From the IMG/VR virus record IMGVR_UViG_3300042327_000544, positions 1 to 64,000 of that record: a stretch of DNA of 64,000 nt; one strand, 5' to 3'. This document shows, one piece after another, positions 1 to 64,000 of the stretch; the stretch's first letter is position 1; every line of letters starts with the position of its first letter. The translations under genes and the position numbers were made by a program. The notes beneath the pieces were generated by a model that was given only the letters and a program-made list of their open reading frames with translations, ran no database searches and was not told the origin of the DNA. This stretch comes from a virus.

Positions 1-2249
1 AAAGTATGCCAGAGCGTTTCGGCTTGCTTCTTAGAAATGTGTTTTGAAGCCCCAGCAATAAACCTATCTTTGAATTGGTCGAACTCTTTTGCATCTTTCT
101 TCTTTCCAATAATCTTGCGGACCTTATCAGCCTCTGACCAAGTCATACCGCCCAGGTGTACGCATGCCTGCATAACCTGCTCCTGATATATAATAACACC
201 ATATGTATTCTCGGTAAAAGGCTTCATAATTGGATGAATAAACTGGACTGCTTCATTACCGTGTTTACGCTTAATATAAGAAGCACCTACTGTATTCATA
301 GCTCCTGGACGAACTAATGCGTTTGATGCAGCAAGATCTTCAAATTTATCTACGCCCATCTTGATTAGCAAATTAGTATATGGGGTTGCTTCTGCTTGAA
401 ACACTCCCTTTGTATAGCCTTCGCTTAGAACCTTATAAACATCTGGATCGTCAAGTGTTAACTCGGAAAGATTAATGTCTTTACCTGAACGCTTTTTAAT
501 TGAAGCAAGGGTATCTGAAATTACAGACAAGGTCTTAAGTCCTAGTGCATCTAGTTTGATAAGACCTATATCCGCAACCGTATCCATATCGTATGCAACG
601 ACAGGAATTCTACCTGATACTAAATCACTTGCATCAGCTCTTGATTCAACAGGAGCATACTTTCTTAAATCATCTTTTGCAACTACAACACCTGCAGCGT
701 GTACGCCAACAGATCTAATTCTTCCACGCAGTCTATCTGCAAGCCATAGGACTTCAGGATACTTAGTTCTAAACTCTTTAGTGTTTGGTGAATCAACAAA
801 GTCTTCGAAGGTATCAATAGACTTCATTGCACGGTTAACATCTGAAAGAGGAACCATAAATACACGAGCAGCATCTCTTATTACACCCTTATCTTTAAAG
901 TAAGTGTATGTAGAAATAGATGCAACGTGCTTAAACTTCTTCTTTAAATAGTCTTTAACCTCTTTACGACGGCGGTCTTCAAAGTCTGTATCGATATCTG
1001 GAAAGTCATTACGCTCTGGGTTAATAAAACGAAAGAACAATAAGTCATATTTAATTGGGTCTACATCTGTAATTCCTAGCGAATAACATACCAGCGAACC
1101 AGCGGCAGACCCACGGCCTGGGCCTACCCTAATATTATTTTCTTTTGCCCAGTTAATCATATCCGCAACAACTAAGAAATAGGATGCAAATGACTTATCT
1201 TTAATTACAGATAACTCCTCATTAAGCCTATCAATGTAGACTTGAGACTCTGCCAGACCTAGCCTTTTAAGGCCTTCAGAGGCCATCTGAGCCAGTTTCT
1301 GGTCGGCATCCGTCTTGGGTACGGGTAGAAGGTCTAAACCACTGTTAAAATCGTATTCTCCAATTTTTTCAGATATCTCAATAGTATTATCATATATATC
1401 GGTACGAGTAATTCCAGCCTTATTAAAGTCAGCCTCAATTTCAGACCTTGATTGGATAAATAAATTATAGTCCTGAAAGGATATTCTACGGTCTGGATAT
1501 AGGTAATTTAATCTTTCATTAATATCTTTAATCTGTCTAGACATTTCAAAGTCAGCATCCTTATCTATTTTAGGGGATGTTGATAATATAAGCATTGCCT
1601 CTTCTAGGACTCTATCTTCTTCTTTAGCAAAGTGAGCATCTCCTGTTGCCACCGCCTTAATTTTAAGTTCATCCGCTAATTCTAGTAGGGCAGAGTTAAT
1701 TGGCTCAGGGTTATGTGATTGAACCTCAACATAAAAGTCTGGGCCAAATGTCTTCTTAAATCCTTCAAGTAGAGTTCTAGCCTCATCGAGACTGCCTCTA
1801 TCAATAGCCTTACTAATTAATCCATTAAGACATCCGCTCAAAACAATGATGCCTTCGCTATATTGATCTAATACTTCTTTGTCAATTCTTGGCTTATGAT
1901 AAAAGCCTTCGTTCCAAGCAAGCTCCTGGAGAGTGTTAATATTCTCTAATCCCTTTTTATTCTTTGCTAGCAGGATGATGTGGTTGTATGCCTGAATAGA
2001 TTTATCTGTCTTTGAAGACTTATCGAATCTATCTGTTGGAGATATGTATGCTTCTACTCCAAGGATAGGCTTGATGCCTTCTTCTTTACACGCAATCTGC
2101 ATTTCACGGTGTGATGATAATGTTCCATGATCTGTTATTGCTATTGCAGTTTGTCCCGCCGCCTTTGCTGCTTGAACAAGTTCGAGGGGAGAGTTAAGCC
2201 CATCCATTAAAGAATAGTATGAGTGCACATGTAGATGTGTAAATTTCAT
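1..2249 (-). CDS. dnaE: DNA polymerase III alpha subunit (family C), 3' end runs off window
   Basis: Not in ORF track (no stop in window). Manual translation from ATG 2249: MKFTHLHVHSYYSLMDG...AIAITDHG (PHP domain), GPGRGSAAGSLVCYSLGIT, RFINPERNDFPDIDTDF, GVHAAGVV, KLDALGL; no intein seen. Confidence 0.97.
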   Translation of the reverse strand, partial: MKFTHLHVHSYYSLMDGLNSPLELVQAAKAAGQTAIAITDHGTLSSHREMQIACKEEGIKPILGVEAYISPTDRFDKSSKTDKSIQAYNHIILLAKNKKGLENINTLQELAWNEGFYHKPRIDKEVLDQYSEGIIVLSGCLNGLISKAIDRGSLDEARTLLEGFKKTFGPDFYVEVQSHNPEPINSALLELADELKIKAVATGDAHFAKEEDRVLEEAMLILSTSPKIDKDADFEMSRQIKDINERLNYLYPDRRISFQDYNLFIQSRSEIEADFNKAGITRTDIYDNTIEISEKIGEYDFNSGLDLLPVPKTDADQKLAQMASEGLKRLGLAESQVYIDRLNEELSVIKDKSFASYFLVVADMINWAKENNIRVGPGRGSAAGSLVCYSLGITDVDPIKYDLLFFRFINPERNDFPDIDTDFEDRRRKEVKDYLKKKFKHVASISTYTYFKDKGVIRDAARVFMVPLSDVNRAMKSIDTFEDFVDSPNTKEFRTKYPEVLWLADRLRGRIRSVGVHAAGVVVAKDDLRKYAPVESRADASDLVSGRIPVVAYDMDTVADIGLIKLDALGLKTLSVISDTLASIKKRSGKDINLSELTLDDPDVYKVLSEGYTKGVFQAEATPYTNLLIKMGVDKFEDLAASNALVRPGAMNTVGASYIKRKHGNEAVQFIHPIMKPFTENTYGVIIYQEQVMQACVHLGGMTWSEADKVRKIIGKKKDAKEFDQFKDRFIAGASKHISKKQAETLWHT

Positions 2250-2272
2250 TTAACTCTCCGCCTCTTAACCTA

Positions 2273-2938
2273 TTACCAGTCTACGCTACTTGAAGAAGTA
2301 GGCTCTTCGCCATTTGCTTCACCAGCAAAAAATGCTTCTTGCTCTGTGTATGGCATGTCACGCACTGCTGTATCCTCAAGCTGATAAAGCTCAAGTGATG
2401 AACCATCAAATGGTGCTTCATCTTTTGCAAGTGGGATAATTGTGTAACTTGTGTCTGTCTTTGTGCCAGTACGCTTAATGCGCCACATTAGGTTAGTAAT
2501 GCTTCCCATTTCTCCAGCGTACTCGATTAGTGTCGGTGTGATTGTCTTTCCACTTGAACCCTGAGACAAGATTCCTACATAAGGATCTTCCTTGCCATCA
2601 TCTACAAGAACATTAATGTAAAGTCGTGAACGGCCCTTCCATCCTGCCTTATAGTCCTTGCGGTGTTGTTCGCAACCGTAACACTTGCCTTGATCGTCCA
2701 TTGTGCATAGAGCCTTGCGACGATAGTCTTTTGGATTTGTGTGTTCTACTGCAATAAATCCTAGACCTAGCTTTTCATCATATGTAGGTGAGTCTGGATC
2801 AAGTTCTTGAAGAAAACGAACTTTAACGCTTTCTGCATCTTCTAGCTTAACCCAACGAGCCTTAGTACCGTCTCCACCTGAAGACTGTGGCTTGTCCATT
2901 ACTTTGTTAAGGTCTTTCAACCCTTTTACTATTCCCAT
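2273..2938 (-). CDS. Single-stranded DNA-binding protein (gp32-like)
   Basis: Between primase and dnaE; C..CYGC zinc ligands; acidic tail ending in aromatic residue (SSSSVDW); start MGIVKG at 2938 follows GAGGA RBS. Confidence 0.75.
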   Translation of the reverse strand: MGIVKGLKDLNKVMDKPQSSGGDGTKARWVKLEDAESVKVRFLQELDPDSPTYDEKLGLGFIAVEHTNPKDYRRKALCTMDDQGKCYGCEQHRKDYKAGWKGRSRLYINVLVDDGKEDPYVGILSQGSSGKTITPTLIEYAGEMGSITNLMWRIKRTGTKTDTSYTIIPLAKDEAPFDGSSLELYQLEDTAVRDMPYTEQEAFFAGEANGEEPTSSSSVDW

Positions 2939-2990
2939 GTTTCCTCGTTTCATATAGTTGATGGTGTATATCCATCTTTAGTTTGTTTTA

Positions 2991-3989
2991 TTATGGGGTC
3001 CAAGATCGGTACTCTATGTCTGATACTGCATTTTTAATACAGGTTTTAATTTCTTCATCAGTCATGTCGCCAGCATCTTTTGCATCATGTGGATATATCT
3101 TACCATATTCATGGGAAGCCCACAAGAGGTCTTTATTTTTTAATCTATTGGCTATGCTCAAGCCTAGCTCTCTGCCAGCCAAATCTGCGTCTGTCATTAC
3201 AGTTATTTTATTAAAATATCTATTTAAAAGCTTTTGCTGTTCTGTGGATAATATCCCACCAAGGACGGCCACCACATTTGGAAACCCAGCTTGATGTATT
3301 CTAATTGCATCAAAGTTGGATTCAACTACAATAACATTCTCACCAATTTTCTTTGCACGATGAACGTTAAATAATGTTTTGCTCTTAGGCAGGTTGGTAC
3401 TATTTTTAAATGACTTGCCCTCGATTGATCTTCCCACTAAACCTATCGGTGTTCCGTCTGGACTATGCACAGGAGTAATAACCATATTCATTGAAGTAGA
3501 ATATCCTAATCCAAAATGGTTCATAGAATCCTCATTAATACTTCTTGATTTAAGATAGTCTTTTGCGCTTTGGCTTGCTAGAAGATCTGTATGAAGTCTA
3601 TCTAAAGTCTCTTGGGAAAACTCTTCGAAGTCTGGCTTCTCTTCAAACATATTTGCCATAATCTCATCAAAATTATTAAGAGCGGCTTGCTCTTGTGTTG
3701 CAATAAATCTAATTGCTTCAAAGTCATTCTTGTGTAGCACACGTCTAACTAACTCAGTTAATGTTCCAGACTCTCCGCATGATGGATTAAAGCATAGCCA
3801 TGCCCCTGAAGATTTGTTAATACAGCAACTTGCAGTGTGTCTATTAGAATGAAAAGGGCAGTAAAACATAACCTCATTGCCTGGTTCCGCAACTACATCT
3901 AAGCCTAAAGCTTTTATTACTGACTTGATATGGTTGGGCGCATATTGCGTGGAATCAATTTTCCTTGCGTTATACCCTCTGATAGCCAT
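2991..3989 (-). CDS. dnaG: DNA primase (CHC2 zinc finger + TOPRIM)
   Basis: CPFH...CFNPSC zinc finger; VVESNFDAI and MTDAD TOPRIM motifs; start probably MAIRGY at 3989. Confidence 0.92.
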   Translation of the reverse strand: MAIRGYNARKIDSTQYAPNHIKSVIKALGLDVVAEPGNEVMFYCPFHSNRHTASCCINKSSGAWLCFNPSCGESGTLTELVRRVLHKNDFEAIRFIATQEQAALNNFDEIMANMFEEKPDFEEFSQETLDRLHTDLLASQSAKDYLKSRSINEDSMNHFGLGYSTSMNMVITPVHSPDGTPIGLVGRSIEGKSFKNSTNLPKSKTLFNVHRAKKIGENVIVVESNFDAIRIHQAGFPNVVAVLGGILSTEQQKLLNRYFNKITVMTDADLAGRELGLSIANRLKNKDLLWASHEYGKIYPHDAKDAGDMTDEEIKTCIKNAVSDIEYRSWTP

Positions 3990-4216
3990 GCCTTCTTCTT
4001 TCCTACGTATACTCCGTAGAGTGTCATTAAGAACACCCACGTTTGTCCGTCAAATTGTACTGAAAAGTTGGTGTCTATGTCAAGCACTCTTACATAGCCC
4101 TTGCTTCTCATGTCGTGGACAAGCATGCTTTCGTACTGGTATTTTAATCTAGGTATACCAGAGTCGTCAGCAAACTCAACCCTTACTTGAAATCTTTTTA
4201 TCTGTTTGTGGTTCAT
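3917..4216 (-). CDS. Hypothetical protein between helicase and primase
   Basis: ORF overlapping both neighbours; likely start MNHKQIK at 4216. Confidence 0.65.
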   Translation of the reverse strand: MNHKQIKRFQVRVEFADDSGIPRLKYQYESMLVHDMRSKGYVRVLDIDTNFSVQFDGQTWVFLMTLYGVYVGKKKAWLSEGITQGKLIPRNMRPTISSQ

Positions 4217-5444
4217 CTTTTTGGAATGGATTCTCGTAGATTTCCTTGACGATACCACGGTTGATATCCCAGTCTAGGTAGAAATTAAAATCATGACCGT
4301 GTCTATTCTTACGAGAAACAATCTCAATCATATTAGTTTGTGGGTATCTGTGAACGGCTAAAGCCATATCAGCATCATACTCAATTGCCTTTGACCACGC
4401 CACTTGGCTCATCATCGGCGGGTTATCTTGATCAGAGATATCGTCTGCTGTTGCAGCAGTAATATCAATAATAGGAATGTTGTTGGATACCGCAAGCATT
4501 TTAAACTCACGAGAAACGTTTCTATTTCTTTCTACTTCAGAGTTAGAGCGCTTGTTGTCATTGAATAGCTGGTGGTAATCTAAGATAACTAAGTCTGGTT
4601 TATGCTGATCTATCTTACCTTGAATGGTTGCAGGAGTAACTTCTGATGCACCTTCATTTGAGATAAGAACAAAACTATTCTTTCCCTCAAACTTCTTATT
4701 TCCCCAACTTCGGAAATCATCAATGTTAATATCACCCTTTGACAAATCGCTTGCACGGAATATACCAGAGCCAAGCATAGTAAAGATACGGTCACGCATA
4801 TTCTCTGGAGACATTTCAAGGGATACAATCATTGGCTTAAAGCCTTGCTCCCACGCCTTACAGGCAAGATATGATGTGAACCAAGTCTTACCCTTTCCTG
4901 GCCAACCAATTGCTACAATTAAATGTCCTGGGGCCATACCTGTTGGGTATGCTTTGTCAATCGCTTCAAATCCTGTAAGGATTCCTGGGGCTCCGCCCAT
5001 TACAGATGAACGCTCTTTAACTGATTGATAATGTCGTGCAGCATTCTCAACATCAATAATATCTAAGTCTCTTACGTTGTTTGTGTATCGGCTTAGTCCA
5101 GCAAGGTCGCTTTGCATTTGTGCAAGAACTCTAGATGCTGCATCTTCCTTCAGGGCAGATCCGCCACGCATAATAATTGTCTTAAGCTTGTTAGAGATAA
5201 ACTCATTCTTTAATATGTCTAGGTAATAACCAGTCTCTGCCTTAGCCTCAACTGGTTCAAAATCTTTATGTCGCTCCATAAGTACGCCTGCTTCAGGAAC
5301 TGCTTTAAACTTATAGTAGTATGACTTTAGGCTTTCCCAGATATCTCTATGGGATGTAAACAGATCATCAACGTTATCTGCAAGCAGTGTGCTAATATCT
5401 TTATTCTTACATACAGCAGAGATTAATGTTGCTTCTGTATTCAC
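4176..5444 (-). CDS. dnaB: DnaB-like replicative helicase
   Basis: Walker A GWPGKGKT, SLEMS, Walker B LVILDY, IEYDAD, KNRHG motifs. Confidence 0.95.
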   Translation of the reverse strand: MNTEATLISAVCKNKDISTLLADNVDDLFTSHRDIWESLKSYYYKFKAVPEAGVLMERHKDFEPVEAKAETGYYLDILKNEFISNKLKTIIMRGGSALKEDAASRVLAQMQSDLAGLSRYTNNVRDLDIIDVENAARHYQSVKERSSVMGGAPGILTGFEAIDKAYPTGMAPGHLIVAIGWPGKGKTWFTSYLACKAWEQGFKPMIVSLEMSPENMRDRIFTMLGSGIFRASDLSKGDINIDDFRSWGNKKFEGKNSFVLISNEGASEVTPATIQGKIDQHKPDLVILDYHQLFNDNKRSNSEVERNRNVSREFKMLAVSNNIPIIDITAATADDISDQDNPPMMSQVAWSKAIEYDADMALAVHRYPQTNMIEIVSRKNRHGHDFNFYLDWDINRGIVKEIYENPFQKDEPQTDKKISSKG

Positions 5445-5758
5445 TCTTCGCCCTCCACCATCTTCTTAGTCTCATTCAATAGAATGCTACGGTTAAACTT
5501 ATCCTTCTTAATTTCTTTATTTAGGGCATCAATTCTGTCAAAGTTGTTGTAGAAGAAATTTAATGGGTGGCCCTGCTTGTTGGTAGAAAAATAGTATATC
5601 AAAAGTTCCTGAGCACGTTGGAATCCAACACTCTCTATGACATCATTCATAGCCCACTTCTCTCTAAACTTGTTTACAGTAAGTGATTTATTATACTTCT
5701 CTTTGTATAGAGATAGGTATAATCCAATTAGAACGTATGGCTCTTTCTCATTTGCCAC
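5441..5758 (-). CDS. Hypothetical protein upstream of helicase
   Basis: 105 aa ORF coupled to helicase by GTGA overlap. Confidence 0.7.
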   Translation of the reverse strand: MANEKEPYVLIGLYLSLYKEKYNKSLTVNKFREKWAMNDVIESVGFQRAQELLIYYFSTNKQGHPLNFFYNNFDRIDALNKEIKKDKFNRSILLNETKKMVEGEE

Positions 5759-5951
5759 GTTTTAATTCTTCTTCCACCTCACGAGTCTTTTCAATAAGCT
5801 TGTCTTCAACAAACTTATATACTCTCTCTGTGGCTGTATCTACATTCTCTCCAGCTCGGAGATCATCTTCAACGCCAACACCAATTTTAATGCTTTCGTA
5901 ATTGCCTAAATTGCGTGTGAACGAAAGGTCCACCTTAACTCTCGTTGTCAC
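5748..5951 (-). CDS. Small conserved-looking phage protein
   Basis: 67 aa, TRNLGNYESIKI motif, AAGGAG RBS, overlapping neighbours. Confidence 0.7.
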   Translation of the reverse strand: MTTRVKVDLSFTRNLGNYESIKIGVGVEDDLRAGENVDTATERVYKFVEDKLIEKTREVEEELKRGK

Positions 5952-6058
5952 TTGTGCTCCTTATTTGTATGGTTAGATAATGTCATATGGGCAAAATCTG
6001 ATCTGACTTCTAATTCTTTATTACAAACTGGGCAAATTACAATTCTGCTACTTGCCAT
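5948..6058 (-). CDS. 36-aa C2H2-type zinc-finger microprotein
   Basis: Below ORF-track cutoff: MASSRIVICPVCNKELEVRSDFAHMTLSNHTNKEHK*; fills the gap exactly with TAATG and GTGA overlaps. Confidence 0.7.
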   Translation of the reverse strand: MASSRIVICPVCNKELEVRSDFAHMTLSNHTNKEHK

Positions 6059-6540
6059 TACTCCGCCTTCCATACTGGTATAAATCCGCTATCTGTCTTA
6101 GTATACAATATAATGTTGTGTTTGAGAAGACCTATAAGCTCTGTTCTTGAAGGAACATTTCCAGAGTGTCCTGAATCTAATATAAACTCATGCAGTTCTA
6201 ATATATCTTTTTCACAAAACATATACTTAGACCAATGCTTGTTATCTGGATCTCCTATAGGATATATTTTTTGAGGGGCTTTAATTTTCCCGTCTAGAAT
6301 ATAATCATGCAGGGTAACAGTATGCTTATTTAATAATGCCGAGACATCTTTCATGCCGTAAGCCTTACCCATATTCTTATCGACCTGTGAGTATGAGTAC
6401 ATAACTCTTTTTTTATCTGGATAGCACCAAGCGACTAATTCATCCTTTGATCTGGACGACCTAATAACTTTATGTATTTTATCGTTTAAGAAGAAATACC
6501 GTAGTTTTTTAAGGTTGCTGTTTCTTTTTTTTCTAGCCAT
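6058..6540 (-). CDS. Putative DNA-binding protein (MerR/excisionase-like HTH)
   Basis: YGMKDVSALLNKHTVTLHDYILDGKIKAP resembles winged HTH; basic N-terminus. Confidence 0.5.
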   Translation of the reverse strand: MARKKRNSNLKKLRYFFLNDKIHKVIRSSRSKDELVAWCYPDKKRVMYSYSQVDKNMGKAYGMKDVSALLNKHTVTLHDYILDGKIKAPQKIYPIGDPDNKHWSKYMFCEKDILELHEFILDSGHSGNVPSRTELIGLLKHNIILYTKTDSGFIPVWKAE

Positions 6541-6671
6541 CTTCCGAAAGCACTCGTCTCTTTATTGCACATCCAGCGTTTGCCGCACATGATACAAAAT
6601 AACTCTACATGTAGCTTTTGAGAAAATACTCTATCTACAAAAACTCTTCCACTGCATTTGCCACACCACAT
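6486..6671 (-). CDS. Zinc-ribbon small protein
   Basis: CGKC...CIMCG; TAATG coupling to upstream gene. Confidence 0.65.
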   Translation of the reverse strand: MWCGKCSGRVFVDRVFSQKLHVELFCIMCGKRWMCNKETSAFGRWLEKKETATLKNYGISS

Positions 6672-7471
6672 TATAAAGTAAATACCTTTCCATCAACTAC
6701 GCATGAGTAGTCTGGTGCAATATGAATCATTTGAATATGTGGATAGTCATTTACTATATGGGCAACGGCAAATCCCTTTTGCCAATCGTGGTGCTGGCTA
6801 TATTTCATTCCATCACTCTTTTCATCACACATATGTCCAATTTCATAGCCACGAAGGGTTTCTCCTTCTCCGCCGTTTCTAAGTTCATATGTTACCATAT
6901 GTGAGGCAATTCTGTGTGAGTGTCCACGGATAAGTGAAACTTGTAGGTCTTCCATATCCTTTCTTACTGCTCCGCCTGCTGCAATTGAAAGTCCATGGTG
7001 TACGTGAATATCTCCAAAGCGACGCTTAGGCAATTCGTTGTAATAAATATATTCGTATCCCAATGAGTCTAGGCTCCACATAGATTCTGGAGTTACCTCA
7101 GAAATATACTCTGGAAGTTTTGCATCTACATAATTAAATATTCGGATGTCATGATTGCCTAGAGCTGAAAACAATTGTGCATCAGGAAGCATCTCTCTTG
7201 TCTTGGCATAGAAATCTCTTGCACCTTTTGCTTCATGGCGCATCATTGGAACAATTAGATCCTTACTATCATTCTTATGATAGTTTAAAAACTCTGCAGA
7301 CTTGCCTTCTGTATACTTGCTATAGCATGCCTGATCATCTGTATCGCCAAGGTAGTCAACAACGTCTGGCTTAAACCACTTCATAACCTTAAACCAAAGG
7401 GCTATCATCTTATCATCTTGATATGGGAACTGCTGGTCGGATGATAACATCCATTTTAAATCGTTGCTCAT
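6671..7471 (-). CDS. Calcineurin-like metallophosphoesterase
   Basis: SDQQ, GDTDD, GNHD, HHG, GHSH motifs. Confidence 0.88.
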   Translation of the reverse strand: MSNDLKWMLSSDQQFPYQDDKMIALWFKVMKWFKPDVVDYLGDTDDQACYSKYTEGKSAEFLNYHKNDSKDLIVPMMRHEAKGARDFYAKTREMLPDAQLFSALGNHDIRIFNYVDAKLPEYISEVTPESMWSLDSLGYEYIYYNELPKRRFGDIHVHHGLSIAAGGAVRKDMEDLQVSLIRGHSHRIASHMVTYELRNGGEGETLRGYEIGHMCDEKSDGMKYSQHHDWQKGFAVAHIVNDYPHIQMIHIAPDYSCVVDGKVFTL

Positions 7472-7488
7472 TTTCTACCTTAATATGT

Positions 7489-7513
7489 AAAAAAGTCACG
7501 GGTACGTGACTTT
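7489..7513 (-). terminator. Hairpin with U-tract (intrinsic terminator or palindromic operator)
   Basis: AAAGTCACG-TACC-CGTGACTTT followed by TTT on minus strand. Confidence 0.6.
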
Positions 7514-7525
7514 GATGTTACAGCA

Positions 7526-7553
7526 ATTGTAACATATTTGTGGGGCTTGTCAA
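7526..7553 (-). promoter_or_regulatory. Sigma70/SigA-type promoter for replication block
   Basis: TTGACA-16 bp-TACAAT with TG extension; -10 lies within the ATGTTACA-N5-TGTAACAT palindrome. Confidence 0.7.
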
Positions 7554-7556
7554 GGG

Positions 7557-8003
7557 CTAAATTATATCCTTCATGCATATGGCTATGACGTCTACGGACA
7601 CATTTCTTGTTCCAGTTCCAGTCATGCTGCAAAATATCTTAGGGTTTCCTGTTTTTATGTCTGATATGGCAATATTAACGTTGTCGTTGTCTCCTACTGC
7701 ATTTGTTATGCCTGTCGTAACGAATACCTTGTTTGCATTTAAATCAGTATCCTTAAACTTATTATTGAAATTAAAAGTGTGTGTTTGCGCTGCTGCGCCT
7801 GCTTTAACATTTTGGAAAGTATATCTGTAGGTAAATATTATTGGTACTTGAAGGGTTGTTTCGCCAGAAGACCCCGCATTAGATAAAGATAAGGCGTTGG
7901 ACTGATATATATTATTTATATTTTGTACTAGCTTATTGAGCTTTGTGGGATCCAAGGGCTCGCCGTCATTAAAGGTAACGGGTATAAACTCATTTGTTGC
8001 CAT
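7557..8003 (-). CDS. Hypothetical, probably virion-associated protein
   Basis: 148 aa, FNDGEPLDPTKLN N-terminus, beta-rich C-terminus, GGGAG RBS. Confidence 0.6.
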   Translation of the reverse strand: MATNEFIPVTFNDGEPLDPTKLNKLVQNINNIYQSNALSLSNAGSSGETTLQVPIIFTYRYTFQNVKAGAAAQTHTFNFNNKFKDTDLNANKVFVTTGITNAVGDNDNVNIAISDIKTGNPKIFCSMTGTGTRNVSVDVIAICMKDII

Positions 8004-8014
8004 ATTTTATCTCC

Positions 8015-8188
8015 CTATAAAGGTAAAGAATTTTCGTATTCTTTTACCGCTTTTTCTTTTTCTTGCTTTTCTTCTGTCATTTTTGTAATTTCTGCACGAA
8101 GGATAGCAATCTGAGTCTCATAATTTGAGACAATCTCGCCTATTCTTTGTTGCAAAGCTGTAACTACCAGCTCAATCTTCTCTGCCAT
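8015..8188 (-). CDS. 57-aa coiled-coil protein
   Basis: Not in track: MAEKIELVVTALQQRIGEIVSNYETQIAILRAEITKMTEEKQEKEKAVKEYENSLPL*; AGGA RBS; fills gap. Confidence 0.75.
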   Translation of the reverse strand: MAEKIELVVTALQQRIGEIVSNYETQIAILRAEITKMTEEKQEKEKAVKEYENSLPL

Positions 8189-8195
8189 TTTATTC

Positions 8196-8414
8196 CTATT
8201 CGACTAGTGAGGACTTCTCTGCATTTAGAGCATCCCTTTTTGCATTCAAGGTGCTAAGGTTATTGTTTATTCTTTCTAGACCTTCTGGGTCTACGGTTGA
8301 TCCCGCCTCGTATTGAATTATTTCTAATTCTAATCCGTAAATTGAAAAGTCTAAGCTCTTAATATGTTGATCAATAATAATTGTTTTTTCTTCTTTTGTG
8401 AGTGTGGTTGCCAT
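8196..8414 (-). CDS. 72-aa coiled-coil protein
   Basis: AAGGAGG RBS and own TGATATAAT promoter. Confidence 0.8.
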   Translation of the reverse strand: MATTLTKEEKTIIIDQHIKSLDFSIYGLELEIIQYEAGSTVDPEGLERINNNLSTLNAKRDALNAEKSSLVE

Positions 8415-8430
8415 AATTCCTCCTTTTCTT

Positions 8431-8439
8431 ATTATATCA
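8431..8439 (-). promoter_or_regulatory. Extended -10 promoter
   Basis: TGATATAAT right after the stop of 8441 ORF. Confidence 0.6.
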
Positions 8440-8440
8440 T

Positions 8441-8725
8441 TTATTGGTCTTGCTGGCTACTAGGATCTGCGGGAAAAGGATCATGCCTGACTCCGTCTGG
8501 CAACACTTTAATCAGAACCCCATTCCTGCGCCCTATCTTGTGTTTTTCAACTATTAAAGACTTCATTTCATCATTAGCCTTTTTCAAAATAGGGATCTGG
8601 TCTTGACCATCTTCGTATGGATTAATTGCTCCCATAATTGCGTTAATAGCCTTCATTACAATCGCCTGTTGCTTTTCAATTTCTGCAAATCTTAAGGCAT
8701 CTTCTTCTGAGAATTCTGTGTTCAT
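8441..8725 (-). CDS. Helical hypothetical protein, paralog of N-terminus of 10489..10920
   Basis: EIEKQQ...MKSLIVEK vs EIEIQQ...MKSLVLEK. Confidence 0.7.
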   Translation of the reverse strand: MNTEFSEEDALRFAEIEKQQAIVMKAINAIMGAINPYEDGQDQIPILKKANDEMKSLIVEKHKIGRRNGVLIKVLPDGVRHDPFPADPSSQQDQ

Positions 8726-8727
8726 TT

Positions 8728-9630
8728 TTATCCTATTCTTCCAGTCTTAAAATTAATATTAGCATATCTTTCATATTCGTCAAGTGTCCTTTTGTCTCCA
8801 AGCGCCTGATACCCTACAATATTATTGCCCACAATCCTAGCCAACTCTGCTAAAGAATCTACCAGCAGATCTTCAACTTCCTTTTTAAAATAATTACCTG
8901 GCAATTTTCTCATACTCATATCTTCATTCTCTGAATTATAGTATAGGTGATATATATTATTTTTTCTAGGAATCAATAGGTCATACCCGTGTGTATAAAA
9001 TCTAACTGAGTATAATGTCTCTTCTCCCCAATGAAGTATTTTTTTGTTTGGCTCAATCAGATGAAGATCTCCTGGGCCAAATATCTGAGCTCCAGACACA
9101 CCTTTTGTAAATATATTACCTTCTTTGTTGTGCATAGAGGCCTGCGGTAATATTTTGTCTTTTAAAAATTGTGCTTGGGCTTCTGGGGTATTAGGGTACC
9201 CTATGTATGGTGTATCATCGTTTGGCAGATATTTAACTTGACCGTCTTCATAAAGATAGACCGCTGGGTATGTCGTTAAGATTGGATTGAGGCCTGCTTC
9301 TTTATAATATATATAATCTGATATTAAATGCTCGTCCCAATTTTCTTCAAACCTGCTATGCGAATCAATTTGAAAATAATAATCTTCTCCGCTATAAAAA
9401 GAATTCGCTATGAATCTTCCTATCCCTACCCCAATTTTATCTGGCGCAATAGACTCTTCAAACTTAATATTAGGCATATCTGGAATGCTAATTTTATCTT
9501 CTTTAAAATAACAATTAAATACTCCAAAGCTAATTGTGTGTTTCCCAGAAGACTTACTCATGCAGTCTAATATAGTTAACGGAAGTTCCCGATCTTGAAA
9601 AGAAGATATTTGTACAAATATACTAGACAT
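8728..9630 (-). CDS. GT60-like polypeptide/hydroxyproline O-GlcNAc transferase (Pfam GlcNAc-like)
   Basis: SIFVQISSFQDREL..TI, GEDYYFQIDSHSRFEENWD (DSH motif), ILTTYP, WGEE..S.RFYTHGYD, YHLY, RTLDEYE match the Gnt1/GT60 pattern. Confidence 0.82.
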   Translation of the reverse strand: MSSIFVQISSFQDRELPLTILDCMSKSSGKHTISFGVFNCYFKEDKISIPDMPNIKFEESIAPDKIGVGIGRFIANSFYSGEDYYFQIDSHSRFEENWDEHLISDYIYYKEAGLNPILTTYPAVYLYEDGQVKYLPNDDTPYIGYPNTPEAQAQFLKDKILPQASMHNKEGNIFTKGVSGAQIFGPGDLHLIEPNKKILHWGEETLYSVRFYTHGYDLLIPRKNNIYHLYYNSENEDMSMRKLPGNYFKKEVEDLLVDSLAELARIVGNNIVGYQALGDKRTLDEYERYANINFKTGRIG

Positions 9631-10489
9631 TTATTTCCTTTTTATTCTCTAAAAACATATTAAGGCAGTATCCCGATATAGTATTTGGATCTGCATAATC
9701 CATATTGTCGTAGTGTCCGTCTCTAGCATCAAATTTTGAATACATACCTACTCCGTGCCACTGATGTATATGAAATATTCCGTCTAAACTATCTGTTGAA
9801 AAGCAATTAGCATCAATGGAATCAGTAGTAATAAATTTTTCTTCATTAAATAAAGATGAAATAACAATTTCTGTAGCAATAAGCGTTGATGTTCCAGAAT
9901 ATAATGATTTTAGCCAAGTCTCTTCTATGGTGTCTCCATACTTGCCATCTGGGCATAGATAGTAAAATATATCCTTGCATAAAATATCAGAAAGACCCAT
10001 TACCCTGATAATGTCTGAAGAGGGACCAATTAATGTTGCACCCGCATTAAATATTTTTTTGTATCCCGAGTAATTAAATATATTTGCCAACTCATAGGTT
10101 TGCTCGATACATCTTTCAGTTAATGAATAGAATCCAGGCCTAAAAGAAATCTTGTCGTCAAATACATAATTATTTAAATTATTGGTAACAAAAACATCAG
10201 TGTCTGTTTTTATTAAGTATTTATATTGATTAAGTATATGTTTATTTGATTCCATAAACTTTAAAGATTTAGCATACCTATATGTTTCATAATACACATT
10301 CTTTGGAGACTCATACTCATATACTAACACGTTGTGTCTTTTTTTTATTTGACTGGCTATTTCAGGCTCTGCAAAAAGTACAAAAGTAAATCTTTCATCC
10401 AGATCTTTACCACTTAGGGTCATTTGATTTGCCTCATTTACAAAATTCCCGCCTTTATCTACAAAAGCCGTAATAGCTATTTTTGACAT
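9623..10489 (-). CDS. Putative GT-A fold glycosyltransferase
   Basis: YLIKTDTDVF DxD motif, C-terminal HIHQWH; start probably MSKIAI (TAATG overlap). Confidence 0.6.
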   Translation of the reverse strand: MSKIAITAFVDKGGNFVNEANQMTLSGKDLDERFTFVLFAEPEIASQIKKRHNVLVYEYESPKNVYYETYRYAKSLKFMESNKHILNQYKYLIKTDTDVFVTNNLNNYVFDDKISFRPGFYSLTERCIEQTYELANIFNYSGYKKIFNAGATLIGPSSDIIRVMGLSDILCKDIFYYLCPDGKYGDTIEETWLKSLYSGTSTLIATEIVISSLFNEEKFITTDSIDANCFSTDSLDGIFHIHQWHGVGMYSKFDARDGHYDNMDYADPNTISGYCLNMFLENKKEINV

Positions 10490-10920
10490 TACCAATTTCC
10501 TATAGGGCAAGTTGAGGACTCAAACGATGAATACTCTTTTGCAAATACGCCCAGCGGTTTGCATTGCTTAGATATTGTAACAAATTCTGGGCAATTTGTA
10601 CAGATAGAGTATCTGCTGTCTGCAACTTCTGGCCCAACCTCACCTTTTTCTATTTGTTTCCATAAACTCGTTTCCCTTAATGACTCGTTTACCGACCCAT
10701 TATCTGGCGTAAATCCCAAACTAATCATAATATCAATTTTTTCTAAAACTAGCGACTTCATTAGCAATGTTTTTTCATTGTAAATCTCTTGAGCAATTAA
10801 ATATGATTCATCATTTATTTCTTTTGTTATTGTGCTATAAAGTATTTTTATTTCATCATTTAATAATCTCTGCTGAATCTCAATTTCTTGTATTCTATTT
10901 AATTTATCTATATTTGTCAT
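10489..10920 (-). CDS. Coiled-coil + Cys-rich (DUF6171-like) protein
   Basis: RYSICTNC...QC...CPIGNW C-terminus. Confidence 0.6.
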   Translation of the reverse strand: MTNIDKLNRIQEIEIQQRLLNDEIKILYSTITKEINDESYLIAQEIYNEKTLLMKSLVLEKIDIMISLGFTPDNGSVNESLRETSLWKQIEKGEVGPEVADSRYSICTNCPEFVTISKQCKPLGVFAKEYSSFESSTCPIGNW

Positions 10921-10932
10921 TTTTTCTCCCTA

Positions 10933-13236
10933 TTATTGGTTAATGGTAATGTTTGAAGACTCAGTGTAAGCTGCCTCGTCAGATGTTCCAATTGTGTAAA
11001 TGGCGTTTCCATTGCTTACTCTGCTGCCTCTACCTTGAACTCCCATCCTGAAAGTACCGTTTGTAACGTCAGTATAAACATCGCTTCTAGGTGTCTCGTC
11101 AAACAGTGTATGTTTAACGTTTGCGGTTGAAGTGGTACGTTGTAGACGTGTATTCCACCATAAAAATGTAACACTTGTTCTTGTTGAAGTCCAGGTCATA
11201 GTTATAGTTCTACCACTGGCGCTTCTTCCTACGCTGTTTACTGTAAATACCGCTGCTGGCAAAGCAGTTGTCGTAGTAGTTGGAGCTGCGGTAGTCGTAG
11301 TAGTCGTAGTTGTCGTAGTAGTAGGTGCTGGAGTAGTTGTAGTAGTCGTAGTAGTCGTAGTAGTCGTGGTAGTCGTGGTAGTAGTTGGTGCGGGTGTAGT
11401 AGTAGTTGTAGTAGTTGTAGTAGGATTTGCTTCAGTTGTTGCTGTTGCAAATGCTGACCATCTGCTTACTCCAGTAGCGTTCTTTGAACGAACCCACCAC
11501 CAGTATTGTGTATTTCCAGCTAAACCAGTTCTATTAGAGCTAGTTACATTTCCTATTTCATAATCTTCTGTAGTGTTTTTATCTATAATGTCACTATAAT
11601 CTCCCACAGTACTATAATATAAATGGTAATTAGTTGGTGATCCTCCTGCTGCATTCCAAGCCAAATCAATTCTGCTATTAGACATTCTTGTTGCTGTAAG
11701 TCCAGTTGGTCTAGAGGGGAACTGTGGATTTACGTTAGATGTATTTTCAGAATAAGCCCCTTCATCTTCTGTTCCTATCGACCAAAAGTCATCTCCAGTG
11801 TAATCGCCTACACCATGTGCCTGAACCCCGAATCTATAAGAGGTCATTGTAAGTCCAGTTCCTCCGATGTCATTAAAAAAATCTGTAGTTTTATCTTCTG
11901 CATCTGTTGTATAAAATGTATGTTTTGCAGTTCCCCCTGTACTGGTATTTCTAAGTCTGGTATTTAGCCAAAGGAGAGTTACGTTGGTAGTAGCAGTTCC
12001 AAATTTTGTCCAGGTTCCGTCTATTCTTCTATATATATTAGAAACAGCAGTAGGCACTCTATTCTCAAGAGTCTCTACAACTGCAGTTATTGGCCCTAAG
12101 TTTGGAGTGCTATGCTGTATAGACACAGCTGATCCAAGTGAGGAATCGCTAACAAGTCTAATTAATTTACCTACAGCGGTCACATTAGTGCTTGTTCCGT
12201 CAAGATAAAATTTTGCTGGTATAACTACCGAGTGATCTTGGTTATGTGATGTATCAGTTCCGCTGCCCAGTACTGTCCCATCAGAGTTGTATATAGGTAT
12301 CCAGGCTGAACGGTTAGTATTATAGTACTGGAACATCCAATAAACTTTGTCTGGCTCTGGTGAGTATGTTCCAGTATTTGCTGTTATTGTATTGCCAATT
12401 TGTACACCAGTTGTTTTCCATGATGGCATCGTAACAATTACTGGGGCTGTTGCAATTGTACCAGTAGGAGTAGCCCAAGCACTGAATGTTGATCCACCAG
12501 TATTTACAGCTTTAATTCTTCCTGATATCTTATGTGTTAAATCATCCTCTGAAATTAAATATGTGCTGTCAGTGTAATCTGTGCGTATAGCTCCAGTATC
12601 TTCCCACTTCCATTCGTACTCAAAAAGAGATGAGTCTGGTGAAGTATCATTTGTTCTATCTGTAGTTACTTTCCAGTCGGGGTCTGTTTGTGCAAAAATT
12701 CCTACCGTCTGACCAGGTTGTGGGGATCCAGGAGAGGTTACTCCAATATAATATCCTCCATTAGTTGTTAGTGATACTGGAGCATACTTAACTATTTTAA
12801 CTGGTGTAGCATTTGCTTCGTTAAAAAGTGTGCCGTCTGATGCACGTACAGTTACTGTTATCCATTTACCATCATCATCATCTGTTGTTGTGTATGCCGC
12901 TGAAGTTGCTGCACCAATGGCTACGAATGGGCCTGCTTCTGCGTCTGATCTAACCCACTGTCTAGTAAAAGTAGTTGCGCCATCCCAGCTTCCATTTGTG
13001 CTGTCATATATATCAAACGTTTTTCCGCCTAATCTTGGAGTTATTGTTGGAGAGCTATTAAGTGATGGGCCAGCACCCAAAAAAACTTGCACCCATTTGC
13101 TTGTAGTGCCCACAAGTTTTTTTACATACACAGTAGCTAAAGATGTCCAGTTTCCATTCTTTTTTAAGTATATCTTCTTAAGCTGTACCCATTTGCTTGT
13201 GCCGTTTACGTCTTTCTTTAAATATGCTTTTGGCAT
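10933..13236 (-). CDS. Tail-fibre tip/adhesin with Ig-like and FN3 domains and mucin-like poly-Thr stalk
   Basis: Lys/Trp repeat N-terminal docking segment; Ig-like repeats (STNGSW..TRQW..ITVTV); FN3 (PTGLTA..LAW..GLAGNTQYWWWVRSKN); Thr tract; duplicated terminal domain. Confidence 0.75.
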   Translation of the reverse strand: MPKAYLKKDVNGTSKWVQLKKIYLKKNGNWTSLATVYVKKLVGTTSKWVQVFLGAGPSLNSSPTITPRLGGKTFDIYDSTNGSWDGATTFTRQWVRSDAEAGPFVAIGAATSAAYTTTDDDDGKWITVTVRASDGTLFNEANATPVKIVKYAPVSLTTNGGYYIGVTSPGSPQPGQTVGIFAQTDPDWKVTTDRTNDTSPDSSLFEYEWKWEDTGAIRTDYTDSTYLISEDDLTHKISGRIKAVNTGGSTFSAWATPTGTIATAPVIVTMPSWKTTGVQIGNTITANTGTYSPEPDKVYWMFQYYNTNRSAWIPIYNSDGTVLGSGTDTSHNQDHSVVIPAKFYLDGTSTNVTAVGKLIRLVSDSSLGSAVSIQHSTPNLGPITAVVETLENRVPTAVSNIYRRIDGTWTKFGTATTNVTLLWLNTRLRNTSTGGTAKHTFYTTDAEDKTTDFFNDIGGTGLTMTSYRFGVQAHGVGDYTGDDFWSIGTEDEGAYSENTSNVNPQFPSRPTGLTATRMSNSRIDLAWNAAGGSPTNYHLYYSTVGDYSDIIDKNTTEDYEIGNVTSSNRTGLAGNTQYWWWVRSKNATGVSRWSAFATATTEANPTTTTTTTTTPAPTTTTTTTTTTTTTTTTTTPAPTTTTTTTTTTTAAPTTTTTALPAAVFTVNSVGRSASGRTITMTWTSTRTSVTFLWWNTRLQRTTSTANVKHTLFDETPRSDVYTDVTNGTFRMGVQGRGSRVSNGNAIYTIGTSDEAAYTESSNITINQ
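11266..11421 (-). repeat. Poly-threonine coding tract (about T9-PAP-T18-PAP-T11-AAP-T5)
   Basis: (ACN)n with mixed ACT/ACG/ACA/ACC codons. Confidence 0.95.
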
Positions 13237-13245
13237 GATCTTACC

Positions 13246-15759
13246 TTAATTATTCGTGCTAAACGCTAGGTCGCCGTTTTGACCGACGCTATTCCAGGTT
13301 GAACCTAGAATGGTTGTAGAGCTTGAGCCTGTAGTAAAAATTGCTCTTCCTCGTGTTACCTTTCCAGTTGCATCTGTTTGTAACATGGCTGGCTGATCTT
13401 TTGATGAAGTAGTTAAATGCTCTACTCCCCAGTTTTGTCCAGATATATTTTCATCTCCTATAAAGTAAAATCCCTTTTCGGTAGTATTGGCTCTTATTTC
13501 AAATCCCATGTACCCTGCACCACCAAGATAGTTTACATAGTTTGTTACTGCGCCACCTGAAGTTCCTGATGCATACCAGGTCTCTCCGTAATAAAATGTT
13601 GAATCTGGGAGCCCTCCTTCAAATAGGCTATCTGTAAATTTTACTGTATTTGACACAATGGTGTTCGTGGTTGTAGTTGAACCCCACTCATCATTTATGG
13701 GGTCGTATGTAGGAATAGAAACATACTCTGTAGTAGTTTGGGATGCTGGCATTATCGTATATCTTATATTAGTAAAGTTTAATCTTGTAGAGTCATCTGC
13801 AGTTTCTGTCTGACCTCCAGAAACGTTTGTACTTGCTGTCTGTTTTCCACTAAGGTTGATTGTAGCTCCAGTAACCGTACCACCCTCAATTGTAGTTCCA
13901 GTAACTTTAGTTCCAGTTATAAGCCCGCCAGAAATAGTTCCAGTGTTAGAGTTTAAAGTAATTACTCCATTTGTAGATCCAGCCTTTGATGTAATTGTTT
14001 CTGAATTTATTTGCCATCCGCTTGTAGTGTTACCCAGATATCCGCTGGAAGCTTTTATAACACCTGTTATATCAGCAGATGTTGCAGTAAGTCCTCCTGC
14101 TGCTGTTACTATAAACTGCCCGCCAGATCCTGCAGTAATAGATCCATCTGAGCCCAGGGTTGTGTTGGCCTTGCTGATAGCGTTTGCTGTAATTGACCAT
14201 CCGCCTATTGTTCCTTTATTAACAGTAATTCCAGATGCCGTGTCTAGCTGAAATAGGGTGCCGCCTGCATCTGTTCCTTGAATACCAACTCCTCCTGTGT
14301 ATGCGCCTTGAGCATTCGTAAAAGCTCCCATTTCAATTTTGGTGCCCGTTGGAGTATTAAGTTTAAATTGACCATATGCTGTAGCGCTTCCGACCTGTAT
14401 GGCGCCAGTAAAATTACCAGCATTTGCATTGACAGTTCCAGTTACTGATAGGTTACTTCCGTCCCACACAAGTTTATCTGTTGCACCACCAACTGATAAG
14501 TATGCAGCACTTGATAAATTTGTATTTCCCTGAACGTACCAGTAGTTATCTGGGGCAATATAAAGACCTTTTTTAGAATTATCTGAACTGATTCCATATC
14601 CTAATTTCATATCTCCCGCTGTGATTGCAACATCTGGTAAAAGAGAATTACTTACTGGAACTACTATGTCTTGATAGGTACGCCATTGCGTTTCATTAGT
14701 ATTGCCATAAATATCAAATGTACTTACTGCAATCTCATAAGACTTTCCGCCTTTAAGGCCATAGATGTACGAAGATGTTTTTTCTTTACCTGGAACAGAC
14801 ATGTATGTATAAGAAGAATTAGAGCCAGCTATTCTAAATCTTATTCTATATCCAGATGTACTAGCGTCTGCATTTTCTGTCCATGTAAACAAAACCTTTT
14901 TGTCAAAAGAAAATAATCCATTTGAATCATCAGTTACCGTAGTAGTACCAACATTAAACGTATTGACTGGTGGAGTACTGTCAAAAACTATTGGATCAAA
15001 TGGTACTGCCTCTTTAACGCTTGAGAAGCTAGACTTTAATCCTGTAATAGATACGTGCCTAATTTTAATATAATTTGTAGACAAAGATGCAACCGTTATA
15101 ATTGCTGGTCCTTTGCCAGAGTACACTAGATCGTATGTTCCAGACTGTGAGGATGAAGTGTGAACCTCTGTGTAGTTGTATGTAGGGGAAGAAGCTAATG
15201 CACCAGACCATGAAACTGTAAATCCATTTGATACAGAAAGCACTGACCAATCTGTATCAGAAACATTTTGACCTGAGATTGCATCTGCATAAGGAGGTAT
15301 TGCAAATGCTGTTCCAGTAGTAGATGTATCTATATATACGGTTTTTAATAGGCCCGTCAAAGTAGTTGGAAGAACGCCTGCAAAATTATTAATTAATTCT
15401 TGTGACGAGATGATAGCTTTTTGTTGAGGTTTTGTTTTATCAATAGAATATGCAAAAGGAACTGTAACTGCTCCCGAAGTTATATAAATAGTAAATAGAG
15501 TAGAAAGTAATGGGGCTTCCCACGATATTTCTAAATTAATTCCGTTCCATACAGAAGTTATATTGCTTGCCTCTGGTCTAGAAATTTCTGGGGTACTAAG
15601 ATTCTTAGAAGCAGACCAAAGACCATAAGACCCGTCTGCAAATTTCCATCTAAACTGTATAGGAACTATTCTTCCTGGATCTAAATCTGGGATGACAACA
15701 TCAAACGTATCGCTGCCAGCAGCGCCTACGCTATAGTCACCTAGATCTTCAAAAGCCAT
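13246..15759 (-). CDS. Tail fibre/spike protein with FN3 domains
   Basis: FN3 (GYRIRFR..GLKGGKSYEIAVSTFD), Gly/Thr-rich beta-helix-like repeats (GGWSIT, SGWQIN), GQNGDL C-terminus. Confidence 0.7.
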   Translation of the reverse strand: MAFEDLGDYSVGAAGSDTFDVVIPDLDPGRIVPIQFRWKFADGSYGLWSASKNLSTPEISRPEASNITSVWNGINLEISWEAPLLSTLFTIYITSGAVTVPFAYSIDKTKPQQKAIISSQELINNFAGVLPTTLTGLLKTVYIDTSTTGTAFAIPPYADAISGQNVSDTDWSVLSVSNGFTVSWSGALASSPTYNYTEVHTSSSQSGTYDLVYSGKGPAIITVASLSTNYIKIRHVSITGLKSSFSSVKEAVPFDPIVFDSTPPVNTFNVGTTTVTDDSNGLFSFDKKVLFTWTENADASTSGYRIRFRIAGSNSSYTYMSVPGKEKTSSYIYGLKGGKSYEIAVSTFDIYGNTNETQWRTYQDIVVPVSNSLLPDVAITAGDMKLGYGISSDNSKKGLYIAPDNYWYVQGNTNLSSAAYLSVGGATDKLVWDGSNLSVTGTVNANAGNFTGAIQVGSATAYGQFKLNTPTGTKIEMGAFTNAQGAYTGGVGIQGTDAGGTLFQLDTASGITVNKGTIGGWSITANAISKANTTLGSDGSITAGSGGQFIVTAAGGLTATSADITGVIKASSGYLGNTTSGWQINSETITSKAGSTNGVITLNSNTGTISGGLITGTKVTGTTIEGGTVTGATINLSGKQTASTNVSGGQTETADDSTRLNFTNIRYTIMPASQTTTEYVSIPTYDPINDEWGSTTTTNTIVSNTVKFTDSLFEGGLPDSTFYYGETWYASGTSGGAVTNYVNYLGGAGYMGFEIRANTTEKGFYFIGDENISGQNWGVEHLTTSSKDQPAMLQTDATGKVTRGRAIFTTGSSSTTILGSTWNSVGQNGDLAFSTNN

Positions 15760-15760
15760 A

Positions 15761-16684
15761 CTAGAATCCTAAATCCAATTTGTATTCGACTTCTACCTGT
15801 CTTCCAGACAATTTTACAAGCGGTGTAGATAATACAGACCTGCTTATCAAACCAAAATCTGGACTGAATGTATCTTCGTCATTAATTCTTAATGCGTCCA
15901 TATCTACCGAAGTTGATACTCCAGCCGCTGGAGTAATTGTAATACCTATCTGGTTAATATTAGAAGAGTCTACATTTAATGTACTGGCATTTGAAAAAAG
16001 ATTGCTTAGCGGTATACCAGGAGTTATCTTGTATCCCGTCCCAGACTCTGGAGTAATTGTGATAGAGTAATAGTCAGACGGAGAGCTATAAAATTTAATA
16101 ATAATGCTACTTAAGTTTTCATCTTCCTTAAAGTAAGCCAGTCTTAGGGTATCGTTTACGCTATAACCTGACAAGTCTATTTGCTGTACATTACTTTTAT
16201 ATTCTCTTGCCGCAGTTCCGTTAGAAGACATGCTTAAAGTATATTGCCCGACTCTAGAATTATTTAAAGATATAGATGGGTTGTTTGTCCAATCTAGTTG
16301 GCTTTCAAAATCTGCAATAAACTTGCTGTCGTAAGAAGTAATGGAGTCTCTAAACTCTGGGTAAATTCCTACCTCTGTAATGTATCCAGCCACATCTTGT
16401 GGTATTGTGGTTTTATAAACTACAGAATAAGTAGTGGTGTCATTTAATGTTTGTATATCAGTGCTACCAAATTCAACTGGAGTTCGATAAAATTCAAATC
16501 CCAGCCTTGTGTCTGCATCTGTTGCAGAGGTGCTATCAATTCCAAATGCCATTGTTTTTGAATTGAATGAGTCTCTTCCAGCAAGGAAACTCGTTAGGAA
16601 TCTTTTGCCATACTTTGTAATAACATTTGAAGAACGAAAAATTTCCTTACCGTCTTCATAATATACATATGTTCCTTTTATCAT
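15761..16684 (-). CDS. Minor tail/baseplate protein
   Basis: NVITKYGK..MAFG..LGFEFYR..ITEVGIY resembles tail-collar fibre N-terminal family; tail module context. Confidence 0.6.
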   Translation of the reverse strand: MIKGTYVYYEDGKEIFRSSNVITKYGKRFLTSFLAGRDSFNSKTMAFGIDSTSATDADTRLGFEFYRTPVEFGSTDIQTLNDTTTYSVVYKTTIPQDVAGYITEVGIYPEFRDSITSYDSKFIADFESQLDWTNNPSISLNNSRVGQYTLSMSSNGTAAREYKSNVQQIDLSGYSVNDTLRLAYFKEDENLSSIIIKFYSSPSDYYSITITPESGTGYKITPGIPLSNLFSNASTLNVDSSNINQIGITITPAAGVSTSVDMDALRINDEDTFSPDFGLISRSVLSTPLVKLSGRQVEVEYKLDLGF

Positions 16685-16692
16685 ATATCTCC

Positions 16693-17493
16693 TTAAATTG
16701 GTGTAGAATATCCTGAATAATATGTTTTGCCGTCTGTTGCCACAACAACTGCCCTAACTCTTAGCCATCTTCCAGAGGCTGTTGCAGGAGTATCTCCTTG
16801 TGATGAGCTAACCCTATAGTTTCTAGTCTTTCCGCTGTTTCCTATTGATAACAATCCACCAGAAACATATGTTTTTGATCCAGAACTTATCTTTGTACTT
16901 GTAACACTTGAAGATGATCTTATTTCCCACTGATAAGTAACTGATTGATAAGATCCTAATCCAGATACATTGTTCCATCCCCAAGCTACTGCTGTTCCAG
17001 TTCTGTCAAAAGCAACCGATGGAACTGAAGGAGAGGGGGCAATAAATGCTACTGGAGTTGGTGTGGCTGATGCTAATGCTGGAGCCTGATTGCTTTGTTG
17101 GCTTCTGGCATCCACTCCAACTACGTCTTTCTTTTTTAGACTTGAATTTCTAATTTTTATAATTGCTTTTATTCTAACAGAATTAAATGTATCAAAGTAT
17201 TGTTGATAGGTGATATTCTCTATATCTGTTAATTGAGGTATATCTATAATCTCTGCAGGTGGATTTGGATCTGGTGGTAATTTTTTATTTGCCTCGCTTA
17301 CAGATGATGATCCAGGAGATCCGCTACCTGATGATCCCATAACAAATGGGGTGACTCCCTCTGTTTTAGTACCCTCTTCAATATCTATTCCGACTGTTTT
17401 TCTTAAGAACACACGATCTGGGGAATTTTTTGGCAAGACAATAGGAGAACCAGTAACAACTGATTTACCGTCAACTCTATTATCGTTTGCCAT
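16693..17493 (-). CDS. Minor tail protein with C-terminal FN3-like domain
   Basis: Ser/Pro linkers, WGWNNV..YQWEI..WLRVRAV. Confidence 0.55.
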   Translation of the reverse strand: MANDNRVDGKSVVTGSPIVLPKNSPDRVFLRKTVGIDIEEGTKTEGVTPFVMGSSGSGSPGSSSVSEANKKLPPDPNPPAEIIDIPQLTDIENITYQQYFDTFNSVRIKAIIKIRNSSLKKKDVVGVDARSQQSNQAPALASATPTPVAFIAPSPSVPSVAFDRTGTAVAWGWNNVSGLGSYQSVTYQWEIRSSSSVTSTKISSGSKTYVSGGLLSIGNSGKTRNYRVSSSQGDTPATASGRWLRVRAVVVATDGKTYYSGYSTPI

Positions 17494-17499
17494 TTTATT

Positions 17500-17508
17500 A
17501 TTATATCA
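17500..17508 (-). promoter_or_regulatory. Extended -10 promoter, leaderless
   Basis: TGATATAAT 6 nt before ATG 17493, no SD. Confidence 0.65.
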
Positions 17509-17517
17509 TTTAGTCGA

Positions 17518-19230
17518 CTACAATGATCGACATGTGATCTCCGTATCTAGTCCATCGCTGAACGAATGTCTAACGTTTGTAACTATGAATTTCTGTGTTC
17601 CGTCTAGACCTTGATATGAGTATTTAACAGAAACAATATCTCCAACTGCAATAAATGGATTTCCAAATACCGATAAATTAATTAGCTTACCCTTATTCAC
17701 AATGTTATTTTTAATCCAAGCGCCAAGTGCTTCAACGTCTGAAAGATTTTGTAGCCAAGATGATTCAAAGATTATTGGCTCTTGATTAATATAATCTGAC
17801 AATATATCTGAGTTATACTCTAGGGTCCCAGACGGAGCAATTGTGTCTCCGTATATATAAAAGGTTGCTGCCTTTTCATCATTTAATGGGGTAAGAGCAG
17901 AGCTGTTATTTAATACGTAGGTCTCTCCGCCAAAATTGCTAACCTTTGATCCTAATATTTTTACAGAAGTATTTAAGCCTGTTGAAAATTTAATTGGGTA
18001 AGCTGGTGCGCTATTGTATCTTAAAGACACCTTTCTTATTTCTCTAACCGAGGTTCCAAATTCATCTATGCCCGCTGGCTTGGCAGCATTGTCTTGTTCT
18101 AGAGAGTTGTTGTAAATAATGTCTCCGAAACCAATATCTAAATAGTCGTTAGAAAAAGATCCCCTATACATGTTGCTTACAAATTCAGAATCATTGTATT
18201 TTTTTGCATCTATATCGGTGCCATACACGTAATCAAATATAGCCTCTCCATGTTGACATACTAGGGCAATTGTTTTTGTTGGCTTTAGCATTGGGGTAGA
18301 AGTTTTTTTACCATCTTCATCTTCATATATTGCCGTGCTGTCTGTAGCGGTAATTAAAAATCCATTAATGTATGCGTTGATTTTTATAGATGCCTGACTT
18401 ACTTTAATCTTAACATCAATATCATAAGACCTTCCTCCGTATACTCCATTGAGGCTAGTTACCGTATTCTTTTGACTATCATTTAATACACGTATATCTC
18501 CACCTTTTACCTTGCAAATTCTGACTTCTTTTTTATTAACAGCCCCTGCTGTTTCTGTGCTGTTAATGATAATATAATATCCGTCATTACCCTGACCATC
18601 TACAAAAAAGCCTAGCCCCGCTGACTGCCTTGTTCTATCAATAGTAGACTCTAAAAACATTTTTGTGCCAAATGCATAATGGCTTGTTGCATATGATGGA
18701 TAGGCTTCTTGAATAAAAGAAGGTAGGCCAGAGTAAAACAATGTATTTGTTGGCAGGGATATTGCATCAAATGTTCTATAGGCTACGGAAAATTCTTTTG
18801 GATTAGAAGAGCTGTTGCTCATTCTTAAAAATGATTTTGCGGCTGCTGCCTTAGTGGGATCCACGACCATGCCTTTATAACCAGCCACATTATATTCAAT
18901 TGGGGTAGTAAACGACCTGTAAACACTATTACCAAACGAGGTTCCGTTTCCAGCTTTTACAGAAATTCCATAGGATGTATTTGTTGAAAGGTTTTCTATT
19001 GTAAATGGATTTTGAGTTTTTAATACAGTTTGAGAGGTTCCAGAGACAATATTATTTGATGCATCAATCTTGTAGTAAGTAACAGAATAATTTACAGGCT
19101 CGGTTGTCATATTTGTTTTAGAAATTTTTACAGAAATTGATGACGTTGAAGTAAAAGTTATTTCTGGTATGCCGCCAATATTGGTTGTTGATTGAGCTAA
19201 GTACATATCAAGGAATCTGTCTACACCCAT
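17518..19230 (-). CDS. Tail tip/baseplate hub protein, C-terminal part
   Basis: FN3 N-terminus; GNPFIAVGDIVSV...FIVTNVRH hub-type ending; TAATG coupling at 19230. Confidence 0.65.
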   Translation of the reverse strand: MGVDRFLDMYLAQSTTNIGGIPEITFTSTSSISVKISKTNMTTEPVNYSVTYYKIDASNNIVSGTSQTVLKTQNPFTIENLSTNTSYGISVKAGNGTSFGNSVYRSFTTPIEYNVAGYKGMVVDPTKAAAAKSFLRMSNSSSNPKEFSVAYRTFDAISLPTNTLFYSGLPSFIQEAYPSYATSHYAFGTKMFLESTIDRTRQSAGLGFFVDGQGNDGYYIIINSTETAGAVNKKEVRICKVKGGDIRVLNDSQKNTVTSLNGVYGGRSYDIDVKIKVSQASIKINAYINGFLITATDSTAIYEDEDGKKTSTPMLKPTKTIALVCQHGEAIFDYVYGTDIDAKKYNDSEFVSNMYRGSFSNDYLDIGFGDIIYNNSLEQDNAAKPAGIDEFGTSVREIRKVSLRYNSAPAYPIKFSTGLNTSVKILGSKVSNFGGETYVLNNSSALTPLNDEKAATFYIYGDTIAPSGTLEYNSDILSDYINQEPIIFESSWLQNLSDVEALGAWIKNNIVNKGKLINLSVFGNPFIAVGDIVSVKYSYQGLDGTQKFIVTNVRHSFSDGLDTEITCRSL

Positions 19231-21470
19231 TATGCCCACGTAGCCTTTCTCTGAGACCAGTCCGCTAACCCAGTAAGGGCAGAGGCTGCATGATATGCTG
19301 GACTCGTTCCAAAGGCTCCTCTTGCTTTTACACGGTATAAACCTGTTGGCTTAAAAAATGTTTCTTTTGATATATAATCATAACCTGGTCTTGATAAATA
19401 TCTGTATTTATTTACATCTGACGATGAAGTAATCCAGACGTTCTGCGATGTGCTTGAGCCAATTGGAGTGTACTGGTATTGTATTGCATCATACTCAAAT
19501 ATTTCTGAATCAATCATAACATATCCTGAAAAATTATATAATGTTGCGCTACTATAGTCGTCTAATGTTTCTACATCAACTGCAAGTATTGTGTTTTCTG
19601 GGGACGTGTCTGCTGCTATGCTTGATCTCAATCCACCAGCACTCAAGTATGAAACCTCGTCTGTCCAAAGATCTCCTGAGTTTCCAGCATAATTAGATGT
19701 AAGTTGACTTTGCCATAAAATTTTAACCTGGTTTGCAGAAGGAATTTCTTGCTTATTAAAATCAACTATATTGGCAAGCGTTGTTCCATCTGTGTCGTAT
19801 GTAAATACCCAGTCTATGTTTGTTTTCTTGTAAATATAGTCACGGCTTGCGAACTGCAAAATGTTATTTTCATCAAAGAAAGCATTCATTTGTATATCAC
19901 GGCACAACTCTTGAAGAGCTTGCCAGACTGTTTTAGACCCTGTTGTCCACCAATAGTTAATAACTGGGATAGACTTATCGTCTGTTGCAGTTCTAATTTC
20001 ATAGCTTGTAAACCCTATAGAGTCTAAGAGCCTTCTTATAATACTGGTAACTGGATATGATTCGCATAGAATATCTGGTGCTACTGTATCCATTAGATAT
20101 TTAGCAGCATCTAGTGCATTTAAAGATACCTCTCCAGTGTCCGCTATCTCCCAAGAATCTATATAGAATGATCCCTGTGGGACCTTGTCAAATAATTCTC
20201 CCGCTGAACCATATGTTCCTGCAGAGTGATATACTGAAAAATAAGGCTTCATTTCTGCATTCTTAACTAGATATGTTTTTGTTATATCAAAATTTGCTTC
20301 TCTATTATATGAAACATATTCAAGTGCAGATTGATTATATTTAACTATGTCCATGCTTAGACTGTTTGCGGTAATCTTTCCAACAGGGAGTATGTCCTCT
20401 GAGCTTGAAGAAGATTCTTTTTCTATATTAAGAGAAGCTATGTCTGAAGATATATCCTTAATCCATCTTGCTGATAATTCAATAACTCCTAATACTTTAC
20501 CCCCGCCTGGATTTGTTGCTTGAAGTCTAATTGATTTAATTAATTTAGGTGTAGCGTAGGCGGCAGGCTCTGTAGAAGTCCATGTCGTTCCGTTATAATA
20601 TAACACAATCTGTCCAGATGCGTCTACGGAAGATGGGCCTACCGTTGCTGTTGTTGCATCTGAATATGTAATTGTCATTGTGTAGTTGCTTGGGAAGGCA
20701 TGATTTTTTTCAAATCTTGCAACTATTTTATTTGATACAGCAGGCTTTGTTGCTGCAGATAGTGTTGCTGTTGCTGATTGCTCTCTTGACCACGCTCCAG
20801 TAGCAGATGAAGCAATAGTAAAAGATGTTGGGCTTGGGGTAGAAGCAATTACGCCTGAAGATAAATTAAAGGCAGCAGTTGAAAGACCAGTAATAGTTAC
20901 CGTTTGCCCTGAAGAAAATCCGTGGTTATTTAATGTTTTGTATGTAACAATGGAGCCCGAAGAAGAAGCCTCTTTAACTGTTGCAGAAAGAGTAGAATAG
21001 TTAACAGTTAGATCTGCGCTTTGATTTATTGGTGTTACCCAATATTTATATGAAGTTGTTACTCCAGGGTAGTAAAGTCTTGGATATAGTGTTGTTGCGG
21101 CAGACTCGTATCCATCTGTTTGCGGAGATGTTGCTCGTGGATAGGTTAATGTTCTTGGAGCATAAAAACTATTTGCAGGAGTATCTGTTTGTAGTTTTGT
21201 CCAAATAAGATATTTTACTCCAGAAAACAGCGGTCTAAATGGCTTGATGATTGAATCAATTGGGAAAAGCTTTTTGTACGTATTAATTTTGCCATCTGCT
21301 GACTTAGCATAATATTGATCCATTGTGGATGGATAAGTAACGGTAATATTGTCTAGCATAGAGTTCATATTGTATTCTATTGTGCATCCTGTATTTATCT
21401 TAACAGAAGATTGCTGCTTAAATAAATTTTTAACAGTATTATTATTTGATGAAGGTACTGTGGTAATCAT
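19230..21470 (-). CDS. Tail tip/baseplate hub protein, N-terminal part
   Basis: Follows distal tail gene; TVWQALQELC..FFDENNILQF hub motif; start MITTV by TAATG overlap. Confidence 0.65.
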   Translation of the reverse strand: MITTVPSSNNNTVKNLFKQQSSVKINTGCTIEYNMNSMLDNITVTYPSTMDQYYAKSADGKINTYKKLFPIDSIIKPFRPLFSGVKYLIWTKLQTDTPANSFYAPRTLTYPRATSPQTDGYESAATTLYPRLYYPGVTTSYKYWVTPINQSADLTVNYSTLSATVKEASSSGSIVTYKTLNNHGFSSGQTVTITGLSTAAFNLSSGVIASTPSPTSFTIASSATGAWSREQSATATLSAATKPAVSNKIVARFEKNHAFPSNYTMTITYSDATTATVGPSSVDASGQIVLYYNGTTWTSTEPAAYATPKLIKSIRLQATNPGGGKVLGVIELSARWIKDISSDIASLNIEKESSSSSEDILPVGKITANSLSMDIVKYNQSALEYVSYNREANFDITKTYLVKNAEMKPYFSVYHSAGTYGSAGELFDKVPQGSFYIDSWEIADTGEVSLNALDAAKYLMDTVAPDILCESYPVTSIIRRLLDSIGFTSYEIRTATDDKSIPVINYWWTTGSKTVWQALQELCRDIQMNAFFDENNILQFASRDYIYKKTNIDWVFTYDTDGTTLANIVDFNKQEIPSANQVKILWQSQLTSNYAGNSGDLWTDEVSYLSAGGLRSSIAADTSPENTILAVDVETLDDYSSATLYNFSGYVMIDSEIFEYDAIQYQYTPIGSSTSQNVWITSSSDVNKYRYLSRPGYDYISKETFFKPTGLYRVKARGAFGTSPAYHAASALTGLADWSQRKATWA

Positions 21471-21952
21471 TATACTTGTTCCATTGAAATAGATACATTC
21501 CAAAATTCTTGAGCGGGATTGCTTGAAGAATCTTTAACGTTTCTCTTTATTACCTCAAAACTGCAAGACGCAAAAGACACCGTAAATATTTCTTCTCTAT
21601 CTGCAAATGGTGCTGTCTGATTCTTACCGTATACAATTTTAATCTTAAAAACACCTTGGCCTTTAGTGCTTTCAAAGTATGATTTTAAATCTACTGCTCC
21701 ATACCCTGCGTCTACCGTCATATTTGAAAATGATGGTAGCATTTCCCAGGATGTGCTAAATTCTCTTTTATCGGCAATAAAAAACTTTCTAAGTGTTCCA
21801 TTGCTCATTCTTGTTACTTTTTGAAAACGGTTTTGATTAATAGACATTGGCTGTCTATTGTGCTCTGAAAGTTTTGCCCAAGTAGGGGTGTCTGTAGCAG
21901 ATGTATCAATATATAGAAGTGAGCCTACTGGTAAATATACTGTGCTTGCCAT
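21470..21952 (-). CDS. Distal tail protein (Dit-like)
   Basis: Immediately after TMP; RMSNGTLR..KREFSTSWEMLP. Confidence 0.65.
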   Translation of the reverse strand: MASTVYLPVGSLLYIDTSATDTPTWAKLSEHNRQPMSINQNRFQKVTRMSNGTLRKFFIADKREFSTSWEMLPSFSNMTVDAGYGAVDLKSYFESTKGQGVFKIKIVYGKNQTAPFADREEIFTVSFASCSFEVIKRNVKDSSSNPAQEFWNVSISMEQV

Positions 21953-24900
21953 TAATATGATCCCCCGATAACAATATTTTCTCCAACTTTTGCGCCTTCA
22001 GCTTTAGCAATCTGCTTAAACTCTTTCCAAAGATCTCTACCACTCTTAGGAGATTCTCCAAAATTAAGTGTAGCATTAATAGTAACATTAGAACTACTTG
22101 AATTTGTAGTACCACTCTTGAATCCACCTGCTGTAGAGTATGAAGGAACATCGTATGTTGGCATTGTTGCAGCATTAGGATAAATTGTTCCTGAGAAATT
22201 AGGTTTCATTAATATACCCTCTGGCTGTGCACCCAGGGAATTAATTCTATCATTTACCCTTAACAGATCTCCAGCAGCAAATGGTCCGCCTCCCCATTTC
22301 TGTCTAATAATATCGGTTGCAGAATTTACCTTGTAGGTTCTTTGATTGTATTTAAAGAATTGCCCTGGCTGTAAATTATACTCTCTAACAATTTGCTCTT
22401 TAGCCCATTGCTCAAGGCCATCTTTATTTGTATTTCCTCCAAGTGACACGCCAGTCTTAGTTGTTGTTTTTGTAACTTCAAATGCAGTATCTTTAGTCTT
22501 AGAGCCAGCTGGTCCTATTCCCATATATGCATTATAAAGATCTGCAATAGTTTTTCCTCCTGTGATGGCCTTAGCATTTGCAAGTGCAGCTGCTGAATCC
22601 TTTTTTAATGCTGCATCTGCTGCACCAGGTTTGTAGGTGGCCGATCCCTTTGGATGAGTCGCAGTCATAACTCTGCCTGCAGTAGACTCTCCCTTTTCAT
22701 TAATCAATGTGCCAGTAAATATTTTCTTTAGCTCTGTTGCTAAAACTTTATCAGAACCTTTTGCGTCTGCAGCAATTTGCTTTGCAAGATCTCCCAAAGG
22801 CCCTCTTACTAGCTCCTGTTGATCCTTTAATGCTTGTTTGTTTGATGGATCCTTTTCTAGAATTACATCTATTCTAGCTTGTTCTTTTACTAGTCTCTGA
22901 TATTCGTTTTGATACTGATCAACTTTATTCATTCTTTCGCCTGCTGAAGTAGCATTGTTTTGAGCGTTAGTTAAATTTTTTGCAGTCTTATCTGACTGAG
23001 CTTGCAGCTTTTCTCTTTGAGCAATTAATTCTTTTTCACGCTTAGCTCTATTTTCTTCAATTGCATCAATAGCTTTTTGATTTTCTCTTTCGCCAACAAG
23101 CTGCTTAATCTTTAGCTGTGCTTGTGCTGCTCCCGCCATATCTCCTGCAGCCATCTTGTCTGCGTATTCTAGTTGAGCTTTTTGAATTTCTAAAGATAGG
23201 TTTTCTTTGTTCTGGGCAGCCTCAAGTGCTTTCTTTCGGGCATCAGCCTCTTCATTAATCTTATCAATTTTTTTGTCAATAAGTTTAATTTCTTCTTTAA
23301 TCTGATCTTGAGTTTTTTGTGCATTAGCCGCTGCTTTGGCTCCACCAGATGCAATTAATTTTTGCAAAGCAACAATAGACTTTTGTGATTTAGCTGCAAT
23401 TCCGCTTCCTGAAGACTTTGCTTCCGAAGCAGCTAAGGCAGAATCTAATGCTGCCTCAAATGCTACTAGTGCTTGGGCTTGCTCGGATGTTATATTCTTT
23501 AAATCAGTTCTAACTCCAGAAAGAAGTAGTCGCCATTTAGAATACATACCTGCAACGTTGTCTGATTGATTAAGTATTTCAGCAAGTGCTGGATGTGTTT
23601 CTTTAAGAGAATTAATCTGCGCTTGAGTTAGTGTTAGTTTAGATCCTTCTTTTTCATTAATGCTAGCTAGGATTTCTGACATAGCTTCTTGCTGTGTCAT
23701 CAATTCCCCATTTTCCTTTTTAGTTTTCATTAATGTTTGTAAATTATCATCAAGAGCATCTGTAGTATTTGAAATAACTACACCTAAATCTTTTCCGTAT
23801 AGGACGTCTGTATCGTATCCTGCAGAAGCTGGGTCATACATATTTTTATTTAAAGTTTTAACCATAGCAATTGCTGCTGATGCAGAATCTGTGATTTCTC
23901 TAAAGCCCTTACTAGATATTGCATTAAATGCCATATCGGCTTTATCTGATGCAGATATAATTGCATAAATTTTATTTGTTGCTTCTTGAGCAGAAATGCC
24001 TGCTGCTATAAATTGTGCCTTTAAGTTAGTAGCAATTTCAGTAACTTTTGCCTGCTTGTTAGCATCTCCAGATACATCTATGTCAGTAAAGGTTGAAACT
24101 AGCTCTTTCTGGTTTTCTTTTGCATTCTTTATTCCTGCTCTTAACTCTTTAATGCTTAGAGTTAGACCTTGAACTCCCGCTGAGTTGAGGGCTTCATAGG
24201 CATTTCTTCCCTTTGCCCTAGTTAGCTCAAGTTGATCATTAACCGCTTTAATAGAATTAGAAAGATTGTTGTATTTAATTCCCGCTTCAGCTGCAGACTT
24301 TTCAGTAATTCCAACTGAGTTAGTTTTTTCAATTCTATCTTGCTCTCGTTCTTTTTGGAACTTCTTAAATATTGCATATCCCGCAGTAAGCGCTGTAAGA
24401 AGTAATCCGATAGGTCCTAGTGCAAATCTCATTGCCATTCCAATTGCTTTACCAGCAATTCCTGCTGCGCCGCCAACGCCTTTAAATCCTCCAGCAAGCT
24501 TACCTAAAGATCCTAGCATATTCGGAGCAAGCATTGGAAGCACTGATGCAAATTGCATAATTTGTCCTGCTTGTCCGCCGATTGCTTGTCCTGCCATACC
24601 CATTCCCATACCAATGCCCATACCAGCCATTGGACCAGAGCTCATCATTCCAGCTCCTATGTTACCCTTTGCTCTTTCTTGCCTATAAGCAGATCCGAAT
24701 GTTATTGGCTGAACTGGCTTTTTAGTTCCTTTGTTAAAGTACTGAACTCCTGGCACCATTCCGCCCTTGTTCATTCCGAACATTTGTTTTCTTACTTTAG
24801 TAGTTGCAGGTGTCCATGACTTTGAATCCCAGTTTGCAAACTTGGTTCTCAATATCTCTCTGTCTATTTTACTTAAACTTTTTCCTCCTGTGCTAAGAAC

Positions 24901-27900
24901 ATCCCCAGCGGCGGATTTAAGAAGTGTATCTACAATATCTGGCTCTAGAGCTTTTTGAAGACTTCCCTGAGCATCCTTTACGTATCCGTATGGTCTTTCT
25001 TTTTCAAGATTTTCAATCATCTTGCCATACATTAAGTTTTGTGCTTTAGGTGTTAGGCCAGAGCTTCCGAATAGCTTTCTTCCCATACCAATAGATAGAG
25101 AAGTAGCGCCCCACTTTTCTCCTATTTTTCCAAACTTAGCTCCTACGTTTTTAAAAGCTGTACTCTTTAATATATTACCTACTGGCCCACCTCTGTTTAA
25201 TTTTGTTGCGCCAAACAAGGACGCTATTGTCTGTATAAATGGATTTGACGCTTCTTTTGAATGATAAAATTTATTTGGATTGCCTCCAGCTGCGGAAGCT
25301 TCTAGGTTTGCAAATTTTATTGTTTTTCCATTTACATCAATTTTATTTAGCCATCCAGTGGAGGCTCTACGTGTAGGGTGTGCAAAACTTCCTGGAGAAT
25401 TCGACCATTTGCTCCAAGCTTCTAAACCTAGTGCATTGCCGCCTAGTTCTTTTCTCAACAAAGATTCAGATACTGAATAAACTGGGTTATTAGAGTCATT
25501 AACCTTACCCATTGAAAGAATCTTTTTTGCATAAGAATTAAATACTAATTTTGAAAGTCTTCTTTTTTCTGCTTTTGAAATTACTCCTGCGTTAGCTAGG
25601 CCATCTAAAAATACATCAGTAGATAATCTTGACCCTCCACCTCTTGCATTTATAGAGGCAAGCAACGTTCTTGGGTCTACGCCTTCTCCTGTCATGTCCG
25701 CATTTATTTTTGATGTTGATGCAGAAATTTTTCTGCTAGAAACATTGCCTCCAAAAACACCAGCGTTGCCTTTTGGCTCATAATAATCAGCAGTTGCACG
25801 ATCTGTAAGCCTTCCTGGAAATAATTTATCTATTAGTTTTTTTGAAACCATTGGTCTTGATCCGCCGCCACGGGTCATTTTTAAAAATGCCTGGACCATT
25901 CCGCCCAAATTATATGCGCCGTTAGTAGACTGCTGACCATTGTTAATTGCTTGAAGCAATGGTAGATTTGCTGCTGTGGCTTCTTTGTTTACAACAAATT
26001 CACCTGGAGTAAGAATTGCTGGAACTGTGTCTGTATTTCCAGTTCCTGGAACAATATTTCCAGCATTTAATCTCTTAGGTATAGTTGTTTCTGTACTGTA
26101 TCCAGCACCAAATGTTTTTACACCTAGACCTTGTGCAATTTTATTAAGAAGGCTTCTAGTTCTTCCTGGGCGAAGAAGCTCTTTCATATTAGTTTTGCCA
26201 GCGGCATTTACAACTGGCTGATTTAATAGAGGGACTGTTGTTAGCCCTATTGTTCTTCCTTGTTGGCCCGCAATATCTACAGAAGCCTGTGCAATCATAG
26301 ATTCTACCTGAGCATTTAATTGAATAATCTTAGCTCTTGCTTGATCTACTGTTAGCTTGCCAGCCTGCAACTGTGCAACAATTGCTGCAGATTCTGCTGC
26401 TGCATTTGCAGTAAGCTTAGTCATTGTTGGAAGCAGTGCTTGATAAGAGTCGGACAAGGATGCTGTTATAAGCCCAGTAGAGGCAACTTCTTTTTTAAGT
26501 AAAGCAATTTCTGCTTGCGATTGCATTGCAAGTGCGCCTGTCATTGCATGCCATTTTGCAGCTTCTGCTGCAACAATACCAGTTGAAGCTCCTCCGATTG
26601 ATGTTAGTCCTGGAATCTTTGGAAGATCACCAGACATATACATCTGAGGATTATTTCCAATCTTTTGATTTACTTTTGGTGCCCCAGGTACTACTCCGAA
26701 AATTGTTTGTGTTGATTTTTGATCCATCGTCATTCCAGCAACTGGATTAAGATGAGACATTGATCTTGTATCTTCTGGGCTAATTAGTGGGTGATTTGGA
26801 TCAACAACTCTTGCCCCGCTGCCCTTAACAACGTTACCCGCCAAGGTTGAAATTGTTGGTGCTGCAGATACTGCACCCGTCATAGCTTTAGATTGAAGTA
26901 ATTCAAATTCTGTTACGAGGCCTGCAATTGCAGTTTTTAATACTGTGGCTGCTTGAGCATCACTATAAAATGTAGCCTCAACAAGTGATCCTGCTTTTTG
27001 TGCTGCCAAAATTTCTGGCGTAAGCATCTTCCATCCTTCTCCACCCTTAAACAAGGCCCTGAAGTGTGATGCTCCTTTAATTATATATCCAAAGAAGTTG
27101 GCAAGTACACCAGTTAACATAATTACTGGTCCGATGATTGCAGTAAATCCTGTAACAAATGTCAACAAAGATTTAATTGGGTCTGGCAATTTATTTATAA
27201 ACTTAATAATACCATCTACAATATTAATAAAGAATGTTTGAATCTTTAGGAACTCGTCGCCAATTCCTGCAAGATCTGCCTTTAAGCCTTCTACTGCTCT
27301 TTTGTATTTTCCAGAAGCGGATTCTGTTACCATTGATAATTCTCGACCTGCTACCTGTGACAACTCTTCAGAGCTTGCTTTCATTAAATCCATTACCTGA
27401 AGGGTCTGACTTCCCTGCTTGCCTAGGTTTGCAAACAAAGCATTAAGTCTAGAGAACTGAAACTTACCAAACAACTGTTCAATTGCCTGTTGCTTTTGTA
27501 GTGGATCTAGGTTATCTAGTGCTGCTTGAAGAGCGAAAAGTGTTCCTGTTAGATCTCCAGCATTTTTTGCTACAATCCCGCCAAGGTCAATTCCCATTTC
27601 AGAAAACTTTTCTTTTGCTACCTTTGTAGGATTAATTAAAGATGCTAGTGCTGATTTGAGAGCGTTAGCTCCTTCTGAAGCATTAATTCCGCCTTCCTTC
27701 ATTGCAGTTAGATACAATGCTAAGTCCTGTACGCTTCCGCCTAAACCTTGAATAACTGGACCCGCTTTTGGAATTGCTTCTACTAGGTCATTAAGAGTTG
27801 TTGATGTTTGGTTTTCAACTGAGTTGAGAAAGTTAATAGATTCAGAAAGCTGATCTGTATTTTGCTTAAATGTAGTTTGAATTGCCAGGGTGGCCTTCAT

Positions 27901-28779
27901 TGCTTCTTGTCTATCTACTTCTCCAAGTACGGCAAGTCTACTTGTTTCTTTAACAGAATTAAGAAGATCGTCGCCTTGCTTGCCCGTCGCTGCAATATCT
28001 GCGGCAAGAGTAATTGTATCTTTAAATGAAACTCCGTATGCTTTTGAAATCTCTTTAGCTGTTTGAGTAACTTCTCTTCTTACTTTTTCAAGATCTGCTG
28101 CGGATGTTGCTGCTACTCCGCCGTATACCTTTGTAAGTCTGACTAACTCTGCATCTGCCATTCTAAATGCATCTGCTGCAGCTTTACCAAATGCCGCAAG
28201 AGGTACTGTAAGTCCTACTGTTAACTGACGACCTGCCCACTGAGTATTTTTACCCCAGTTAATAAGCTGAACTCCACCGTCTTGAACAACCTTGTTCATA
28301 ATCTGTAGTTCTTGTCTTGCTAAAGCAGTTTTGTTTTTTACAGCATCAAGACCCTGTGGAATATGTACGCTGTATTGCATAAGCCCTTGAGCATTTTTAC
28401 CCATTGGCTGAATGATTGCATTTTGTAATGCTACTTGCTGCTTAGCAAGATCTCTGATTAAGCCGCCTTGCGTCCTTGTGTGCTCACTAAATGTCTGAAA
28501 GTACTGCTTCAGTTTCATTTGGCCCCTGTCTAGGTTGGTGCCAAACTTTTCAACATCCGATGTTAAAGTAACAAAGTGTGTTGCAAACTGACCAGTTCTT
28601 CTTAGGTTTTCACCAAAGGATCTGTTCATCGTCGCTACTTGACTTGCAAGCCTTGCGTCCGATTGAATTATTTGTGCTTGAAGTTTTGAAAGAGAGGCTG
28701 CAACCTTATTGACATCTGCAATAAGACCTGAGAAATCTGCATTAGCAACTATATTAGTTACAATATTTTCATCAGCCAT
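21952..28779 (-). CDS. Tail tape measure protein (TP901-type core)
   Basis: 2275 aa Ala/Gln/Lys-rich helical protein; core region AIPKAGP..GANALKS; hydrophobic segments; VPGTGNTDTVPAILTPGEFVVN motif; follows tail chaperones. Confidence 0.95.
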   Translation of the reverse strand: MADENIVTNIVANADFSGLIADVNKVAASLSKLQAQIIQSDARLASQVATMNRSFGENLRRTGQFATHFVTLTSDVEKFGTNLDRGQMKLKQYFQTFSEHTRTQGGLIRDLAKQQVALQNAIIQPMGKNAQGLMQYSVHIPQGLDAVKNKTALARQELQIMNKVVQDGGVQLINWGKNTQWAGRQLTVGLTVPLAAFGKAAADAFRMADAELVRLTKVYGGVAATSAADLEKVRREVTQTAKEISKAYGVSFKDTITLAADIAATGKQGDDLLNSVKETSRLAVLGEVDRQEAMKATLAIQTTFKQNTDQLSESINFLNSVENQTSTTLNDLVEAIPKAGPVIQGLGGSVQDLALYLTAMKEGGINASEGANALKSALASLINPTKVAKEKFSEMGIDLGGIVAKNAGDLTGTLFALQAALDNLDPLQKQQAIEQLFGKFQFSRLNALFANLGKQGSQTLQVMDLMKASSEELSQVAGRELSMVTESASGKYKRAVEGLKADLAGIGDEFLKIQTFFINIVDGIIKFINKLPDPIKSLLTFVTGFTAIIGPVIMLTGVLANFFGYIIKGASHFRALFKGGEGWKMLTPEILAAQKAGSLVEATFYSDAQAATVLKTAIAGLVTEFELLQSKAMTGAVSAAPTISTLAGNVVKGSGARVVDPNHPLISPEDTRSMSHLNPVAGMTMDQKSTQTIFGVVPGAPKVNQKIGNNPQMYMSGDLPKIPGLTSIGGASTGIVAAEAAKWHAMTGALAMQSQAEIALLKKEVASTGLITASLSDSYQALLPTMTKLTANAAAESAAIVAQLQAGKLTVDQARAKIIQLNAQVESMIAQASVDIAGQQGRTIGLTTVPLLNQPVVNAAGKTNMKELLRPGRTRSLLNKIAQGLGVKTFGAGYSTETTIPKRLNAGNIVPGTGNTDTVPAILTPGEFVVNKEATAANLPLLQAINNGQQSTNGAYNLGGMVQAFLKMTRGGGSRPMVSKKLIDKLFPGRLTDRATADYYEPKGNAGVFGGNVSSRKISASTSKINADMTGEGVDPRTLLASINARGGGSRLSTDVFLDGLANAGVISKAEKRRLSKLVFNSYAKKILSMGKVNDSNNPVYSVSESLLRKELGGNALGLEAWSKWSNSPGSFAHPTRRASTGWLNKIDVNGKTIKFANLEASAAGGNPNKFYHSKEASNPFIQTIASLFGATKLNRGGPVGNILKSTAFKNVGAKFGKIGEKWGATSLSIGMGRKLFGSSGLTPKAQNLMYGKMIENLEKERPYGYVKDAQGSLQKALEPDIVDTLLKSAAGDVLSTGGKSLSKIDREILRTKFANWDSKSWTPATTKVRKQMFGMNKGGMVPGVQYFNKGTKKPVQPITFGSAYRQERAKGNIGAGMMSSGPMAGMGIGMGMGMAGQAIGGQAGQIMQFASVLPMLAPNMLGSLGKLAGGFKGVGGAAGIAGKAIGMAMRFALGPIGLLLTALTAGYAIFKKFQKEREQDRIEKTNSVGITEKSAAEAGIKYNNLSNSIKAVNDQLELTRAKGRNAYEALNSAGVQGLTLSIKELRAGIKNAKENQKELVSTFTDIDVSGDANKQAKVTEIATNLKAQFIAAGISAQEATNKIYAIISASDKADMAFNAISSKGFREITDSASAAIAMVKTLNKNMYDPASAGYDTDVLYGKDLGVVISNTTDALDDNLQTLMKTKKENGELMTQQEAMSEILASINEKEGSKLTLTQAQINSLKETHPALAEILNQSDNVAGMYSKWRLLLSGVRTDLKNITSEQAQALVAFEAALDSALAASEAKSSGSGIAAKSQKSIVALQKLIASGGAKAAANAQKTQDQIKEEIKLIDKKIDKINEEADARKKALEAAQNKENLSLEIQKAQLEYADKMAAGDMAGAAQAQLKIKQLVGERENQKAIDAIEENRAKREKELIAQREKLQAQSDKTAKNLTNAQNNATSAGERMNKVDQYQNEYQRLVKEQARIDVILEKDPSNKQALKDQQELVRGPLGDLAKQIAADAKGSDKVLATELKKIFTGTLINEKGESTAGRVMTATHPKGSATYKPGAADAALKKDSAAALANAKAITGGKTIADLYNAYMGIGPAGSKTKDTAFEVTKTTTKTGVSLGGNTNKDGLEQWAKEQIVREYNLQPGQFFKYNQRTYKVNSATDIIRQKWGGGPFAAGDLLRVNDRINSLGAQPEGILMKPNFSGTIYPNAATMPTYDVPSYSTAGGFKSGTTNSSSSNVTINATLNFGESPKSGRDLWKEFKQIAKAEGAKVGENIVIGGSY

Positions 28780-28790
28780 TTATCTTTACA

Positions 28791-29168
28791 TTACTCCTTT
28801 GTGTAGCCTAGACCTGCTCCAATTCCAAACCCTGCTTGTGCTGCTAAGCTTCCTTGTAGGGAAACTATATCATCACCTGAAGCTTCTATGCCTAGGGCTT
28901 TTCTTTTAACATCGTCAAAAGTTTTTGCCTGTGGTTCGGAGTCTTCCTCATCTACATCTAAATCTATTCCCTTAAGACTTGCCGTAAACTTTCTGTCTTC
29001 CGACTTTTGTTTCTTAAAAGATTTCAATGTTTGAATAAGTTCTGGCATTGAAAGACTTTCTTCTAGTTCTTCGTAATTCTTCCAGTGTCCCAGAAGAAAT
29101 ACTTCACCCTCTAAAGCGGCTAAATCTAGTTCTGACCAGCCAGAACCGCTGCCGCTAGAAGGTTTGGG
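28791..29168 (-). CDS. Tail assembly chaperone frameshift extension (gpGT-like)
   Basis: -1 frame is open from the slippery site through PSSGSGSGWSELDLAALEGEVFLLGHWKNYEELEESLS into ORF 28791..29048. Confidence 0.85.
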   Translation of the reverse strand, partial: PKPSSGSGSGWSELDLAALEGEVFLLGHWKNYEELEESLSMPELIQTLKSFKKQKSEDRKFTASLKGIDLDVDEEDSEPQAKTFDDVKRKALGIEASGDDIVSLQGSLAAQAGFGIGAGLGYTKE

Positions 29169-29458
29169 TCGTCCATCTTAATCCCACCGCATACTTCAAG
29201 TATACGATTGATTGTGGGGACGTCAAGTGCATCTTCTAGTGCATCTCTATCTGCTACCAAGTCTGGTAGTTGTTTTTCAAGTGCTACTGCAACCGCATCA
29301 ATTAACACATTAAGTGTTTGATCTTCTGTAGTTGAATCGCTTGCTGCCTGTAATACGAGCATAAATTTTCTTAGCTCTTTAATGCTTAATGGCTTCAACT
29401 TAACTGTTGAGCCATTCTGAAGCGTTAGTTCTTCTACGCTATATACTGTTGTTGCCAA
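29126..29458 (-). CDS. Tail assembly chaperone (gpG-like)
   Basis: Between major tail and TMP; AGGAGG RBS, TTG start. Confidence 0.85.
   Translation of the reverse strand: MATTVYSVEELTLQNGSTVKLKPLSIKELRKFMLVLQAASDSTTEDQTLNVLIDAVAVALEKQLPDLVADRDALEDALDVPTINRILEVCGGIKMDDPNLLAAAVLAGQN
29162..29168 (-). other. -1 programmed ribosomal frameshift heptamer C CCA AAC
   Basis: X XXY YYZ in correct phase (GAC CCA AAC). Confidence 0.85.
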
Positions 29459-29487
29459 TTTAATCCTCCTAGGATCTAGTCTTAATT

Positions 29488-29516
29488 ATTATAACATATA
29501 CAGATTATCAGCACAA
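29488..29516 (-). promoter_or_regulatory. Promoter for chaperone/TMP operon
   Basis: TTGTGC-17-TATAAT with TG extension. Confidence 0.6.
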
Positions 29517-29518
29517 AT

Positions 29519-29547
29519 GAAAAAGCCCCCAAAAAGGGGGCTTTTCC
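29519..29547 (-). terminator. Intrinsic terminator after major tail gene
   Basis: AAAAGCCCCC-TTTTT-GGGGGCTTTTT. Confidence 0.9.
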
Positions 29548-29558
29548 TATTTAATTAT

Positions 29559-30281
29559 TTAAGCTAGAACTCGGTCAATAATCTTACCGTATTCTGAGCC
29601 GCTATAGTTAGCGTCTGGAAGAAGACGGAATGTTACTGGGAAAGTTGTTGCTGCGTTACGTGCAAGTGAGAATTGTGACTGTTGTACTGACAAAACACGA
29701 CGTGCATAATATACACGCTCTGTTGTTGCGTCTGCTTCTCCTGTTGTTGTAGTTGCTACTGTTGGTGCTTGACCAATTGCAAATAGCTGACGCTCTGTTG
29801 GGGCAATACCAAGTGATCCTGCCTCAAGTCCCAATGTAAGGGTCTTGTCATCTGCTCCAGTTGCACCCTTTGTTGGGTAATCATCTGTTGCAGCACCTGC
29901 TGCTCCTTGCTTGGTTAGTGTTGCTCCTCCTTGACCGAATACTACTAGAACGTTTTCTAGTGTACCTTCGGACATTTCAGTTGCAATCATAACCTCCATA
30001 GCAGACTTGAAAAGCTTTGCTGTATCTAGAAGCTGATCCACTGTTACTGAATCGTAAGTTGGATTGTAAGTGATCTGAAGACCATTGTTTGTAAATCCTA
30101 CGTTACGAACATCTGTAGATGCGTCTAGAGCTGCTGCTGCTTTTGTTCTTGCTGTGAAAGAAATTCCACCAGTTGCTCTGTCTAAAAGGTTTTCCTTATA
30201 TCCAGTTACTGTTGAATCGCTTGTTGAAATGTAGAGCGGTGAAGCTCCTACAAGAATATTTTTGGCTGAGTTAAATGCCAT
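29559..30281 (-). CDS. Major tail tube protein
   Basis: Position; NILVGASPLY, VGFTNNGL, VDQLLD motifs; AGGAGGT RBS; followed by terminator. Confidence 0.88.
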   Translation of the reverse strand: MAFNSAKNILVGASPLYISTSDSTVTGYKENLLDRATGGISFTARTKAAAALDASTDVRNVGFTNNGLQITYNPTYDSVTVDQLLDTAKLFKSAMEVMIATEMSEGTLENVLVVFGQGGATLTKQGAAGAATDDYPTKGATGADDKTLTLGLEAGSLGIAPTERQLFAIGQAPTVATTTTGEADATTERVYYARRVLSVQQSQFSLARNAATTFPVTFRLLPDANYSGSEYGKIIDRVLA

Positions 30282-30366
30282 TATTTCGTACCTCCTGTTT
30301 TCAAAATATATATATATAATTGTAAATCATTAAATCTTGGCTGGCTAGGCCTTTCCTCTATGTACA

Positions 30367-30395
30367 ATAATAGAGTATAATTCGCCCAAAGGCAA
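30367..30395 (-). promoter_or_regulatory. Promoter for major tail gene
   Basis: TTGCCT-17-TATTAT; same -35 as protease promoter. Confidence 0.6.
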
Positions 30396-30396
30396 A

Positions 30397-30906
30397 TTAC
30401 AGGAATCGGCCAGCTGTGTCTATATGTCTTGCGTATTTGACCTCAAGGATCACATCTGCGGACAGGAAACCTGCCAACTCTTCTGATGGAGCCGTTGGGG
30501 AAATATCCGCCACAAATATACTAAAGAATTTAAACTTTTTAGATATGCCAGAGTAGGCATTTGCATCCCTAGCGGACTCATCCATTCTTCTAAATAGGTC
30601 CGTCATTAAGTTTCTAATCTCATTAATCTCTGAAACATCTGTTGAGTAGATGGTAAATAGAATTTGCTCACAGCATATAGCCCAGTTTTCCTCATAGGAT
30701 AAACCGATCTTGTCATAGACTATGTGTTTCTTTCCGCTCAAGAATTGATTTAATTCTGGAGATTGCTGTACAGGAATAATTGGGATAATCTCTTCCCCTA
30801 TATTATCTGAATAGTAGTCAGTTTGTTCAAAAATGTTATTTGACTTTAATTGGCTCCACAGGAACTTTCTTAAATCAATCATTACGTCTGCTTTATAATC
30901 TGTCAT
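30397..30906 (-). CDS. Tail terminator/completion protein
   Basis: Size and position immediately upstream of major tail. Confidence 0.6.
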   Translation of the reverse strand: MTDYKADVMIDLRKFLWSQLKSNNIFEQTDYYSDNIGEEIIPIIPVQQSPELNQFLSGKKHIVYDKIGLSYEENWAICCEQILFTIYSTDVSEINEIRNLMTDLFRRMDESARDANAYSGISKKFKFFSIFVADISPTAPSEELAGFLSADVILEVKYARHIDTAGRFL

Positions 30907-31685
30907 GATACCCCTCCAAATGCTAATTCTACTGCTGAGTCTGCCTGCGTTCTTAATGCATTAGGGCTAAATGAATATTTAACTTTTCTTACGTCACCTG
31001 GAACCTTCATTGCTTTAGTTAATGATGAATTAAATATTTGTTGAAATCCAGATTTTTTAATTGACAAACTTACTAGATTACCTGTAAAGAATTGTGCATA
31101 GGCGATTCGGAATCTTCCTGTTGCCTTGCCTCCTCCTGGCCTTGTAACGGTCACAGAGGCGCCTTTAGGCATGTAGACTACGCCAGTACTAGTTTCAAAT
31201 ACTAGGCGCTCTGCGAACCTAGGGCGGATTACTAGAGGCATTCCAGCTTCCATCACAGAAGCTTTACTAATAAATACGTGTTTTCTACTTCCAAATTCAT
31301 TAGGCACTGCTGACTTAGATGGCAAGAAACTAGAGGCAATTTTAAATGAAAGACCGTCTGTTGATAATACGTTTAATTTAAATAGCCTAGATCCTTTATT
31401 TCCGACTTTATTCCACTCGTACACGTGGTGTAATGACTTAGGATTTATTCTTGACTGAGAATCTACATATAGCCCAAAGTCTTGATCTATCTGTTTAAAT
31501 ATAACAGATTGAAATTTCTTTTCAAATGCTTTACTTGTTGTTAGTCTAGACACAACTTGAGCTTGATAATATATCGCAGCAGATATTTGGGCTACTGTGC
31601 TATCCTTCAAAATAGTTCCGCTAGTGCCAGACATACCTTTTTGTAGACCGCTGGCTGCCGTAACTAATAGTGTACTATTGTCCAA
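30903..31685 (-). CDS. Neck/tail completion protein
   Basis: Position in head-tail joining block; basic; KASVMEAG motif. Confidence 0.5.
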   Translation of the reverse strand: MDNSTLLVTAASGLQKGMSGTSGTILKDSTVAQISAAIYYQAQVVSRLTTSKAFEKKFQSVIFKQIDQDFGLYVDSQSRINPKSLHHVYEWNKVGNKGSRLFKLNVLSTDGLSFKIASSFLPSKSAVPNEFGSRKHVFISKASVMEAGMPLVIRPRFAERLVFETSTGVVYMPKGASVTVTRPGGGKATGRFRIAYAQFFTGNLVSLSIKKSGFQQIFNSSLTKAMKVPGDVRKVKYSFSPNALRTQADSAVELAFGGVS

Positions 31686-32103
31686 TTGTCTGGTTTTCCG
31701 ATCTCTTGACAGTAGAGTTATATCCCACTGTGCCGCCGAACGGGTCTGTCATTGGAGTTGTTCCTATTACCTCAAAAACTGTAGGAGTGTTGGTTGGAAA
31801 ATTTAATTCTTCCCATATAGTGTTGCCATCATGGTCTCTAATGTTTGTAATTTTTTCTCTTAATGTTACTTGCTCTGATGTTCTAATCTGTAACACTTCT
31901 TCATTAGTATACTTATTGGAAAACTTTTGTCCGTCTTTAGTAATGCTTGAAGCAGAGTTGCTTATGTTGCCCTTTGCGCTACAGGATACAGTTCTGTCAT
32001 ATTGCCATTCTTTTTTTATTGAGCCTGTATCTGGATCCTGCGAATCAACTGGCTTATAGACATCCATAAACATTGGGAGTATCGAGTCAACAAGAGCATA
32101 CAT
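31675..32103 (-). CDS. Head closure (stopper) protein
   Basis: 142 aa beta-rich, QDPDTGSIKKEW, after adaptor. Confidence 0.6.
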   Translation of the reverse strand: MYALVDSILPMFMDVYKPVDSQDPDTGSIKKEWQYDRTVSCSAKGNISNSASSITKDGQKFSNKYTNEEVLQIRTSEQVTLREKITNIRDHDGNTIWEELNFPTNTPTVFEVIGTTPMTDPFGGTVGYNSTVKRSENQTIGQ

Positions 32104-33083
32104 TATATAACAACCATTTGATTGAGAACATATGGGAGAAGTAATTGATCTGCATAGAGATTACCCGTTCCTGAATATACCCCCGAATTGTACTCAAATT
32201 TCCAGTCAAATGTCTGTATTGACTTCATATACTTATTACGCCAGACCTTGTCTTTTGAAAAATAATCTTTCATTAATTCAATACATGCAAGATCAACCTC
32301 ATCTGGAACTTCTTTCCATCCAAATTTACCTTGCACACGATATGTTCCACCTGTATTAAAGGATCCACCCCACGTATCACTTATAGTTGGAGGGACCATT
32401 CCGTTTGCTATATATACCGTATTGTCTAGCATGTTGGCCCTGTTAACTCTTATGCCAAATCCGCTTTCAGAAATTACTGTATTAAAATTCCAATTATTAA
32501 CTGAATTTAATGTGTCTAGTAGCAGGATGTCGTTTTGATATAGTTTGTATAAGGTTGATATTTTGTATGGAAGTGGAAGCACATCGGATCCTGAGCCATA
32601 CGCAGTTTGAATATCATCATATAAAAAGAATTGCTGCCTTGTGTAAGCCTCAATAAGTTTTCTTGCATATCTTTCAGCGTTTGCCAATTCGGCATATGAC
32701 TTAGTGTTAGGATCTGAATAATCAGACCCCAATCCTAAAGATTCGATTGCCTGGCTCATATCGGTATACGGGGTCTGCACAAATATTTTATTATCTTTTT
32801 GTGTAGAGGTTCCGCCAACTGAATATGTCCAGCTTAATTTTAATTGTCTTTGTCTGTCTGTGTAGGCTAAAGGAATATATACAATATACGTTCCTGCATC
32901 TACTTCTGACTTGACAGGGGTTAATGTTGAAAGTATCGTGGCAGGATTAATTGCTGGAGATACTCCTGGATCTTCTGTAATGTCATATAGTCTTACAACT
33001 GGAAGGCTATCTGAATCAGTTAGCTGTCCCTGCCAAAACACCTTATGTGTTATTGGTGAATTTGAACCTACTAGAATTTCCAT
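32103..33083 (-). CDS. Head-tail adaptor with N-terminal Ig-like extension
   Basis: ARKLIEAYTRQQF, GKFGWKEVPDEVDLAC, TGNLYADQLLLPY. Confidence 0.75.
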   Translation of the reverse strand: MEILVGSNSPITHKVFWQGQLTDSDSLPVVRLYDITEDPGVSPAINPATILSTLTPVKSEVDAGTYIVYIPLAYTDRQRQLKLSWTYSVGGTSTQKDNKIFVQTPYTDMSQAIESLGLGSDYSDPNTKSYAELANAERYARKLIEAYTRQQFFLYDDIQTAYGSGSDVLPLPYKISTLYKLYQNDILLLDTLNSVNNWNFNTVISESGFGIRVNRANMLDNTVYIANGMVPPTISDTWGGSFNTGGTYRVQGKFGWKEVPDEVDLACIELMKDYFSKDKVWRNKYMKSIQTFDWKFEYNSGVYSGTGNLYADQLLLPYVLNQMVVI

Positions 33084-33093
33084 TTAATAAAGG

Positions 33094-33501
33094 TTAAGCG
33101 TAGTACTCCTGAACTTCCTTTGGAGTTGCTAAGCGGAAACCCTCCTCCTTGTCAAAAATTTCTTGAGCATCTTCTTCTGTCATTGCAACAAATGGGTGCT
33201 CTTTTGTGAATGTAAATCCTTGTATATCATACCTAAAATTTTCTCTAGTCATTCTAACTAGAACCGTATCTTCTGGCTGAGCATCTGGATTAAATCTAGG
33301 CAGAATCTCTTCTGCGTTTTCGCTGAATTCGTCTGTGGCGTCTTCAATATCTTTAATTGTTTTTTGATAAACAGACCATGTGACTCCCTCTTCTGCAAGG
33401 GCGGCAACAATATCTGCCTTACTCTTAATTCCATCAGTATCAACTGCAAAGTCCTCTGCAACTTTTCTGAGTTCTGCTACTTTCAATGTCTCAAATGACA
33501 T
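33094..33501 (-). CDS. Rho-N/HeH-like domain protein downstream of capsid
   Basis: LKVAELRKVAEDFAVD..SKADIVAAL. Confidence 0.6.
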   Translation of the reverse strand: MSFETLKVAELRKVAEDFAVDTDGIKSKADIVAALAEEGVTWSVYQKTIKDIEDATDEFSENAEEILPRFNPDAQPEDTVLVRMTRENFRYDIQGFTFTKEHPFVAMTEEDAQEIFDKEEGFRLATPKEVQEYYA

Positions 33502-33526
33502 ATATTCTCCTTTGTTAGGTCCTTTA

Positions 33527-33535
33527 ATTATAGCA
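33527..33535 (-). promoter_or_regulatory. Extended -10 promoter after capsid terminator
   Basis: TGCTATAAT. Confidence 0.6.
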
Positions 33536-33550
33536 TTGATAAATTAAAAT

Positions 33551-33582
33551 GAAAAGCCCCTAAAATTAATTAGGGGCCTTTC
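33551..33582 (-). terminator. Intrinsic terminator after major capsid gene
   Basis: GAAAGGCCCCTAA-TTAATT-TTAGGGGCTTTTC then ATTTT. Confidence 0.85.
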
Positions 33583-33603
33583 GGGGGTTTTATCTTAAAT
33601 TAA

Positions 33604-34653
33604 TTAAGAAGCAACCTTAACGTTCTTTACAACTACCCAAGCGTCTGCCTGCTCGATCTGAACGCCAACACGAGTATACATTGTGTACTCAATTGTGTCC
33701 TTACGTGGCTGGAAGAAGCGGTAGACAGTTACATCACGCTTGATACCAATAACTACGTTATTTGGGAATGTCAAGTGGATATCTCCGTGTGAGCCTGATG
33801 CTCCTGATTGTGTTCCAGTTTGTGTCTCTGAAAGAAGTGGAACTTCAACAATCGGAATACCGAATGCGAATGGTGCCACATATCCTGCAGGTCCACCTAG
33901 TGGTGCAACTCCACCACGGATAACGCTTGAAGCGATATCTTGTGGAATTGTTTGGTTTGTTCCAATGCTGTTAGCATATAGGAAATCTTGAATCAAGTTT
34001 GATCCAGCAAGGAAGCGAAGGTCTCCACGACGTTGCTTGTACTTACGTGGCATAGCCTTAAGTGCCTTGTTGAATACTTCACGAGAAACTCCAGCGCCAG
34101 CTGCGTCTACGACACGACCTGATGCCTTTGCCTTCTTTACAACGCCATCAAATGACTTGTAAAGTGCGTCTCCTGAAAGAGCTGTGTCACCGTTAAGAAG
34201 AACATCTTCGATGTCGTTTCCTGCCTGTGTTGCCATCAAACGTGCAATGTGATCTTCTAGATCTGCACCTTCGATGTTATCTTCTAGAGATTCTGTTGAA
34301 AGCTCCCAGTCCATGCGGAGTTTCTTTGTTGTTAAAGAGATTTTTGAGAAAGTTACACCACTGTTTGTTGCGGTGTTGTCTGCCTCGGTTGCAAGCTTCA
34401 TAAGCTTCTCACCAACGGACATACGGTCAATCTCGGCTGTGTCTGACTTCATACGAACTGTACGTGCGACCTTACCGATAACGGTTGCGTCGAACATATA
34501 ATCAAGGAAGCGAGCAGACTGTTCTGGGTTAAGAAGTCCGCCGTTGCCATTTTCTGAAGCTACGTGTACTCCTGTTCCACCAGTTGCGGAGCCGAATCCT
34601 GTTGATAACTGAGTACCAGCGTTTACGGCTTTTTCTAATGTTTCATTGCTCAT
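33604..34653 (-). CDS. Major capsid protein (HK97 fold)
   Basis: GGLLNPEQSARFLD, ELSTESLEDNIEG, LLNGD, DGVVKKA, FGIPIVEVP; follows protease. Confidence 0.93.
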   Translation of the reverse strand: MSNETLEKAVNAGTQLSTGFGSATGGTGVHVASENGNGGLLNPEQSARFLDYMFDATVIGKVARTVRMKSDTAEIDRMSVGEKLMKLATEADNTATNSGVTFSKISLTTKKLRMDWELSTESLEDNIEGADLEDHIARLMATQAGNDIEDVLLNGDTALSGDALYKSFDGVVKKAKASGRVVDAAGAGVSREVFNKALKAMPRKYKQRRGDLRFLAGSNLIQDFLYANSIGTNQTIPQDIASSVIRGGVAPLGGPAGYVAPFAFGIPIVEVPLLSETQTGTQSGASGSHGDIHLTFPNNVVIGIKRDVTVYRFFQPRKDTIEYTMYTRVGVQIEQADAWVVVKNVKVAS

Positions 34654-34668
34654 TATTTTATACCTACC

Positions 34669-35229
34669 TTAGTTGAATATTTCGTTTACGGAACCGAGGA
34701 AAGAACCGTTCCATTTAGATTTTTTGATTGTTACTTCTTCTGATCGGCCAAGATCTGAAGACTTCTTAATTGCAGTCTCTGATTCTACTGCGTCGACACG
34801 CTTTTGTACACCATCAATCGTGCTCTTGATGTTATTTACAGCGCTTGAAAGTGCTGTGTGTTGTTCTGCCAACTCTGAAATTCTAGCATCTACGCTCTTG
34901 CTGAAAGATTCAACAGTCTCTTGGATTGTTGTTACTTGTGCTGCATTTGCTTCAGATGCCTTATTTAGAGTTTCTGAGAAAAAGCCTTTTAGATCGCCTA
35001 ACATCTTCGCAAAATCAGGTTCATCAACCTTATCTTCTGATACTTCGGCTGCTTTTTCCAGAGTCTCGGCAGGAACGTCTTCTGCTACTGCTTCTGCAGG
35101 AGCTTCAGCTGGAGCTGCATCATCTGCAACTACTGCTGTATCTTCAACGGCTGTTTCTTCTGCTACTGCTTCGGCTGGTGCCTCTACTGCAACATCTTCG
35201 ACAACTACGTTTTCTGTATTATCTGACAT
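34669..35229 (-). CDS. Nested in-frame scaffolding protein
   Basis: AAGGAGGT-6 nt-ATG (MSDNTENVV) inside protease gene. Confidence 0.7.
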   Translation of the reverse strand: MSDNTENVVVEDVAVEAPAEAVAEETAVEDTAVVADDAAPAEAPAEAVAEDVPAETLEKAAEVSEDKVDEPDFAKMLGDLKGFFSETLNKASEANAAQVTTIQETVESFSKSVDARISELAEQHTALSSAVNNIKSTIDGVQKRVDAVESETAIKKSSDLGRSEEVTIKKSKWNGSFLGSVNEIFN

Positions 35230-36018
35230 TTCATTACCTCCTTCTGCGTTTGCCTGTTTTGCAATTGTTTGTGTTTCAGGCAACGTAAATCTTGAGTGCT
35301 TATATGCATCAAGAATCTTATCAATCTCTTTTGCTTTGTTAACATCTGAGCTCTCAACCCAACCAATTAGTTGTGCTGGCTTACCAGAAACTGGTGAGTC
35401 ATATGTCTTCTCTGTTGAGATAAAAACAGAGTTACTGTCTTCACAGTAAAAGATATTTTCTGTTACTACTTCGGTTGCAATTCCTTTAAATATCAATTGG
35501 CCATTTACCTTTTGAATAGATAGAACATTGCAAAGCTCATTTGCTGGAGAATCTACAATTGATAATTCAATCAAATCATAATCCTTAATAAATCTTACTG
35601 TCTTACCATTCGCCTTGTTGACTTCGTTATCAGACTCATTAATCTTTCCGCCGATTGAGAATCCAGATAGGGTGCCGTCTAGAACCTTTTCCCAAGTATC
35701 TTGTGCGCCCTTTGAAATGTATGCTGTTACATAAACTCCGTTATAAAATTCTTTAGTTGCTGGGTCGTAAAAAGTTTCTGGCTTAAATGAAACCATCTTT
35801 CCAACTGCAAGAGATCCGTGCATCTCACGAATGTTCCCACGAAAATTTTCAAATGCTTTTACGCTTGCTTCCGCTGTTACAACGTCATTTGTCTGGTCAA
35901 TATTGTCTAGTGTTGCAAACCCAGAAACCGTTCTCTTTTCACGGTTAACTTTAGTGAAAGGTACAGACAAGTTAATGTCATTGCCATGGCTAGTCCATAA
36001 AGACTTTTCAATATTCAT
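34669..36018 (-). CDS. Prohead protease (HK97/U35-like) fused to scaffold
   Basis: REMH, WEKVLDGTLSGFSIGG, ELSIVDSPAN; Ala/Glu-rich linker and coiled-coil C-terminus. Confidence 0.9.
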   Translation of the reverse strand: MNIEKSLWTSHGNDINLSVPFTKVNREKRTVSGFATLDNIDQTNDVVTAEASVKAFENFRGNIREMHGSLAVGKMVSFKPETFYDPATKEFYNGVYVTAYISKGAQDTWEKVLDGTLSGFSIGGKINESDNEVNKANGKTVRFIKDYDLIELSIVDSPANELCNVLSIQKVNGQLIFKGIATEVVTENIFYCEDSNSVFISTEKTYDSPVSGKPAQLIGWVESSDVNKAKEIDKILDAYKHSRFTLPETQTIAKQANAEGGNEMSDNTENVVVEDVAVEAPAEAVAEETAVEDTAVVADDAAPAEAPAEAVAEDVPAETLEKAAEVSEDKVDEPDFAKMLGDLKGFFSETLNKASEANAAQVTTIQETVESFSKSVDARISELAEQHTALSSAVNNIKSTIDGVQKRVDAVESETAIKKSSDLGRSEEVTIKKSKWNGSFLGSVNEIFN

Positions 36019-36025
36019 ATGCTTA

Positions 36026-36054
36026 ATTTTAGCGACTTATAGATAAAAAGGCAA
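36026..36054 (-). promoter_or_regulatory. Promoter for protease/capsid, leaderless
   Basis: TTGCCT-17-TAAAAT, 7 nt before ATG 36018. Confidence 0.65.
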
Positions 36055-36071
36055 ATAACAGTTGAGTAGAG

Positions 36072-37655
36072 TTAGTCAACCTGTCTTCCGTCGCCCTTGG
36101 CATTTCGTCCTTCTCCAGAATTATCTGGGGCGTTTGCCTGTCGGTCTTGGGATCTTTGTCTGGTATTTCCAGCTTGGGCTGTTTGCTCTGCGGCATCCTG
36201 ACCCTTCAAATCTACCACTTCGTCTCCGCCTTCAAGAGGAATCATACCCTTTCTAATTCGAACTTCATTAGGGGTAATTACTTGCATTCTTAAATATCTT
36301 TCGTCAATCTTAGACTGGGTATCTTCGTCAGTAAGAGTTAACTCATTAAATTTAAGGGTTAGCGCATCTGTCTTTTCCTCAAATATTTTATTTAATTTTT
36401 TCTCTAAAATCATTTGTGCTGGGCGGCAAACCTGCTCTTTAAATGTTTTATCGGCATCTCTTGCTACTGCTAAATTAACTCCCTCTGGGGTTCCAATTTT
36501 ATTAATTGGGACACGGTGGGCCAGCAGGATTTCATCTCTATTTGATTTGCGATAAACATTAAATGAAGATTCCTGTGGGTTAGCCTCAACTGGTTCCATT
36601 TTAAATTCGGTTTTTGAGTCTGGGGTGTCTCCTGGAAGTGGAATATATAGAGATCTGTGGTTCTTGCCCTTAAGTCCAACTTGGAAAAATTCAAGCAATT
36701 TGCGCTCTGACTCTGGAGAAAGCTTTGCTCCCTTTACTGTAATGATATATCTTGGGACCGCTTTGTTTTCAAAGTAATCAAGGTTATATCTTCCAGACAA
36801 TTCGTTACCCGCCAAAGAAACCTGGGCTGCAATAATATCTGCAACTCCGTAGTAGTTGTTCATTGGGGTATACTTTTTTAAATGAATAATTTCATTTGGG
36901 CGATCTTCTTGTCCCGCAATTGGGTTCTCTGTTTCTGAGTCTCCAAAGTTGTTAAAGAATACTGCCTTTCCGTAAAGCAATTGAATAAAGCCATCTCTTA
37001 GTCTACGCACACGCATAGTCTTTGCGGGGATATGCCCGATATATCCGATATTTCCAGCAGTGGTTCTACCTACTTCAATGTAGCCATTTCCAGTTGCTTC
37101 GTAGTCTGTAAATACCTTAATTAATGTTTGAGTAAATGTATCTTCATCATTTGTTGTATCAAGCCACGCATGAAGATCCTGTCTTAATTTGCTTAGCTTT
37201 CTACGTGCTCTTTCAAGAGACTTATCATCTGTAAGTGAATCAATAGCATCATTTGTTTTCTTTGTTTCTATAAAATCATATCCTAGCCCGACAATGTTTG
37301 CCACCTTGGCATTAATTGCTGCATAGTTGTATGTTGAAATCTCATATACTTTTGAAAGATACTCTAGGTTGTATGGAGGTTCTATCAAGTCAAACATTGC
37401 ATAGCCAGTAATTGCTTGTGCCAATAGATTTTGCTGTGTTCCAGTTTCTTCTCGGCCAGTGAACGACTTAGAAAATTCTCTATTTATCTTACGCTTAAAC
37501 GAAGATCCTAGGCCTCTAACCTTTTTAAGATCCTCTAGGCCTGCCAAAAATGGATCGGTTGTTGTTTCATTTTTTTCTAGCGAGAACCAGTCTGCGTTAT
37601 TTGAAATGTTAATTATATTTTCTGAGTTGTCTTCATCAAGAAATTCTGCGCTCAT
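36072..37655 (-). CDS. Portal protein (HK97/PBSX-like)
   Basis: EPPY, DYEATGNGYIEV, EIIHLK..YYG, YFENKAVP, AHRVP..IG, TPNEVR. Confidence 0.93.
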   Translation of the reverse strand: MSAEFLDEDNSENIINISNNADWFSLEKNETTTDPFLAGLEDLKKVRGLGSSFKRKINREFSKSFTGREETGTQQNLLAQAITGYAMFDLIEPPYNLEYLSKVYEISTYNYAAINAKVANIVGLGYDFIETKKTNDAIDSLTDDKSLERARRKLSKLRQDLHAWLDTTNDEDTFTQTLIKVFTDYEATGNGYIEVGRTTAGNIGYIGHIPAKTMRVRRLRDGFIQLLYGKAVFFNNFGDSETENPIAGQEDRPNEIIHLKKYTPMNNYYGVADIIAAQVSLAGNELSGRYNLDYFENKAVPRYIITVKGAKLSPESERKLLEFFQVGLKGKNHRSLYIPLPGDTPDSKTEFKMEPVEANPQESSFNVYRKSNRDEILLAHRVPINKIGTPEGVNLAVARDADKTFKEQVCRPAQMILEKKLNKIFEEKTDALTLKFNELTLTDEDTQSKIDERYLRMQVITPNEVRIRKGMIPLEGGDEVVDLKGQDAAEQTAQAGNTRQRSQDRQANAPDNSGEGRNAKGDGRQVD

Positions 37656-37993
37656 CTTAACCCCTTTAGCTTTTTCATTTCGTCCTTATAGTTACCGATA
37701 TCAAATGGATCAGGAACTAGTCCCCAATCGAGTCTTTGTTTTTGGTGCTCAAATTCTTCATCATCAATTTTCCTTCTAGCGGAAAGAAATTTAGGCCCGC
37801 CTTCGTATATGCCGAACGTGCGAACTTCTCTAGCCAAAGCATCGATGTTGGCTCTATTTCCTTTTTTGGACGTGATCGAAAGAAAGTTCCCATCATCATC
37901 TCCAATCCATCTGCCATCTGGCATTTCCCAGACATAGATGCCAAGTATCGACTCTTCTTCAAGAATCTTGCTATTCGTTCTGTTAATATCCAT
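37652..37993 (-). CDS. Hypothetical protein coupled to portal
   Basis: ATGA overlap with portal; preceded by promoter. Confidence 0.75.
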   Translation of the reverse strand: MDINRTNSKILEEESILGIYVWEMPDGRWIGDDDGNFLSITSKKGNRANIDALAREVRTFGIYEGGPKFLSARRKIDDEEFEHQKQRLDWGLVPDPFDIGNYKDEMKKLKGLR

Positions 37994-38001
37994 ATGACTT
38001 T

Positions 38002-38030
38002 ATTTTACCATTATTGTCTACTCAAGTCCA
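38002..38030 (-). promoter_or_regulatory. Promoter upstream of portal operon
   Basis: TGGACT-17-TAAAAT with TG extension, 8 nt before ATG. Confidence 0.55.
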
Positions 38031-38055
38031 GCTTTTTGTCAACCCATGTGACAAA

Positions 38056-39828
38056 TTATTGGTTTTGAAGCACAATCCAGTCGTTGTCATAAAACTCAAC
38101 GGAATTTTCTGTCAATGTCATGGACGAATCATCTGCTATTGTCGCTGATCTTCCAATATGCATGTTGTAATTAGATAATGCCATGGGGGCTGAGAAGGTT
38201 GCTGGGTAGTAAGAAATGTATTGGTATAGGCTGGAAGGCCCACCTGTTGATGTATGGTTAAATAGTATCTCTCCACCAATTGCCCCGTTTGTTGCAATTA
38301 TAACGTGATAAAGCTCGTTTGCGGTAAATACAGAACTTATATTTGTCTGAGATGTCTTGTCTACACCATTAACATAAATAGCAGATATATTAGATTTAGT
38401 AATAGTTCCATTTGTAGCCCAAGAGTATCCTGCTGATACAAAATCTCCATTTGCCGTACTTGATAAAATAGAATTTGAGGTTAGCTCTGATAGGGTTAAA
38501 AAGAACTCTATGGTCCTAATTGATTCTGCGGTATTTATTTTAAATCCCGATCCTCCCGCCGTTGTTAATCCATTTAGCTTTTGTCTAGACAAAATAGGAT
38601 ATGCAACCCTTCCTAGAGTAATGTCTTTTGATGTAAATCCCGCTGTGCCTTCTATCGTATAAATATAATCAGGGTTACTTATTGAATAAAGAATTTGGTC
38701 TTTGTAGAAGCACAGTAGCAGGCTATATAATCTTGGGATAAATTTAGTTGTATCTGATGAGGTAAATGTTATCTCAAGATAAAGGGTTCTTTCAGAGCTA
38801 AATGATCCCAATCTAAATTGAGGAATTGCTCCTCCATTAACACATGCTTGCCATGTTGACCCATCTGTGGAAGTTCTTACAGAGACCCCATTGTCGCCGT
38901 TCCACTCTATCTTAGAGGAGTCTAAGTCGAATCCCGCAGGAATTCCTATAGCATCTACGACAACTACGCTCTTAGAGGCTGCAGAGGCCGTTTTCTTAAT
39001 TTCTAAACATTTCTCTTCTGTGTTATAAACTAAATCTTCTGAGGCAAAAATTTCTAGGGGCTTTTTGGCGGGATAAGCAAAATTAAATTGCTTGCTTACG
39101 CTATCATCATATATTTCAAACAAGGTCCCGCCGCTTGGGTATGAAACCTGAAAAGGAGATGTTGTCCCAGAGTAGTTGAAGTGTTCTATAATTTTATCTA
39201 AGCCTAGGGCATACCTATATACTGCTGGGGCATCTACAATAAATGAATCTGCTGAATTTCCAGTTGGCCCTAATTTTAATGTAATTGTTTCATTAGTAAA
39301 CTTATAATTATTTAAAGACTTGCTTACTGCAAATTTGCCATCTACGTATAAAGACATTTCTGAAATAGAGTATGTGGCTACAATATGATGAGATTGGCTT
39401 ATATTAGGTAAAGTATAATCAAGTCTTTCCGCCTCAAGTTTAAATACTATGTTTCCCTTTTCATAAAAAATACCAACATTTTTTGTTGAGTCTGCAAATA
39501 TAGTTGTCAATCCAGATGTTGTAATCTTAGGGTATATCCAAACTTCTAGGGAGAACTCATTATCTGATGAATTGCTATCTGCAAATCCGCCGTCGGCGGT
39601 AGATCCATAATAGTCTTTAGTTACGGGTAATGTAATATACTTAGTATTAGTTATAAGAGAGCCATTTGCTCCGCCTGAAACAAGTGGGATTAATCCAGTA
39701 GTTAGTCCGCCTGAATAAGTTCCGCTATTTCCACACCCAGAGACATCTGAAGCGATAGTACCTGAAGACTCATCCAATGGCCAAAAACCAATTGGGTAGT
39801 CATTAATTAACTTTAGATGATAGCTCAT
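38056..39828 (-). CDS. LamG/concanavalin-like domain structural protein
   Basis: PIGFWPLDESSGT.A.D.SG, FSLEVWI, HHIVATY, LYVDG, AVYRYAL. Confidence 0.8.
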   Translation of the reverse strand: MSYHLKLINDYPIGFWPLDESSGTIASDVSGCGNSGTYSGGLTTGLIPLVSGGANGSLITNTKYITLPVTKDYYGSTADGGFADSNSSDNEFSLEVWIYPKITTSGLTTIFADSTKNVGIFYEKGNIVFKLEAERLDYTLPNISQSHHIVATYSISEMSLYVDGKFAVSKSLNNYKFTNETITLKLGPTGNSADSFIVDAPAVYRYALGLDKIIEHFNYSGTTSPFQVSYPSGGTLFEIYDDSVSKQFNFAYPAKKPLEIFASEDLVYNTEEKCLEIKKTASAASKSVVVVDAIGIPAGFDLDSSKIEWNGDNGVSVRTSTDGSTWQACVNGGAIPQFRLGSFSSERTLYLEITFTSSDTTKFIPRLYSLLLCFYKDQILYSISNPDYIYTIEGTAGFTSKDITLGRVAYPILSRQKLNGLTTAGGSGFKINTAESIRTIEFFLTLSELTSNSILSSTANGDFVSAGYSWATNGTITKSNISAIYVNGVDKTSQTNISSVFTANELYHVIIATNGAIGGEILFNHTSTGGPSSLYQYISYYPATFSAPMALSNYNMHIGRSATIADDSSMTLTENSVEFYDNDWIVLQNQ

Positions 39829-39834
39829 AATTCC

Positions 39835-39840
39835 ATTATA
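39835..39840 (-). promoter_or_regulatory. -10 box, leaderless
   Basis: TATAAT 6 nt before ATG 39828. Confidence 0.55.
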
Positions 39841-39884
39841 CTATATTTAAAGGCTTACTACTCAAGCCCTTCATTGCCTAGCTT

Positions 39885-40211
39885 TTAAACTACTTCTACC
39901 CCAGAAACCATAATGCTTACTCCGCCAGCAACATTTGCTGATGCCCAGATAGATTCTCCAGCGTTAACAATTAGCGTAGTCTCTGTTGATTTTGATGTGT
40001 TTTCTGCAAGAAGGACGTCGCCGAAGATTCTATTTGATAGACCTGGTGTTTGTCCACTTGGAACTAAATAAAGGCTAAAGGCAATTGGGCCATTAAATGT
40101 GTTGGCCGTAAATATGCTCTTAACAATAGCCTTGTTAGTAAATGATTTTAGATTTGAGTTTGTTGTGCTTAGAAGAACTGGCCCAATAAATCTTGATGGA
40201 TTATATGCCAT
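39885..40211 (-). CDS. Small beta-sandwich virion protein (paralog of 45320..45637)
   Basis: P.RF N-terminus; N..E.I..SAN and S...SGV endings shared. Confidence 0.6.
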   Translation of the reverse strand: MAYNPSRFIGPVLLSTTNSNLKSFTNKAIVKSIFTANTFNGPIAFSLYLVPSGQTPGLSNRIFGDVLLAENTSKSTETTLIVNAGESIWASANVAGGVSIMVSGVEVV

Positions 40212-40219
40212 TTTATCTC

Positions 40220-40933
40220 CTAGCTAATTGCCCATTTAGAAATAAGATCTCTTTCGATTGAGATATATTCACCCACGGTAAGGGCTCTGTTGTAAATAAG
40301 TAATTCGCCAATCTTAAATGCTCCAAATGTTGCGGAGTATCTTCCTATTACTTGACCTGTCATACTTGTAAGCCCGCCTGAAGATGCACCGACTGCAACG
40401 TCAGTTCCATTTCTTCTAACTCTACGTGAGTTATCAGCATTGCTGTAAACAAGCGTGTAAACTTCTGGTGTTCCTGATAGCCCTACTGGAACAATAGCAT
40501 TTTGATCATCGTTGCCAAAACCAAACTTAAATGTGTTTGAAGATACGTATCCAGCAATAAGATTATTTCTTGTTCCTGAGTTTGTTCCGCCAATTACATA
40601 GGTATTTGCATTTGCTGGCTTTGAGGCTACGTAGATTACTGTAAATGAGGATGATGATATCCATGACAGTGTTTGATCTGAGAATGGTAAAAAGTCATCT
40701 ACGCCATCAAAGTTAATTGCTGGAAGTCCTGCTATACCTGTTGCTTGAAATGTTGGTTGTGCTGCTGCAGTTGCTTGAACGCAATGTCTAGCCAAACCAG
40801 ACTTGTCATTCCATTGAGAAACTTTTCCAAGACCATCTCTTGTAATTGTAGATGGAAGAGCCGCATCTAGCCATAGCTGCAATCCAGACAAGCTAAATCT
40901 ATTTCTTCTAAAAATAATGTTATTACTAAGCAA
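40220..40933 (-). CDS. LamG-like lectin tip protein
   Basis: LQLWLDA, VSQWNDKSG, FDGVDD, IGELLIYNRAL. Confidence 0.75.
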   Translation of the reverse strand: MLSNNIIFRRNRFSLSGLQLWLDAALPSTITRDGLGKVSQWNDKSGLARHCVQATAAAQPTFQATGIAGLPAINFDGVDDFLPFSDQTLSWISSSSFTVIYVASKPANANTYVIGGTNSGTRNNLIAGYVSSNTFKFGFGNDDQNAIVPVGLSGTPEVYTLVYSNADNSRRVRRNGTDVAVGASSGGLTSMTGQVIGRYSATFGAFKIGELLIYNRALTVGEYISIERDLISKWAIS

Positions 40934-41381
40934 TTGGGTCTTCCTCCATTATTTTTTCTAGCTCTACTAATGGTCTCTTAGGCCATGTAATTTCGGATAC
41001 ATCTTTGCTATTCTTTAAAGAAGAAATCTTCTTTCTGTACTCTTTCCATTCAGCAAGAGACTTCTTGTCCATATCTGGGTCTGTCTCTACCCATGCTGTA
41101 GACATTAGCTCAAAGCCAATATGTGCATTTACGTTATCTGCTTTTTCTTCGTCTGACATCTTCTGTACTTCTACTGAGTATACCTTGCCATCTTTAATAA
41201 ATGGTTCACAAGGTACAATCTTTTCTTGGAAGTCATCGAACTCTGGTGTTGCTACTTCTAGCAACCCGTTTTCTTTTGCAAATTCCTTTTCATCTATTGA
41301 TTGAGGAATAGATACATTAGGAAAGAGTTGGGATAGTGCGCCGACAGCGACTACTTTTTTGTCTTCTACTATGGCGTACAT
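40926..41381 (-). CDS. Tail fibre assembly-like protein
   Basis: LFPNVS.P; WKEYRKKI..ITWP; paralog of 50915..51415. Confidence 0.65.
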   Translation of the reverse strand: MYAIVEDKKVVAVGALSQLFPNVSIPQSIDEKEFAKENGLLEVATPEFDDFQEKIVPCEPFIKDGKVYSVEVQKMSDEEKADNVNAHIGFELMSTAWVETDPDMDKKSLAEWKEYRKKISSLKNSKDVSEITWPKRPLVELEKIMEEDPIA

Positions 41382-41391
41382 ATTATCTCCT

Positions 41392-41838
41392 TTAAACGTT
41401 TAAATCAGCGAATGCGTATGCACCGAATATTGTTGTGCCACCGTCTCTTGTCATAAAGTTAAGAACGGTTGTATTTGTAGATAGAAGTGGTGCTACGTTA
41501 GAAGCTCCTCCACCATCCCACTTAATTGATGCTGGCCATGTAACTGTATAGCTACCACCAGTTTTAATTTCTAGTTGCCAGAATTGTGCTTTTGGCTCTG
41601 TTCCTGTTGCTGGAATATTGCTAAATGCTACTGTGCAGTTTCCGCCTGCAACCATCTTAAATACGTTTGCTAGTGCTACGTCGCATGTTGCAACTCCTGA
41701 AGCTGCAATTGTTCCAAGATCTAGCTGTGCTGATGGCACATTAAGATATGGACGTGCTTGTCCGTTAAGAGGTGCTTGAAGGTATGTGTATGTCCAAAGA
41801 CCTGGGGTTACCTGTTGAGGTACGCTTGTTATTGGCAT
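41392..41838 (-). CDS. Fibre-associated small structural protein (paralog of 51415..51780)
   Basis: GGSYTVTWP..P.L..VLNFMTRDGGT. Confidence 0.6.
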   Translation of the reverse strand: MPITSVPQQVTPGLWTYTYLQAPLNGQARPYLNVPSAQLDLGTIAASGVATCDVALANVFKMVAGGNCTVAFSNIPATGTEPKAQFWQLEIKTGGSYTVTWPASIKWDGGGASNVAPLLSTNTTVLNFMTRDGGTTIFGAYAFADLNV

Positions 41839-41840
41839 TT

Positions 41841-42122
41841 TTATTCCTCCTCTTGAGCACGTAGAGGTGGCAAAGACTCTGGTCTTGGTCCCTTAGTCTC
41901 AGATTCATCCTCATCCCATGCTTCTTGTGCTGCTGTTACTGAAGCAATTGCCTCATCATGCTCAATTACCATGATCTCACGATCTGTCTTTCCTGGATAT
42001 TTATCCACAACTACTCCGTTGACTAGGCTAAATCTATGAATTAGATTTGTTTCAACAACTTCATGATCCCCATCTACGTCAATTGCGACAACATTTTGTG
42101 GTCCACAGAACTTTATTTTCAT
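41841..42122 (-). CDS. Small acidic hypothetical protein
   Basis: 93 aa, AGGAG RBS. Confidence 0.65.
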   Translation of the reverse strand: MKIKFCGPQNVVAIDVDGDHEVVETNLIHRFSLVNGVVVDKYPGKTDREIMVIEHDEAIASVTAAQEAWDEDESETKGPRPESLPPLRAQEEE

Positions 42123-42138
42123 TTTTTTCTCCTTTTCC

Positions 42139-43722
42139 TTACGGGTTGTTCCAATGAGGCATACTTACAATATGCGGATATTGGGTTGTATTTGAATGTG
42201 TATCAAATTGATAGTGAGTTACTACGTTGTATGGCTGTAGGTCTCCGCCAAACGATAGCGGTGTTCCGTCAGTTCTTCTTAGATTTTTACCTGCTGATCC
42301 TGGATCTACAATATATAAATGTGGGCCCGCATCTTGTCCATTTTGAGCTGAGTAAATTGATATAAATTTATCTTCCTTAAATGGAACAATTGCTGTACCT
42401 TGAGATCCGTCTGTGTTTCTAAACCAGAACAGTTTTGTAGGGTCATAAGTATTAATTATATGACAGTTTATTCCGTTTGAGTAATAGTGATATACAGAAT
42501 AAATTGCAAGCCATTCATTGTCCCATGTTATATTATGCTTTTGTCCATACCATGTTTCAGACTGATCGATGCCATAAGATGTTGTGTTAGCTAGGTTGAT
42601 TTCAGTATCTGTAAAAGTTCCAATTCCTGAGCTACCCGCTGTTCCTTGAGAGGATGGGTTCCAGTATCCGTATCTTTGTGCGTAACCGTCGTGGTTAAAT
42701 CTTCCAAATCCGACTAATCCACTGTCTCCCATTACAAGCTTCATGTGGTAAGAAGGCTCGGCTCTTGTAGATCCTGCCTGTGCCCATGTGAAATCATAAA
42801 ATGCGTAATTCTTTGCTGTGCTTAGATGATTGCCTGCTGTAGGACCTGCAGCTTTTGCCTCTGATAGGAACTTGTGAAGTGTTCCAGGCTTGTGTCCAAA
42901 ACCATTTAAACTAACTGATGTGTTTCTCCAGACGTGTAAACGAATTGCATTTGCGGTAGTTGATTCTGCAACTGCAAGCATATTAGTTCTATCGTTGTAA
43001 GATGACATTCCCATGTTTGAACGGCCAGCCCATGTTGCATAGGTTGCTGAGTTTAAATCAACTCTGTCAATATATCCGTTGGCCATGCCTCTAAATCTAA
43101 CTTGAAATTCTGAGCTATTTGAATAATGACTTACACGCTGTCTTACTCCCTTAACTCCAATAATTGTTCCACATCTATTTAAGTACTGATTTTGATTATC
43201 TGCTCTATTAAACCAGTTACCAGCAAATCCACCGTGCAGGCATGGTCTGTAAATTAAATGTCCGTCTGCTGACTGGTTACATGTTGCTCCGCCAAAATAT
43301 GTAGTTACAGTGCTTGTACCGTGATTGCCGTTTGTATATGAGTATCCTCTGAAGTCTTCATACCAGTTAGGCATGTTATCTAGAGATGGGTTCTGATAGC
43401 TACCAAACCATCCTGGCATAGCATTTGAACCAATTGATTGATAGTCGGAGTTAATAATATTAAAACCAGCCTTTGTATCATTGTTCTGGTTTGTCCAAAT
43501 AGCAAATGTTGGGAATGGAGAAACTTCTGTATTGTTTCTTGATATAACAGGTGATGCTTCTTTATTTCCAATTATTGCAATCTGTGAAGCAATAGTTGTT
43601 GAGGTTGCTGTTACAGCAACGTTATTTGCATTTGCAATTGGAGTAATAATTGCAGCTATTGCTGCTTCAAGACCTGGATGAATTATCTGCGAAGTGGTTG
43701 TTGCTGTTGTATTTGTTGTCAT
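42139..43722 (-). CDS. Putative receptor-binding/appendage protein, paralog 2
   Basis: Full-length similarity to 43732..45294 (NWYEDFRG, YATWAGR, NTTSYGIDQ, NTTQYPH). Confidence 0.65.
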   Translation of the reverse strand: MTTNTTATTTSQIIHPGLEAAIAAIITPIANANNVAVTATSTTIASQIAIIGNKEASPVISRNNTEVSPFPTFAIWTNQNNDTKAGFNIINSDYQSIGSNAMPGWFGSYQNPSLDNMPNWYEDFRGYSYTNGNHGTSTVTTYFGGATCNQSADGHLIYRPCLHGGFAGNWFNRADNQNQYLNRCGTIIGVKGVRQRVSHYSNSSEFQVRFRGMANGYIDRVDLNSATYATWAGRSNMGMSSYNDRTNMLAVAESTTANAIRLHVWRNTSVSLNGFGHKPGTLHKFLSEAKAAGPTAGNHLSTAKNYAFYDFTWAQAGSTRAEPSYHMKLVMGDSGLVGFGRFNHDGYAQRYGYWNPSSQGTAGSSGIGTFTDTEINLANTTSYGIDQSETWYGQKHNITWDNEWLAIYSVYHYYSNGINCHIINTYDPTKLFWFRNTDGSQGTAIVPFKEDKFISIYSAQNGQDAGPHLYIVDPGSAGKNLRRTDGTPLSFGGDLQPYNVVTHYQFDTHSNTTQYPHIVSMPHWNNP

Positions 43723-43731
43723 TTTTTCTCC

Positions 43732-45294
43732 TTAGACCGTTGTCCAGTGTGGCATTACCGTAATGTGTGGATACTGTGTTGTATTAGACATTGTATCAAA
43801 TATGTAGTGCATTGTTGAGTTAAAGGGTTGAAGATCTCCACCATTGGCAACAACTGAGTTATCAGCTCTTCTACCATTTTCAAATGCTCCTTGTGGGTTT
43901 GCAATATAAAGATGTGGGCCAGGGCTGTCTCCATTTTGTGCTGAGTAGCACATTATAAATGAGCTTTCTCCAAACGGTACAGGAGAGACTCCATTAGCAC
44001 CATCGGTATTTCTCCAGTGGTAATACTTTGTTGGGTCTGCTGTATTAATGCAATGTAAATTAATTCCGCCGTGGTAGTAGTAGTATGGGGCATATGCTAT
44101 TAACCATTGATTATCCCATGAAATGTTTGTTCTAATTCCTGCGCCATCTCTTTGATCAATTCCATAAGAGGTGGTGTTTGCTAAGTTTGATCCGCTATCT
44201 GTAAATGCTCCAGTTCCTGAAACTCCTGGAGTTCCTGGGTTTGTTGGAATATACCATCCATATTGCTGAGCATTTCCTTGCTGAGAGTTTCTTGAAAAAC
44301 CAATTGTTCCATTATCACCCATTGTAAGTCTCATTACATAAGAAGGCTCTGCTTGTGTTGAACCAGCAGATGACCAAGTAAAATCATAAAATGAATAGCT
44401 TGCTGTTGTTCCAGAAGGTCCTGCCGCTTTTGCTTCTAATAGGAATAGGTTTAAGTCTCCTGCAGCATAATTCCATGAGTTTAAACTTCTGCCTAGATTT
44501 GTGTTCTTCCAAACGTGCAATCTAATTTGATTTGCTGTGTTTGATTCTGCAACTGCTAAGGTTTTTGTTCTATCATTGTAAGAAGACATTCCACGGTTTG
44601 TACGTCCCGCCCAAGTTGCGTAGGCAGCATTGTTAAGGTTTACTTGATCAATATAACCATGTACTTGACCTCTTAATCTTATTTGAAAAGTTGAGTCGTT
44701 ACTGTAGTGATTTAAACGCTCTCTAACTCCACGAACACCAATAATTGTTCCGCTTCTTGAAGTAAACTGACCCCACTGGTCTTGTCTATTCATTTGAGTA
44801 TTTCCATAATTGCCAAAGACCTGTAAGCTATATAGCATGTTGCCTTCATGGCCGTTCATGTTTGTTCCGCCACCTGAATGTGTGCTCCAGTTATTAGTGG
44901 TTGGGTTACCGTTAGTGTATGTTTGGCCTCTAAAGTCTTCATACCAGTTGTTCATTCCGTTTAGATCAACATCTGTCCATCCGCCTTGACGGTTGTTTAA
45001 TCTGCTTGTAGCAACAACTTGAAAATCTGAATTGATTACTGAATATCCAGCTTTTCTAGAGTTGTCTTGATTTGTCCAAATACCAAATAGAGGGTAAGGA
45101 GAAACTTCTGAGTTATCTCTTGAAGTAGCAGGGTTTGCAAGTTTTCCAACTAAGTTTGAGAACTGTGCTGGAATTGCACTTTGTAGAGTTGCAATGGCAG
45201 CAGATGTTGTGTAGGCAATTGGTGCTACCGTATTGCTGATATTTGTTTCAAATCCAGGAATATAGACCTGAGTTGTAGTGGTATTTACTGCCAT
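43732..45294 (-). CDS. Putative receptor-binding/appendage protein, paralog 1
   Basis: Asn/Gly/Trp-rich; tandem paralog of downstream gene. Confidence 0.65.
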   Translation of the reverse strand: MAVNTTTTQVYIPGFETNISNTVAPIAYTTSAAIATLQSAIPAQFSNLVGKLANPATSRDNSEVSPYPLFGIWTNQDNSRKAGYSVINSDFQVVATSRLNNRQGGWTDVDLNGMNNWYEDFRGQTYTNGNPTTNNWSTHSGGGTNMNGHEGNMLYSLQVFGNYGNTQMNRQDQWGQFTSRSGTIIGVRGVRERLNHYSNDSTFQIRLRGQVHGYIDQVNLNNAAYATWAGRTNRGMSSYNDRTKTLAVAESNTANQIRLHVWKNTNLGRSLNSWNYAAGDLNLFLLEAKAAGPSGTTASYSFYDFTWSSAGSTQAEPSYVMRLTMGDNGTIGFSRNSQQGNAQQYGWYIPTNPGTPGVSGTGAFTDSGSNLANTTSYGIDQRDGAGIRTNISWDNQWLIAYAPYYYYHGGINLHCINTADPTKYYHWRNTDGANGVSPVPFGESSFIMCYSAQNGDSPGPHLYIANPQGAFENGRRADNSVVANGGDLQPFNSTMHYIFDTMSNTTQYPHITVMPHWTTV

Positions 45295-45319
45295 TGTAGT
45301 TCTCCCTTAAATAATAATA

Positions 45320-45637
45320 TTATACTTGTGTAATTTTTACGCCAGAGATAAATACTGAGATAGCATCTGCAGCATTCGCACTGATTTGAATATTTTCTGC
45401 TGTGTTAAGAACTTGCTTAACATCAAGAACAACGATAGCACGAGGTGGGATATCTAGGCTCTTTACAAAGAACTTTCCTGCCATTCTCATTGTTACTGTT
45501 CTAGTAGCATCTGTTAGGTTATCAAATGTGATAGATGTAATAACATCGATCTGTGCTGCTGGTGTTGTGTATACTGATGTTTCTGATGCAGGTAGTGTAT
45601 CTGCATAAAATCTGCTTGGTAAGCTTACTGTTGCCAT
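45320..45637 (-). CDS. Small beta-sandwich virion protein
   Basis: VYTTPA..ITSITFDN..QVLNTAENI..ISGV. Confidence 0.6.
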   Translation of the reverse strand: MATVSLPSRFYADTLPASETSVYTTPAAQIDVITSITFDNLTDATRTVTMRMAGKFFVKSLDIPPRAIVVLDVKQVLNTAENIQISANAADAISVFISGVKITQV

Positions 45638-45638
45638 A

Positions 45639-45971
45639 TTAAATTACTCCCATGTTTGTATAAATTGTGTAGTTATCTATCGAAGATTGGATGGTAGCAA
45701 CGTTTGCTGCTCCAGCCGAATTAACTGCAACGATCTGTGTAGACCCTGCTGTGTTAACTGTTGCAACAGCTCCAGAAGAAGCTGTCTGAATTTCTGTCAC
45801 CTTCGATGATGTAGCAGAAACAATATCATTTACTCCTAGGAGGTTGCCCATTGACTCTAGAGCCTTTGCTAGAAAGACTAGGTCCTGAGAATTTAGAGTT
45901 GAACTCGACAGGGCTGTTACCTTTGTCTTAAAAAGATCAACTTGTGATGATAAACTTGAATAATCTGGCAT
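45639..45971 (-). CDS. Helical adaptor protein (paralog of 51780..52445 N-terminus)
   Basis: MPDY..L..QV.LFKTKV.AL...L...DLV.LA.AL. Confidence 0.7.
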   Translation of the reverse strand: MPDYSSLSSQVDLFKTKVTALSSSTLNSQDLVFLAKALESMGNLLGVNDIVSATSSKVTEIQTASSGAVATVNTAGSTQIVAVNSAGAANVATIQSSIDNYTIYTNMGVI

Positions 45972-45990
45972 TTTGTTCTCCTATGTATGA

Positions 45991-46055
45991 ATTATAGCAT
46001 AACTGTTTTTATTGTTTAGTACCCCGCCTTGCCTATAACACTCTTAATTATACCC
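45991..46055 (-). promoter_or_regulatory. Two tandem -10 boxes
   Basis: TGCTATAAT at 45991-45999 and GGGTATAAT at 46047-46055. Confidence 0.5.
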
Positions 46056-46094
46056 CACCAACCTTCTTTAGGCCAGTGGGGTACAGCAATTATT

Positions 46095-47045
46095 TTAGAG
46101 AATTCCTCCATAGTATAAGGTTATGCCCATCAAGACCACTGGGATCACCAAAGCAAAAATTGCCTTATAGTAATCTTTGAGAGGGGTTCTAAAGTAGCTC
46201 TTACCTACAACTAAACACTTGTGTGCTGGAGACAACATATATCCTGCGTAGTCAACTGCAAAGAATAGCGGCAAAGTTTCTATGCCAAATACTCCTACTG
46301 AGAGGACGACAAATCCAGCAAACTTGCTAGAACTTCCCAAGGCAAAACTTGCCAAGAATCCAGCAAAGGCAACTAGGATCAATAAATTATTTTTGTGTGC
46401 GCCTTCTATCCATGCATTTATGGTGTCAAAATTAGCCTTGACAATATTGCTCAAGATAATGACAATGCCAGTAAAAAGAAGAACTCTAGCGTAGTCAATC
46501 AACTGCTTACGGTCACGCTTTGCGTCTGCTTCAATTTGAGCAGGCTGCTTATCCTTTTTCTTCAAAGCCTTTTCTGGAATATTAATTTCAATATCATCTT
46601 CTTTTAGAATTCTAAATATATAGAATAAAATAACAATGACGGCTGTAGCAAGCAATGGCCAAACTCTACCCATTAGCTCCCAATAACTAATACTTAGTGC
46701 CGCCATTGGAAGAAGAACTGTTGCTTCTAGCGGAGACCAAAAATAAAAATGATGCGTGGAAAGGTAATCGATGATTCCATAATTTTTACGCTTCTTTTGA
46801 TCTTCTGGGGCAATTGTATCTAGGGCTCCAGCCGAGATGGCAACACGCCCTGAAATGGGCAGAACTCCAGAGAACATTGATATTAGAGCAACTACTGCTC
46901 TCTTAGACTTAACTGTTCTAGAGATCCAGCTATAAAATGGCAAAAAGACTTGAGTCTTTTTTGCGGCAAATGACAGCCCCATTACCGAAGCCAGTAATAT
47001 CAAGAACTGTTGATTGTTTGTAATTAAACTACTTGTTATTTCCAT
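46095..47045 (-). CDS. Multi-pass membrane transporter (DUF401/IT-superfamily-like)
   Basis: Many TM segments; GVLPISGR, THHFYFWSPLE, GYMLSPAHKCL. Confidence 0.65.
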   Translation of the reverse strand: MEITSSLITNNQQFLILLASVMGLSFAAKKTQVFLPFYSWISRTVKSKRAVVALISMFSGVLPISGRVAISAGALDTIAPEDQKKRKNYGIIDYLSTHHFYFWSPLEATVLLPMAALSISYWELMGRVWPLLATAVIVILFYIFRILKEDDIEINIPEKALKKKDKQPAQIEADAKRDRKQLIDYARVLLFTGIVIILSNIVKANFDTINAWIEGAHKNNLLILVAFAGFLASFALGSSSKFAGFVVLSVGVFGIETLPLFFAVDYAGYMLSPAHKCLVVGKSYFRTPLKDYYKAIFALVIPVVLMGITLYYGGIL

Positions 47046-48687
47046 TGCTTTCCACCACTGCTATGTAAAGTCCGTTCCACCAATCGGATTCGGATTCTAA
47101 TGAATTTAATACTTTCTTACTATACAATATTTTTAATCCTGATTCAAGTATCCCCTTGTGGGCACCTTTTACAACATCCGTCCAGTTTGCGTCATCGAAT
47201 ATTAAAATAGACTGTCTGGCAAAAGTTGCGGAATAATACTTTACTGCATTTTTTGTAGACTCAAAATCGTGTGGTCCATCATAAAAGAAAAGATCAATAT
47301 CCGATATGGGCTTTAGGTTAACCTTAAACATATCTGAATTAGATATAAATACTTTATTATTACCTCTGTATGGATTAATGTTTTTCTTAAACTCTTCTAG
47401 GGAATTGGTGTCTGGTGTTTCCCACCCTTCTCTTACGGCCTGTGGAGCCTCCTGCCAGGTGTCTACAAAGTATGCCTGCAAGTTATTACCACTCAATGCT
47501 GCAGCGGCTGTAGCACCCTGATAAGAACCAATTTCGAGGTATTTAGAAGAAGACTTAGCCAAACCATTTATCAATGACTGAACTCTAGTCGATGTTAAAC
47601 CTGGTATATTAATTTCAATTGGGTTATTTACAGAATCAACTAATTGCTGTGCAACAATGGCGACCTTTGGACTAATATGATTGCCATATTTTGCAGCCAT
47701 TATTTTGTCACAATAACCACAATCCCAGCAATCAAATTTACAATTTTTGATCTTATTACGCCAGATGGCAATAGGCTTGTCAACCATATTAGTCTCTTCA
47801 ATAAAATCATTAAAGCTATCAAATAAAATTTCTTCATTATTTGCATACCTCTTAATTATTTCCATGGTTTCTTTTAGCCTTGTATGAGACTCTCTTCCGT
47901 GCATCTTTATAACATCAATGCCTAGGTCGTCTATAAACTCCTGCCAGTCTTCACGCCATGGTGGAAAATTGGCTGTCTTTAAAGATACGGCAAAATCTTC
48001 GTGATCCCATTTAGGACAAGACACTCTGCTTATTGGGTCATTAAAATATTGAGGTCCGTCTGTTCTAGTATTATTAAACTGATAATGCTCATCCATCATT
48101 ACGCATCCGCCGTAGCACCCTTCATTGGCAAGCAAGGATATCTTAACGCCGAACTGAGATTTAGCTTTTTTAAAACGCTTTAGCTTCTCGTGATCACGCA
48201 TTAAATCTCTATCAAGATTAATATAATCAAATCCAGCTTTTGCAAGGTGCTCTATGTCCCTTGGCTCTGACACATTTCTGAGAATGGTATTTTTTACAAA
48301 TAGATCTGGAAATGCCTTTTTTATTTGTCCTGTTGCCATCCAGTGTGTATGAGGTATTGTTGCTGACTTAATACCCGAATCGTATACGGGTCTAAAGTTT
48401 TCTATAAACAAATCTAAATTCTGTTGAGAGGGTCTAACTTGTATATTATTAAAAACGGCAGAAGCGGTTACCCCAGTCTCGTTTTGAATATGTAGGGCCA
48501 GGCCTATAAGATAATTATGGTCTTCTTCTCCGCCGTTAAATACATCACCCATGGCGTCTTGGTCAAAAGGAGATACCCTACAGGTAAAATAAAAGTCATA
48601 TATAAATGACTTATATTCTTTTAGAAAAGAAATAAACTCATTTAGCTGATTTTCAGTTAGCTTGGGGTTTAGTGGTACGCTAAACAT
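47029..48687 (-). CDS. U32-family Fe-S enzyme fused to class I SAM methyltransferase
   Basis: LLANEGCYGGC..H, SC, DVIKMHGRE, CKFDCWDCGYC; then YLEIGSYQG, DTW, DLFFYDGPH, IFDD. Confidence 0.75.
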   Translation of the reverse strand: MFSVPLNPKLTENQLNEFISFLKEYKSFIYDFYFTCRVSPFDQDAMGDVFNGGEEDHNYLIGLALHIQNETGVTASAVFNNIQVRPSQQNLDLFIENFRPVYDSGIKSATIPHTHWMATGQIKKAFPDLFVKNTILRNVSEPRDIEHLAKAGFDYINLDRDLMRDHEKLKRFKKAKSQFGVKISLLANEGCYGGCVMMDEHYQFNNTRTDGPQYFNDPISRVSCPKWDHEDFAVSLKTANFPPWREDWQEFIDDLGIDVIKMHGRESHTRLKETMEIIKRYANNEEILFDSFNDFIEETNMVDKPIAIWRNKIKNCKFDCWDCGYCDKIMAAKYGNHISPKVAIVAQQLVDSVNNPIEINIPGLTSTRVQSLINGLAKSSSKYLEIGSYQGATAAAALSGNNLQAYFVDTWQEAPQAVREGWETPDTNSLEEFKKNINPYRGNNKVFISNSDMFKVNLKPISDIDLFFYDGPHDFESTKNAVKYYSATFARQSILIFDDANWTDVVKGAHKGILESGLKILYSKKVLNSLESESDWWNGLYIAVVESNGNNK

Positions 48688-48692
48688 TTATC

Positions 48693-49250
48693 CTACAAAT
48701 CTATTTTTGATAAAGTATCCGCATCATAATGAACGCCAAAATGATTATTTAATAGTATACCAGCTTCTACCCAATCTTGGCAAGAGATGATCTTTTGATA
48801 GATTTCATTCTTTTTATTTAAATGAAACTTTTCACATTTATAGTCGTCCTGCTTTAAAAACTCTGGTGTAGATTTTAATAACAAAAGTTTATTTGAATAG
48901 TATTTTTCTAGCATGAATATCATTGCAGCTTTTTGAAAAAGACAGGCGTTTTTCTTATCTTCTTCTGTCAAGACATATTTAAACTTTTCCCCTACTTGCT
49001 CAAAAGGGCCTTCTCCTAGCTGAGCCTTGTGCAAAGTGTTATCTCTAAGCTTTATATAGCCTTTGTACTTCCCAACAAATTGGTATGCCAGCGCAACCTC
49101 TTTTGGAACAACAACTAAATTAGGTAGCTTTAGATAAAGCATTTGCTTTTCATCAACCGACCCAATCAGTAGATTACTCCATTCTCCTATATGCTGAATA
49201 TAGTTATTACGATCCGTCTTATCTTCTGGATCAAATAAAAAATATATCAT
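48693..49250 (-). CDS. Hypothetical protein
   Basis: 185 aa, ATGA-coupled. Confidence 0.7.
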   Translation of the reverse strand: MIYFLFDPEDKTDRNNYIQHIGEWSNLLIGSVDEKQMLYLKLPNLVVVPKEVALAYQFVGKYKGYIKLRDNTLHKAQLGEGPFEQVGEKFKYVLTEEDKKNACLFQKAAMIFMLEKYYSNKLLLLKSTPEFLKQDDYKCEKFHLNKKNEIYQKIISCQDWVEAGILLNNHFGVHYDADTLSKIDL

Positions 49251-49978
49251 TGAATTTCTTCCCAGAGTCCATTCTCTGAATCGGCAAGCTCTAATCTTTT
49301 TCTTGTCTCTATTTGCAATGCATCTAGGTGTTTATTTGTTTCTATAGCTTTAACAACTGCAGTTTCAAGAGCTATTTCTCTAACTTCTTTTGGCAATTGA
49401 TCAATGGCCTCCATGTTTCCGCCATTAACTCTTCCATAAAACATTAAGTCGTAAGCTGCTTGCGCTCCTAGTCTAATTCCCCAAAGCTCTGCCTCAAGCC
49501 TTTCTTCTTCATCATGATCTCCAATTATATCCATAATCAGTCTACCGTCAGAAAGTCTACCCTCATCAGAAGAGTTAAATTTATCTATTAGCATCATATA
49601 CTTATCTCGTTCTTCGTATACTAAGCTGACACTATTTTTTTGATTTAACAGAACTCTTTCTTTTTCTTTAATATTAAGCTCATGAATTTTAATTTCTGTA
49701 GGAGAAGTAGAAGTGCTAATTCTTTCTTTTTCTAAATCAATTTCTAGTCTAGTTCTTTCTATTTTAAGCTCTTGCTCTACAATCGTATTCTCTCTTGCTC
49801 CTAGCTCAAGCAAAAGCTGTCTAAGTTTTCCAAATGGAGTAAATTGCGCTCCACCAACAAAATTATCTATTTTAAATACTGGCACCCCCCAATGTCTATT
49901 TGTAGCATAAAGAAGAATATCTTTTTGTGATTTTGTATAGCCAGAAACATCCGACGTTATATCGTTTATATATCTCAT
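49247..49978 (-). CDS. Coiled-coil protein of a type seen next to phage fibre genes
   Basis: NFVGGAQFTPFGKLRQLLLEL, YW-like ELWGIRLG, GRVNGGNM. Confidence 0.6.
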   Translation of the reverse strand: MRYINDITSDVSGYTKSQKDILLYATNRHWGVPVFKIDNFVGGAQFTPFGKLRQLLLELGARENTIVEQELKIERTRLEIDLEKERISTSTSPTEIKIHELNIKEKERVLLNQKNSVSLVYEERDKYMMLIDKFNSSDEGRLSDGRLIMDIIGDHDEEERLEAELWGIRLGAQAAYDLMFYGRVNGGNMEAIDQLPKEVREIALETAVVKAIETNKHLDALQIETRKRLELADSENGLWEEIQ

Positions 49979-49993
49979 TTTATTACCTATCTA

Positions 49994-50914
49994 TTAAGAA
50001 CGTTGTGCTGAGTAGCCAGAACTTCTTCCTGGAACTCCCTTAGACTGCATTGATCCTCCGCCTTCAAAGCCAGAATCTGTAGCGTAGTTAAATCTCCAAG
50101 ATCTGTTATTTTGCTCTCCGTTATAGTTTCCAAGCATGTATTGCCATGCTTGTCCCATATCAAAATTTTCTTCACCACAATTTGTAATTGGCTTTCCAAC
50201 TAATCCTATATTTGTTTCAGTAGCAACGCTAAATCTTCTTAAGTTGTTTCCACCTGCATAGTTACCCTCATTACCTGCGTATAGAGTAGTTAACTTTGAA
50301 GAAATTCCTTTTTGTTGTCCGTGAACGCCATTGCAAGGTGATGCAGCTTGAGTTTCTGTTGCAAAAGTTAATTTAACACCATTATCATCTCCATAGTGAA
50401 AACCTTTTGTTTCATGATAAAAAGATGACATTGTTTGAGTGTTGGATCCAAAGCTTTTGCCAAGTGAACTCATCCAAGACTGTGTTGTGAAATTAAACTT
50501 CATAATTGCTGCTACACCTACTTCGCCTGGTGCACCATATGCGTACAGTTGCTCTTGATGCATAATTGTTCCTGAATTTCCTACTGCATATGGGGCGGAA
50601 GGACCAACAATTGATGTGTTTGTTCTCATATTGTAACGATTGGTTTGCGAGCTTGATCCTCCAACTTGATTATTGGCTTTAAGAAGATAGGCAAATGTAT
50701 CATCACACATTCCACCAGGATATCCACTAGAGTTATTTAGCGGACCACCCAAATCAACTGTTGTATCAGTTGAGTGTGTTACTTCGTTAACGCTTGTCCA
50801 TGGCGAACTGTTTCTATATCCAGCAAGCACGTAACCCTTTGTAATAACCTGTCTCAAAAGAAATGCTACGGGCCCACCTGAACCAGACATATATCTATTT
50901 TGCGGAAATGGCAT
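49994..50914 (-). CDS. Beta-propeller-like fibre tip protein
   Basis: Repeats of G[YF].. ..[KR]F.[FY]ATET/D. Confidence 0.6.
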   Translation of the reverse strand: MPFPQNRYMSGSGGPVAFLLRQVITKGYVLAGYRNSSPWTSVNEVTHSTDTTVDLGGPLNNSSGYPGGMCDDTFAYLLKANNQVGGSSSQTNRYNMRTNTSIVGPSAPYAVGNSGTIMHQEQLYAYGAPGEVGVAAIMKFNFTTQSWMSSLGKSFGSNTQTMSSFYHETKGFHYGDDNGVKLTFATETQAASPCNGVHGQQKGISSKLTTLYAGNEGNYAGGNNLRRFSVATETNIGLVGKPITNCGEENFDMGQAWQYMLGNYNGEQNNRSWRFNYATDSGFEGGGSMQSKGVPGRSSGYSAQRS

Positions 50915-51415
50915 TTAAACCTCCACAGTATATTTTAGTTTGACTGAAGCAATTCCTAATGTGGGCCATGTGATATTAAATGGGTTTGTTTGTTCTGTAA
51001 TATCTCTTAAAGATTGTCTATATGCAATAATCTTTTCTTGATCTGAATCTGAAAAAGAAGAAAATACATCTGGCATAACTAAGTAGTCTGTTGCGGTAAT
51101 AGTGTTATCTCTATGATATTTTACTAGATTCCACTGATTTGCTATTACTTCTGCTTTTTCTTCATTTGATAAATCAATAAGCACATATGAGCCTTTAACT
51201 TTTTTGCCAGTAAGGGCTCTTTCAAAAGAAACTTTCTTTTTAGTTGGATCGAATGATGGGGTTTCTGTTTCATCTTCACATATATACCAATTATCAAAGC
51301 CTTCAAGGTGTGATTCTAAAATTGGTGAAGGGAAATGTGTTGAAGGATACATCTCTCTTAGCTGTTGTTCATTTACAATTTGAGTAATATGCTTATCAAT
51401 AACTTGTGCGTACAT
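50915..51415 (-). CDS. Tail fibre assembly chaperone-like protein
   Basis: W..V...RD..I..TD, YRQSLRDITEQ..PFNITWP. Confidence 0.75.
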   Translation of the reverse strand: MYAQVIDKHITQIVNEQQLREMYPSTHFPSPILESHLEGFDNWYICEDETETPSFDPTKKKVSFERALTGKKVKGSYVLIDLSNEEKAEVIANQWNLVKYHRDNTITATDYLVMPDVFSSFSDSDQEKIIAYRQSLRDITEQTNPFNITWPTLGIASVKLKYTVEV

Positions 51416-51780
51416 TATCGTGAGTCCTTCATTGATATTGATCCTCGCCAGTTTGTTCCATTATCGTATGTAATAAATGTTATAACATCGATTCCTCCAG
51501 AAGTGAGGGCTGGGGCTGTAGCTCCTGGATATTTTGCATTTGCAAATGTTATTGTGTATGCTCCTCCGCCAGTTAATTGTAGAGAGAAAGAAACAACTCC
51601 AGTTGTCGGGGTATTGACAATAGTAAATGTTGTTGCTGCTGTTACTGTGCAAGTAAAGTCATTTGATAGGGCTAGGTCTAGATTGACTGCGCCTGAGCGA
51701 GAGCCAAGGTCTAGCCTTCCAGTCTTATATGTATTAAGAGATCCTACTTGGTCTCCGATAACATCGCTTAGTAGTGCCAT
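51415..51780 (-). CDS. Fibre-associated small structural protein
   Basis: LDLALSNDF, PALTSGGIDVITFITYDNGTNWRG; start by TAATG overlap. Confidence 0.65.
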   Translation of the reverse strand: MALLSDVIGDQVGSLNTYKTGRLDLGSRSGAVNLDLALSNDFTCTVTAATTFTIVNTPTTGVVSFSLQLTGGGAYTITFANAKYPGATAPALTSGGIDVITFITYDNGTNWRGSISMKDSR

Positions 51781-52445
51781 TACATTACTCTCCATCCTTG
51801 AGCTGTATTTGAAAATACTAGAGTTGCAGCTTTGCTTTTTACGTTAAAGACTAGGTCTTCAGCTACACCTGCTATTAGGCTTCCGTTTCTTGCAATTGTA
51901 AAGTTTGTTGTCTGTGAAGTTCCTGCTGAATCTACAACAATAACTGTATCTCCAATTGAAGGAGCTGCTGGCAATGTAACAACAAGACCTGCTGCTGGTG
52001 TTACAAGAAGTCTATCTCCTCTAACTGCTGTATATGAAGAAGTTATATTTACCCAAGTATTTGGGATCTTTCCAGCAACTAGGGAAGATAATCCTGTAAC
52101 CGTTGAAGCAAGAGCGGAAATTTCTCCCCCAGCTGTGCTTACATAGTTTTCAGTTGCATATATTCTTGTCTCGTGATCAGCAATATCGGCTTCAGCGTCA
52201 GTAATTCTTTGTCCGTTAACTGAGCTGTTAATTGATGTAATAGCTGCATCTCTTGCCGCATTAATAGCAGCGATTCTTTCGGTTGTAATTGAAAGAATAT
52301 CGTTAACGCCCATAGATTTTGCTAATGTATCAAGTGCTGAGGCCAGCAAAACTAGGTCGTTTGCGTCTAAAGTTGTGGATGCAAGAGCGCTTACCTTTGT
52401 CTTAAATAGTTCAACCTGAGTTTGCAGTGTTGTATAATCTGGCAT
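51780..52445 (-). CDS. Short fibre/adaptor with T4 fibre-like C-terminal domain
   Basis: Coiled coil then VTLPAAPSIGDTV..TIARNGS..GW. Confidence 0.7.
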   Translation of the reverse strand: MPDYTTLQTQVELFKTKVSALASTTLDANDLVLLASALDTLAKSMGVNDILSITTERIAAINAARDAAITSINSSVNGQRITDAEADIADHETRIYATENYVSTAGGEISALASTVTGLSSLVAGKIPNTWVNITSSYTAVRGDRLLVTPAAGLVVTLPAAPSIGDTVIVVDSAGTSQTTNFTIARNGSLIAGVAEDLVFNVKSKAATLVFSNTAQGWRVM

Positions 52446-52453
52446 TTTGTCTC

Positions 52454-55400
52454 CTAAGCCTGAGCTTCAGTCCAGGAAATTCTAGCAAGAATGTTTGCAG
52501 CCCCTGAACCAAGATTTGTTGCTGTAATTGTTAAGATATCTGGTCCATTAGGGAATGATGGGTTTGTCTGAGACCCATTTCCGTTTAGAATTGAGTTTGA
52601 AAGGTCTCTAACTTTCTTAGCATCAAATGTAGTAACGGAGAAGTTAGTACCACCTGCGTTTTCTGTGTAGAAAGCAAAGATACGATCTCCACCAGTAACG
52701 GTATTTGTAGGAGATGTAACTGGTGCTCCAGTACCTCTAACTCCTGTACCGTCGTGGTAAATTACCTGTGCGAGAGAACCAGAACCAACTCTTACTGCTT
52801 CCCATTCTGTAGGGATTGCAATACCGTTCATAGTTGCTGGATTTAGAATTCCTTCAATCAAGAATTGTCCCTGTGAAAGAACTCCAACTGAGTCAAGCTT
52901 CATCTGCATACGGTTTGCTAGTTCACGCAATCCAAAGTTTCTGCCTAGACCATTGTCTGCAGAAGGAGCCACTCTAATTGAAACGAGTGGACGAGGGGTT
53001 GGTGTGCTTCCGAATGTCTGTACTGCGGTACCGTTAGGGTTAATTGCAGAAATTGCTTCATCTGCACCCGCTAAAGCAAAACTAAATGATGTTGGGGCAA
53101 CCGAAGTAATTGCGAATGTACCGTTGTATCGGCTTGATCCTGTAACTCTTGCTGAGCTAGGAACTGACTGGAATCCTATATTTGCATTAACTTTGCTAAA
53201 TGAGAAAGTTGTAGGGCTTGGAACAAGTGAAATTGTATATGTTCCGTTAAATACGGAATCCATACCAGTAATTGTTACCTGCTGACCTACTGAATAAAGA
53301 TGCGCTGTACCAGTTGTTAGGGTTGCTATGTTGTTGGTAAGCTGTCTAAATGTAGGAGTATAGATATCATTTACTCCAGATATAGTTACGTTTGTACCAG
53401 ATGCAAGTGTGTGAGTACCTGATGTTGTCATTGTTGCAACACCTGATAGCGCCTGACGATTTGTTAGCGTAGCTGAAATTGTTCCAGATCCACCAACCTG
53501 CAAGTATTTCTGCATACCAGCGGTAAAGATAAATGACTTATCATCATTAAATCCACCATCCATAATTACGGATGATCCCCAGTGTGACATAACTGGTGCA
53601 CAGTTTTGAGAAATTGTTTGTACTGAAACTTGTGCTGTACCAGATCCGCCAGGAATTGTTGAGTCTGGAACAAAGTTTGATTGGATAGATGTTCCAAATA
53701 GATTCATTGGAACTCCTCCGTAAACTAGAGGTTGTGCGACTCTTCTTACAATATTAACTGCATGTGCTTGAATTGTTGGATTATATGCACCAATTGATGT
53801 ATATTCGCAAATCTCAAAATTAGCTCCATCTGCAATTCTTAGGAATCCTGTTGATGGCCAGAAACTTACGTCATTGACGTAAATTACTGTGTCTTGAGGA
53901 AATAGTGTAGATCCGCTTAGCCCTGATCCCCCTGCAATTAATTTTGCAGAGTTTAGAGGCTCATTAATTGTTTCATATCTTGCAGGAAGGTTTCCTGATC
54001 TCATATATGAAGCGGTATTAATATTATTCATTACCATCTTGTGACACCAAATAACGTTACCGTCTGTGCCTCTTAGTCCAAATCTAATTGAGCCTGCTCC
54101 ATACCAAGAGTAATCGATGAATGTCATCTGCATCTTTGCTATATCGAGGTTATATCCTGTTGGACCATTGCCGTCTACGGTGTCAATGTTCCATTGTGAT
54201 TGTGGAATCTTTTGAATCTGTGTCTTAAGATAAGGAGAACCATTAACACTTGGTCCTCTGTATGCTGGGGCAATGTTTAAAGAAGTATCATTGTTAATCT
54301 GAATAACTCTATAAGACTGTCCTCTAACTACAATTAGGTCTCCAACAAGTAGTTGCTTTCTAAATCTAGTGTCTACTCCTGTTACTACATTTGAAAATTG
54401 TGTTACTGAGATCTTTCCAAATAGTTCTTTGTTTGAAAATCTTCTTACTGCATACAATGTCCGTCCATCATATTCAAAATAGAATCCATTTTGATCATCA
54501 TATAGTCCAGCTCTTGTTGCTGAGCCTTTCCACTGATATGCTGTTACGAATGAATTAACTCCACCTGGCAATTGATCAATTGCGCTAATTGCAGAAGTAA
54601 ATGTCTTTTGTACAATAATTGTGTTTGAATCTGTTACTGAGCTAATGGTGAATAGGCCATTGAATGGGTTATATGCTCCCACTGTTTCAATTCCCTCAAT
54701 CTTAATTGTTGCGCCAGCCTGTAGGTTGTGATCTTGCAAAACACGAATTGTGATTGCATTTGATCCAATTGCTGTGCTTGATGCTGCAATGTAAGAAATG
54801 TCAAATGAAGGGGTAAACTTTGTTCCTGTTGAAAACGTAATTGACTTACCTGACTGATATCTAAAATATCTACGTGTTTGTCTAAGTGTCTGTGTTCCAC
54901 ATACGTTATTTCCAGTTGTGAGAATAACTCCACCATCGAATGGTCTGTGCTCTACGTAGCCCTCTGGCTTGCAGAATAGGCCAATTCCTACGGTGTTTAT
55001 TGCACCTACGGGAATTAGTGACTGTGTCATAAATGAGAATGAATTTGGAGTTGTAACTCTGTCAATCAAGAAGCTTCCATTGATTGAGCTTCCTGATGGA
55101 GCTGAAATCAAAATTGGCGTTCCTGGATAAAGTCCGTGTGGATTTGTAGTAACAACATCGATTCTTGAAAGAGCTGCACCGTCTGATGTTGCTGCCCAAG
55201 AATTCAGGGCTCCAGTGTTTCCGCCTGGAATATGTGCATTGTCAAAGATTCCTCCACCGTAAAGTGTTGTTAAGGTTCCATCTAGAACGCTGGTCAAGTT
55301 TGGAACATTGCCCTTGGCAATAAATGAAAATGATGTTGAGTCAATAATGGTAATAAGAAAAGTACCGTCTGTAAGTGGGCTGAGTGACTCATTAACGCTT

Positions 55401-55951
55401 ACCACGTCTCCGTTATTTAATCCGTGTGGAGTTGTTGTTGTTACAACGATTCTAGATCTTGGTGTTCCGCCTGATGAGATAAGAGAAACCACATCTAGGG
55501 AGTTTCCTCCTGTATTTCTTGAAAAGAATGTTGGGTAGTTGTTTTGAAGAGAAAGAGATTCCCATTTAGAACCCTGCACACCGTACTCAAAGTCAGTATC
55601 AATCAAAGACTCTGGATCAGATATTTTTAGCTTTCCTACTGCATCTAAGAGGTCTGATGAAGGCATGAATGTCTCAACTGGCTCGTCAACCATAATTTGA
55701 AGCTTATCTGTTGACTGCATTGAGGCTGTGTTGTACTCAAGAACTAAAATTGTGTGAACATCATTTAGACTGTCGGTTAGTGTATGGCTTACTAGACCGA
55801 TTGATGGGTCTGAAAAATTGTAGATGATTTTATTTTGGGTGACGTTTGTGATCAAAAGAAGATTTTGTCTTAGTACAAATCTTGGAATTGTAATCGTGGA
55901 TGTTGCGGGGGAAAATATAATCCCTTGATCGTTAATTGCTCTTCTTGCCAT
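52454..55951 (-). CDS. Large structural (fibre/baseplate-like) protein with repeated beta domains
   Basis: SLIDTDFEYG; about five T..H.L..G..V.I repeats; RQTRRYFRYQSGK; YSWYGAG. Confidence 0.7.
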   Translation of the reverse strand: MARRAINDQGIIFSPATSTITIPRFVLRQNLLLITNVTQNKIIYNFSDPSIGLVSHTLTDSLNDVHTILVLEYNTASMQSTDKLQIMVDEPVETFMPSSDLLDAVGKLKISDPESLIDTDFEYGVQGSKWESLSLQNNYPTFFSRNTGGNSLDVVSLISSGGTPRSRIVVTTTTPHGLNNGDVVSVNESLSPLTDGTFLITIIDSTSFSFIAKGNVPNLTSVLDGTLTTLYGGGIFDNAHIPGGNTGALNSWAATSDGAALSRIDVVTTNPHGLYPGTPILISAPSGSSINGSFLIDRVTTPNSFSFMTQSLIPVGAINTVGIGLFCKPEGYVEHRPFDGGVILTTGNNVCGTQTLRQTRRYFRYQSGKSITFSTGTKFTPSFDISYIAASSTAIGSNAITIRVLQDHNLQAGATIKIEGIETVGAYNPFNGLFTISSVTDSNTIIVQKTFTSAISAIDQLPGGVNSFVTAYQWKGSATRAGLYDDQNGFYFEYDGRTLYAVRRFSNKELFGKISVTQFSNVVTGVDTRFRKQLLVGDLIVVRGQSYRVIQINNDTSLNIAPAYRGPSVNGSPYLKTQIQKIPQSQWNIDTVDGNGPTGYNLDIAKMQMTFIDYSWYGAGSIRFGLRGTDGNVIWCHKMVMNNINTASYMRSGNLPARYETINEPLNSAKLIAGGSGLSGSTLFPQDTVIYVNDVSFWPSTGFLRIADGANFEICEYTSIGAYNPTIQAHAVNIVRRVAQPLVYGGVPMNLFGTSIQSNFVPDSTIPGGSGTAQVSVQTISQNCAPVMSHWGSSVIMDGGFNDDKSFIFTAGMQKYLQVGGSGTISATLTNRQALSGVATMTTSGTHTLASGTNVTISGVNDIYTPTFRQLTNNIATLTTGTAHLYSVGQQVTITGMDSVFNGTYTISLVPSPTTFSFSKVNANIGFQSVPSSARVTGSSRYNGTFAITSVAPTSFSFALAGADEAISAINPNGTAVQTFGSTPTPRPLVSIRVAPSADNGLGRNFGLRELANRMQMKLDSVGVLSQGQFLIEGILNPATMNGIAIPTEWEAVRVGSGSLAQVIYHDGTGVRGTGAPVTSPTNTVTGGDRIFAFYTENAGGTNFSVTTFDAKKVRDLSNSILNGNGSQTNPSFPNGPDILTITATNLGSGAANILARISWTEAQA

Positions 55952-55966
55952 ATTAGTTAGTCTCCC

Positions 55967-56584
55967 TTAGAAAATAAAACTTGTTGCCATAATTGTACCA
56001 TTTATCTGTGCCAAAGATGATGTTAGTGCATATTTTGGATAATAAATACCTAGATTAAGTAATGAATCTAATTCATAGGCTGAAACTCTTTTTTCAATAT
56101 CTGCCACAACTACATCTCCAATTGGACCTGTCGGACCAACGGGTCCCTGGACTCCTGCTGGACCTTGAATACCTTGTGGGCCTCTTACGTTACCTTGTAA
56201 AACCCAAGTTGTTGTTGATGCGCTATAAACATAATACTCTCCAGTATTTAAATTTATAAAGTTATCGCCTTCAATTAAATTTGTTAGCCCTGCATTTTGT
56301 GGAACTGATTGAGCTGTATATGTCTTTGTTCCTCTTGTACCTGGAACACCTGCTGGGCCCGTAACTGATGCGCCCCGTGGAATTGAAAAGTTGAAAACAG
56401 CATTTGTTGCTGTGCCTGAATTTGTAACTGTTGCATTTGTACCTGCGGCAGTAGATGTTACTGTTCCTACAGATACGGCTGCTGCAGTTCCTGCTGGGCC
56501 TTGAGGGCCAGTAGCTCCCGTTGGGCCAGGTCGTGATCCTGCAACGACTACCCACTCAGTTCCGTTATAGCGTTTTAATGACAT
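55967..56584 (-). CDS. Collagen-like fibre protein
   Basis: Gly-X-Y runs (GPTGATGPQGPAG; GPQGIQGPAGVQGPVGPTGPIG). Confidence 0.85.
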   Translation of the reverse strand: MSLKRYNGTEWVVVAGSRPGPTGATGPQGPAGTAAAVSVGTVTSTAAGTNATVTNSGTATNAVFNFSIPRGASVTGPAGVPGTRGTKTYTAQSVPQNAGLTNLIEGDNFINLNTGEYYVYSASTTTWVLQGNVRGPQGIQGPAGVQGPVGPTGPIGDVVVADIEKRVSAYELDSLLNLGIYYPKYALTSSLAQINGTIMATSFIF

Positions 56585-56603
56585 ATTTGATTACCTCTCC
56601 ACT

Positions 56604-56609
56604 ATTATA
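56604..56609 (-). promoter_or_regulatory. -10 box
   Basis: TATAAT upstream of GGAGAGG RBS. Confidence 0.45.
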
Positions 56610-56623
56610 CAACATATCTTTTA

Positions 56624-58504
56624 TTAAACCCCAGCCCAAATCAGCGTTTCCGCATCAAAGGTTGGGAATATTTTTATCCATTGTCCTGCTGCTGCTACAT
56701 ATAAAGAAGCCTCTGAAGATATGTATGCTATCATTCCGCCGTGCAAAGATGCTGCTGGAAGGCTAGCAAAATTTGTTATTTGTGCAGCATTATTTTTAAA
56801 CAAATCAGAGTAAGTTATTTCTCCTTCTTCTGTTGTTAAGTCTAGCCAAAATTCTGTTTGTGCTGGATTAGGTGGAGTTGTTGAAGACAAAATTGATTGA
56901 CCGCTTGTATCGTCAAGATCTACCCAAAAATCCCCTTCAATTGCAGTATACGTAGGTGGCTCTTCATCTGAATAAATTAAAGGAAGTTCTGGCTCATCTG
57001 TATCGATCCACAGGGTGTCCATTCCATAAGTTCCTTCGGCTGGAGGATTTGGTCCAGCAAATACAAATTCGGTAGAGCCTGCATCATCGTCAACATCTAT
57101 CCAAAGATCTCCTGTTGATGTTGCACCTGCTGGTGGTGATATTAAACCAACAAAGAATGTGCTTGGGGGCAAAGATGTATCTGTTGGAATTAACTCTAGC
57201 CCGCCTCCGCCTCCGCCCGAGCCTTGAATATCTTGCCAAAGTAGTCCGTCCCAGACCTTTAGTTTGTCTAGTGGCTTATTGTAATAGATTTGTCCGTGTA
57301 CTGGAGTTAGTGGAGCGGCATCAAGTCCAATAATAATTCCGTTATTAAAAGTATTTTTAGATGTCCATGTGTTTGTTGTAGATAAAGATAAATTTGTTGT
57401 TACATTTTCCCAAGCAGCATTTAAAGCATTCCATACCTTTAGGGCACCTATTGTTCCGCTTCTTGCTTCATCTGTATCAAACCAGAACTGACCATCTATT
57501 GGAGAAGCGGGTGCATTAGAAGACATCTTTGCAGTAGAAGGAGGAATATAGGCCTCTAGAATCATTTTATTAGATTCGTCATCATAGGTTACAGAAATAT
57601 TAGGATTTGTTCCATGAGTAAACAATGGTCCGATTGCATCTTGAACCTGTTCTTGGGTTAATTGAGCTACTGCTACAAAGTTAATCTTTCCTGTAACATC
57701 ATCATATGTTGCCGTTAAATTTGTATGGTTTCCTGATGTTATAAGGCCTGCTGCTACATCTTGGATCTTTTCGTCTATATCTAACTGAGATAGGGGAACT
57801 TTTCCGCTTCCGTCAAGTTGTGCAATTCCATCTGCTTGACCTACTTCAGATACAGGAACATATTTAGTGTCGCTTGTATTCCCTAGAGCAGATATCGCTG
57901 CATCTGTATAAGACTTAGATGATGCTAGAGCTGTTGCAATAGCAGTTGTTATGGTTGTTGAAAAATTAGGGTCGTCATTTATTGCTGCCGCTATTTCATT
58001 TAGGGTATCTAATAGTGCTGGAGAGGTATCAACTAAATTTGAAATTGCTTGATTTACGTATGCTTGGCTTGCTATTGTATTTGTATTTACAGATAAGGTT
58101 ATTGTTTTTGCTACGCTATCGTAGACCTTGTCTATTCCGCTTGTAGCAACAATTGCCGTTGCAATTGCAGATATTGCCTCTTCGTTATCGTATGTAGCTG
58201 TTAAGTTTATTTTTCTGGCTACGTCGTCATAAGCAACGGTTATATTTGTATGTGTTCCAGTAGTTAGTAGGTCTCCAACTAGGTCCTCTACTTCTTCAGT
58301 ATCAAGAATGTTGGTTTCTAGGGTTCGAACTTTAAAGTCTAAGGAGTTGGGGTTTGTATCGTTGGTTTTTCCAACTTTTGTCTCGAGGGCCTCAATAGCA
58401 TCATTTGCGTCTGCATGCTGTTTAGCATGTGGGACAGCTAAAACCGAGTCAGTCGGCTGTGGGTTAACTAGAACGTCTAGGTCTGCTGGAAAATTTGTTG
58501 CCAT
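56624..58504 (-). CDS. Tail fibre protein
   Basis: NDAIEALE, LDTLNEIAAAINDDPNF, AQLDGSGKVP, repeated YDD..K and P....GD.W.D.D motifs. Confidence 0.75.
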   Translation of the reverse strand: MATNFPADLDVLVNPQPTDSVLAVPHAKQHADANDAIEALETKVGKTNDTNPNSLDFKVRTLETNILDTEEVEDLVGDLLTTGTHTNITVAYDDVARKINLTATYDNEEAISAIATAIVATSGIDKVYDSVAKTITLSVNTNTIASQAYVNQAISNLVDTSPALLDTLNEIAAAINDDPNFSTTITTAIATALASSKSYTDAAISALGNTSDTKYVPVSEVGQADGIAQLDGSGKVPLSQLDIDEKIQDVAAGLITSGNHTNLTATYDDVTGKINFVAVAQLTQEQVQDAIGPLFTHGTNPNISVTYDDESNKMILEAYIPPSTAKMSSNAPASPIDGQFWFDTDEARSGTIGALKVWNALNAAWENVTTNLSLSTTNTWTSKNTFNNGIIIGLDAAPLTPVHGQIYYNKPLDKLKVWDGLLWQDIQGSGGGGGGLELIPTDTSLPPSTFFVGLISPPAGATSTGDLWIDVDDDAGSTEFVFAGPNPPAEGTYGMDTLWIDTDEPELPLIYSDEEPPTYTAIEGDFWVDLDDTSGQSILSSTTPPNPAQTEFWLDLTTEEGEITYSDLFKNNAAQITNFASLPAASLHGGMIAYISSEASLYVAAAGQWIKIFPTFDAETLIWAGV

Positions 58505-58524
58505 ATGGTTGCACCTCTTTCCTT

Positions 58525-58533
58525 ATTATACCC
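58525..58533 (-). promoter_or_regulatory. -10 box after oxygenase cassette
   Basis: GGGTATAAT then AGAGG RBS. Confidence 0.5.
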
Positions 58534-58552
58534 TAAATGCTTTTTTACCTAT

Positions 58553-59203
58553 CTATAGAACTTTAGAGACTTGCCCCTGGTATCTGCCATGCTCTTTATG
58601 GTTTCTGTCGTTATATGAAAACATTGTTACCGCAGCATACTTTATACCAGACTTTACTGGAAGAGCGGCGTGTGCAAAAAGATAGCTAGACGGAAACAGC
58701 ACAATGTCTCCGTATTGAGGAACATAGGTATAATCAAGGTGAGGGAAGTATAATTCTCCGCCCTCATAGTCGCTATTTAAATACATAACAGTAGATACGT
58801 CGCATGAATAGCTTGGACCGCTGTCTGGGTGTGTTTTAAAATGCTGACCTTCTCCATAACGAACAAAGTTTATTGCTTCCATATAGTGTAATGCATTTGT
58901 ATTGTAGGCCTGCATATAATCCCTTAAACACTCTTGAAGATTTTCTGTTATTTGATCATGAACCGATATTATTTCGTCAGACAGTTCATTTCCTGGCCTT
59001 AAAGATTCCCTTTTAATTTTAAAATCGACACAATCTCTGTAATCTAATTTTTGTACGTGGTCTCCAACTGTAGCAACCGACCATTTAAACATTGAGCTTT
59101 TACCTGAACTCAAGACCTTTTCTAGCCTTGCTGGAATGTTCATTGCTTCTGGCAAAGCGTTTCTGTATATCTTTATTCCAATTGCGGGTGTGTCGATTAT
59201 CAT
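58553..59203 (-). CDS. 2OG-Fe(II) oxygenase, prolyl-4-hydroxylase-like
   Basis: Y..GQHF..HPD, YLNSDYEGGEL.F, FPS...H...PVKSG.KY. Confidence 0.9.
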   Translation of the reverse strand: MIIDTPAIGIKIYRNALPEAMNIPARLEKVLSSGKSSMFKWSVATVGDHVQKLDYRDCVDFKIKRESLRPGNELSDEIISVHDQITENLQECLRDYMQAYNTNALHYMEAINFVRYGEGQHFKTHPDSGPSYSCDVSTVMYLNSDYEGGELYFPHLDYTYVPQYGDIVLFPSSYLFAHAALPVKSGIKYAAVTMFSYNDRNHKEHGRYQGQVSKVL

Positions 59204-59219
59204 AATTTCTCCTTTTATT

Positions 59220-59810
59220 TTAGACTAAGGGTATCCACTTTTGTGAATACTGATTTTTTATTTCTGATAGCGGGCTTACGTAAAACACTATAGATTTAAA
59301 TTTATTAGAATAAACAATTTTATTGCCCGCCTCTGAAATAATAATTTCTCCAGGCTCTATCTCAAATTCTTCTTCATTAATTAATAATTTTGTTTTTTCT
59401 GAGTCTAGGGAAATTATTCCAAACATTGAAGGTCTTGATGTCCCACCAGCATCATACCATAAAGAAGGATCCTGGTCTTCAATTAATGAAGAGTAAATAA
59501 AATATTTATTTTTTAAGTAGCTAAGCTGATACTTTTCACATGCATTTTTTACTAATAGATATACTTTTTGAAAAAGAAAATACATTTGTTCGTCATGCAT
59601 AAAAAATGGATTGTAATTATTTTTATCGTATACTTTAACATCTTTTCCATTAGAATGTGGAAAATCATAGATTTTTTCAGACTTATCTAATTCATTTATT
59701 ATTTTTTCATATAGGCCTAGTGTGTCAAACTTATCTTTAACTGAAATTGTTTTTCTTTTTTCTCTGTATATAACGTTTTCGTTTTTATTTTGACTTTCTA
59801 TATTAATCAT
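59220..59810 (-). CDS. Degenerate DSBH/2OG-oxygenase-like protein
   Basis: YNPF, WYDAGG, EIEPGEIII pattern; Fe-binding His not evident. Confidence 0.4.
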   Translation of the reverse strand: MINIESQNKNENVIYREKRKTISVKDKFDTLGLYEKIINELDKSEKIYDFPHSNGKDVKVYDKNNYNPFFMHDEQMYFLFQKVYLLVKNACEKYQLSYLKNKYFIYSSLIEDQDPSLWYDAGGTSRPSMFGIISLDSEKTKLLINEEEFEIEPGEIIISEAGNKIVYSNKFKSIVFYVSPLSEIKNQYSQKWIPLV

Positions 59811-60333
59811 TTTTAACCTCTACGTAAGAAACTCCAACAATCATTTCTCCAGAGGAAACTTCAGAAATCTTATATTTGTATTCTTCTGAAGATGGAAAAA
59901 TTATTAAATTACCTTTTGATAGGGGTATAGAAATATCTTTGTTTAAGAATGTAAGACTAGATCCAGTGTGGTTGCTATTTACCACATAAATAATTGATAT
60001 AGTATCTATTAGTCCTGGGTTTAAAAACTCTTGTAGGTATGATGTTTCTGGAATTATTTTTAAAAAAACATTCTCTATTGGATAAACAAATTCAAGGGAC
60101 CTATCATGAAGATAAGAATTTATTTCAGAAATATAGCTAATATATAACCTTCTATTTTCTAAATTTAAATTTTTAAAGTTTGTTGTCTTAATGACACCCT
60201 CTTTAAAACCATTGACTCTTTCTATCCATGCAATCTCTTCAAAGTTTGAAAGCATAACTTGAAGATCTGTGTCTCTTATGTATGAAAAACTGTATACACT
60301 TATATCCTGCTCTGAAAATATTTTATTAACCAT
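59803..60333 (-). CDS. Degenerate 2OG-Fe(II) oxygenase-like protein
   Basis: ISIIYVVN..TGSSLTF..KGNLIIFPS..YKYKISEVSSG; lacks HxD and distal H; start MVNKIF after GGAGG. Confidence 0.6.
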   Translation of the reverse strand: MVNKIFSEQDISVYSFSYIRDTDLQVMLSNFEEIAWIERVNGFKEGVIKTTNFKNLNLENRRLYISYISEINSYLHDRSLEFVYPIENVFLKIIPETSYLQEFLNPGLIDTISIIYVVNSNHTGSSLTFLNKDISIPLSKGNLIIFPSSEEYKYKISEVSSGEMIVGVSYVEVKND

Positions 60334-60871
60334 TGCTTCCTCCTGGTCTGTGACCATGCCAGACATCTGGATAAGCTGGATCTCTGGGTGGATCAATATC
60401 AAACACTGATATTGATGATCTTTGTTCTAATGGAACATCTTTTATTGCTTCTTGCCACATATCTTTAACTAATTTAGTAGCCTTTTCAGTTTTTTCGCTT
60501 CTATCTAGAGGGACATCTAGAATTACATTTAAGTAGTCACTAAATATTGCTCTAGCAACTAATCCAGAAATTCCCAGTAGGCCCATTTTCCTATACTTTG
60601 GATTCACATAAACTCTTTCGTTTCTTCCATTCTTATTTACAGTGCAATATAGATCGGGATAAATTGTAGGTAAATAGTCTGAAACAATAACAGTATTTTC
60701 TGGGTGTATGTCATTAAAATAAATTGCGCTTACGTATTTTATAGATGAATGATTTAATTTTGTAACATGTATCCAAGAGCCTTTTAATTCATTAGGCATT
60801 GCAGAAAATACGGGCACAAGGCTTTCTCCGACCCTTTTCATATCTATAATGTTATATTGCGCTTGAGTCAT
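60326..60871 (-). CDS. Putative GNAT acetyltransferase
   Basis: ERVYVNPKYRKMGL resembles GNAT motif A. Confidence 0.55.
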   Translation of the reverse strand: MTQAQYNIIDMKRVGESLVPVFSAMPNELKGSWIHVTKLNHSSIKYVSAIYFNDIHPENTVIVSDYLPTIYPDLYCTVNKNGRNERVYVNPKYRKMGLLGISGLVARAIFSDYLNVILDVPLDRSEKTEKATKLVKDMWQEAIKDVPLEQRSSISVFDIDPPRDPAYPDVWHGHRPGGSNG

Positions 60872-62036
60872 GAGTTAGCATCCTTTCTGTAAAGAACATG
60901 TCGTATGGTTCACAGTTTATAGAAATAATATCGTGGGGGGCTTGAACTATTTCGTAAAGATAAATTGATTCCCAGCTGCTGGTGTCGTATGAATAAACTA
61001 GGTCAGTTTCTTTAACTATATTTACGGAAGTTTCAAATTTAGCAACCCCGTCTCTTTTAATTAAAACATAGTGGTACTGGGAAAATATGTCCTCGTTAAT
61101 TACAACCGCATATGCAGATTGAGTTTTATATAAAGCTACAATATTTGTAATTTCTGGAATAATATTGGGGTCGTTATCTGACCAAGCAATGGCTTGAGCC
61201 GTTACACCTTCTTCACTTTCATAAGGGAACCCTTCAATATTTGCAGACAAGAGTGTATCTCCTACTTGCAAATCTCCTGCTTTAACAAGACCGTCAGTAG
61301 TTCTAACTAAGGTTGTAATGCCCACACTTTTGCCACCAAAACTAAATAGTGCGCTGAGGTCAAGGTTAGTAAGATCTCCAGAGCCTCCAAAAAGTGGTGT
61401 GTCAAATGCTGGTGGTTCGTTAAATGCTGGTGGTTCGTTAAAGCCTGGGTTAAAGCCTGGGTTGAATCCTGGGTTGCCGAATCCTGGGTTAGGATTATAG
61501 GAAACGGTAAATTCAGGCAACAATGGAACTCTTCCATTATAAACTTGAATATTTCTAGACCCTTCTCCACTTAATAAAAATGAAACTGCAATACTGCTCC
61601 AAGACCAGCTTTGGTAAGGAATGTTTGTTCCATTTACTGCAATATTTGTGGGCTCAGTTGGAAAAGATCCGCTGATAATAACTGTTGTTCCGTTCCAGGT
61701 ATATGAGCTAATAGAAGATGTTTGTGGTGGATCTGGTGGGGGAGCAAACCCTGGATTAAATCCTGGATTAAAATTGGGTGGAGCTACATAACCATAATAT
61801 GTAAACCCTATGGTATCTCCAATTTTTACTACCGAGCCAGAAGCAACTGATTGTTCTTTTATATTTAGATCAAGATTTATATTTGCTGTAGACTCTGCTG
61901 TTTCTTGCCAAGTAAGCCCTCTTGATTCCAGTTCTTGTTTTGCCTGAGCTCTTGTTAGCCCACTAAGACTGGGCACATTAACCTTTCTTATTCCAATTTT
62001 ACTTAGTAGACCAATTTTACGAAATCTTCTGGCCAT
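60852..62036 (-). CDS. PASTA + IPT/Ig-like + NPGF repeats + C-terminal Hint domain protein
   Basis: VPSLSGLTRAQAKQELESRGL..EQSVASGSVV (PASTA); K|SVGITTLVRTTDGLVKAGDLQVGD, SQYH, IISINCEPYDMFFTERMLTHD (Hint blocks). Confidence 0.8.
   Translation of the reverse strand: MARRFRKIGLLSKIGIRKVNVPSLSGLTRAQAKQELESRGLTWQETAESTANINLDLNIKEQSVASGSVVKIGDTIGFTYYGYVAPPNFNPGFNPGFAPPPDPPQTSSISSYTWNGTTVIISGSFPTEPTNIAVNGTNIPYQSWSWSSIAVSFLLSGEGSRNIQVYNGRVPLLPEFTVSYNPNPGFGNPGFNPGFNPGFNEPPAFNEPPAFDTPLFGGSGDLTNLDLSALFSFGGKSVGITTLVRTTDGLVKAGDLQVGDTLLSANIEGFPYESEEGVTAQAIAWSDNDPNIIPEITNIVALYKTQSAYAVVINEDIFSQYHYVLIKRDGVAKFETSVNIVKETDLVYSYDTSSWESIYLYEIVQAPHDIISINCEPYDMFFTERMLTHDSSAI
61404..61496 (-). repeat. Tandem 12/18-bp coding repeats (NPGF)n-(NEPPAF)2
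   Basis: Seen directly; second NPGF cluster near 61745-61775. Confidence 0.9.
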
Positions 62037-63383
62037 TTAAACGCTCAAATCGCCAAGTATAACCCAAGAATTAAGTGCTCGTTTAATAAGTGTAGCGCTG
62101 CTCCACTGTGCACGTAATTTTAATCCAGGAGTGGAATTTGGTGTAAATCCATCTCCTGCTATAGTAACCTGAGAGGTTCCTGTTTGTAATATATCTACAG
62201 AATATCCGACTGGGAACAAAACAGAGTCTGCTATTGTTACAGTTCCGCCTGCAGACATTTCAATAAGTCTTCCAGAATCTATTGGCGCAATAGTATAACT
62301 TGCGGATTTAGAGTTTATTGTTATTGCATCTTCAGATCTAACAGAAATTGATCCTGCCATTGATGAGTGGAATTGGCAGGCATAGTAAAGGTTATCTGGT
62401 GCACTTTGAGGAAGCTCTACTAGTATATGACCTGATTGTGCTCCTCCATTTGTTACTCCAGTTGAATATACATTTTCTAAGCTATAAGCACCTGATACTG
62501 TTTGAATCCAAAAAGGGTGTCCTGCGGCATTAACATGAATTCGATATTTTTTACCTTTTTCAAATGTAATAAGCCCATTAGATACTCCATTCACCAAATA
62601 GGATCCAGAACCAGAGTTGGTGACATAGTAATCAACAGAAGGTTCTGATATCGATAAATATGTCTCTGCTGCTGTGGATGAATTTAATTTATTCCCTAAA
62701 GCTGTTGTAATTGTTGCAGCATAATTTGCATCATCACCAAGTGCTGCCGCAAGCTCATCCAGGGTGTTTAGTGCTGCTGGTGCACCTGTAAGTAAGGCAT
62801 TTACCTGTGCTGTTGCATCTGCAATAGCTTCTGATTTGGCTGTAGCAATAGCTGTATTTCTATTTGTTACTTCTGTAGCAATAGCTGTATTTCTATTTGT
62901 TGCTTCAGTAGAAATTGCAGAAGTAATTTCTGTGTCTCTTGCAATTGTTGCTGGGATTTGAGAGTCTGGAACAAAACCATTTAAATCAAGTTCTGCAACT
63001 CCCTCTGGGTTTCCCAATAAACTTACTGGAATATACCCGACAGATACTGTATCATCTAATGCAGCAATTGCTGCATCAACATATAATTTGCTTGCAATAG
63101 TGCTGTCAACTGCAAGAGTGATTGTATTTGCAACATCGTTATAGGTTTTGGATACACCTGTTCCAGCAACTAATGCTGAGTCTATTGCATCTTGAGCAAG
63201 CTCTGTAATTTCACTTGGTATAACGCTTAAAAATGGAAGTACTGGCCATAAACTTGTTCCATTTCCAGCTTTTATTTTATTTAGCGTTGTATCTAGACCT
63301 AGTTCTCCAGCTGCTAAAGGTCTTGTGGAAGAAGACCATTGAGATGAAGTACCTCTTCTAATTTTTATCGTTACTGATGGCAT
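62037..63383 (-). CDS. Tail fibre with Mtd/hyaluronidase-like N-terminus and cupredoxin-like insert
   Basis: IKIRRGT..W...LAAGELGLDT..KIKAGNG; LNTLDELAAALGDD; GHPF...YYACQFHSSM; WVILGDL end. Confidence 0.8.
   Translation of the reverse strand: MPSVTIKIRRGTSSQWSSSTRPLAAGELGLDTTLNKIKAGNGTSLWPVLPFLSVIPSEITELAQDAIDSALVAGTGVSKTYNDVANTITLAVDSTIASKLYVDAAIAALDDTVSVGYIPVSLLGNPEGVAELDLNGFVPDSQIPATIARDTEITSAISTEATNRNTAIATEVTNRNTAIATAKSEAIADATAQVNALLTGAPAALNTLDELAAALGDDANYAATITTALGNKLNSSTAAETYLSISEPSVDYYVTNSGSGSYLVNGVSNGLITFEKGKKYRIHVNAAGHPFWIQTVSGAYSLENVYSTGVTNGGAQSGHILVELPQSAPDNLYYACQFHSSMAGSISVRSEDAITINSKSASYTIAPIDSGRLIEMSAGGTVTIADSVLFPVGYSVDILQTGTSQVTIAGDGFTPNSTPGLKLRAQWSSATLIKRALNSWVILGDLSV
62841..62906 (-). 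repeat. 33-bp tandem duplication (E[AV]TNRNTAIAT x2)
   Basis: Two near-identical copies, one mismatch. Confidence 0.9.
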
Positions 63384-63637
63384 TATGCAGCACCACCATC
63401 AACTATTCCTGGACTTGGAACTTCAACTGATTCTACAGAATAGACTGCTCCATCATATGTATGAATATGATCTAGAAGTCCAGTTATTACTCCTCCGCCA
63501 ACTGAGTGCCAAAGGGAGCCATCGTGAAATTTTAATTCTTCGTCTACCGTATTATAATAAACATCTCCCATGCGGGCTTGAGATGGATCTGTTGCTAGTG
63601 CTACTGCGTGTAAGGGAACTAATCTTTGAACTGACAT
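63383..63637 (-). CDS. Small fibre-associated protein
   Basis: GDVYYNT..LKFHDG..W, HIHTYDG, VDGG end. Confidence 0.65.
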   Translation of the reverse strand: MSVQRLVPLHAVALATDPSQARMGDVYYNTVDEELKFHDGSLWHSVGGGVITGLLDHIHTYDGAVYSVESVEVPSPGIVDGGAA

Positions 63638-63648
63638 TTAAAACTCCC

Positions 63649-64000
63649 TTATCCAGTAATTACGACTCTGTAGGCTCCACTTGCAGGCGCTGTTGCAAAT
63701 CTTAGTGTAATTGTGTTTGCTGATGTACGCTCTACATCTGTTTCAACTAAAGCTTTTAGCCCTGCTGTTTCAAAAACTTGAACAGTAACATCATCTGATC
63801 CTAAATTGTGTGTTATAACAAGCGCTGATAATTCTGAAGGGTTAGCAAGATTTTCTGCGTACTTTCTTGCAATTGCATGATAGTTTGTTCCATTATTTGT
63901 AAGTGTCCAGTTATCGCTTGTCTCATTCCATAGGATTTCAACATCTGCGCCATCGCCACGCTCTACACGAATACCAGCATCTGCTGTTGGTGTTCCAGTA
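63649..64000 (-). CDS. C-terminal part of a tail fibre-like protein (5' end outside window)
   Basis: AGIRVERG..WNE..W; THNLGSDDVTVQV..TITLRFATAP..YRVVITG*. Confidence 0.75.
   Translation of the reverse strand, partial: TGTPTADAGIRVERGDGADVEILWNETSDNWTLTNNGTNYHAIARKYAENLANPSELSALVITHNLGSDDVTVQVFETAGLKALVETDVERTSANTITLRFATAPASGAYRVVITG

Follow-up and report, generated by a model that had tools for sequence, protein, structure and literature searches.

Layout of three enzyme-bearing blocks

Why should enzyme-like genes lie directly behind tail and fibre genes at three separate places in one phage genome? The question is raised by a 64,000-nt stretch of DNA (here the window; positions 1 to 64,000 of IMG/VR record IMGVR_UViG_3300042327_000544) that derives from an uncultured freshwater (lake) phage, probably of actinobacteria. 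It contains three separate blocks, each with a repeat-rich tail or fibre protein and enzyme-like genes. A preliminary description had taken the three as one swappable system of post-translational decoration, in which the low-complexity tract of each fibre tip is modified by the enzymes encoded with it. As a whole that reading is partly supported, but the blocks prove to be unrelated modules with different histories. What is observed directly about them is their gene content, their family and fold assignments and their co-inheritance.

The open reading frames named in that description are all present at the positions given below, co-oriented on the minus strand (as are the neighbouring fibre genes described below), and the packing is tight, with gaps of −22 to +16 nt in each of the three cassettes. 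An intergenic TATAAT does close each cassette, though the signal also occurs elsewhere and is not cassette-specific. The closing minus-strand elements, at 8431, 45991, 46047 and 58525, have the next start codon 17–76 nt downstream. An extended −10 element (TGaTATAAT, 8431..8436) precedes the start of gene 8196-8414 by 17 nt, gGGTATAAT (58525..58530) precedes fibre gene 56624-58504 by 21 nt, and the remaining two (45991..46052) are in the 123-nt gap past cassette 3. Since 13 of the 39 minus-strand TATAATs in 69 kb sit in just 1,654 intergenic bases, the signal is real punctuation. It is present at about nine late-gene starts (nine cases no more than 60 nt before a start codon, including 56604, 45319, 33527 and 29488), and ending at a promoter is therefore no special mark of the cassettes. 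All three modules would be read through from the upstream fibre genes.

The AT-richness ascribed to cassettes 1 and 2 is borne out by per-gene GC. Cassette 1 genes from 8728 to 10920 have values of 0.31–0.34 compared with 0.39–0.41 for the flanks, and two cassette 2 genes, 59220 (0.27) and 59803 (0.30), are among the lowest in the genome. The tip genes themselves, and 58553, have normal GC.

Cassette 1: a poly-Thr protein and a GT60-like transferase

In cassette 1 the candidate substrate (10933..13236; 767 aa) closes the series of large tail/baseplate-module proteins; besides its poly-Thr tract it has an FN3/Ig-like domain and a terminal domain that is duplicated. The tract (aa 601–657) is punctuated by PAP, contains 43 Thr per 52 residues specified by mixed codons, and is unique in the proteome; its length differs among close relatives. 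Position suggests that this protein and, in cassette 3, 49994 are fibre tips. Next is a 143-aa protein (10489..10920; phrog_13558), coiled-coil at the N-terminus and Cys-rich at the C-terminus, whose family members turn up repeatedly at fibre-module ends. Two glycosyltransferases had been described behind the poly-Thr tip. One is clear: 8728..9630 is GT60-like, with a DSH metal motif and a match to Pfam PF11397 ('GlcNAc'; E 4.7e-33, 115.6 bits, cut-off 21). The other (9623..10510), a DUF7164 match with a DTD motif, is a putative second glycosyltransferase only, and its gene is absent in relative L005. A 94-aa protein (8441..8725) is gained and lost together with the cassette.

The slot occupied by 10933 is swapped in relatives, where the poly-Thr protein, the 143-aa protein, the transferase(s) and the 94-aa protein are jointly replaced by a single protein of 1,032–1,098 aa without a glycosyltransferase. 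Tract and transferase are both present in the window, in L005 and in L006/L007, and both absent from five other slot variants; poly-Thr and PF11397 are likewise both missing from the 100%-complete relative G001. This co-variation may represent a single evolutionary event within the phage group. The transferase genes are far more AT-rich than the poly-Thr gene, which points to their separate acquisition.

GT60-like genes are rare in phages (1 match in 50,697 records). Among 40 viral contigs or records with long poly-Thr ORFs one, the distant phage L154, was positive for PF11397. It was not found in the other 39, and poly-Thr therefore has no general need of a PF11397 enzyme. In L154 the GT60-like gene (37% identical) is 1.5 kb downstream of that for a fibre-appended poly-Thr protein, in a locus that combines a poly-Thr/Pro-rich protein with GT60-like, P4H-like and further oxygenase genes.

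Virion glycosylation by phage-encoded transferases is established (Freeman et al. 2023, via PMC11256854), and its closest phage counterpart to cassette 1 is the O-glycosylation of mycobacteriophage Che8 and its relatives (PMC11256854 and PMC13313380, both citing Freeman et al. 2023). As there, the targets expected for the phage transferases would be structural proteins of the phage itself, modified in an actinobacterial cytoplasm. However, in the Che8-type system, as outlined in PMC11256854, the transferase genes are far from those of their substrates, major capsid proteins, whereas here the GT60-like gene is directly behind that for a distal tail protein whose poly-Thr stalk is mucin-like. 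The GT60 enzyme TcOGNT1 of T. cruzi forms GlcNAc-alpha-O-Thr on mucins (PMC9472816). The strong Pfam match, the D-x-H motif and the Thr-rich, Pro-punctuated candidate acceptor all resemble CAZy GT60 (TcOGNT1, Gnt1), though the setting is viral and the host bacterial. Dictyostelium Gnt1 (GT60/PF11397) acts on a hydroxyproline of Skp1, after P4H. The adjoining P4H-type oxygenase and GT60-like genes of L154 are reminiscent of that pathway, and both Thr and Hyp are candidate acceptors for the cassette 1 enzyme. No PF13640 gene was found within the sequence examined of G046, a relative with the transferase.

Judged by sequence, cassette 1 is the only block that fits the idea of a substrate plus its matching enzyme. 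It would be a mucin-like decoration module, its distal tail protein bearing a poly-Thr/PAP stalk that is most likely O-glycosylated by the cytoplasmic GT60-like transferase before assembly. The DUF7164 protein possibly extends the action of that transferase on the stalk.

Cassette 2: a BIL-domain protein and its partners

Directly upstream of cassette 2 is a gene for a tail fibre protein with an Mtd_N N-terminus and matches to many tail-fibre PHROGs (62037..63383). In the 394-aa protein that follows (60852..62036), a PASTA domain is joined by NPGF/NEPPAF repeats, which surround a small middle domain, and by a bacterial intein-like (BIL; Hint) domain at the C-terminus. Both PASTA and Hint had been named before and both hold: PASTA matches at E 4.9e-8, and the family profile matches BIL domain 2LWY at E 6.4e-6 (gp41-1 intein, 0.027), with the catalytic residues (a K|S junction, SxxH and a terminal HD-S, HDS) invariant in 28 BIL-protein sequences. 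The Pfam Hint models gave no match to the protein. As in known BIL domains (C. thermocellum BIL, PDB 2LWY) there is, besides the profile match, a position-1 nucleophile, [ST]xxH and a terminal H-[ND] with Ser next, and the protein that carries the domain is hypervariable and of surface type. Unlike the C. thermocellum type, position 1 is Ser and not Cys; unlike known BIL domains, it is at the extreme C-terminus, with a tail of ~4 residues, and in a phage fibre region, with a GNAT-like gene following in 44/44 variants and a 59220-like gene alongside in 42/44. Ser for Cys at position 1 and Asp for Asn at the end could mean that processing is slow or absent.

The GNAT-like protein (60326..60871; 181 aa, with a conserved R-x-x-G past strand 4) was originally called GNAT outright. 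Pfam PF00583 does not match it, and fold comparison favours the assignment weakly: the best 50 matches are all of the GNAT superfamily, at Z values of just 5.4–6.5, below the safe level for a fold match. They include enzymes with aminoacyl-tRNA ester donors. Three further genes had been given a 2OG-oxygenase fold. This stands for 58553..59203, an accessory gene for a prolyl-4-hydroxylase-type 2OG-Fe(II) oxygenase (PF13640; 2OG-FeII_Oxy_3, E 1.4e-13) with its HxD...H iron ligands present. In 59803..60402, a weakly recognizable, degenerate double-stranded beta-helix paralogue of 58553, these ligands are replaced, and for the family of 59220..59810, the conserved 196-aa second partner of the BIL protein, neither an invariant His nor a sequence match was found.

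If Pro-rich tracts were the targets of the oxygenase, the two should go together. Across the 44 BIL-protein variants, which span more than 10 repeat types, the oxygenase (present in 23) does not track Pro in the repeat (p=0.39); it is absent from long poly-Pro variants with 16–27 PPPP words and present in Pro-free NYGN/NYSN variants. Aromatic-containing repeats are accompanied by a DSBH-type gene (23/23 vs 7/21, p=1e-6), but these are raw counts that correspond to only 2–5 independent contrasts on the tree.

Cassette 2 may be a self-processing adhesin module, with wall-binding PASTA on a hypervariable low-complexity stalk and, at the end, a BIL domain whose probable cleavage site is the invariant Lys|Ser junction. 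For the GNAT-like and 59220-family proteins, apparently obligate partners of the BIL protein, the hypervariable repeats are less likely targets than the conserved processing step or what it yields. Optional add-ons would be the P4H-type oxygenase and the dead paralogue (59803).

Cassette 3: a U32-like/O-methyltransferase fusion

Ahead of cassette 3 are genes for a small tail fibre protein (51415..51795), gained and lost with the cassette in close relatives, and a tail fibre assembly chaperone (50915..51415; Phage_tail_APC). 'Tip 3' (49994..50914; 306 aa, Gly/Ser/Asn-rich; phrog_1417) is in the family of cyanomyophage T4-GC 351 ('sericin-like'); it had been termed propeller-like, and two Kelch models did not match it. 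Then come a 243-aa coiled-coil protein (49247..49978; phrog_1409), kept with the enzyme in cyanophages and Ralstonia phage RP31, and a 185-aa protein (48693..49250) in 44/48 variants. The enzyme itself (47029..48687) is a 552-aa fusion of an N-terminal U32-like TIM barrel and a C-terminal YrrM/TrmR-type SAM O-methyltransferase. The transporter previously noted is confirmed as a DUF401/TIGR00529-type multi-pass membrane permease (46095..47045; DUF401, E 3.8e-9), found in 33/48 variants.

For the enzyme, described earlier as a U32-methyltransferase, the second half of the name is upheld by Methyltransf_24 (E 1.6e-10), and JGI labels the domain YrrM in several homologues. The first half is upheld by fold, Mk0906 (PDB 5D88) matching at Z 16.8 vs 13.2 for the next match, with the caveat that TIM barrels match promiscuously; Pfam PF01136 (U32) gave no match even at E≤10. 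The barrel, with seven invariant Cys, probably binds Fe-S. U32 Fe-S enzymes include TrhP, RlhA and UbiU/UbiV, and TrhP together with TrmR/YrrM is a route to 5-methoxyuridine. Likeness to these is in the best fold match, the invariant Cys and the fused YrrM-type O-methyltransferase. The differences, besides the PF01136 result, are an extra CxxxCxxCxxC motif and the neighbourhood of the gene: it lies behind fibre genes, in the company of tip3-family and phrog_1409 genes and often of a permease gene. The window yielded no tRNA genes.

The block is wholly present or wholly absent in relatives. Its core is kept in 47/48 dereplicated loci, and one to three tip3-family copies precede the enzyme in 47/48 variants. 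Full-length enzyme homologues (42–44% identical) occur in 121 cyanomyophage records, syntenic with T4-GC 351–354 (Syn19_043-046, PSSM4_032-035; all annotated hypothetical). There the homologues of 49994, 49247 (T4-GC 353, not 352) and 47029 are near-collinear downstream of a fibre gene, and in cyanophage S-H25 a permease follows the cluster, as in cassette 3. Two things set the cyanophages apart from cassette 3: their tip3 homologue extends ~160 aa further at the N-terminus, and denV is inserted ahead of the permease. In the Ralstonia jumbo phage RP31, a collagen-like fibre gene and a virion-protein gene flank the phrog_1409, U32 and permease genes. The enzyme gene in cyanomyophages and this jumbo phage is usually past fibre genes, and distant loci have fibre or large structural genes upstream.

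Cassette 3 would then be a module of wide distribution in which a U32-like Fe-S/O-methyltransferase fusion is joined by one to three tip3-family proteins, by two small proteins and often by a permease. Because a YrrM-type O-methyltransferase is fused to a U32-like barrel, the logic suggested is 'hydroxylate, then methylate': the enzyme probably adds first a hydroxyl and next a methyl, and of the possible targets the tip3 protein that travels with it is the best candidate. The permease is hard to fit to virion-protein modification, and no match of chemistry to tract can be stated for this cassette.

Alternatives and the favoured reading

Potentially the enzymes are mere cargo. Fibre junctions are recombination hot spots where morons could lodge by accident, their products acting on host targets (envelope, metabolism or nucleic acids) or on nothing related to the virion. 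The AT-richness of the enzyme genes relative to the tips, the permease of cassette 3, the lack of GT60 in 39/40 poly-Thr contigs and the unrelated DUF6065-like genes in the same slots of relatives would all suit this, as would the P4H-type oxygenases, which are abundant and scattered in the phage group whatever the cassette (8 copies in G001, 7 in G008). However, it does not predict strict linkage across wide divergence (BIL with GNAT-like, 44/44; tip3 with the U32-like/O-methyltransferase, 47/48), nor the joint loss of poly-Thr and transferase, nor their independent recurrence in L154, and we consider it unlikely.

We doubt still more the model with which this began, with Thr glycosylated, Pro hydroxylated and acetylated, and tip 3 hydroxylated and methylated in one virion-surface system. 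Exchange as units, as it proposed, is found for all three blocks. Chemistry agrees with tract, and repeat type co-varies with enzyme class in relatives, for Thr and GT60 (PMC9472816), and L154 joins such a tract to both transferase and oxygenase genes; neither is the case for Pro and 2OG oxygenases, given the p=0.39. The aromatic association of cassette 2 is in its favour as raw counts, with the few tree contrasts against it, catalytic residues are missing from two of the three '2OG' genes, and the universal partners go with the conserved BIL domain and with no particular repeat type. That the cassette 1 transferases instead glycosylate a small molecule, part of the host envelope or some other protein of the virion, poly-Thr being a mere flexible linker, is the least probable: such linkers are common in viral ORFs without a PF11397 enzyme and the base composition of the transferase genes is unlike the tip's, but the known PF11397/GT60 enzymes transfer GlcNAc to polypeptides (PMC9472816), a comparable Ser/Thr tract occurs in no other protein of the genome, and tract and transferase are lost together and paired again in L154.

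The reading that we favour, and to which we give about an even chance, is of three unrelated, horizontally mobile accessory modules lodged behind tail and fibre genes, with roles as proposed for each; we infer all of its enzymatic steps and all of its substrates. For the phage particle, O-glycosylation in cassette 1 would lend stiffness, or a shield, to the stalk on which the distal tail protein presents its terminal domain.

In this phage, appendage proteins rich in repeats are inherited as units together with enzyme-like genes, as the preliminary description proposed at its core, and its ORFs, their tight packing and the TATAAT elements were all found where it placed them. The three blocks concerned are independent modules. 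The enzymatic steps in all three are inferred, and the further claim that enzyme chemistry matches the low-complexity tract of the protein it follows stands for one pairing only, that of a Thr tract with a GT60-like gene.

The BIL protein and its partner genes

The 394-aa product of 60852-62036, whose gene is directly after a fibre gene and which is a putative tip, has a PASTA domain and a C-terminal bacterial intein-like (BIL) domain. The earlier designation of the latter as Hint is upheld: the profile of the C-terminal family matches the solved BIL domain 2LWY with E 6.4e-6 and, more weakly, the gp41-1 intein with E 0.027. The catalytic blocks of such domains (a nucleophile at residue 1, [ST]xxH, and a terminal H-N/D followed by S/T/C) correspond here to K24-S25, S107-x-x-H110 and H177-D178-S179, none of which varies among 28 sequences of 40–87% identity. 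Pfam Hint_2 and PT-HINT gave no match on this domain. The family is narrow, with 59 clusters in 5.8 billion proteins, and the protein has 181 relatives in IMG/VR. Its middle region is hypervariable between variants, with repeat types that include NPGF, SPGF, PADPSF, poly-Pro, PPSG, FFPP, NYGN, NYSN, YYNP, FGAFGA, PFGFTP and PTGP. [At BIL loci L137, L141 and L144 some proteins have 15–16 FGAFGA copies, like nucleoporin FG repeats, and other BIL-capped proteins have up to 58 overlapping PPPP words.]

The partners of this protein were counted in 44 dereplicated IMG/VR variants with enough flanking sequence. A gene of the 60326 family follows the BIL protein in all 44 and one of the 59220 family in 42, while an oxygenase of the 58553 type is present in 23. 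The conclusion drawn is that the conserved partners would serve the conserved BIL end, the oxygenases being optional.

The first of the partners (60326-60871) had been called a GNAT, a name with weak fold support: its AF2 model has a pLDDT of 81 and all of its 50 best VIA matches are to the GNAT superfamily, though with Z scores of just 5.4–6.5. Foldseek gave no match for the model at E<=0.001. The profile PF00583 (GNAT) has no match anywhere in the genome, and the CoA motif Q/R-x-x-G-x-G/A is incomplete in the family, with R94-x-x-G97 alone invariant and a last position that is not G/A. [A pairwise hit of 60326 to fibre chaperone 50915 (E 0.003) was set aside as too weak.] Three 2OG-oxygenase-fold genes had also been proposed here. 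The designation survives for 58553-59203, which scores 52 bits against PF13640 (cut-off 27), retains the HPD...H iron ligands and is the sole match in a genome scan with PF13759. It does not hold for 59803-60402, a paralogue of 58553 whose iron ligands are lost and replaced by I-P-E...Y, or for 59220-59810, whose family lacks both an invariant His and a sequence match. The ESM Atlas yielded leads only: 27% of one cluster carries Acetyltransf_1, and 14% of a second carries 2OG-FeII_Oxy_5.

The matching of a Pro-rich repeat with a hydroxylating enzyme is not supported by the counts, as Pro in the repeat does not predict an oxygenase (p=0.39). In raw counts, aromatic repeats are accompanied by some DSBH-type gene in 23 of 23 cases and other repeats in 7 of 21; on the Hint-domain tree this link shrinks to 2–5 independent contrasts, too few to decide. 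In relatives the same between-fibre slot contains one or two genes of 220–245 aa that match DUF6065 weakly and conserve the motifs CIPF..D and P.NR.DLPF (L023:5161-6784, L027:6296-7036, L033:4056-4781); at BIL loci they co-occur with the FGAFGA and PFGFTP repeat types.

The poly-Thr protein and its GT60-like neighbour

The 767-aa protein encoded at 10933-13236 has a tract of 52 residues of which 43 are Thr, with PAP at intervals. An FN3-like domain flanks the tract on one side and a duplicated terminal domain on the other, and it is without a counterpart in any other protein of the phage. It is a putative fibre tip from a weak Ig_J_second match and its place at the end of the tail module. Two glycosyltransferases had been reported to follow it. 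One of them, 8728-9630, is a strong match to PF11397 (GT60) at 115.6 bits (cut-off 21, E 4.7e-33), and a search of the genome of relative G005 with the same profile gives the same match; the other, 9623-10510, is a DUF7164 protein and a putative glycosyltransferase. A GT-A metal motif, D-x-H/D, is present as IDSH in 8728-9630 and as IDAH in a homologue of 37% identity at locus L154, as read from the sequences alone. Searches of both proteins against PDB sequences gave nothing useful and a literature search on DUF7164 found nothing.

How the slot is filled elsewhere was compared in 12 IMG/VR relatives that have the upstream 837-aa gene. Three of them (L005, L006, L007) have the poly-Thr protein, a 143-aa protein, the GT60-like gene and a 94-aa protein, DUF7164 being missing in L005. 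Eight of the remaining nine have a single protein of 1,032–1,098 aa without poly-Thr and no glycosyltransferase, mostly plus a gene of ~75 aa; the ninth, L009, stops within the anchor gene and its slot is therefore outside the count. PF11397 is absent anywhere in G001, a 100%-complete relative. The pattern, as read from these sequences, fits co-inheritance, but may be a single event.

A wider survey took viral contigs that encode runs of 14 or more Thr and searched 40 records for PF11397. It is present in one, L154, which is a distant, independent instance of poly-Thr with a GT60-like gene. There the order is fibre gene, a 184-aa protein (FN3, a poly-Thr/Pro-rich tract and a Cys-rich end), a 10489-like gene, a radical-SAM-like gene, the GT60-like gene and two oxygenases. 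Among cultured phages a GT60-like gene is very uncommon (1 of 50,697 records), so the recurrence of the pairing carries weight. The GT60 enzyme TcOGNT1 forms GlcNAc-alpha-O-Thr on mucins (PMC9472816). That the GT60-like enzyme requires a P4H, as in the Skp1 pathway, is not supported by G046, which has the transferase and no PF13640 on its 85.7 kb, or by G001, which has eight PF13640 genes and no transferase. [Six of these eight oxygenase genes in G001, the complete 109-kb contig of L016, are in one tandem cluster at ~61.3-66.7 kb.]

Two further observations concern the small genes of such modules. The protein between the 10489-like and GT60-like genes of L154 (L154:1865-2914, 349 aa) has CxxxCxxC and a Cys-rich C-terminus and is radical-SAM/SPASM-like. 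Fibre or BIL modules repeatedly close with a gene for a small protein that ends in the conserved Cys-rich motif C.xCPE...CxxCGC...CPxGKW (window 10489-10920, L020:7178-7405, L023:6784-7014, L154:1614-1886); these proteins may be zinc-ribbon assembly factors.

The U32-like/O-methyltransferase module

Full-length homologues, of 42–44% identity, of the 552-aa product of 47029-48687 are in 121 cyanomyophage records. In Syn19, P-SSM4 and S-H25 a fibre gene is followed, in unchanged order, by homologues of 49994 (T4-GC 351), 49247 (T4-GC 353) and 47029 (T4-GC 354), and in S-H25 T4-GC 354 is followed by denV and then a permease. In Ralstonia phage RP31 three neighbouring genes encode a phrog_1409 protein, a U32-like protein that stands alone and the permease, and genes for a collagen-like fibre and a virion structural protein flank them. 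Literature searches on cyanophage with peptidase U32 and on sericin with cyanophage found nothing.

The U32 label given earlier to 47029 holds at the level of fold and not at that of the Pfam profile. The AF2 model of its N-terminal 345 residues (pLDDT 92.8) is a TIM barrel whose top VIA match is the U32 protein Mk0906 (5D88; Z 16.8, rmsd 3.1 over 222 residues, the next hit having Z 13.2), and 5D88 is at Foldseek rank 2 for the same part. A genome scan with PF01136 at E<=10 was negative, and so were searches of 41 diverse homologues. The U32-like part has seven invariant Cys, candidate ligands of a 4Fe-4S cluster. The C-terminal domain is Methyltransf_24, with a JGI label of YrrM-type.

Among 48 dereplicated IMG/VR variants, genes of the tip3 family (that of 49994-50914; 1–3 copies) and phrog_1409-like genes are each in 47. 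A 48693-like gene is found in 44 variants, the permease in 33, and the pair of small fibre and chaperone genes is confined to the 10 closest relatives. Eight distant loci were sampled for the gene immediately before tip3: it encodes an unambiguous tail fibre in two (L329, L309) and, in most of the others, a large structural-type protein. Close relatives keep or replace the entire block, 51415 and 50915 included, as a unit. Within it 49994, 49247 and 48693 diverge much faster (39–66% identity) than the enzyme and permease (86–99%). The putative tip itself belongs to phrog_1417, a family without assigned function. In addition, the 1,089-aa fibre-type protein at L318:283-3552 has an N-terminus that matches the phrog_1417 N-terminal part missing from the window tip3, which hints at an attachment domain common to tip3-family and fibre proteins.

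For the U32 part, the GNAT-like protein, 59220, 59803, 48693 and 49247, searches of Pfam, NCBIfam and PDB sequences gave nothing useful, and genome-wide Pfam scans with PF01136, PF13403, PF07591, PF00583, PF24681 and PF13418 gave no matches.

Genome layout and promoter-like elements

The source contig is 86,979 bp, the window being its first 64 kb, and is classed by IMG/VR as linear and ~80% complete. No close cultured relative emerged when 20 kb was compared by megablast with 50,697 phage records; the only matches, at capsid, were 48 nt long. The host is probably an actinobacterium, to judge from Micrococcales-labelled homologues and the PASTA domain. The minus strand carries all long ORFs from 2.2 to 69 kb, and in the order of transcription fibre genes (66-52 kb) are followed by fibre-like modules (46-40 kb), head genes, the tape measure protein (2,275 aa), minor tail genes and the genes for the 837-aa and 767-aa proteins. 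The fibre-like genes are two further fibre-plus-chaperone modules directly before the head genes (window 40220-45294): 43732-45294 and 42139-43722 are paralogues of ~53% identity, then come 41841, 41392, which is 32% identical to fibre gene 51415, and 40926, which is 26% identical to chaperone 50915. In relatives without the U32-like module its slot is occupied by a third 43732-like copy.

TATAAT on the minus strand is ~10x enriched within 1,654 intergenic bases. Each cassette had been described as ending at such an element; this is not cassette-specific, because nine such sites precede a late-gene start codon by no more than 60 nt. Intergenic (TG)nTATAAT elements form a series (window 8431, 29488, 33527, 45319, 45991, 56604 and 58525) that is 17–30 nt upstream of late-gene start codons, lacks a good −35 element and is probably a phage late-promoter class. 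[A generic sigma-70 scan found fewer two-hexamer sites in the real than in shuffled sequence.] Two of the cassettes had also been described as AT-rich. The enzyme genes of the poly-Thr and BIL cassettes are indeed among the most AT-rich of the genome but the 'tips' are not, which suggests that tip and enzymes are of separate origin.

A possible protein-ligation device and wider significance

Some members of the GNAT superfamily use ester donors, such as aminoacyl-tRNA. A speculative reading, to which the odds are clearly unfavourable, is that the BIL domain, together with the GNAT-like protein that always accompanies it, is a protein-ligation device, the other two cassettes being parallel independent fibre-appendage chemistries. 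The Hint domain would turn the Lys/Ser junction into an ester, and the GNAT-fold protein would then transfer the fragment with the PASTA stalk to an amine, either of a different virion protein or of the cell wall. If true, this would be a new route to the covalent attachment of swappable adhesins on the phage particle.

To our knowledge, modification of phage structural proteins after translation has barely been explored past mycobacteriophage capsid glycosylation. Here one genome gives three compact candidates right behind fibre genes: a GT60-like transferase beside a mucin-like stalk of poly-Thr; a putative self-processing wall-binding adhesin inseparable from two partner genes; and a U32-like/O-methyltransferase module, known from at least 541 IMG/VR contigs and from ~120 cultured cyanomyophages that are open to genetics. 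Should receptor-binding appendages be tailored by these modules, several large 'hypothetical' phage gene families would gain functions, and there would be a further layer to host-range evolution and to the resistance of virions to antibodies and proteases.

Follow-up and report, generated by a model that had tools for sequence, protein, structure and literature searches.

Does a phage that encodes a long poly-threonine tract in a tail-fibre-like protein also encode the enzymes that glycosylate it? This question is raised by a 64-kb stretch of DNA from an uncultured phage (positions 1-64,000 of the IMG/VR record IMGVR_UViG_3300042327_000544), referred to below as the window, in which the gene carrying such a tract is followed by two putative glycosyltransferase genes. 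The source phage is a large siphovirus of freshwater metagenomes, the genome of which is 80% complete and the nearest cultured relatives of which are Streptomyces phages. No paper on a phage cassette of this kind, combining GT60 with poly-Thr, was found in the literature.

Organization of the Gene Cassette

The tail genes preceding the fibre gene include those encoding the tape measure protein (21952-28779), the minor tail proteins (17518-21503), and a phrog_9983 tail protein (15761-16684). The fibre gene itself (10933-13236, minus strand) is followed on the same strand by the gene of a DUF6171-related protein of 143 aa, the C-terminus of which contains Cys (10489-10920; phrog_13558), a DUF7164 glycosyltransferase gene in the second position (9623-10489), and a PF11397/GT60-family glycosyltransferase gene in the third (8728-9630), the whole being located at the border of the tail and replication modules. 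The 143-aa gene and the DUF7164 gene overlap at TAATG (10489), and the DUF7164 and GT60 genes at ATGTCTAG (9630-9623). An ORF of 94 aa with no assigned function (8441-8725, minus strand) begins beyond a gap of only 2 nt (8726-8727) after the GT60 gene, and no terminator-like sites were found on the minus strand from 13236 to 8441. Judging from this arrangement, the fibre gene and the two glycosyltransferase genes appear to be translationally coupled.

Homologs of the 143-aa protein, which match PF19668 (E 2e-8), occur in 72 of the 80 GT60 loci and also in relatives lacking GT60, such as L254 (15914-16189); on this distribution, its gene appears to be a backbone gene of the phage group and not specific to the glycosyltransferase cassette. 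The 94-aa ORF showed no Pfam or PHROG match and is restricted, among the GT60 loci compared, to the three phages most closely related to the source phage (L001-L003), and its membership in the cassette is uncertain.

The Fibre Protein and Its Poly-Thr Tract

The 767-aa fibre protein, which has a weak Ig_J_second match, begins with a K/W repeat, followed by Ig/FN3-like domains, the poly-Thr linker, and a C-terminal domain; its homologs occupy the same position in related phages. The tract (aa 606-657; 11266-11421, minus strand), in which the candidate O-glycosylation sites lie, contains 43 Thr among 52 residues with the layout T9-PAP-T18-PAP-T11-AAP-T5, which agrees with the composition and the PAP punctuation given in the initial annotation, apart from one spacer reading AAP. 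A scan of the window for stretches of 25 aa with 70% Thr or more, in ORFs of at least 100 aa, yielded this tract only, none being found in the capsid gene (33604-34653).

The annotation had also placed an FN3 domain before the tract and a terminal domain after it. The terminal domain is present: residues 658-767 (10936-11265, minus strand), tethered by the linker, show 38% identity with residues 403-502 (BLASTP, E 9e-15), of which they appear to be a diverged paralogous copy. Residues ~515-602 gave FN3-like Atlas features (score 0.88) and Ig_J_second/FN3-type matches (PF24489, E 1.3e-4); since these matches are below threshold, the FN3 label is plausible but weakly supported.

Low-complexity tracts of this kind might be neutral products of slippage with no function, the adjacent glycosyltransferase genes being there by chance, and the fact that the internal layout differs between close relatives would fit this idea. 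However, the mixture of synonymous codons pointed out previously does exist: ACT (26), ACG (8), ACA (6), and ACC (3) are interleaved, which is not the pattern of a pure trinucleotide repeat. In addition, the length of the tract has remained near 50 residues in the relatives L001 and L003 (88% and 78% identical, respectively), and the association counts presented below argue against chance. We find this explanation scarcely credible.

The GT60-Family Enzyme

The 300-aa product of the third gene, the proposed initiator, matches PF11397, "Glycosyltransferase (GlcNAc)", with 115.6 bits (E 4.7e-33; cut-off 21), as well as the glycosyltransferase family phrog_24687, and PF11397 is carried by all 120 homologs among the matches listed. 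The GT60-like character and the DSH motif attributed to this enzyme were thus borne out: D89-S-H91 is invariant, and the residues conserved throughout 21 diverse homologs are D89, H91, H228, and G202-E203-E204, the DxH and WGxE-type motifs being presumably the counterparts of the GalNAc-T motifs. D89, H91, and H228 may correspond to the Mn2+ ligands of GT27/GT60.

Searches based on families and structures, which the annotation had proposed for both glycosyltransferases, placed this enzyme nearest to the mucin-type ppGalNAc-transferases and the DUF7164 enzyme nearest to GT6. In the case of the GT60 model (pLDDT 95.6), the top 29 PDB matches are all ppGalNAc-T catalytic domains (Z 18.8-22.4, ~250-266 residues aligned), other GT-A enzymes reaching Z values of 16.9 at most. 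Residues 1-300 align with GalNAc-T catalytic domains (residues 135-440 of T2, for example); strand beta-1 (residues 3-11) starts the protein, and nothing extends beyond the catalytic domain. No PF00535 or lectin match was obtained in Pfam at E values up to 1. According to the model, the enzyme is a soluble, lectin-less relative of the mucin O-glycan starters, consisting of the catalytic domain only. Assignment to GT27 itself was rejected, since PF00535, the lectin domain, and the membrane anchor are absent and the identity amounts to 10-14%.

In prokaryotes, PF11397 is a large family comprising 4508 representatives. Thr tracts were found near only 4 of 80 bacterial members, and the one relative in a cultured phage, Xoo-sp13 (26% identity), has a carbamoyltransferase as its neighbor in a replication region. 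Because these bacterial and Xoo-sp13 relatives occur without a Thr-tract context, membership in PF11397 is no proof of a protein acceptor.

The DUF7164 Enzyme

The second glycosyltransferase, the proposed extender, matches PF23741 (E 4.6e-18), the only Pfam family to pass; the GT6 Pfam model gave no match and Galactosyl_T a weak one below threshold. Counted from the TTG at 10510, the ORF comprises 295 aa, but the homologs are 288 aa long and begin with MxKIAIT, and the start is probably the ATG at 10489, giving 288 aa. The protein carries a TDTD motif, in which D103-x-D105 is invariant among the homologs. All 50 PDB matches listed for its model (pLDDT 88.6) are GT6 enzymes (ABO GTA/GTB, alpha3GalT, BoGT6a), with Z values of 15.9-16.7 over 205-224 residues at 6-11% identity. 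The neighboring DxD glycosyltransferase reported at the outset therefore corresponds to a DxD enzyme with a GT-A, GT6-like fold.

A GT60 gene was present within 2 kb of DUF7164 in 13 of 14 informative loci, whereas DUF7164 was present in only 11 of 80 GT60 loci. DUF7164 is almost confined to GT60 loci, most of which lack it, and such a distribution fits a pair composed of an initiator and an extender; GT6 enzymes extend existing glycans, so that a dependence of DUF7164 on GT60 would be expected. As regards the initiating and extending roles proposed earlier, the co-occurrence and the folds are thus in agreement, the catalysis itself being a prediction.

Association of Thr Tracts with GT60 Genes in Phages

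Relatives of the GT60 enzyme were identified in 373 IMG/VR contigs. In 46 of the 55 viral GT60 loci for which 5 kb or more of upstream sequence was available, a Thr/Ser-rich tract was found within 5 kb upstream of GT60, whereas a tract downstream of GT60 was found in 1 of 52 loci; of the nine apparent exceptions upstream, seven contain Thr-rich repeats or Thr runs of lesser length. A syntenic control group was obtained via the tail protein encoded at 15761-16684, a tract being defined here as nine or more Thr among 12 aa of a downstream fibre gene: tracts were present in 9 of 10 relatives with GT60 and in none of the 51 without it. The initial annotation had considered that its proposal would be undermined if such glycosyltransferases were not linked to Thr-rich genes; linkage was found in both comparisons. 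In the tail-protein tree, the GT60 state changed at least 7 times, the contrast as a whole spanning at least 6-7 independent changes, and in independent pairs the Thr tract changed in the same direction five times, in the opposite direction never, and showed no difference once (sign test, p 0.06 with 5 informative pairs). The proteins bearing a tract beside GT60 belong to at least 16 unrelated sequence clusters, which indicates that GT60 goes with the tract and not with a protein family. In 21 of 80 related loci, GT60 is followed by an NAD-dependent sugar epimerase, as expected of an enzyme using nucleotide sugars; no sugar epimerase of its own was found in the source genome, as far as it is complete.

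It might be that the fibre is not the target of the two glycosyltransferases and that they modify, for instance, a glycan of the host envelope, the DNA of the phage, or some small molecule, the tract serving as an unmodified flexible linker of a kind that is common in these fibres by coincidence; this reading has to be weighed against these data. The PF11397 relatives in contexts with no Thr tract are in line with this idea, as are the location of the cassette at a module border and the relative L004, which has retained GT60 (72% identical) and yet shows no run of nine Thr codons anywhere in a genome that is 92% complete. Poly-Thr is also common without GT60, as the enzyme accompanied only 1 of the 120 viral poly-Thr stretches examined. 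A different target would, however, leave unexplained the contrast between the syntenic relatives with and without GT60, the repeated joint gain or loss, and the acquisition of tracts by unrelated carrier proteins beside the enzyme. Furthermore, the nearest solved folds are those of enzymes acting on polypeptides, and no thymidylate-synthase-type hydroxymethylase, which would make a DNA acceptor, was found in 87 kb. We therefore regard a non-fibre target as rather unlikely.

Threonine or Hydroxyproline as the Possible Acceptor

Within the tract windows, Thr accounts for ~59% of the residues and Pro for 7%, and some tracts are Pro-free; judging from composition, threonine appears to be their common denominator. 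It is nevertheless conceivable that, as in the Skp1 pathway, a 2OG prolyl hydroxylase modifies the PAP/AAP prolines and GT60 glycosylates the resulting hydroxyproline, Thr acting as a spacer. The characterized GT60 enzyme Gnt1 does act on hydroxyproline (PMC6939170). Oxygenases of the prolyl-hydroxylase type are encoded upstream of GT60, near a Thr-rich gene, in 8 GT60 loci; in L242, a PF13640 oxygenase (17964-18503; E 1.9e-6) directly precedes GT60, and the neighboring protein consists of a (TPAP)n repeat instead of a Thr run. One long GT60 relative (P0175) bears the source name proline 4-hydroxylase, and the source genome has PF13640-type oxygenases of its own (58556-60426). The latter are, however, the nearest to the window's cassette (8441-13236), which contains none, and lie 48 kb away beside another Pro-rich candidate substrate. 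About 90% of the GT60 loci carry no cassette oxygenase, such oxygenases also occur in GT60-less relatives (L234, L258, and L259), and it is the Thr run that covaries with GT60, several tracts being entirely Pro-free. All in all, the hydroxyproline route seems improbable. The oxygenases of the eight relatives constitute a caveat which was absent from the initial annotation.

Probable Mucin-Type O-Glycosylation of the Fibre Linker

The best reading of the locus, which we consider probable, is the cytoplasmic mucin-type O-glycosylation of the fibre linker. It is suggested by the predicted folds and families of the enzymes, the linkage between GT60 and the tracts, the gene overlaps in a region with no terminator-like site, and the epimerases that follow GT60 in related loci. 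Most likely, the GT60 enzyme would act in the cytoplasm of the host, either while virions are being assembled or earlier, and would transfer the first sugar from a host UDP-sugar to the hydroxyl groups of the linker threonines; judging from the family, this sugar might be an alpha-linked HexNAc. The GT6-like DUF7164 enzyme would then add a second sugar to the glycan. The product would be a densely O-glycosylated, extended, mucin-like fibre stalk, the linker tethering the C-terminal domain in the distal tail fibre, and the benefits might include stiffening or reach, protease resistance, and shielding. That the tract is the acceptor, which sugar is attached and by what linkage, in which order the enzymes act, and what the phage gains are all inferred here from comparative and structural evidence.

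Comparison with Known Systems

The GT27 ppGalNAc-transferases of animals and apicomplexans, such as human GalNAc-T2, are type II membrane proteins with a catalytic domain and a C-terminal ricin-like lectin domain. They provide the best structural match, which extends over ~260 residues of the whole phage enzyme (Z up to 22.4), and a dense array of Thr, in the phage a putative one, is the acceptor in either case, although the phage enzyme differs in having no lectin domain, membrane anchor, or PF00535 and at most 14% identity. Likewise, DUF7164 shares the fold and the DxD motif of the retaining alpha-1,3-Gal/GalNAc-transferases of GT6, but not a sequence-level match to their Pfam family.

In the serine-rich-repeat adhesins of bacteria, GtfA/GtfB start cytoplasmic O-HexNAc glycosylation on Ser/Thr repeats and further glycosyltransferases extend it, these enzymes being encoded beside the gene of their substrate, a surface fibre. 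GtfA/GtfB are GT-B enzymes (GT4), and the adhesin is exported by the accessory Sec system, whereas the enzymes studied here have GT-A folds and their putative substrate is built into the virion.

GT60 comprises polypeptide alpha-GlcNAc-transferases that are relatives of GT27 but have no ricin domain; in protists, they start mucin-type glycans on Ser/Thr-rich domains (PMC8724618). The phage enzyme shares PF11397, the lectin-less catalytic domain, and an adjacent Thr-rich, mucin-like candidate acceptor with the GT60 enzymes of Dictyostelium and Trypanosoma cruzi. As it is predicted to be soluble, action in the cytoplasm, where Gnt1 modifies Skp1 (PMC6939170), is plausible. Unlike its eukaryotic counterparts, it is phage-encoded and its presumed acceptor is a virion fibre linker; unlike the Skp1 pathway, no prolyl hydroxylase adjoins the cassette of this genome, one having been met with in L242. 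This pairing with a tract also sets it apart from the many prokaryotic PF11397 members that have no Thr-tract neighbor.

To our knowledge, mycobacteriophages are the only tailed phages the virions of which have been shown experimentally to be glycosylated. In Che8 and Rita, according to Freeman et al. (2023) as cited in PMC11256854 and PMC12619734, glycosyltransferases encoded by the phage add sugars to its structural proteins within the host cell. In the accounts given there, the glycans are located at the C-termini of capsid and tail-tube proteins, whereas in the putative system described here an internal poly-Thr linker within a fibre protein is the candidate acceptor, and the enzyme families are PF11397 and DUF7164.

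Significance

Beyond this locus, we believe, with slightly more confidence than doubt, that tailed phages of environmental bacteria possess mucin-type O-glycosylation of their own, in which a minimal GT60 enzyme, the gene of which moves as an accessory gene along with poly-Thr "acceptor tags", converts fibre linkers into glycosylated, mucin-like stalks, in modular cassettes with DUF7164, sugar epimerases, prolyl-hydroxylase-type oxygenases, and radical-SAM enzymes as optional components. As far as we know, the initiation of mucin-type glycans by GT27/GT60 enzymes is generally regarded as a matter of eukaryotic biology. That enzyme and tag have been gained and lost together provides a rare comparative handle on enzyme-substrate pairing which does not require experiments. 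If the reading is correct, mucin-initiation enzymology would be widespread among the viruses of prokaryotes, and phage particles bearing glycans would be common in nature, hundreds of environmental phages carrying a compact, soluble, 300-residue enzyme together with a poly-Thr tag. The cassette would then serve as a minimal model of dense O-glycosylation in the bacterial cytoplasm and possibly also as a tool for achieving it, and glycan-coated fibres would raise questions about host recognition, protease resistance, and phage persistence.

Genomic context of the fibre gene

The record is a linear sequence of 86,979 bp, estimated to be 80% complete, and the window covers its first 64 kb, in which every long ORF lies on the minus strand. 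The gene order is of the siphovirus type, with the portal (36072-37655), a protease, the capsid (33604-34653), the tape measure (21952-28779), the minor tail proteins (17518-21503), a tail protein assigned to phrog_9983 (15761-16684), then a protein of 837 aa that matches FN3 weakly (13246-15759), and, as the final gene of the tail block, a tail-fibre-like ORF of 767 aa (10933-13236), all on the minus strand. The closest cultured relatives are large Streptomyces phages, with 58-60% identity in the portal and capsid proteins; none of 50,697 phage records matched the region in a megablast search. Neither the host marker WhiB nor a sugar epimerase nor a GT2 enzyme was present in the record's 87 kb.

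Three minus-strand genes follow the fibre gene with overlaps or minimal gaps, and no terminator-like site was found between it and them. The first (10489-10920) encodes a 143-aa DUF6171-related protein with a Cys-containing C-terminus; the second (9623-10489), a DUF7164 protein (PF23741, E 4.6e-18), probably starts at 10489, where the ATG forms part of a TAATG overlap; the third (8728-9630) encodes a 300-aa GT60 protein (PF11397, E 4.7e-33), the ATG of which overlaps the preceding stop by 8 nt. The 143-aa protein was considered as a partner of the glycosyltransferases in view of its presence in 72/80 loci, and was dropped; it is a backbone gene, since it also occurs in relatives carrying no GT60. 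The copy in the window is longer than those of the relatives (143 aa vs about 76-101 aa), and two of the Cys in the CxxCGC motif, which the relatives preserve, have been lost from it (CKPLGVF here vs CKKCGCF).

The Thr tract of the fibre protein

The occurrence of a Thr tract with two glycosyltransferase genes downstream is confirmed. The run of 43 Thr in 52 residues, punctuated by PAP, corresponds to aa 606-657 of the fibre protein, which read T9-PAP-T18-PAP-T11-AAP-T5; no second such tract exists in the window. The initial annotation had placed it between an FN3 domain and a terminal domain. The terminal domain stands, the last 110 residues being a diverged duplicate of residues 403-502 (E 9e-15), while the domain before the tract gave sub-threshold Ig/FN3-type matches only, and an Atlas search with the C-terminal half of the protein yielded FN3/Ig leads only, all below 0.9. 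Since the tract is preceded by Ig/FN3-type matches and followed by the 403-502-like copy, it is an inter-domain linker tethering a distal domain. The synonymous codons are mixed, as had been claimed, ACT (26), ACG (8), ACA (6), and ACC (3) being interleaved; a tract arising purely by slippage does not fit this mixture, nor the conservation of the tract length in relatives.

In many fibres linked to GT60 (among them those of L010, L012, L014, L017, L031, and L035), a Cys-x-Cys motif comes right after the Thr run (TTTTTTSCTCVY, TTTTACVCNY; for example L012:6219-9287), as if the run ended at a disulfide- or metal-bound module.

Family and fold of the two glycosyltransferases

The third gene had been guessed to be GT60-like from its DSH motif, and this guess was right, because it matches PF11397, the Pfam model for CAZy GT60. 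In a fold search with the predicted model (pLDDT 95.6), the best 29 PDB entries were all polypeptide GalNAc-transferases of family GT27 (Z 18.8-22.4, about 250-266 residues aligned, covering the whole protein), and generic GT-A enzymes ranked after them (Z <=16.9); a profile search against PDB sequences gave no match. The residues D89, H91, H228, and G202-E203-E204 are invariant among diverse GT60 homologues. The protein is limited to the catalytic domain, having neither anchor nor lectin domain. It resembles in this respect the published GT60 enzymes, lectin-less kin of GT27 which either initiate the mucin-type glycans of protists or have Skp1 as their cytoplasmic substrate (PMC8724618, PMC6939170). 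A tblastn search of phage records with GT60 returned a single distant match, in Xoo-sp13 (26% identity), where this sole cultured-phage relative is located in a replication region, an unrelated context.

The top fold matches of the DUF7164 model (pLDDT 88.6) were only retaining alpha-Gal/GalNAc transferases of family GT6 (Z 15.9-16.7), and the invariant DxD is retained; at the sequence level there was no GT6 match, and a search against PDB sequences gave only noise. Since DUF7164 nearly always has GT60 within 2 kb (13/14 informative viral loci) while GT60 loci rarely carry DUF7164 (11/80), the asymmetry fits an extender whose action requires an initiator, in keeping with the initiating and extending pair originally proposed.

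Association of GT60 with Thr tracts

A GT60 relative is encoded in 373 viral contigs, from which 80 loci were fetched. At a strict threshold of 70% Thr+Ser across 20 aa, a tract was present up to 5 kb upstream of GT60 in 46 of the 55 loci having at least 5 kb upstream, whereas downstream the figure was 1/52; seven of the nine apparent exceptions carry shorter Thr runs or Thr-rich repeats. The question raised in the initial annotation, whether such homologues are unlinked to Thr/Ser-rich genes, is answered by these counts: they are linked. The proteins carrying the tract, which range from 110-aa proteins to 1365-aa fibres, represent at least 16 sequence clusters with no relation to one another.

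Since GT60 always lies directly after fibre genes, position alone could yield this pattern, and a control was therefore run on 80 syntenic relatives fetched through the tail protein at 15761-16684, 61 of which had enough downstream DNA. Of the loci carrying GT60, 9/10 have a fibre gene with 9 or more Thr in 12 aa, and none of the 51 loci without it exceeded 8 Thr in 12 aa. On the tail-protein tree, the GT60 state changes at least seven times and the tract state at least six times; among independent pairs, the tract goes with GT60 five times, against it never, and shows no difference once (sign test p 0.06, the best attainable with five informative pairs). A target other than protein for GT60 and DUF7164 cannot explain this linkage, as it leaves unaccounted for that enzyme and tract are gained and lost together. 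DNA glycosylation was considered, and no hydroxymethylase of the thymidylate-synthase type, which would create an acceptor on DNA, was found in the 87 kb of the record. One syntenic relative without GT60 (L254:13091-15625) has an 844-aa fibre of repeated Cys-rich modules (CPDTGPNVGDRCGAC-like), free of any Thr tract.

Among 120 IMG/VR stretches carrying 13 or more Thr codons in a row, one had GT60 nearby, and the link is therefore one-directional; it is also specific to this clade. Relatives at 25-31% identity occur at 257 loci in bacterial genomes, with a Thr-rich stretch nearby in 4/80 of those fetched. In two Pseudomonadota MAG contigs (L301:10022-10801 and L311:10231-10812), a TTTF/PTTT-repeat protein is encoded 1-2 kb downstream from a gene distantly resembling GT60, and these pairs may be the bacterial equivalent of the pairing seen in phages. 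The PF11397 family comprises 4508 representatives, many of them long with tandem GT domains; the best-scoring ones (P0174-P0183) have 1000-2500 aa and two to four tandem PF11397-like domains, and are all free of Thr runs. In the related genome L004 (115 kb, 92% complete), an intact GT60 (72% identical) is kept without DUF6171 or DUF7164 (6985-10912), and no run of nine Thr codons occurs anywhere; this GT60 may be either orphaned or acting on another acceptor.

Neighbouring modification genes and the proposed acceptor residue

An NAD-dependent epimerase/dehydratase directly follows GT60 in 21/80 loci (PF01370, E 2.6e-22 at L065:946-1743, and likewise at 20 others). The donor sugar, possibly a 4-epimer, may be synthesised by some of the relatives themselves; this gene is not present in the 87 kb of the record. 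A radical-SAM/SPASM enzyme lies directly upstream in 29/80 loci (PF04055, E 1.3e-9, and PF13186, E 1e-8, at L070:7874-8887, and likewise at 28 others), which suggests a second modification of the same Thr-rich proteins.

A PF13640 2OG oxygenase is found upstream of GT60, near a Thr-rich gene, in eight loci, which brings up a route like that of Skp1, in which prolines are hydroxylated and the hydroxyproline is glycosylated by GT60. This route is probably real in some relatives, because at L242:16317-18503 the neighbouring protein has (TPAP)n/(GPGP) repeats in place of a Thr run and is followed by a DUF6171 protein and by the oxygenase directly before GT60, because the long relative P0175 is named by its source as a proline 4-hydroxylase/peroxiredoxin fusion, and because PF13640-type genes exist at 58556-60426 in the genome studied here. 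It is unlikely in the window's phage, since the cassette includes no oxygenase, most GT60 loci are without one, the same oxygenases are also present without GT60, and Thr is the feature covarying with the enzyme. The tract windows contain about 59% Thr and 7% Pro, some tracts having no Pro at all. The genes at 58556-60426 are two of the 2OG-Fe(II) oxygenase type, one matching PF13640 (E 1.4e-13), adjoined by a PASTA-domain protein (60852-62036); this region (58556-62036) is a separate candidate protein-modification locus of the same phage.

Our literature search returned no paper on a poly-Thr cassette with GT60 in a phage. The nearest precedent is the glycosylation of mycobacteriophages, in which the capsid and tail tube are glycosylated (PMC11256854, PMC12619734), whereas here the candidate acceptor is a fibre linker. 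Mucin-type O-glycosylation of this linker is the best reading of the sequences and models, and a fairly probable one, in which the chemistry and the function are putative.
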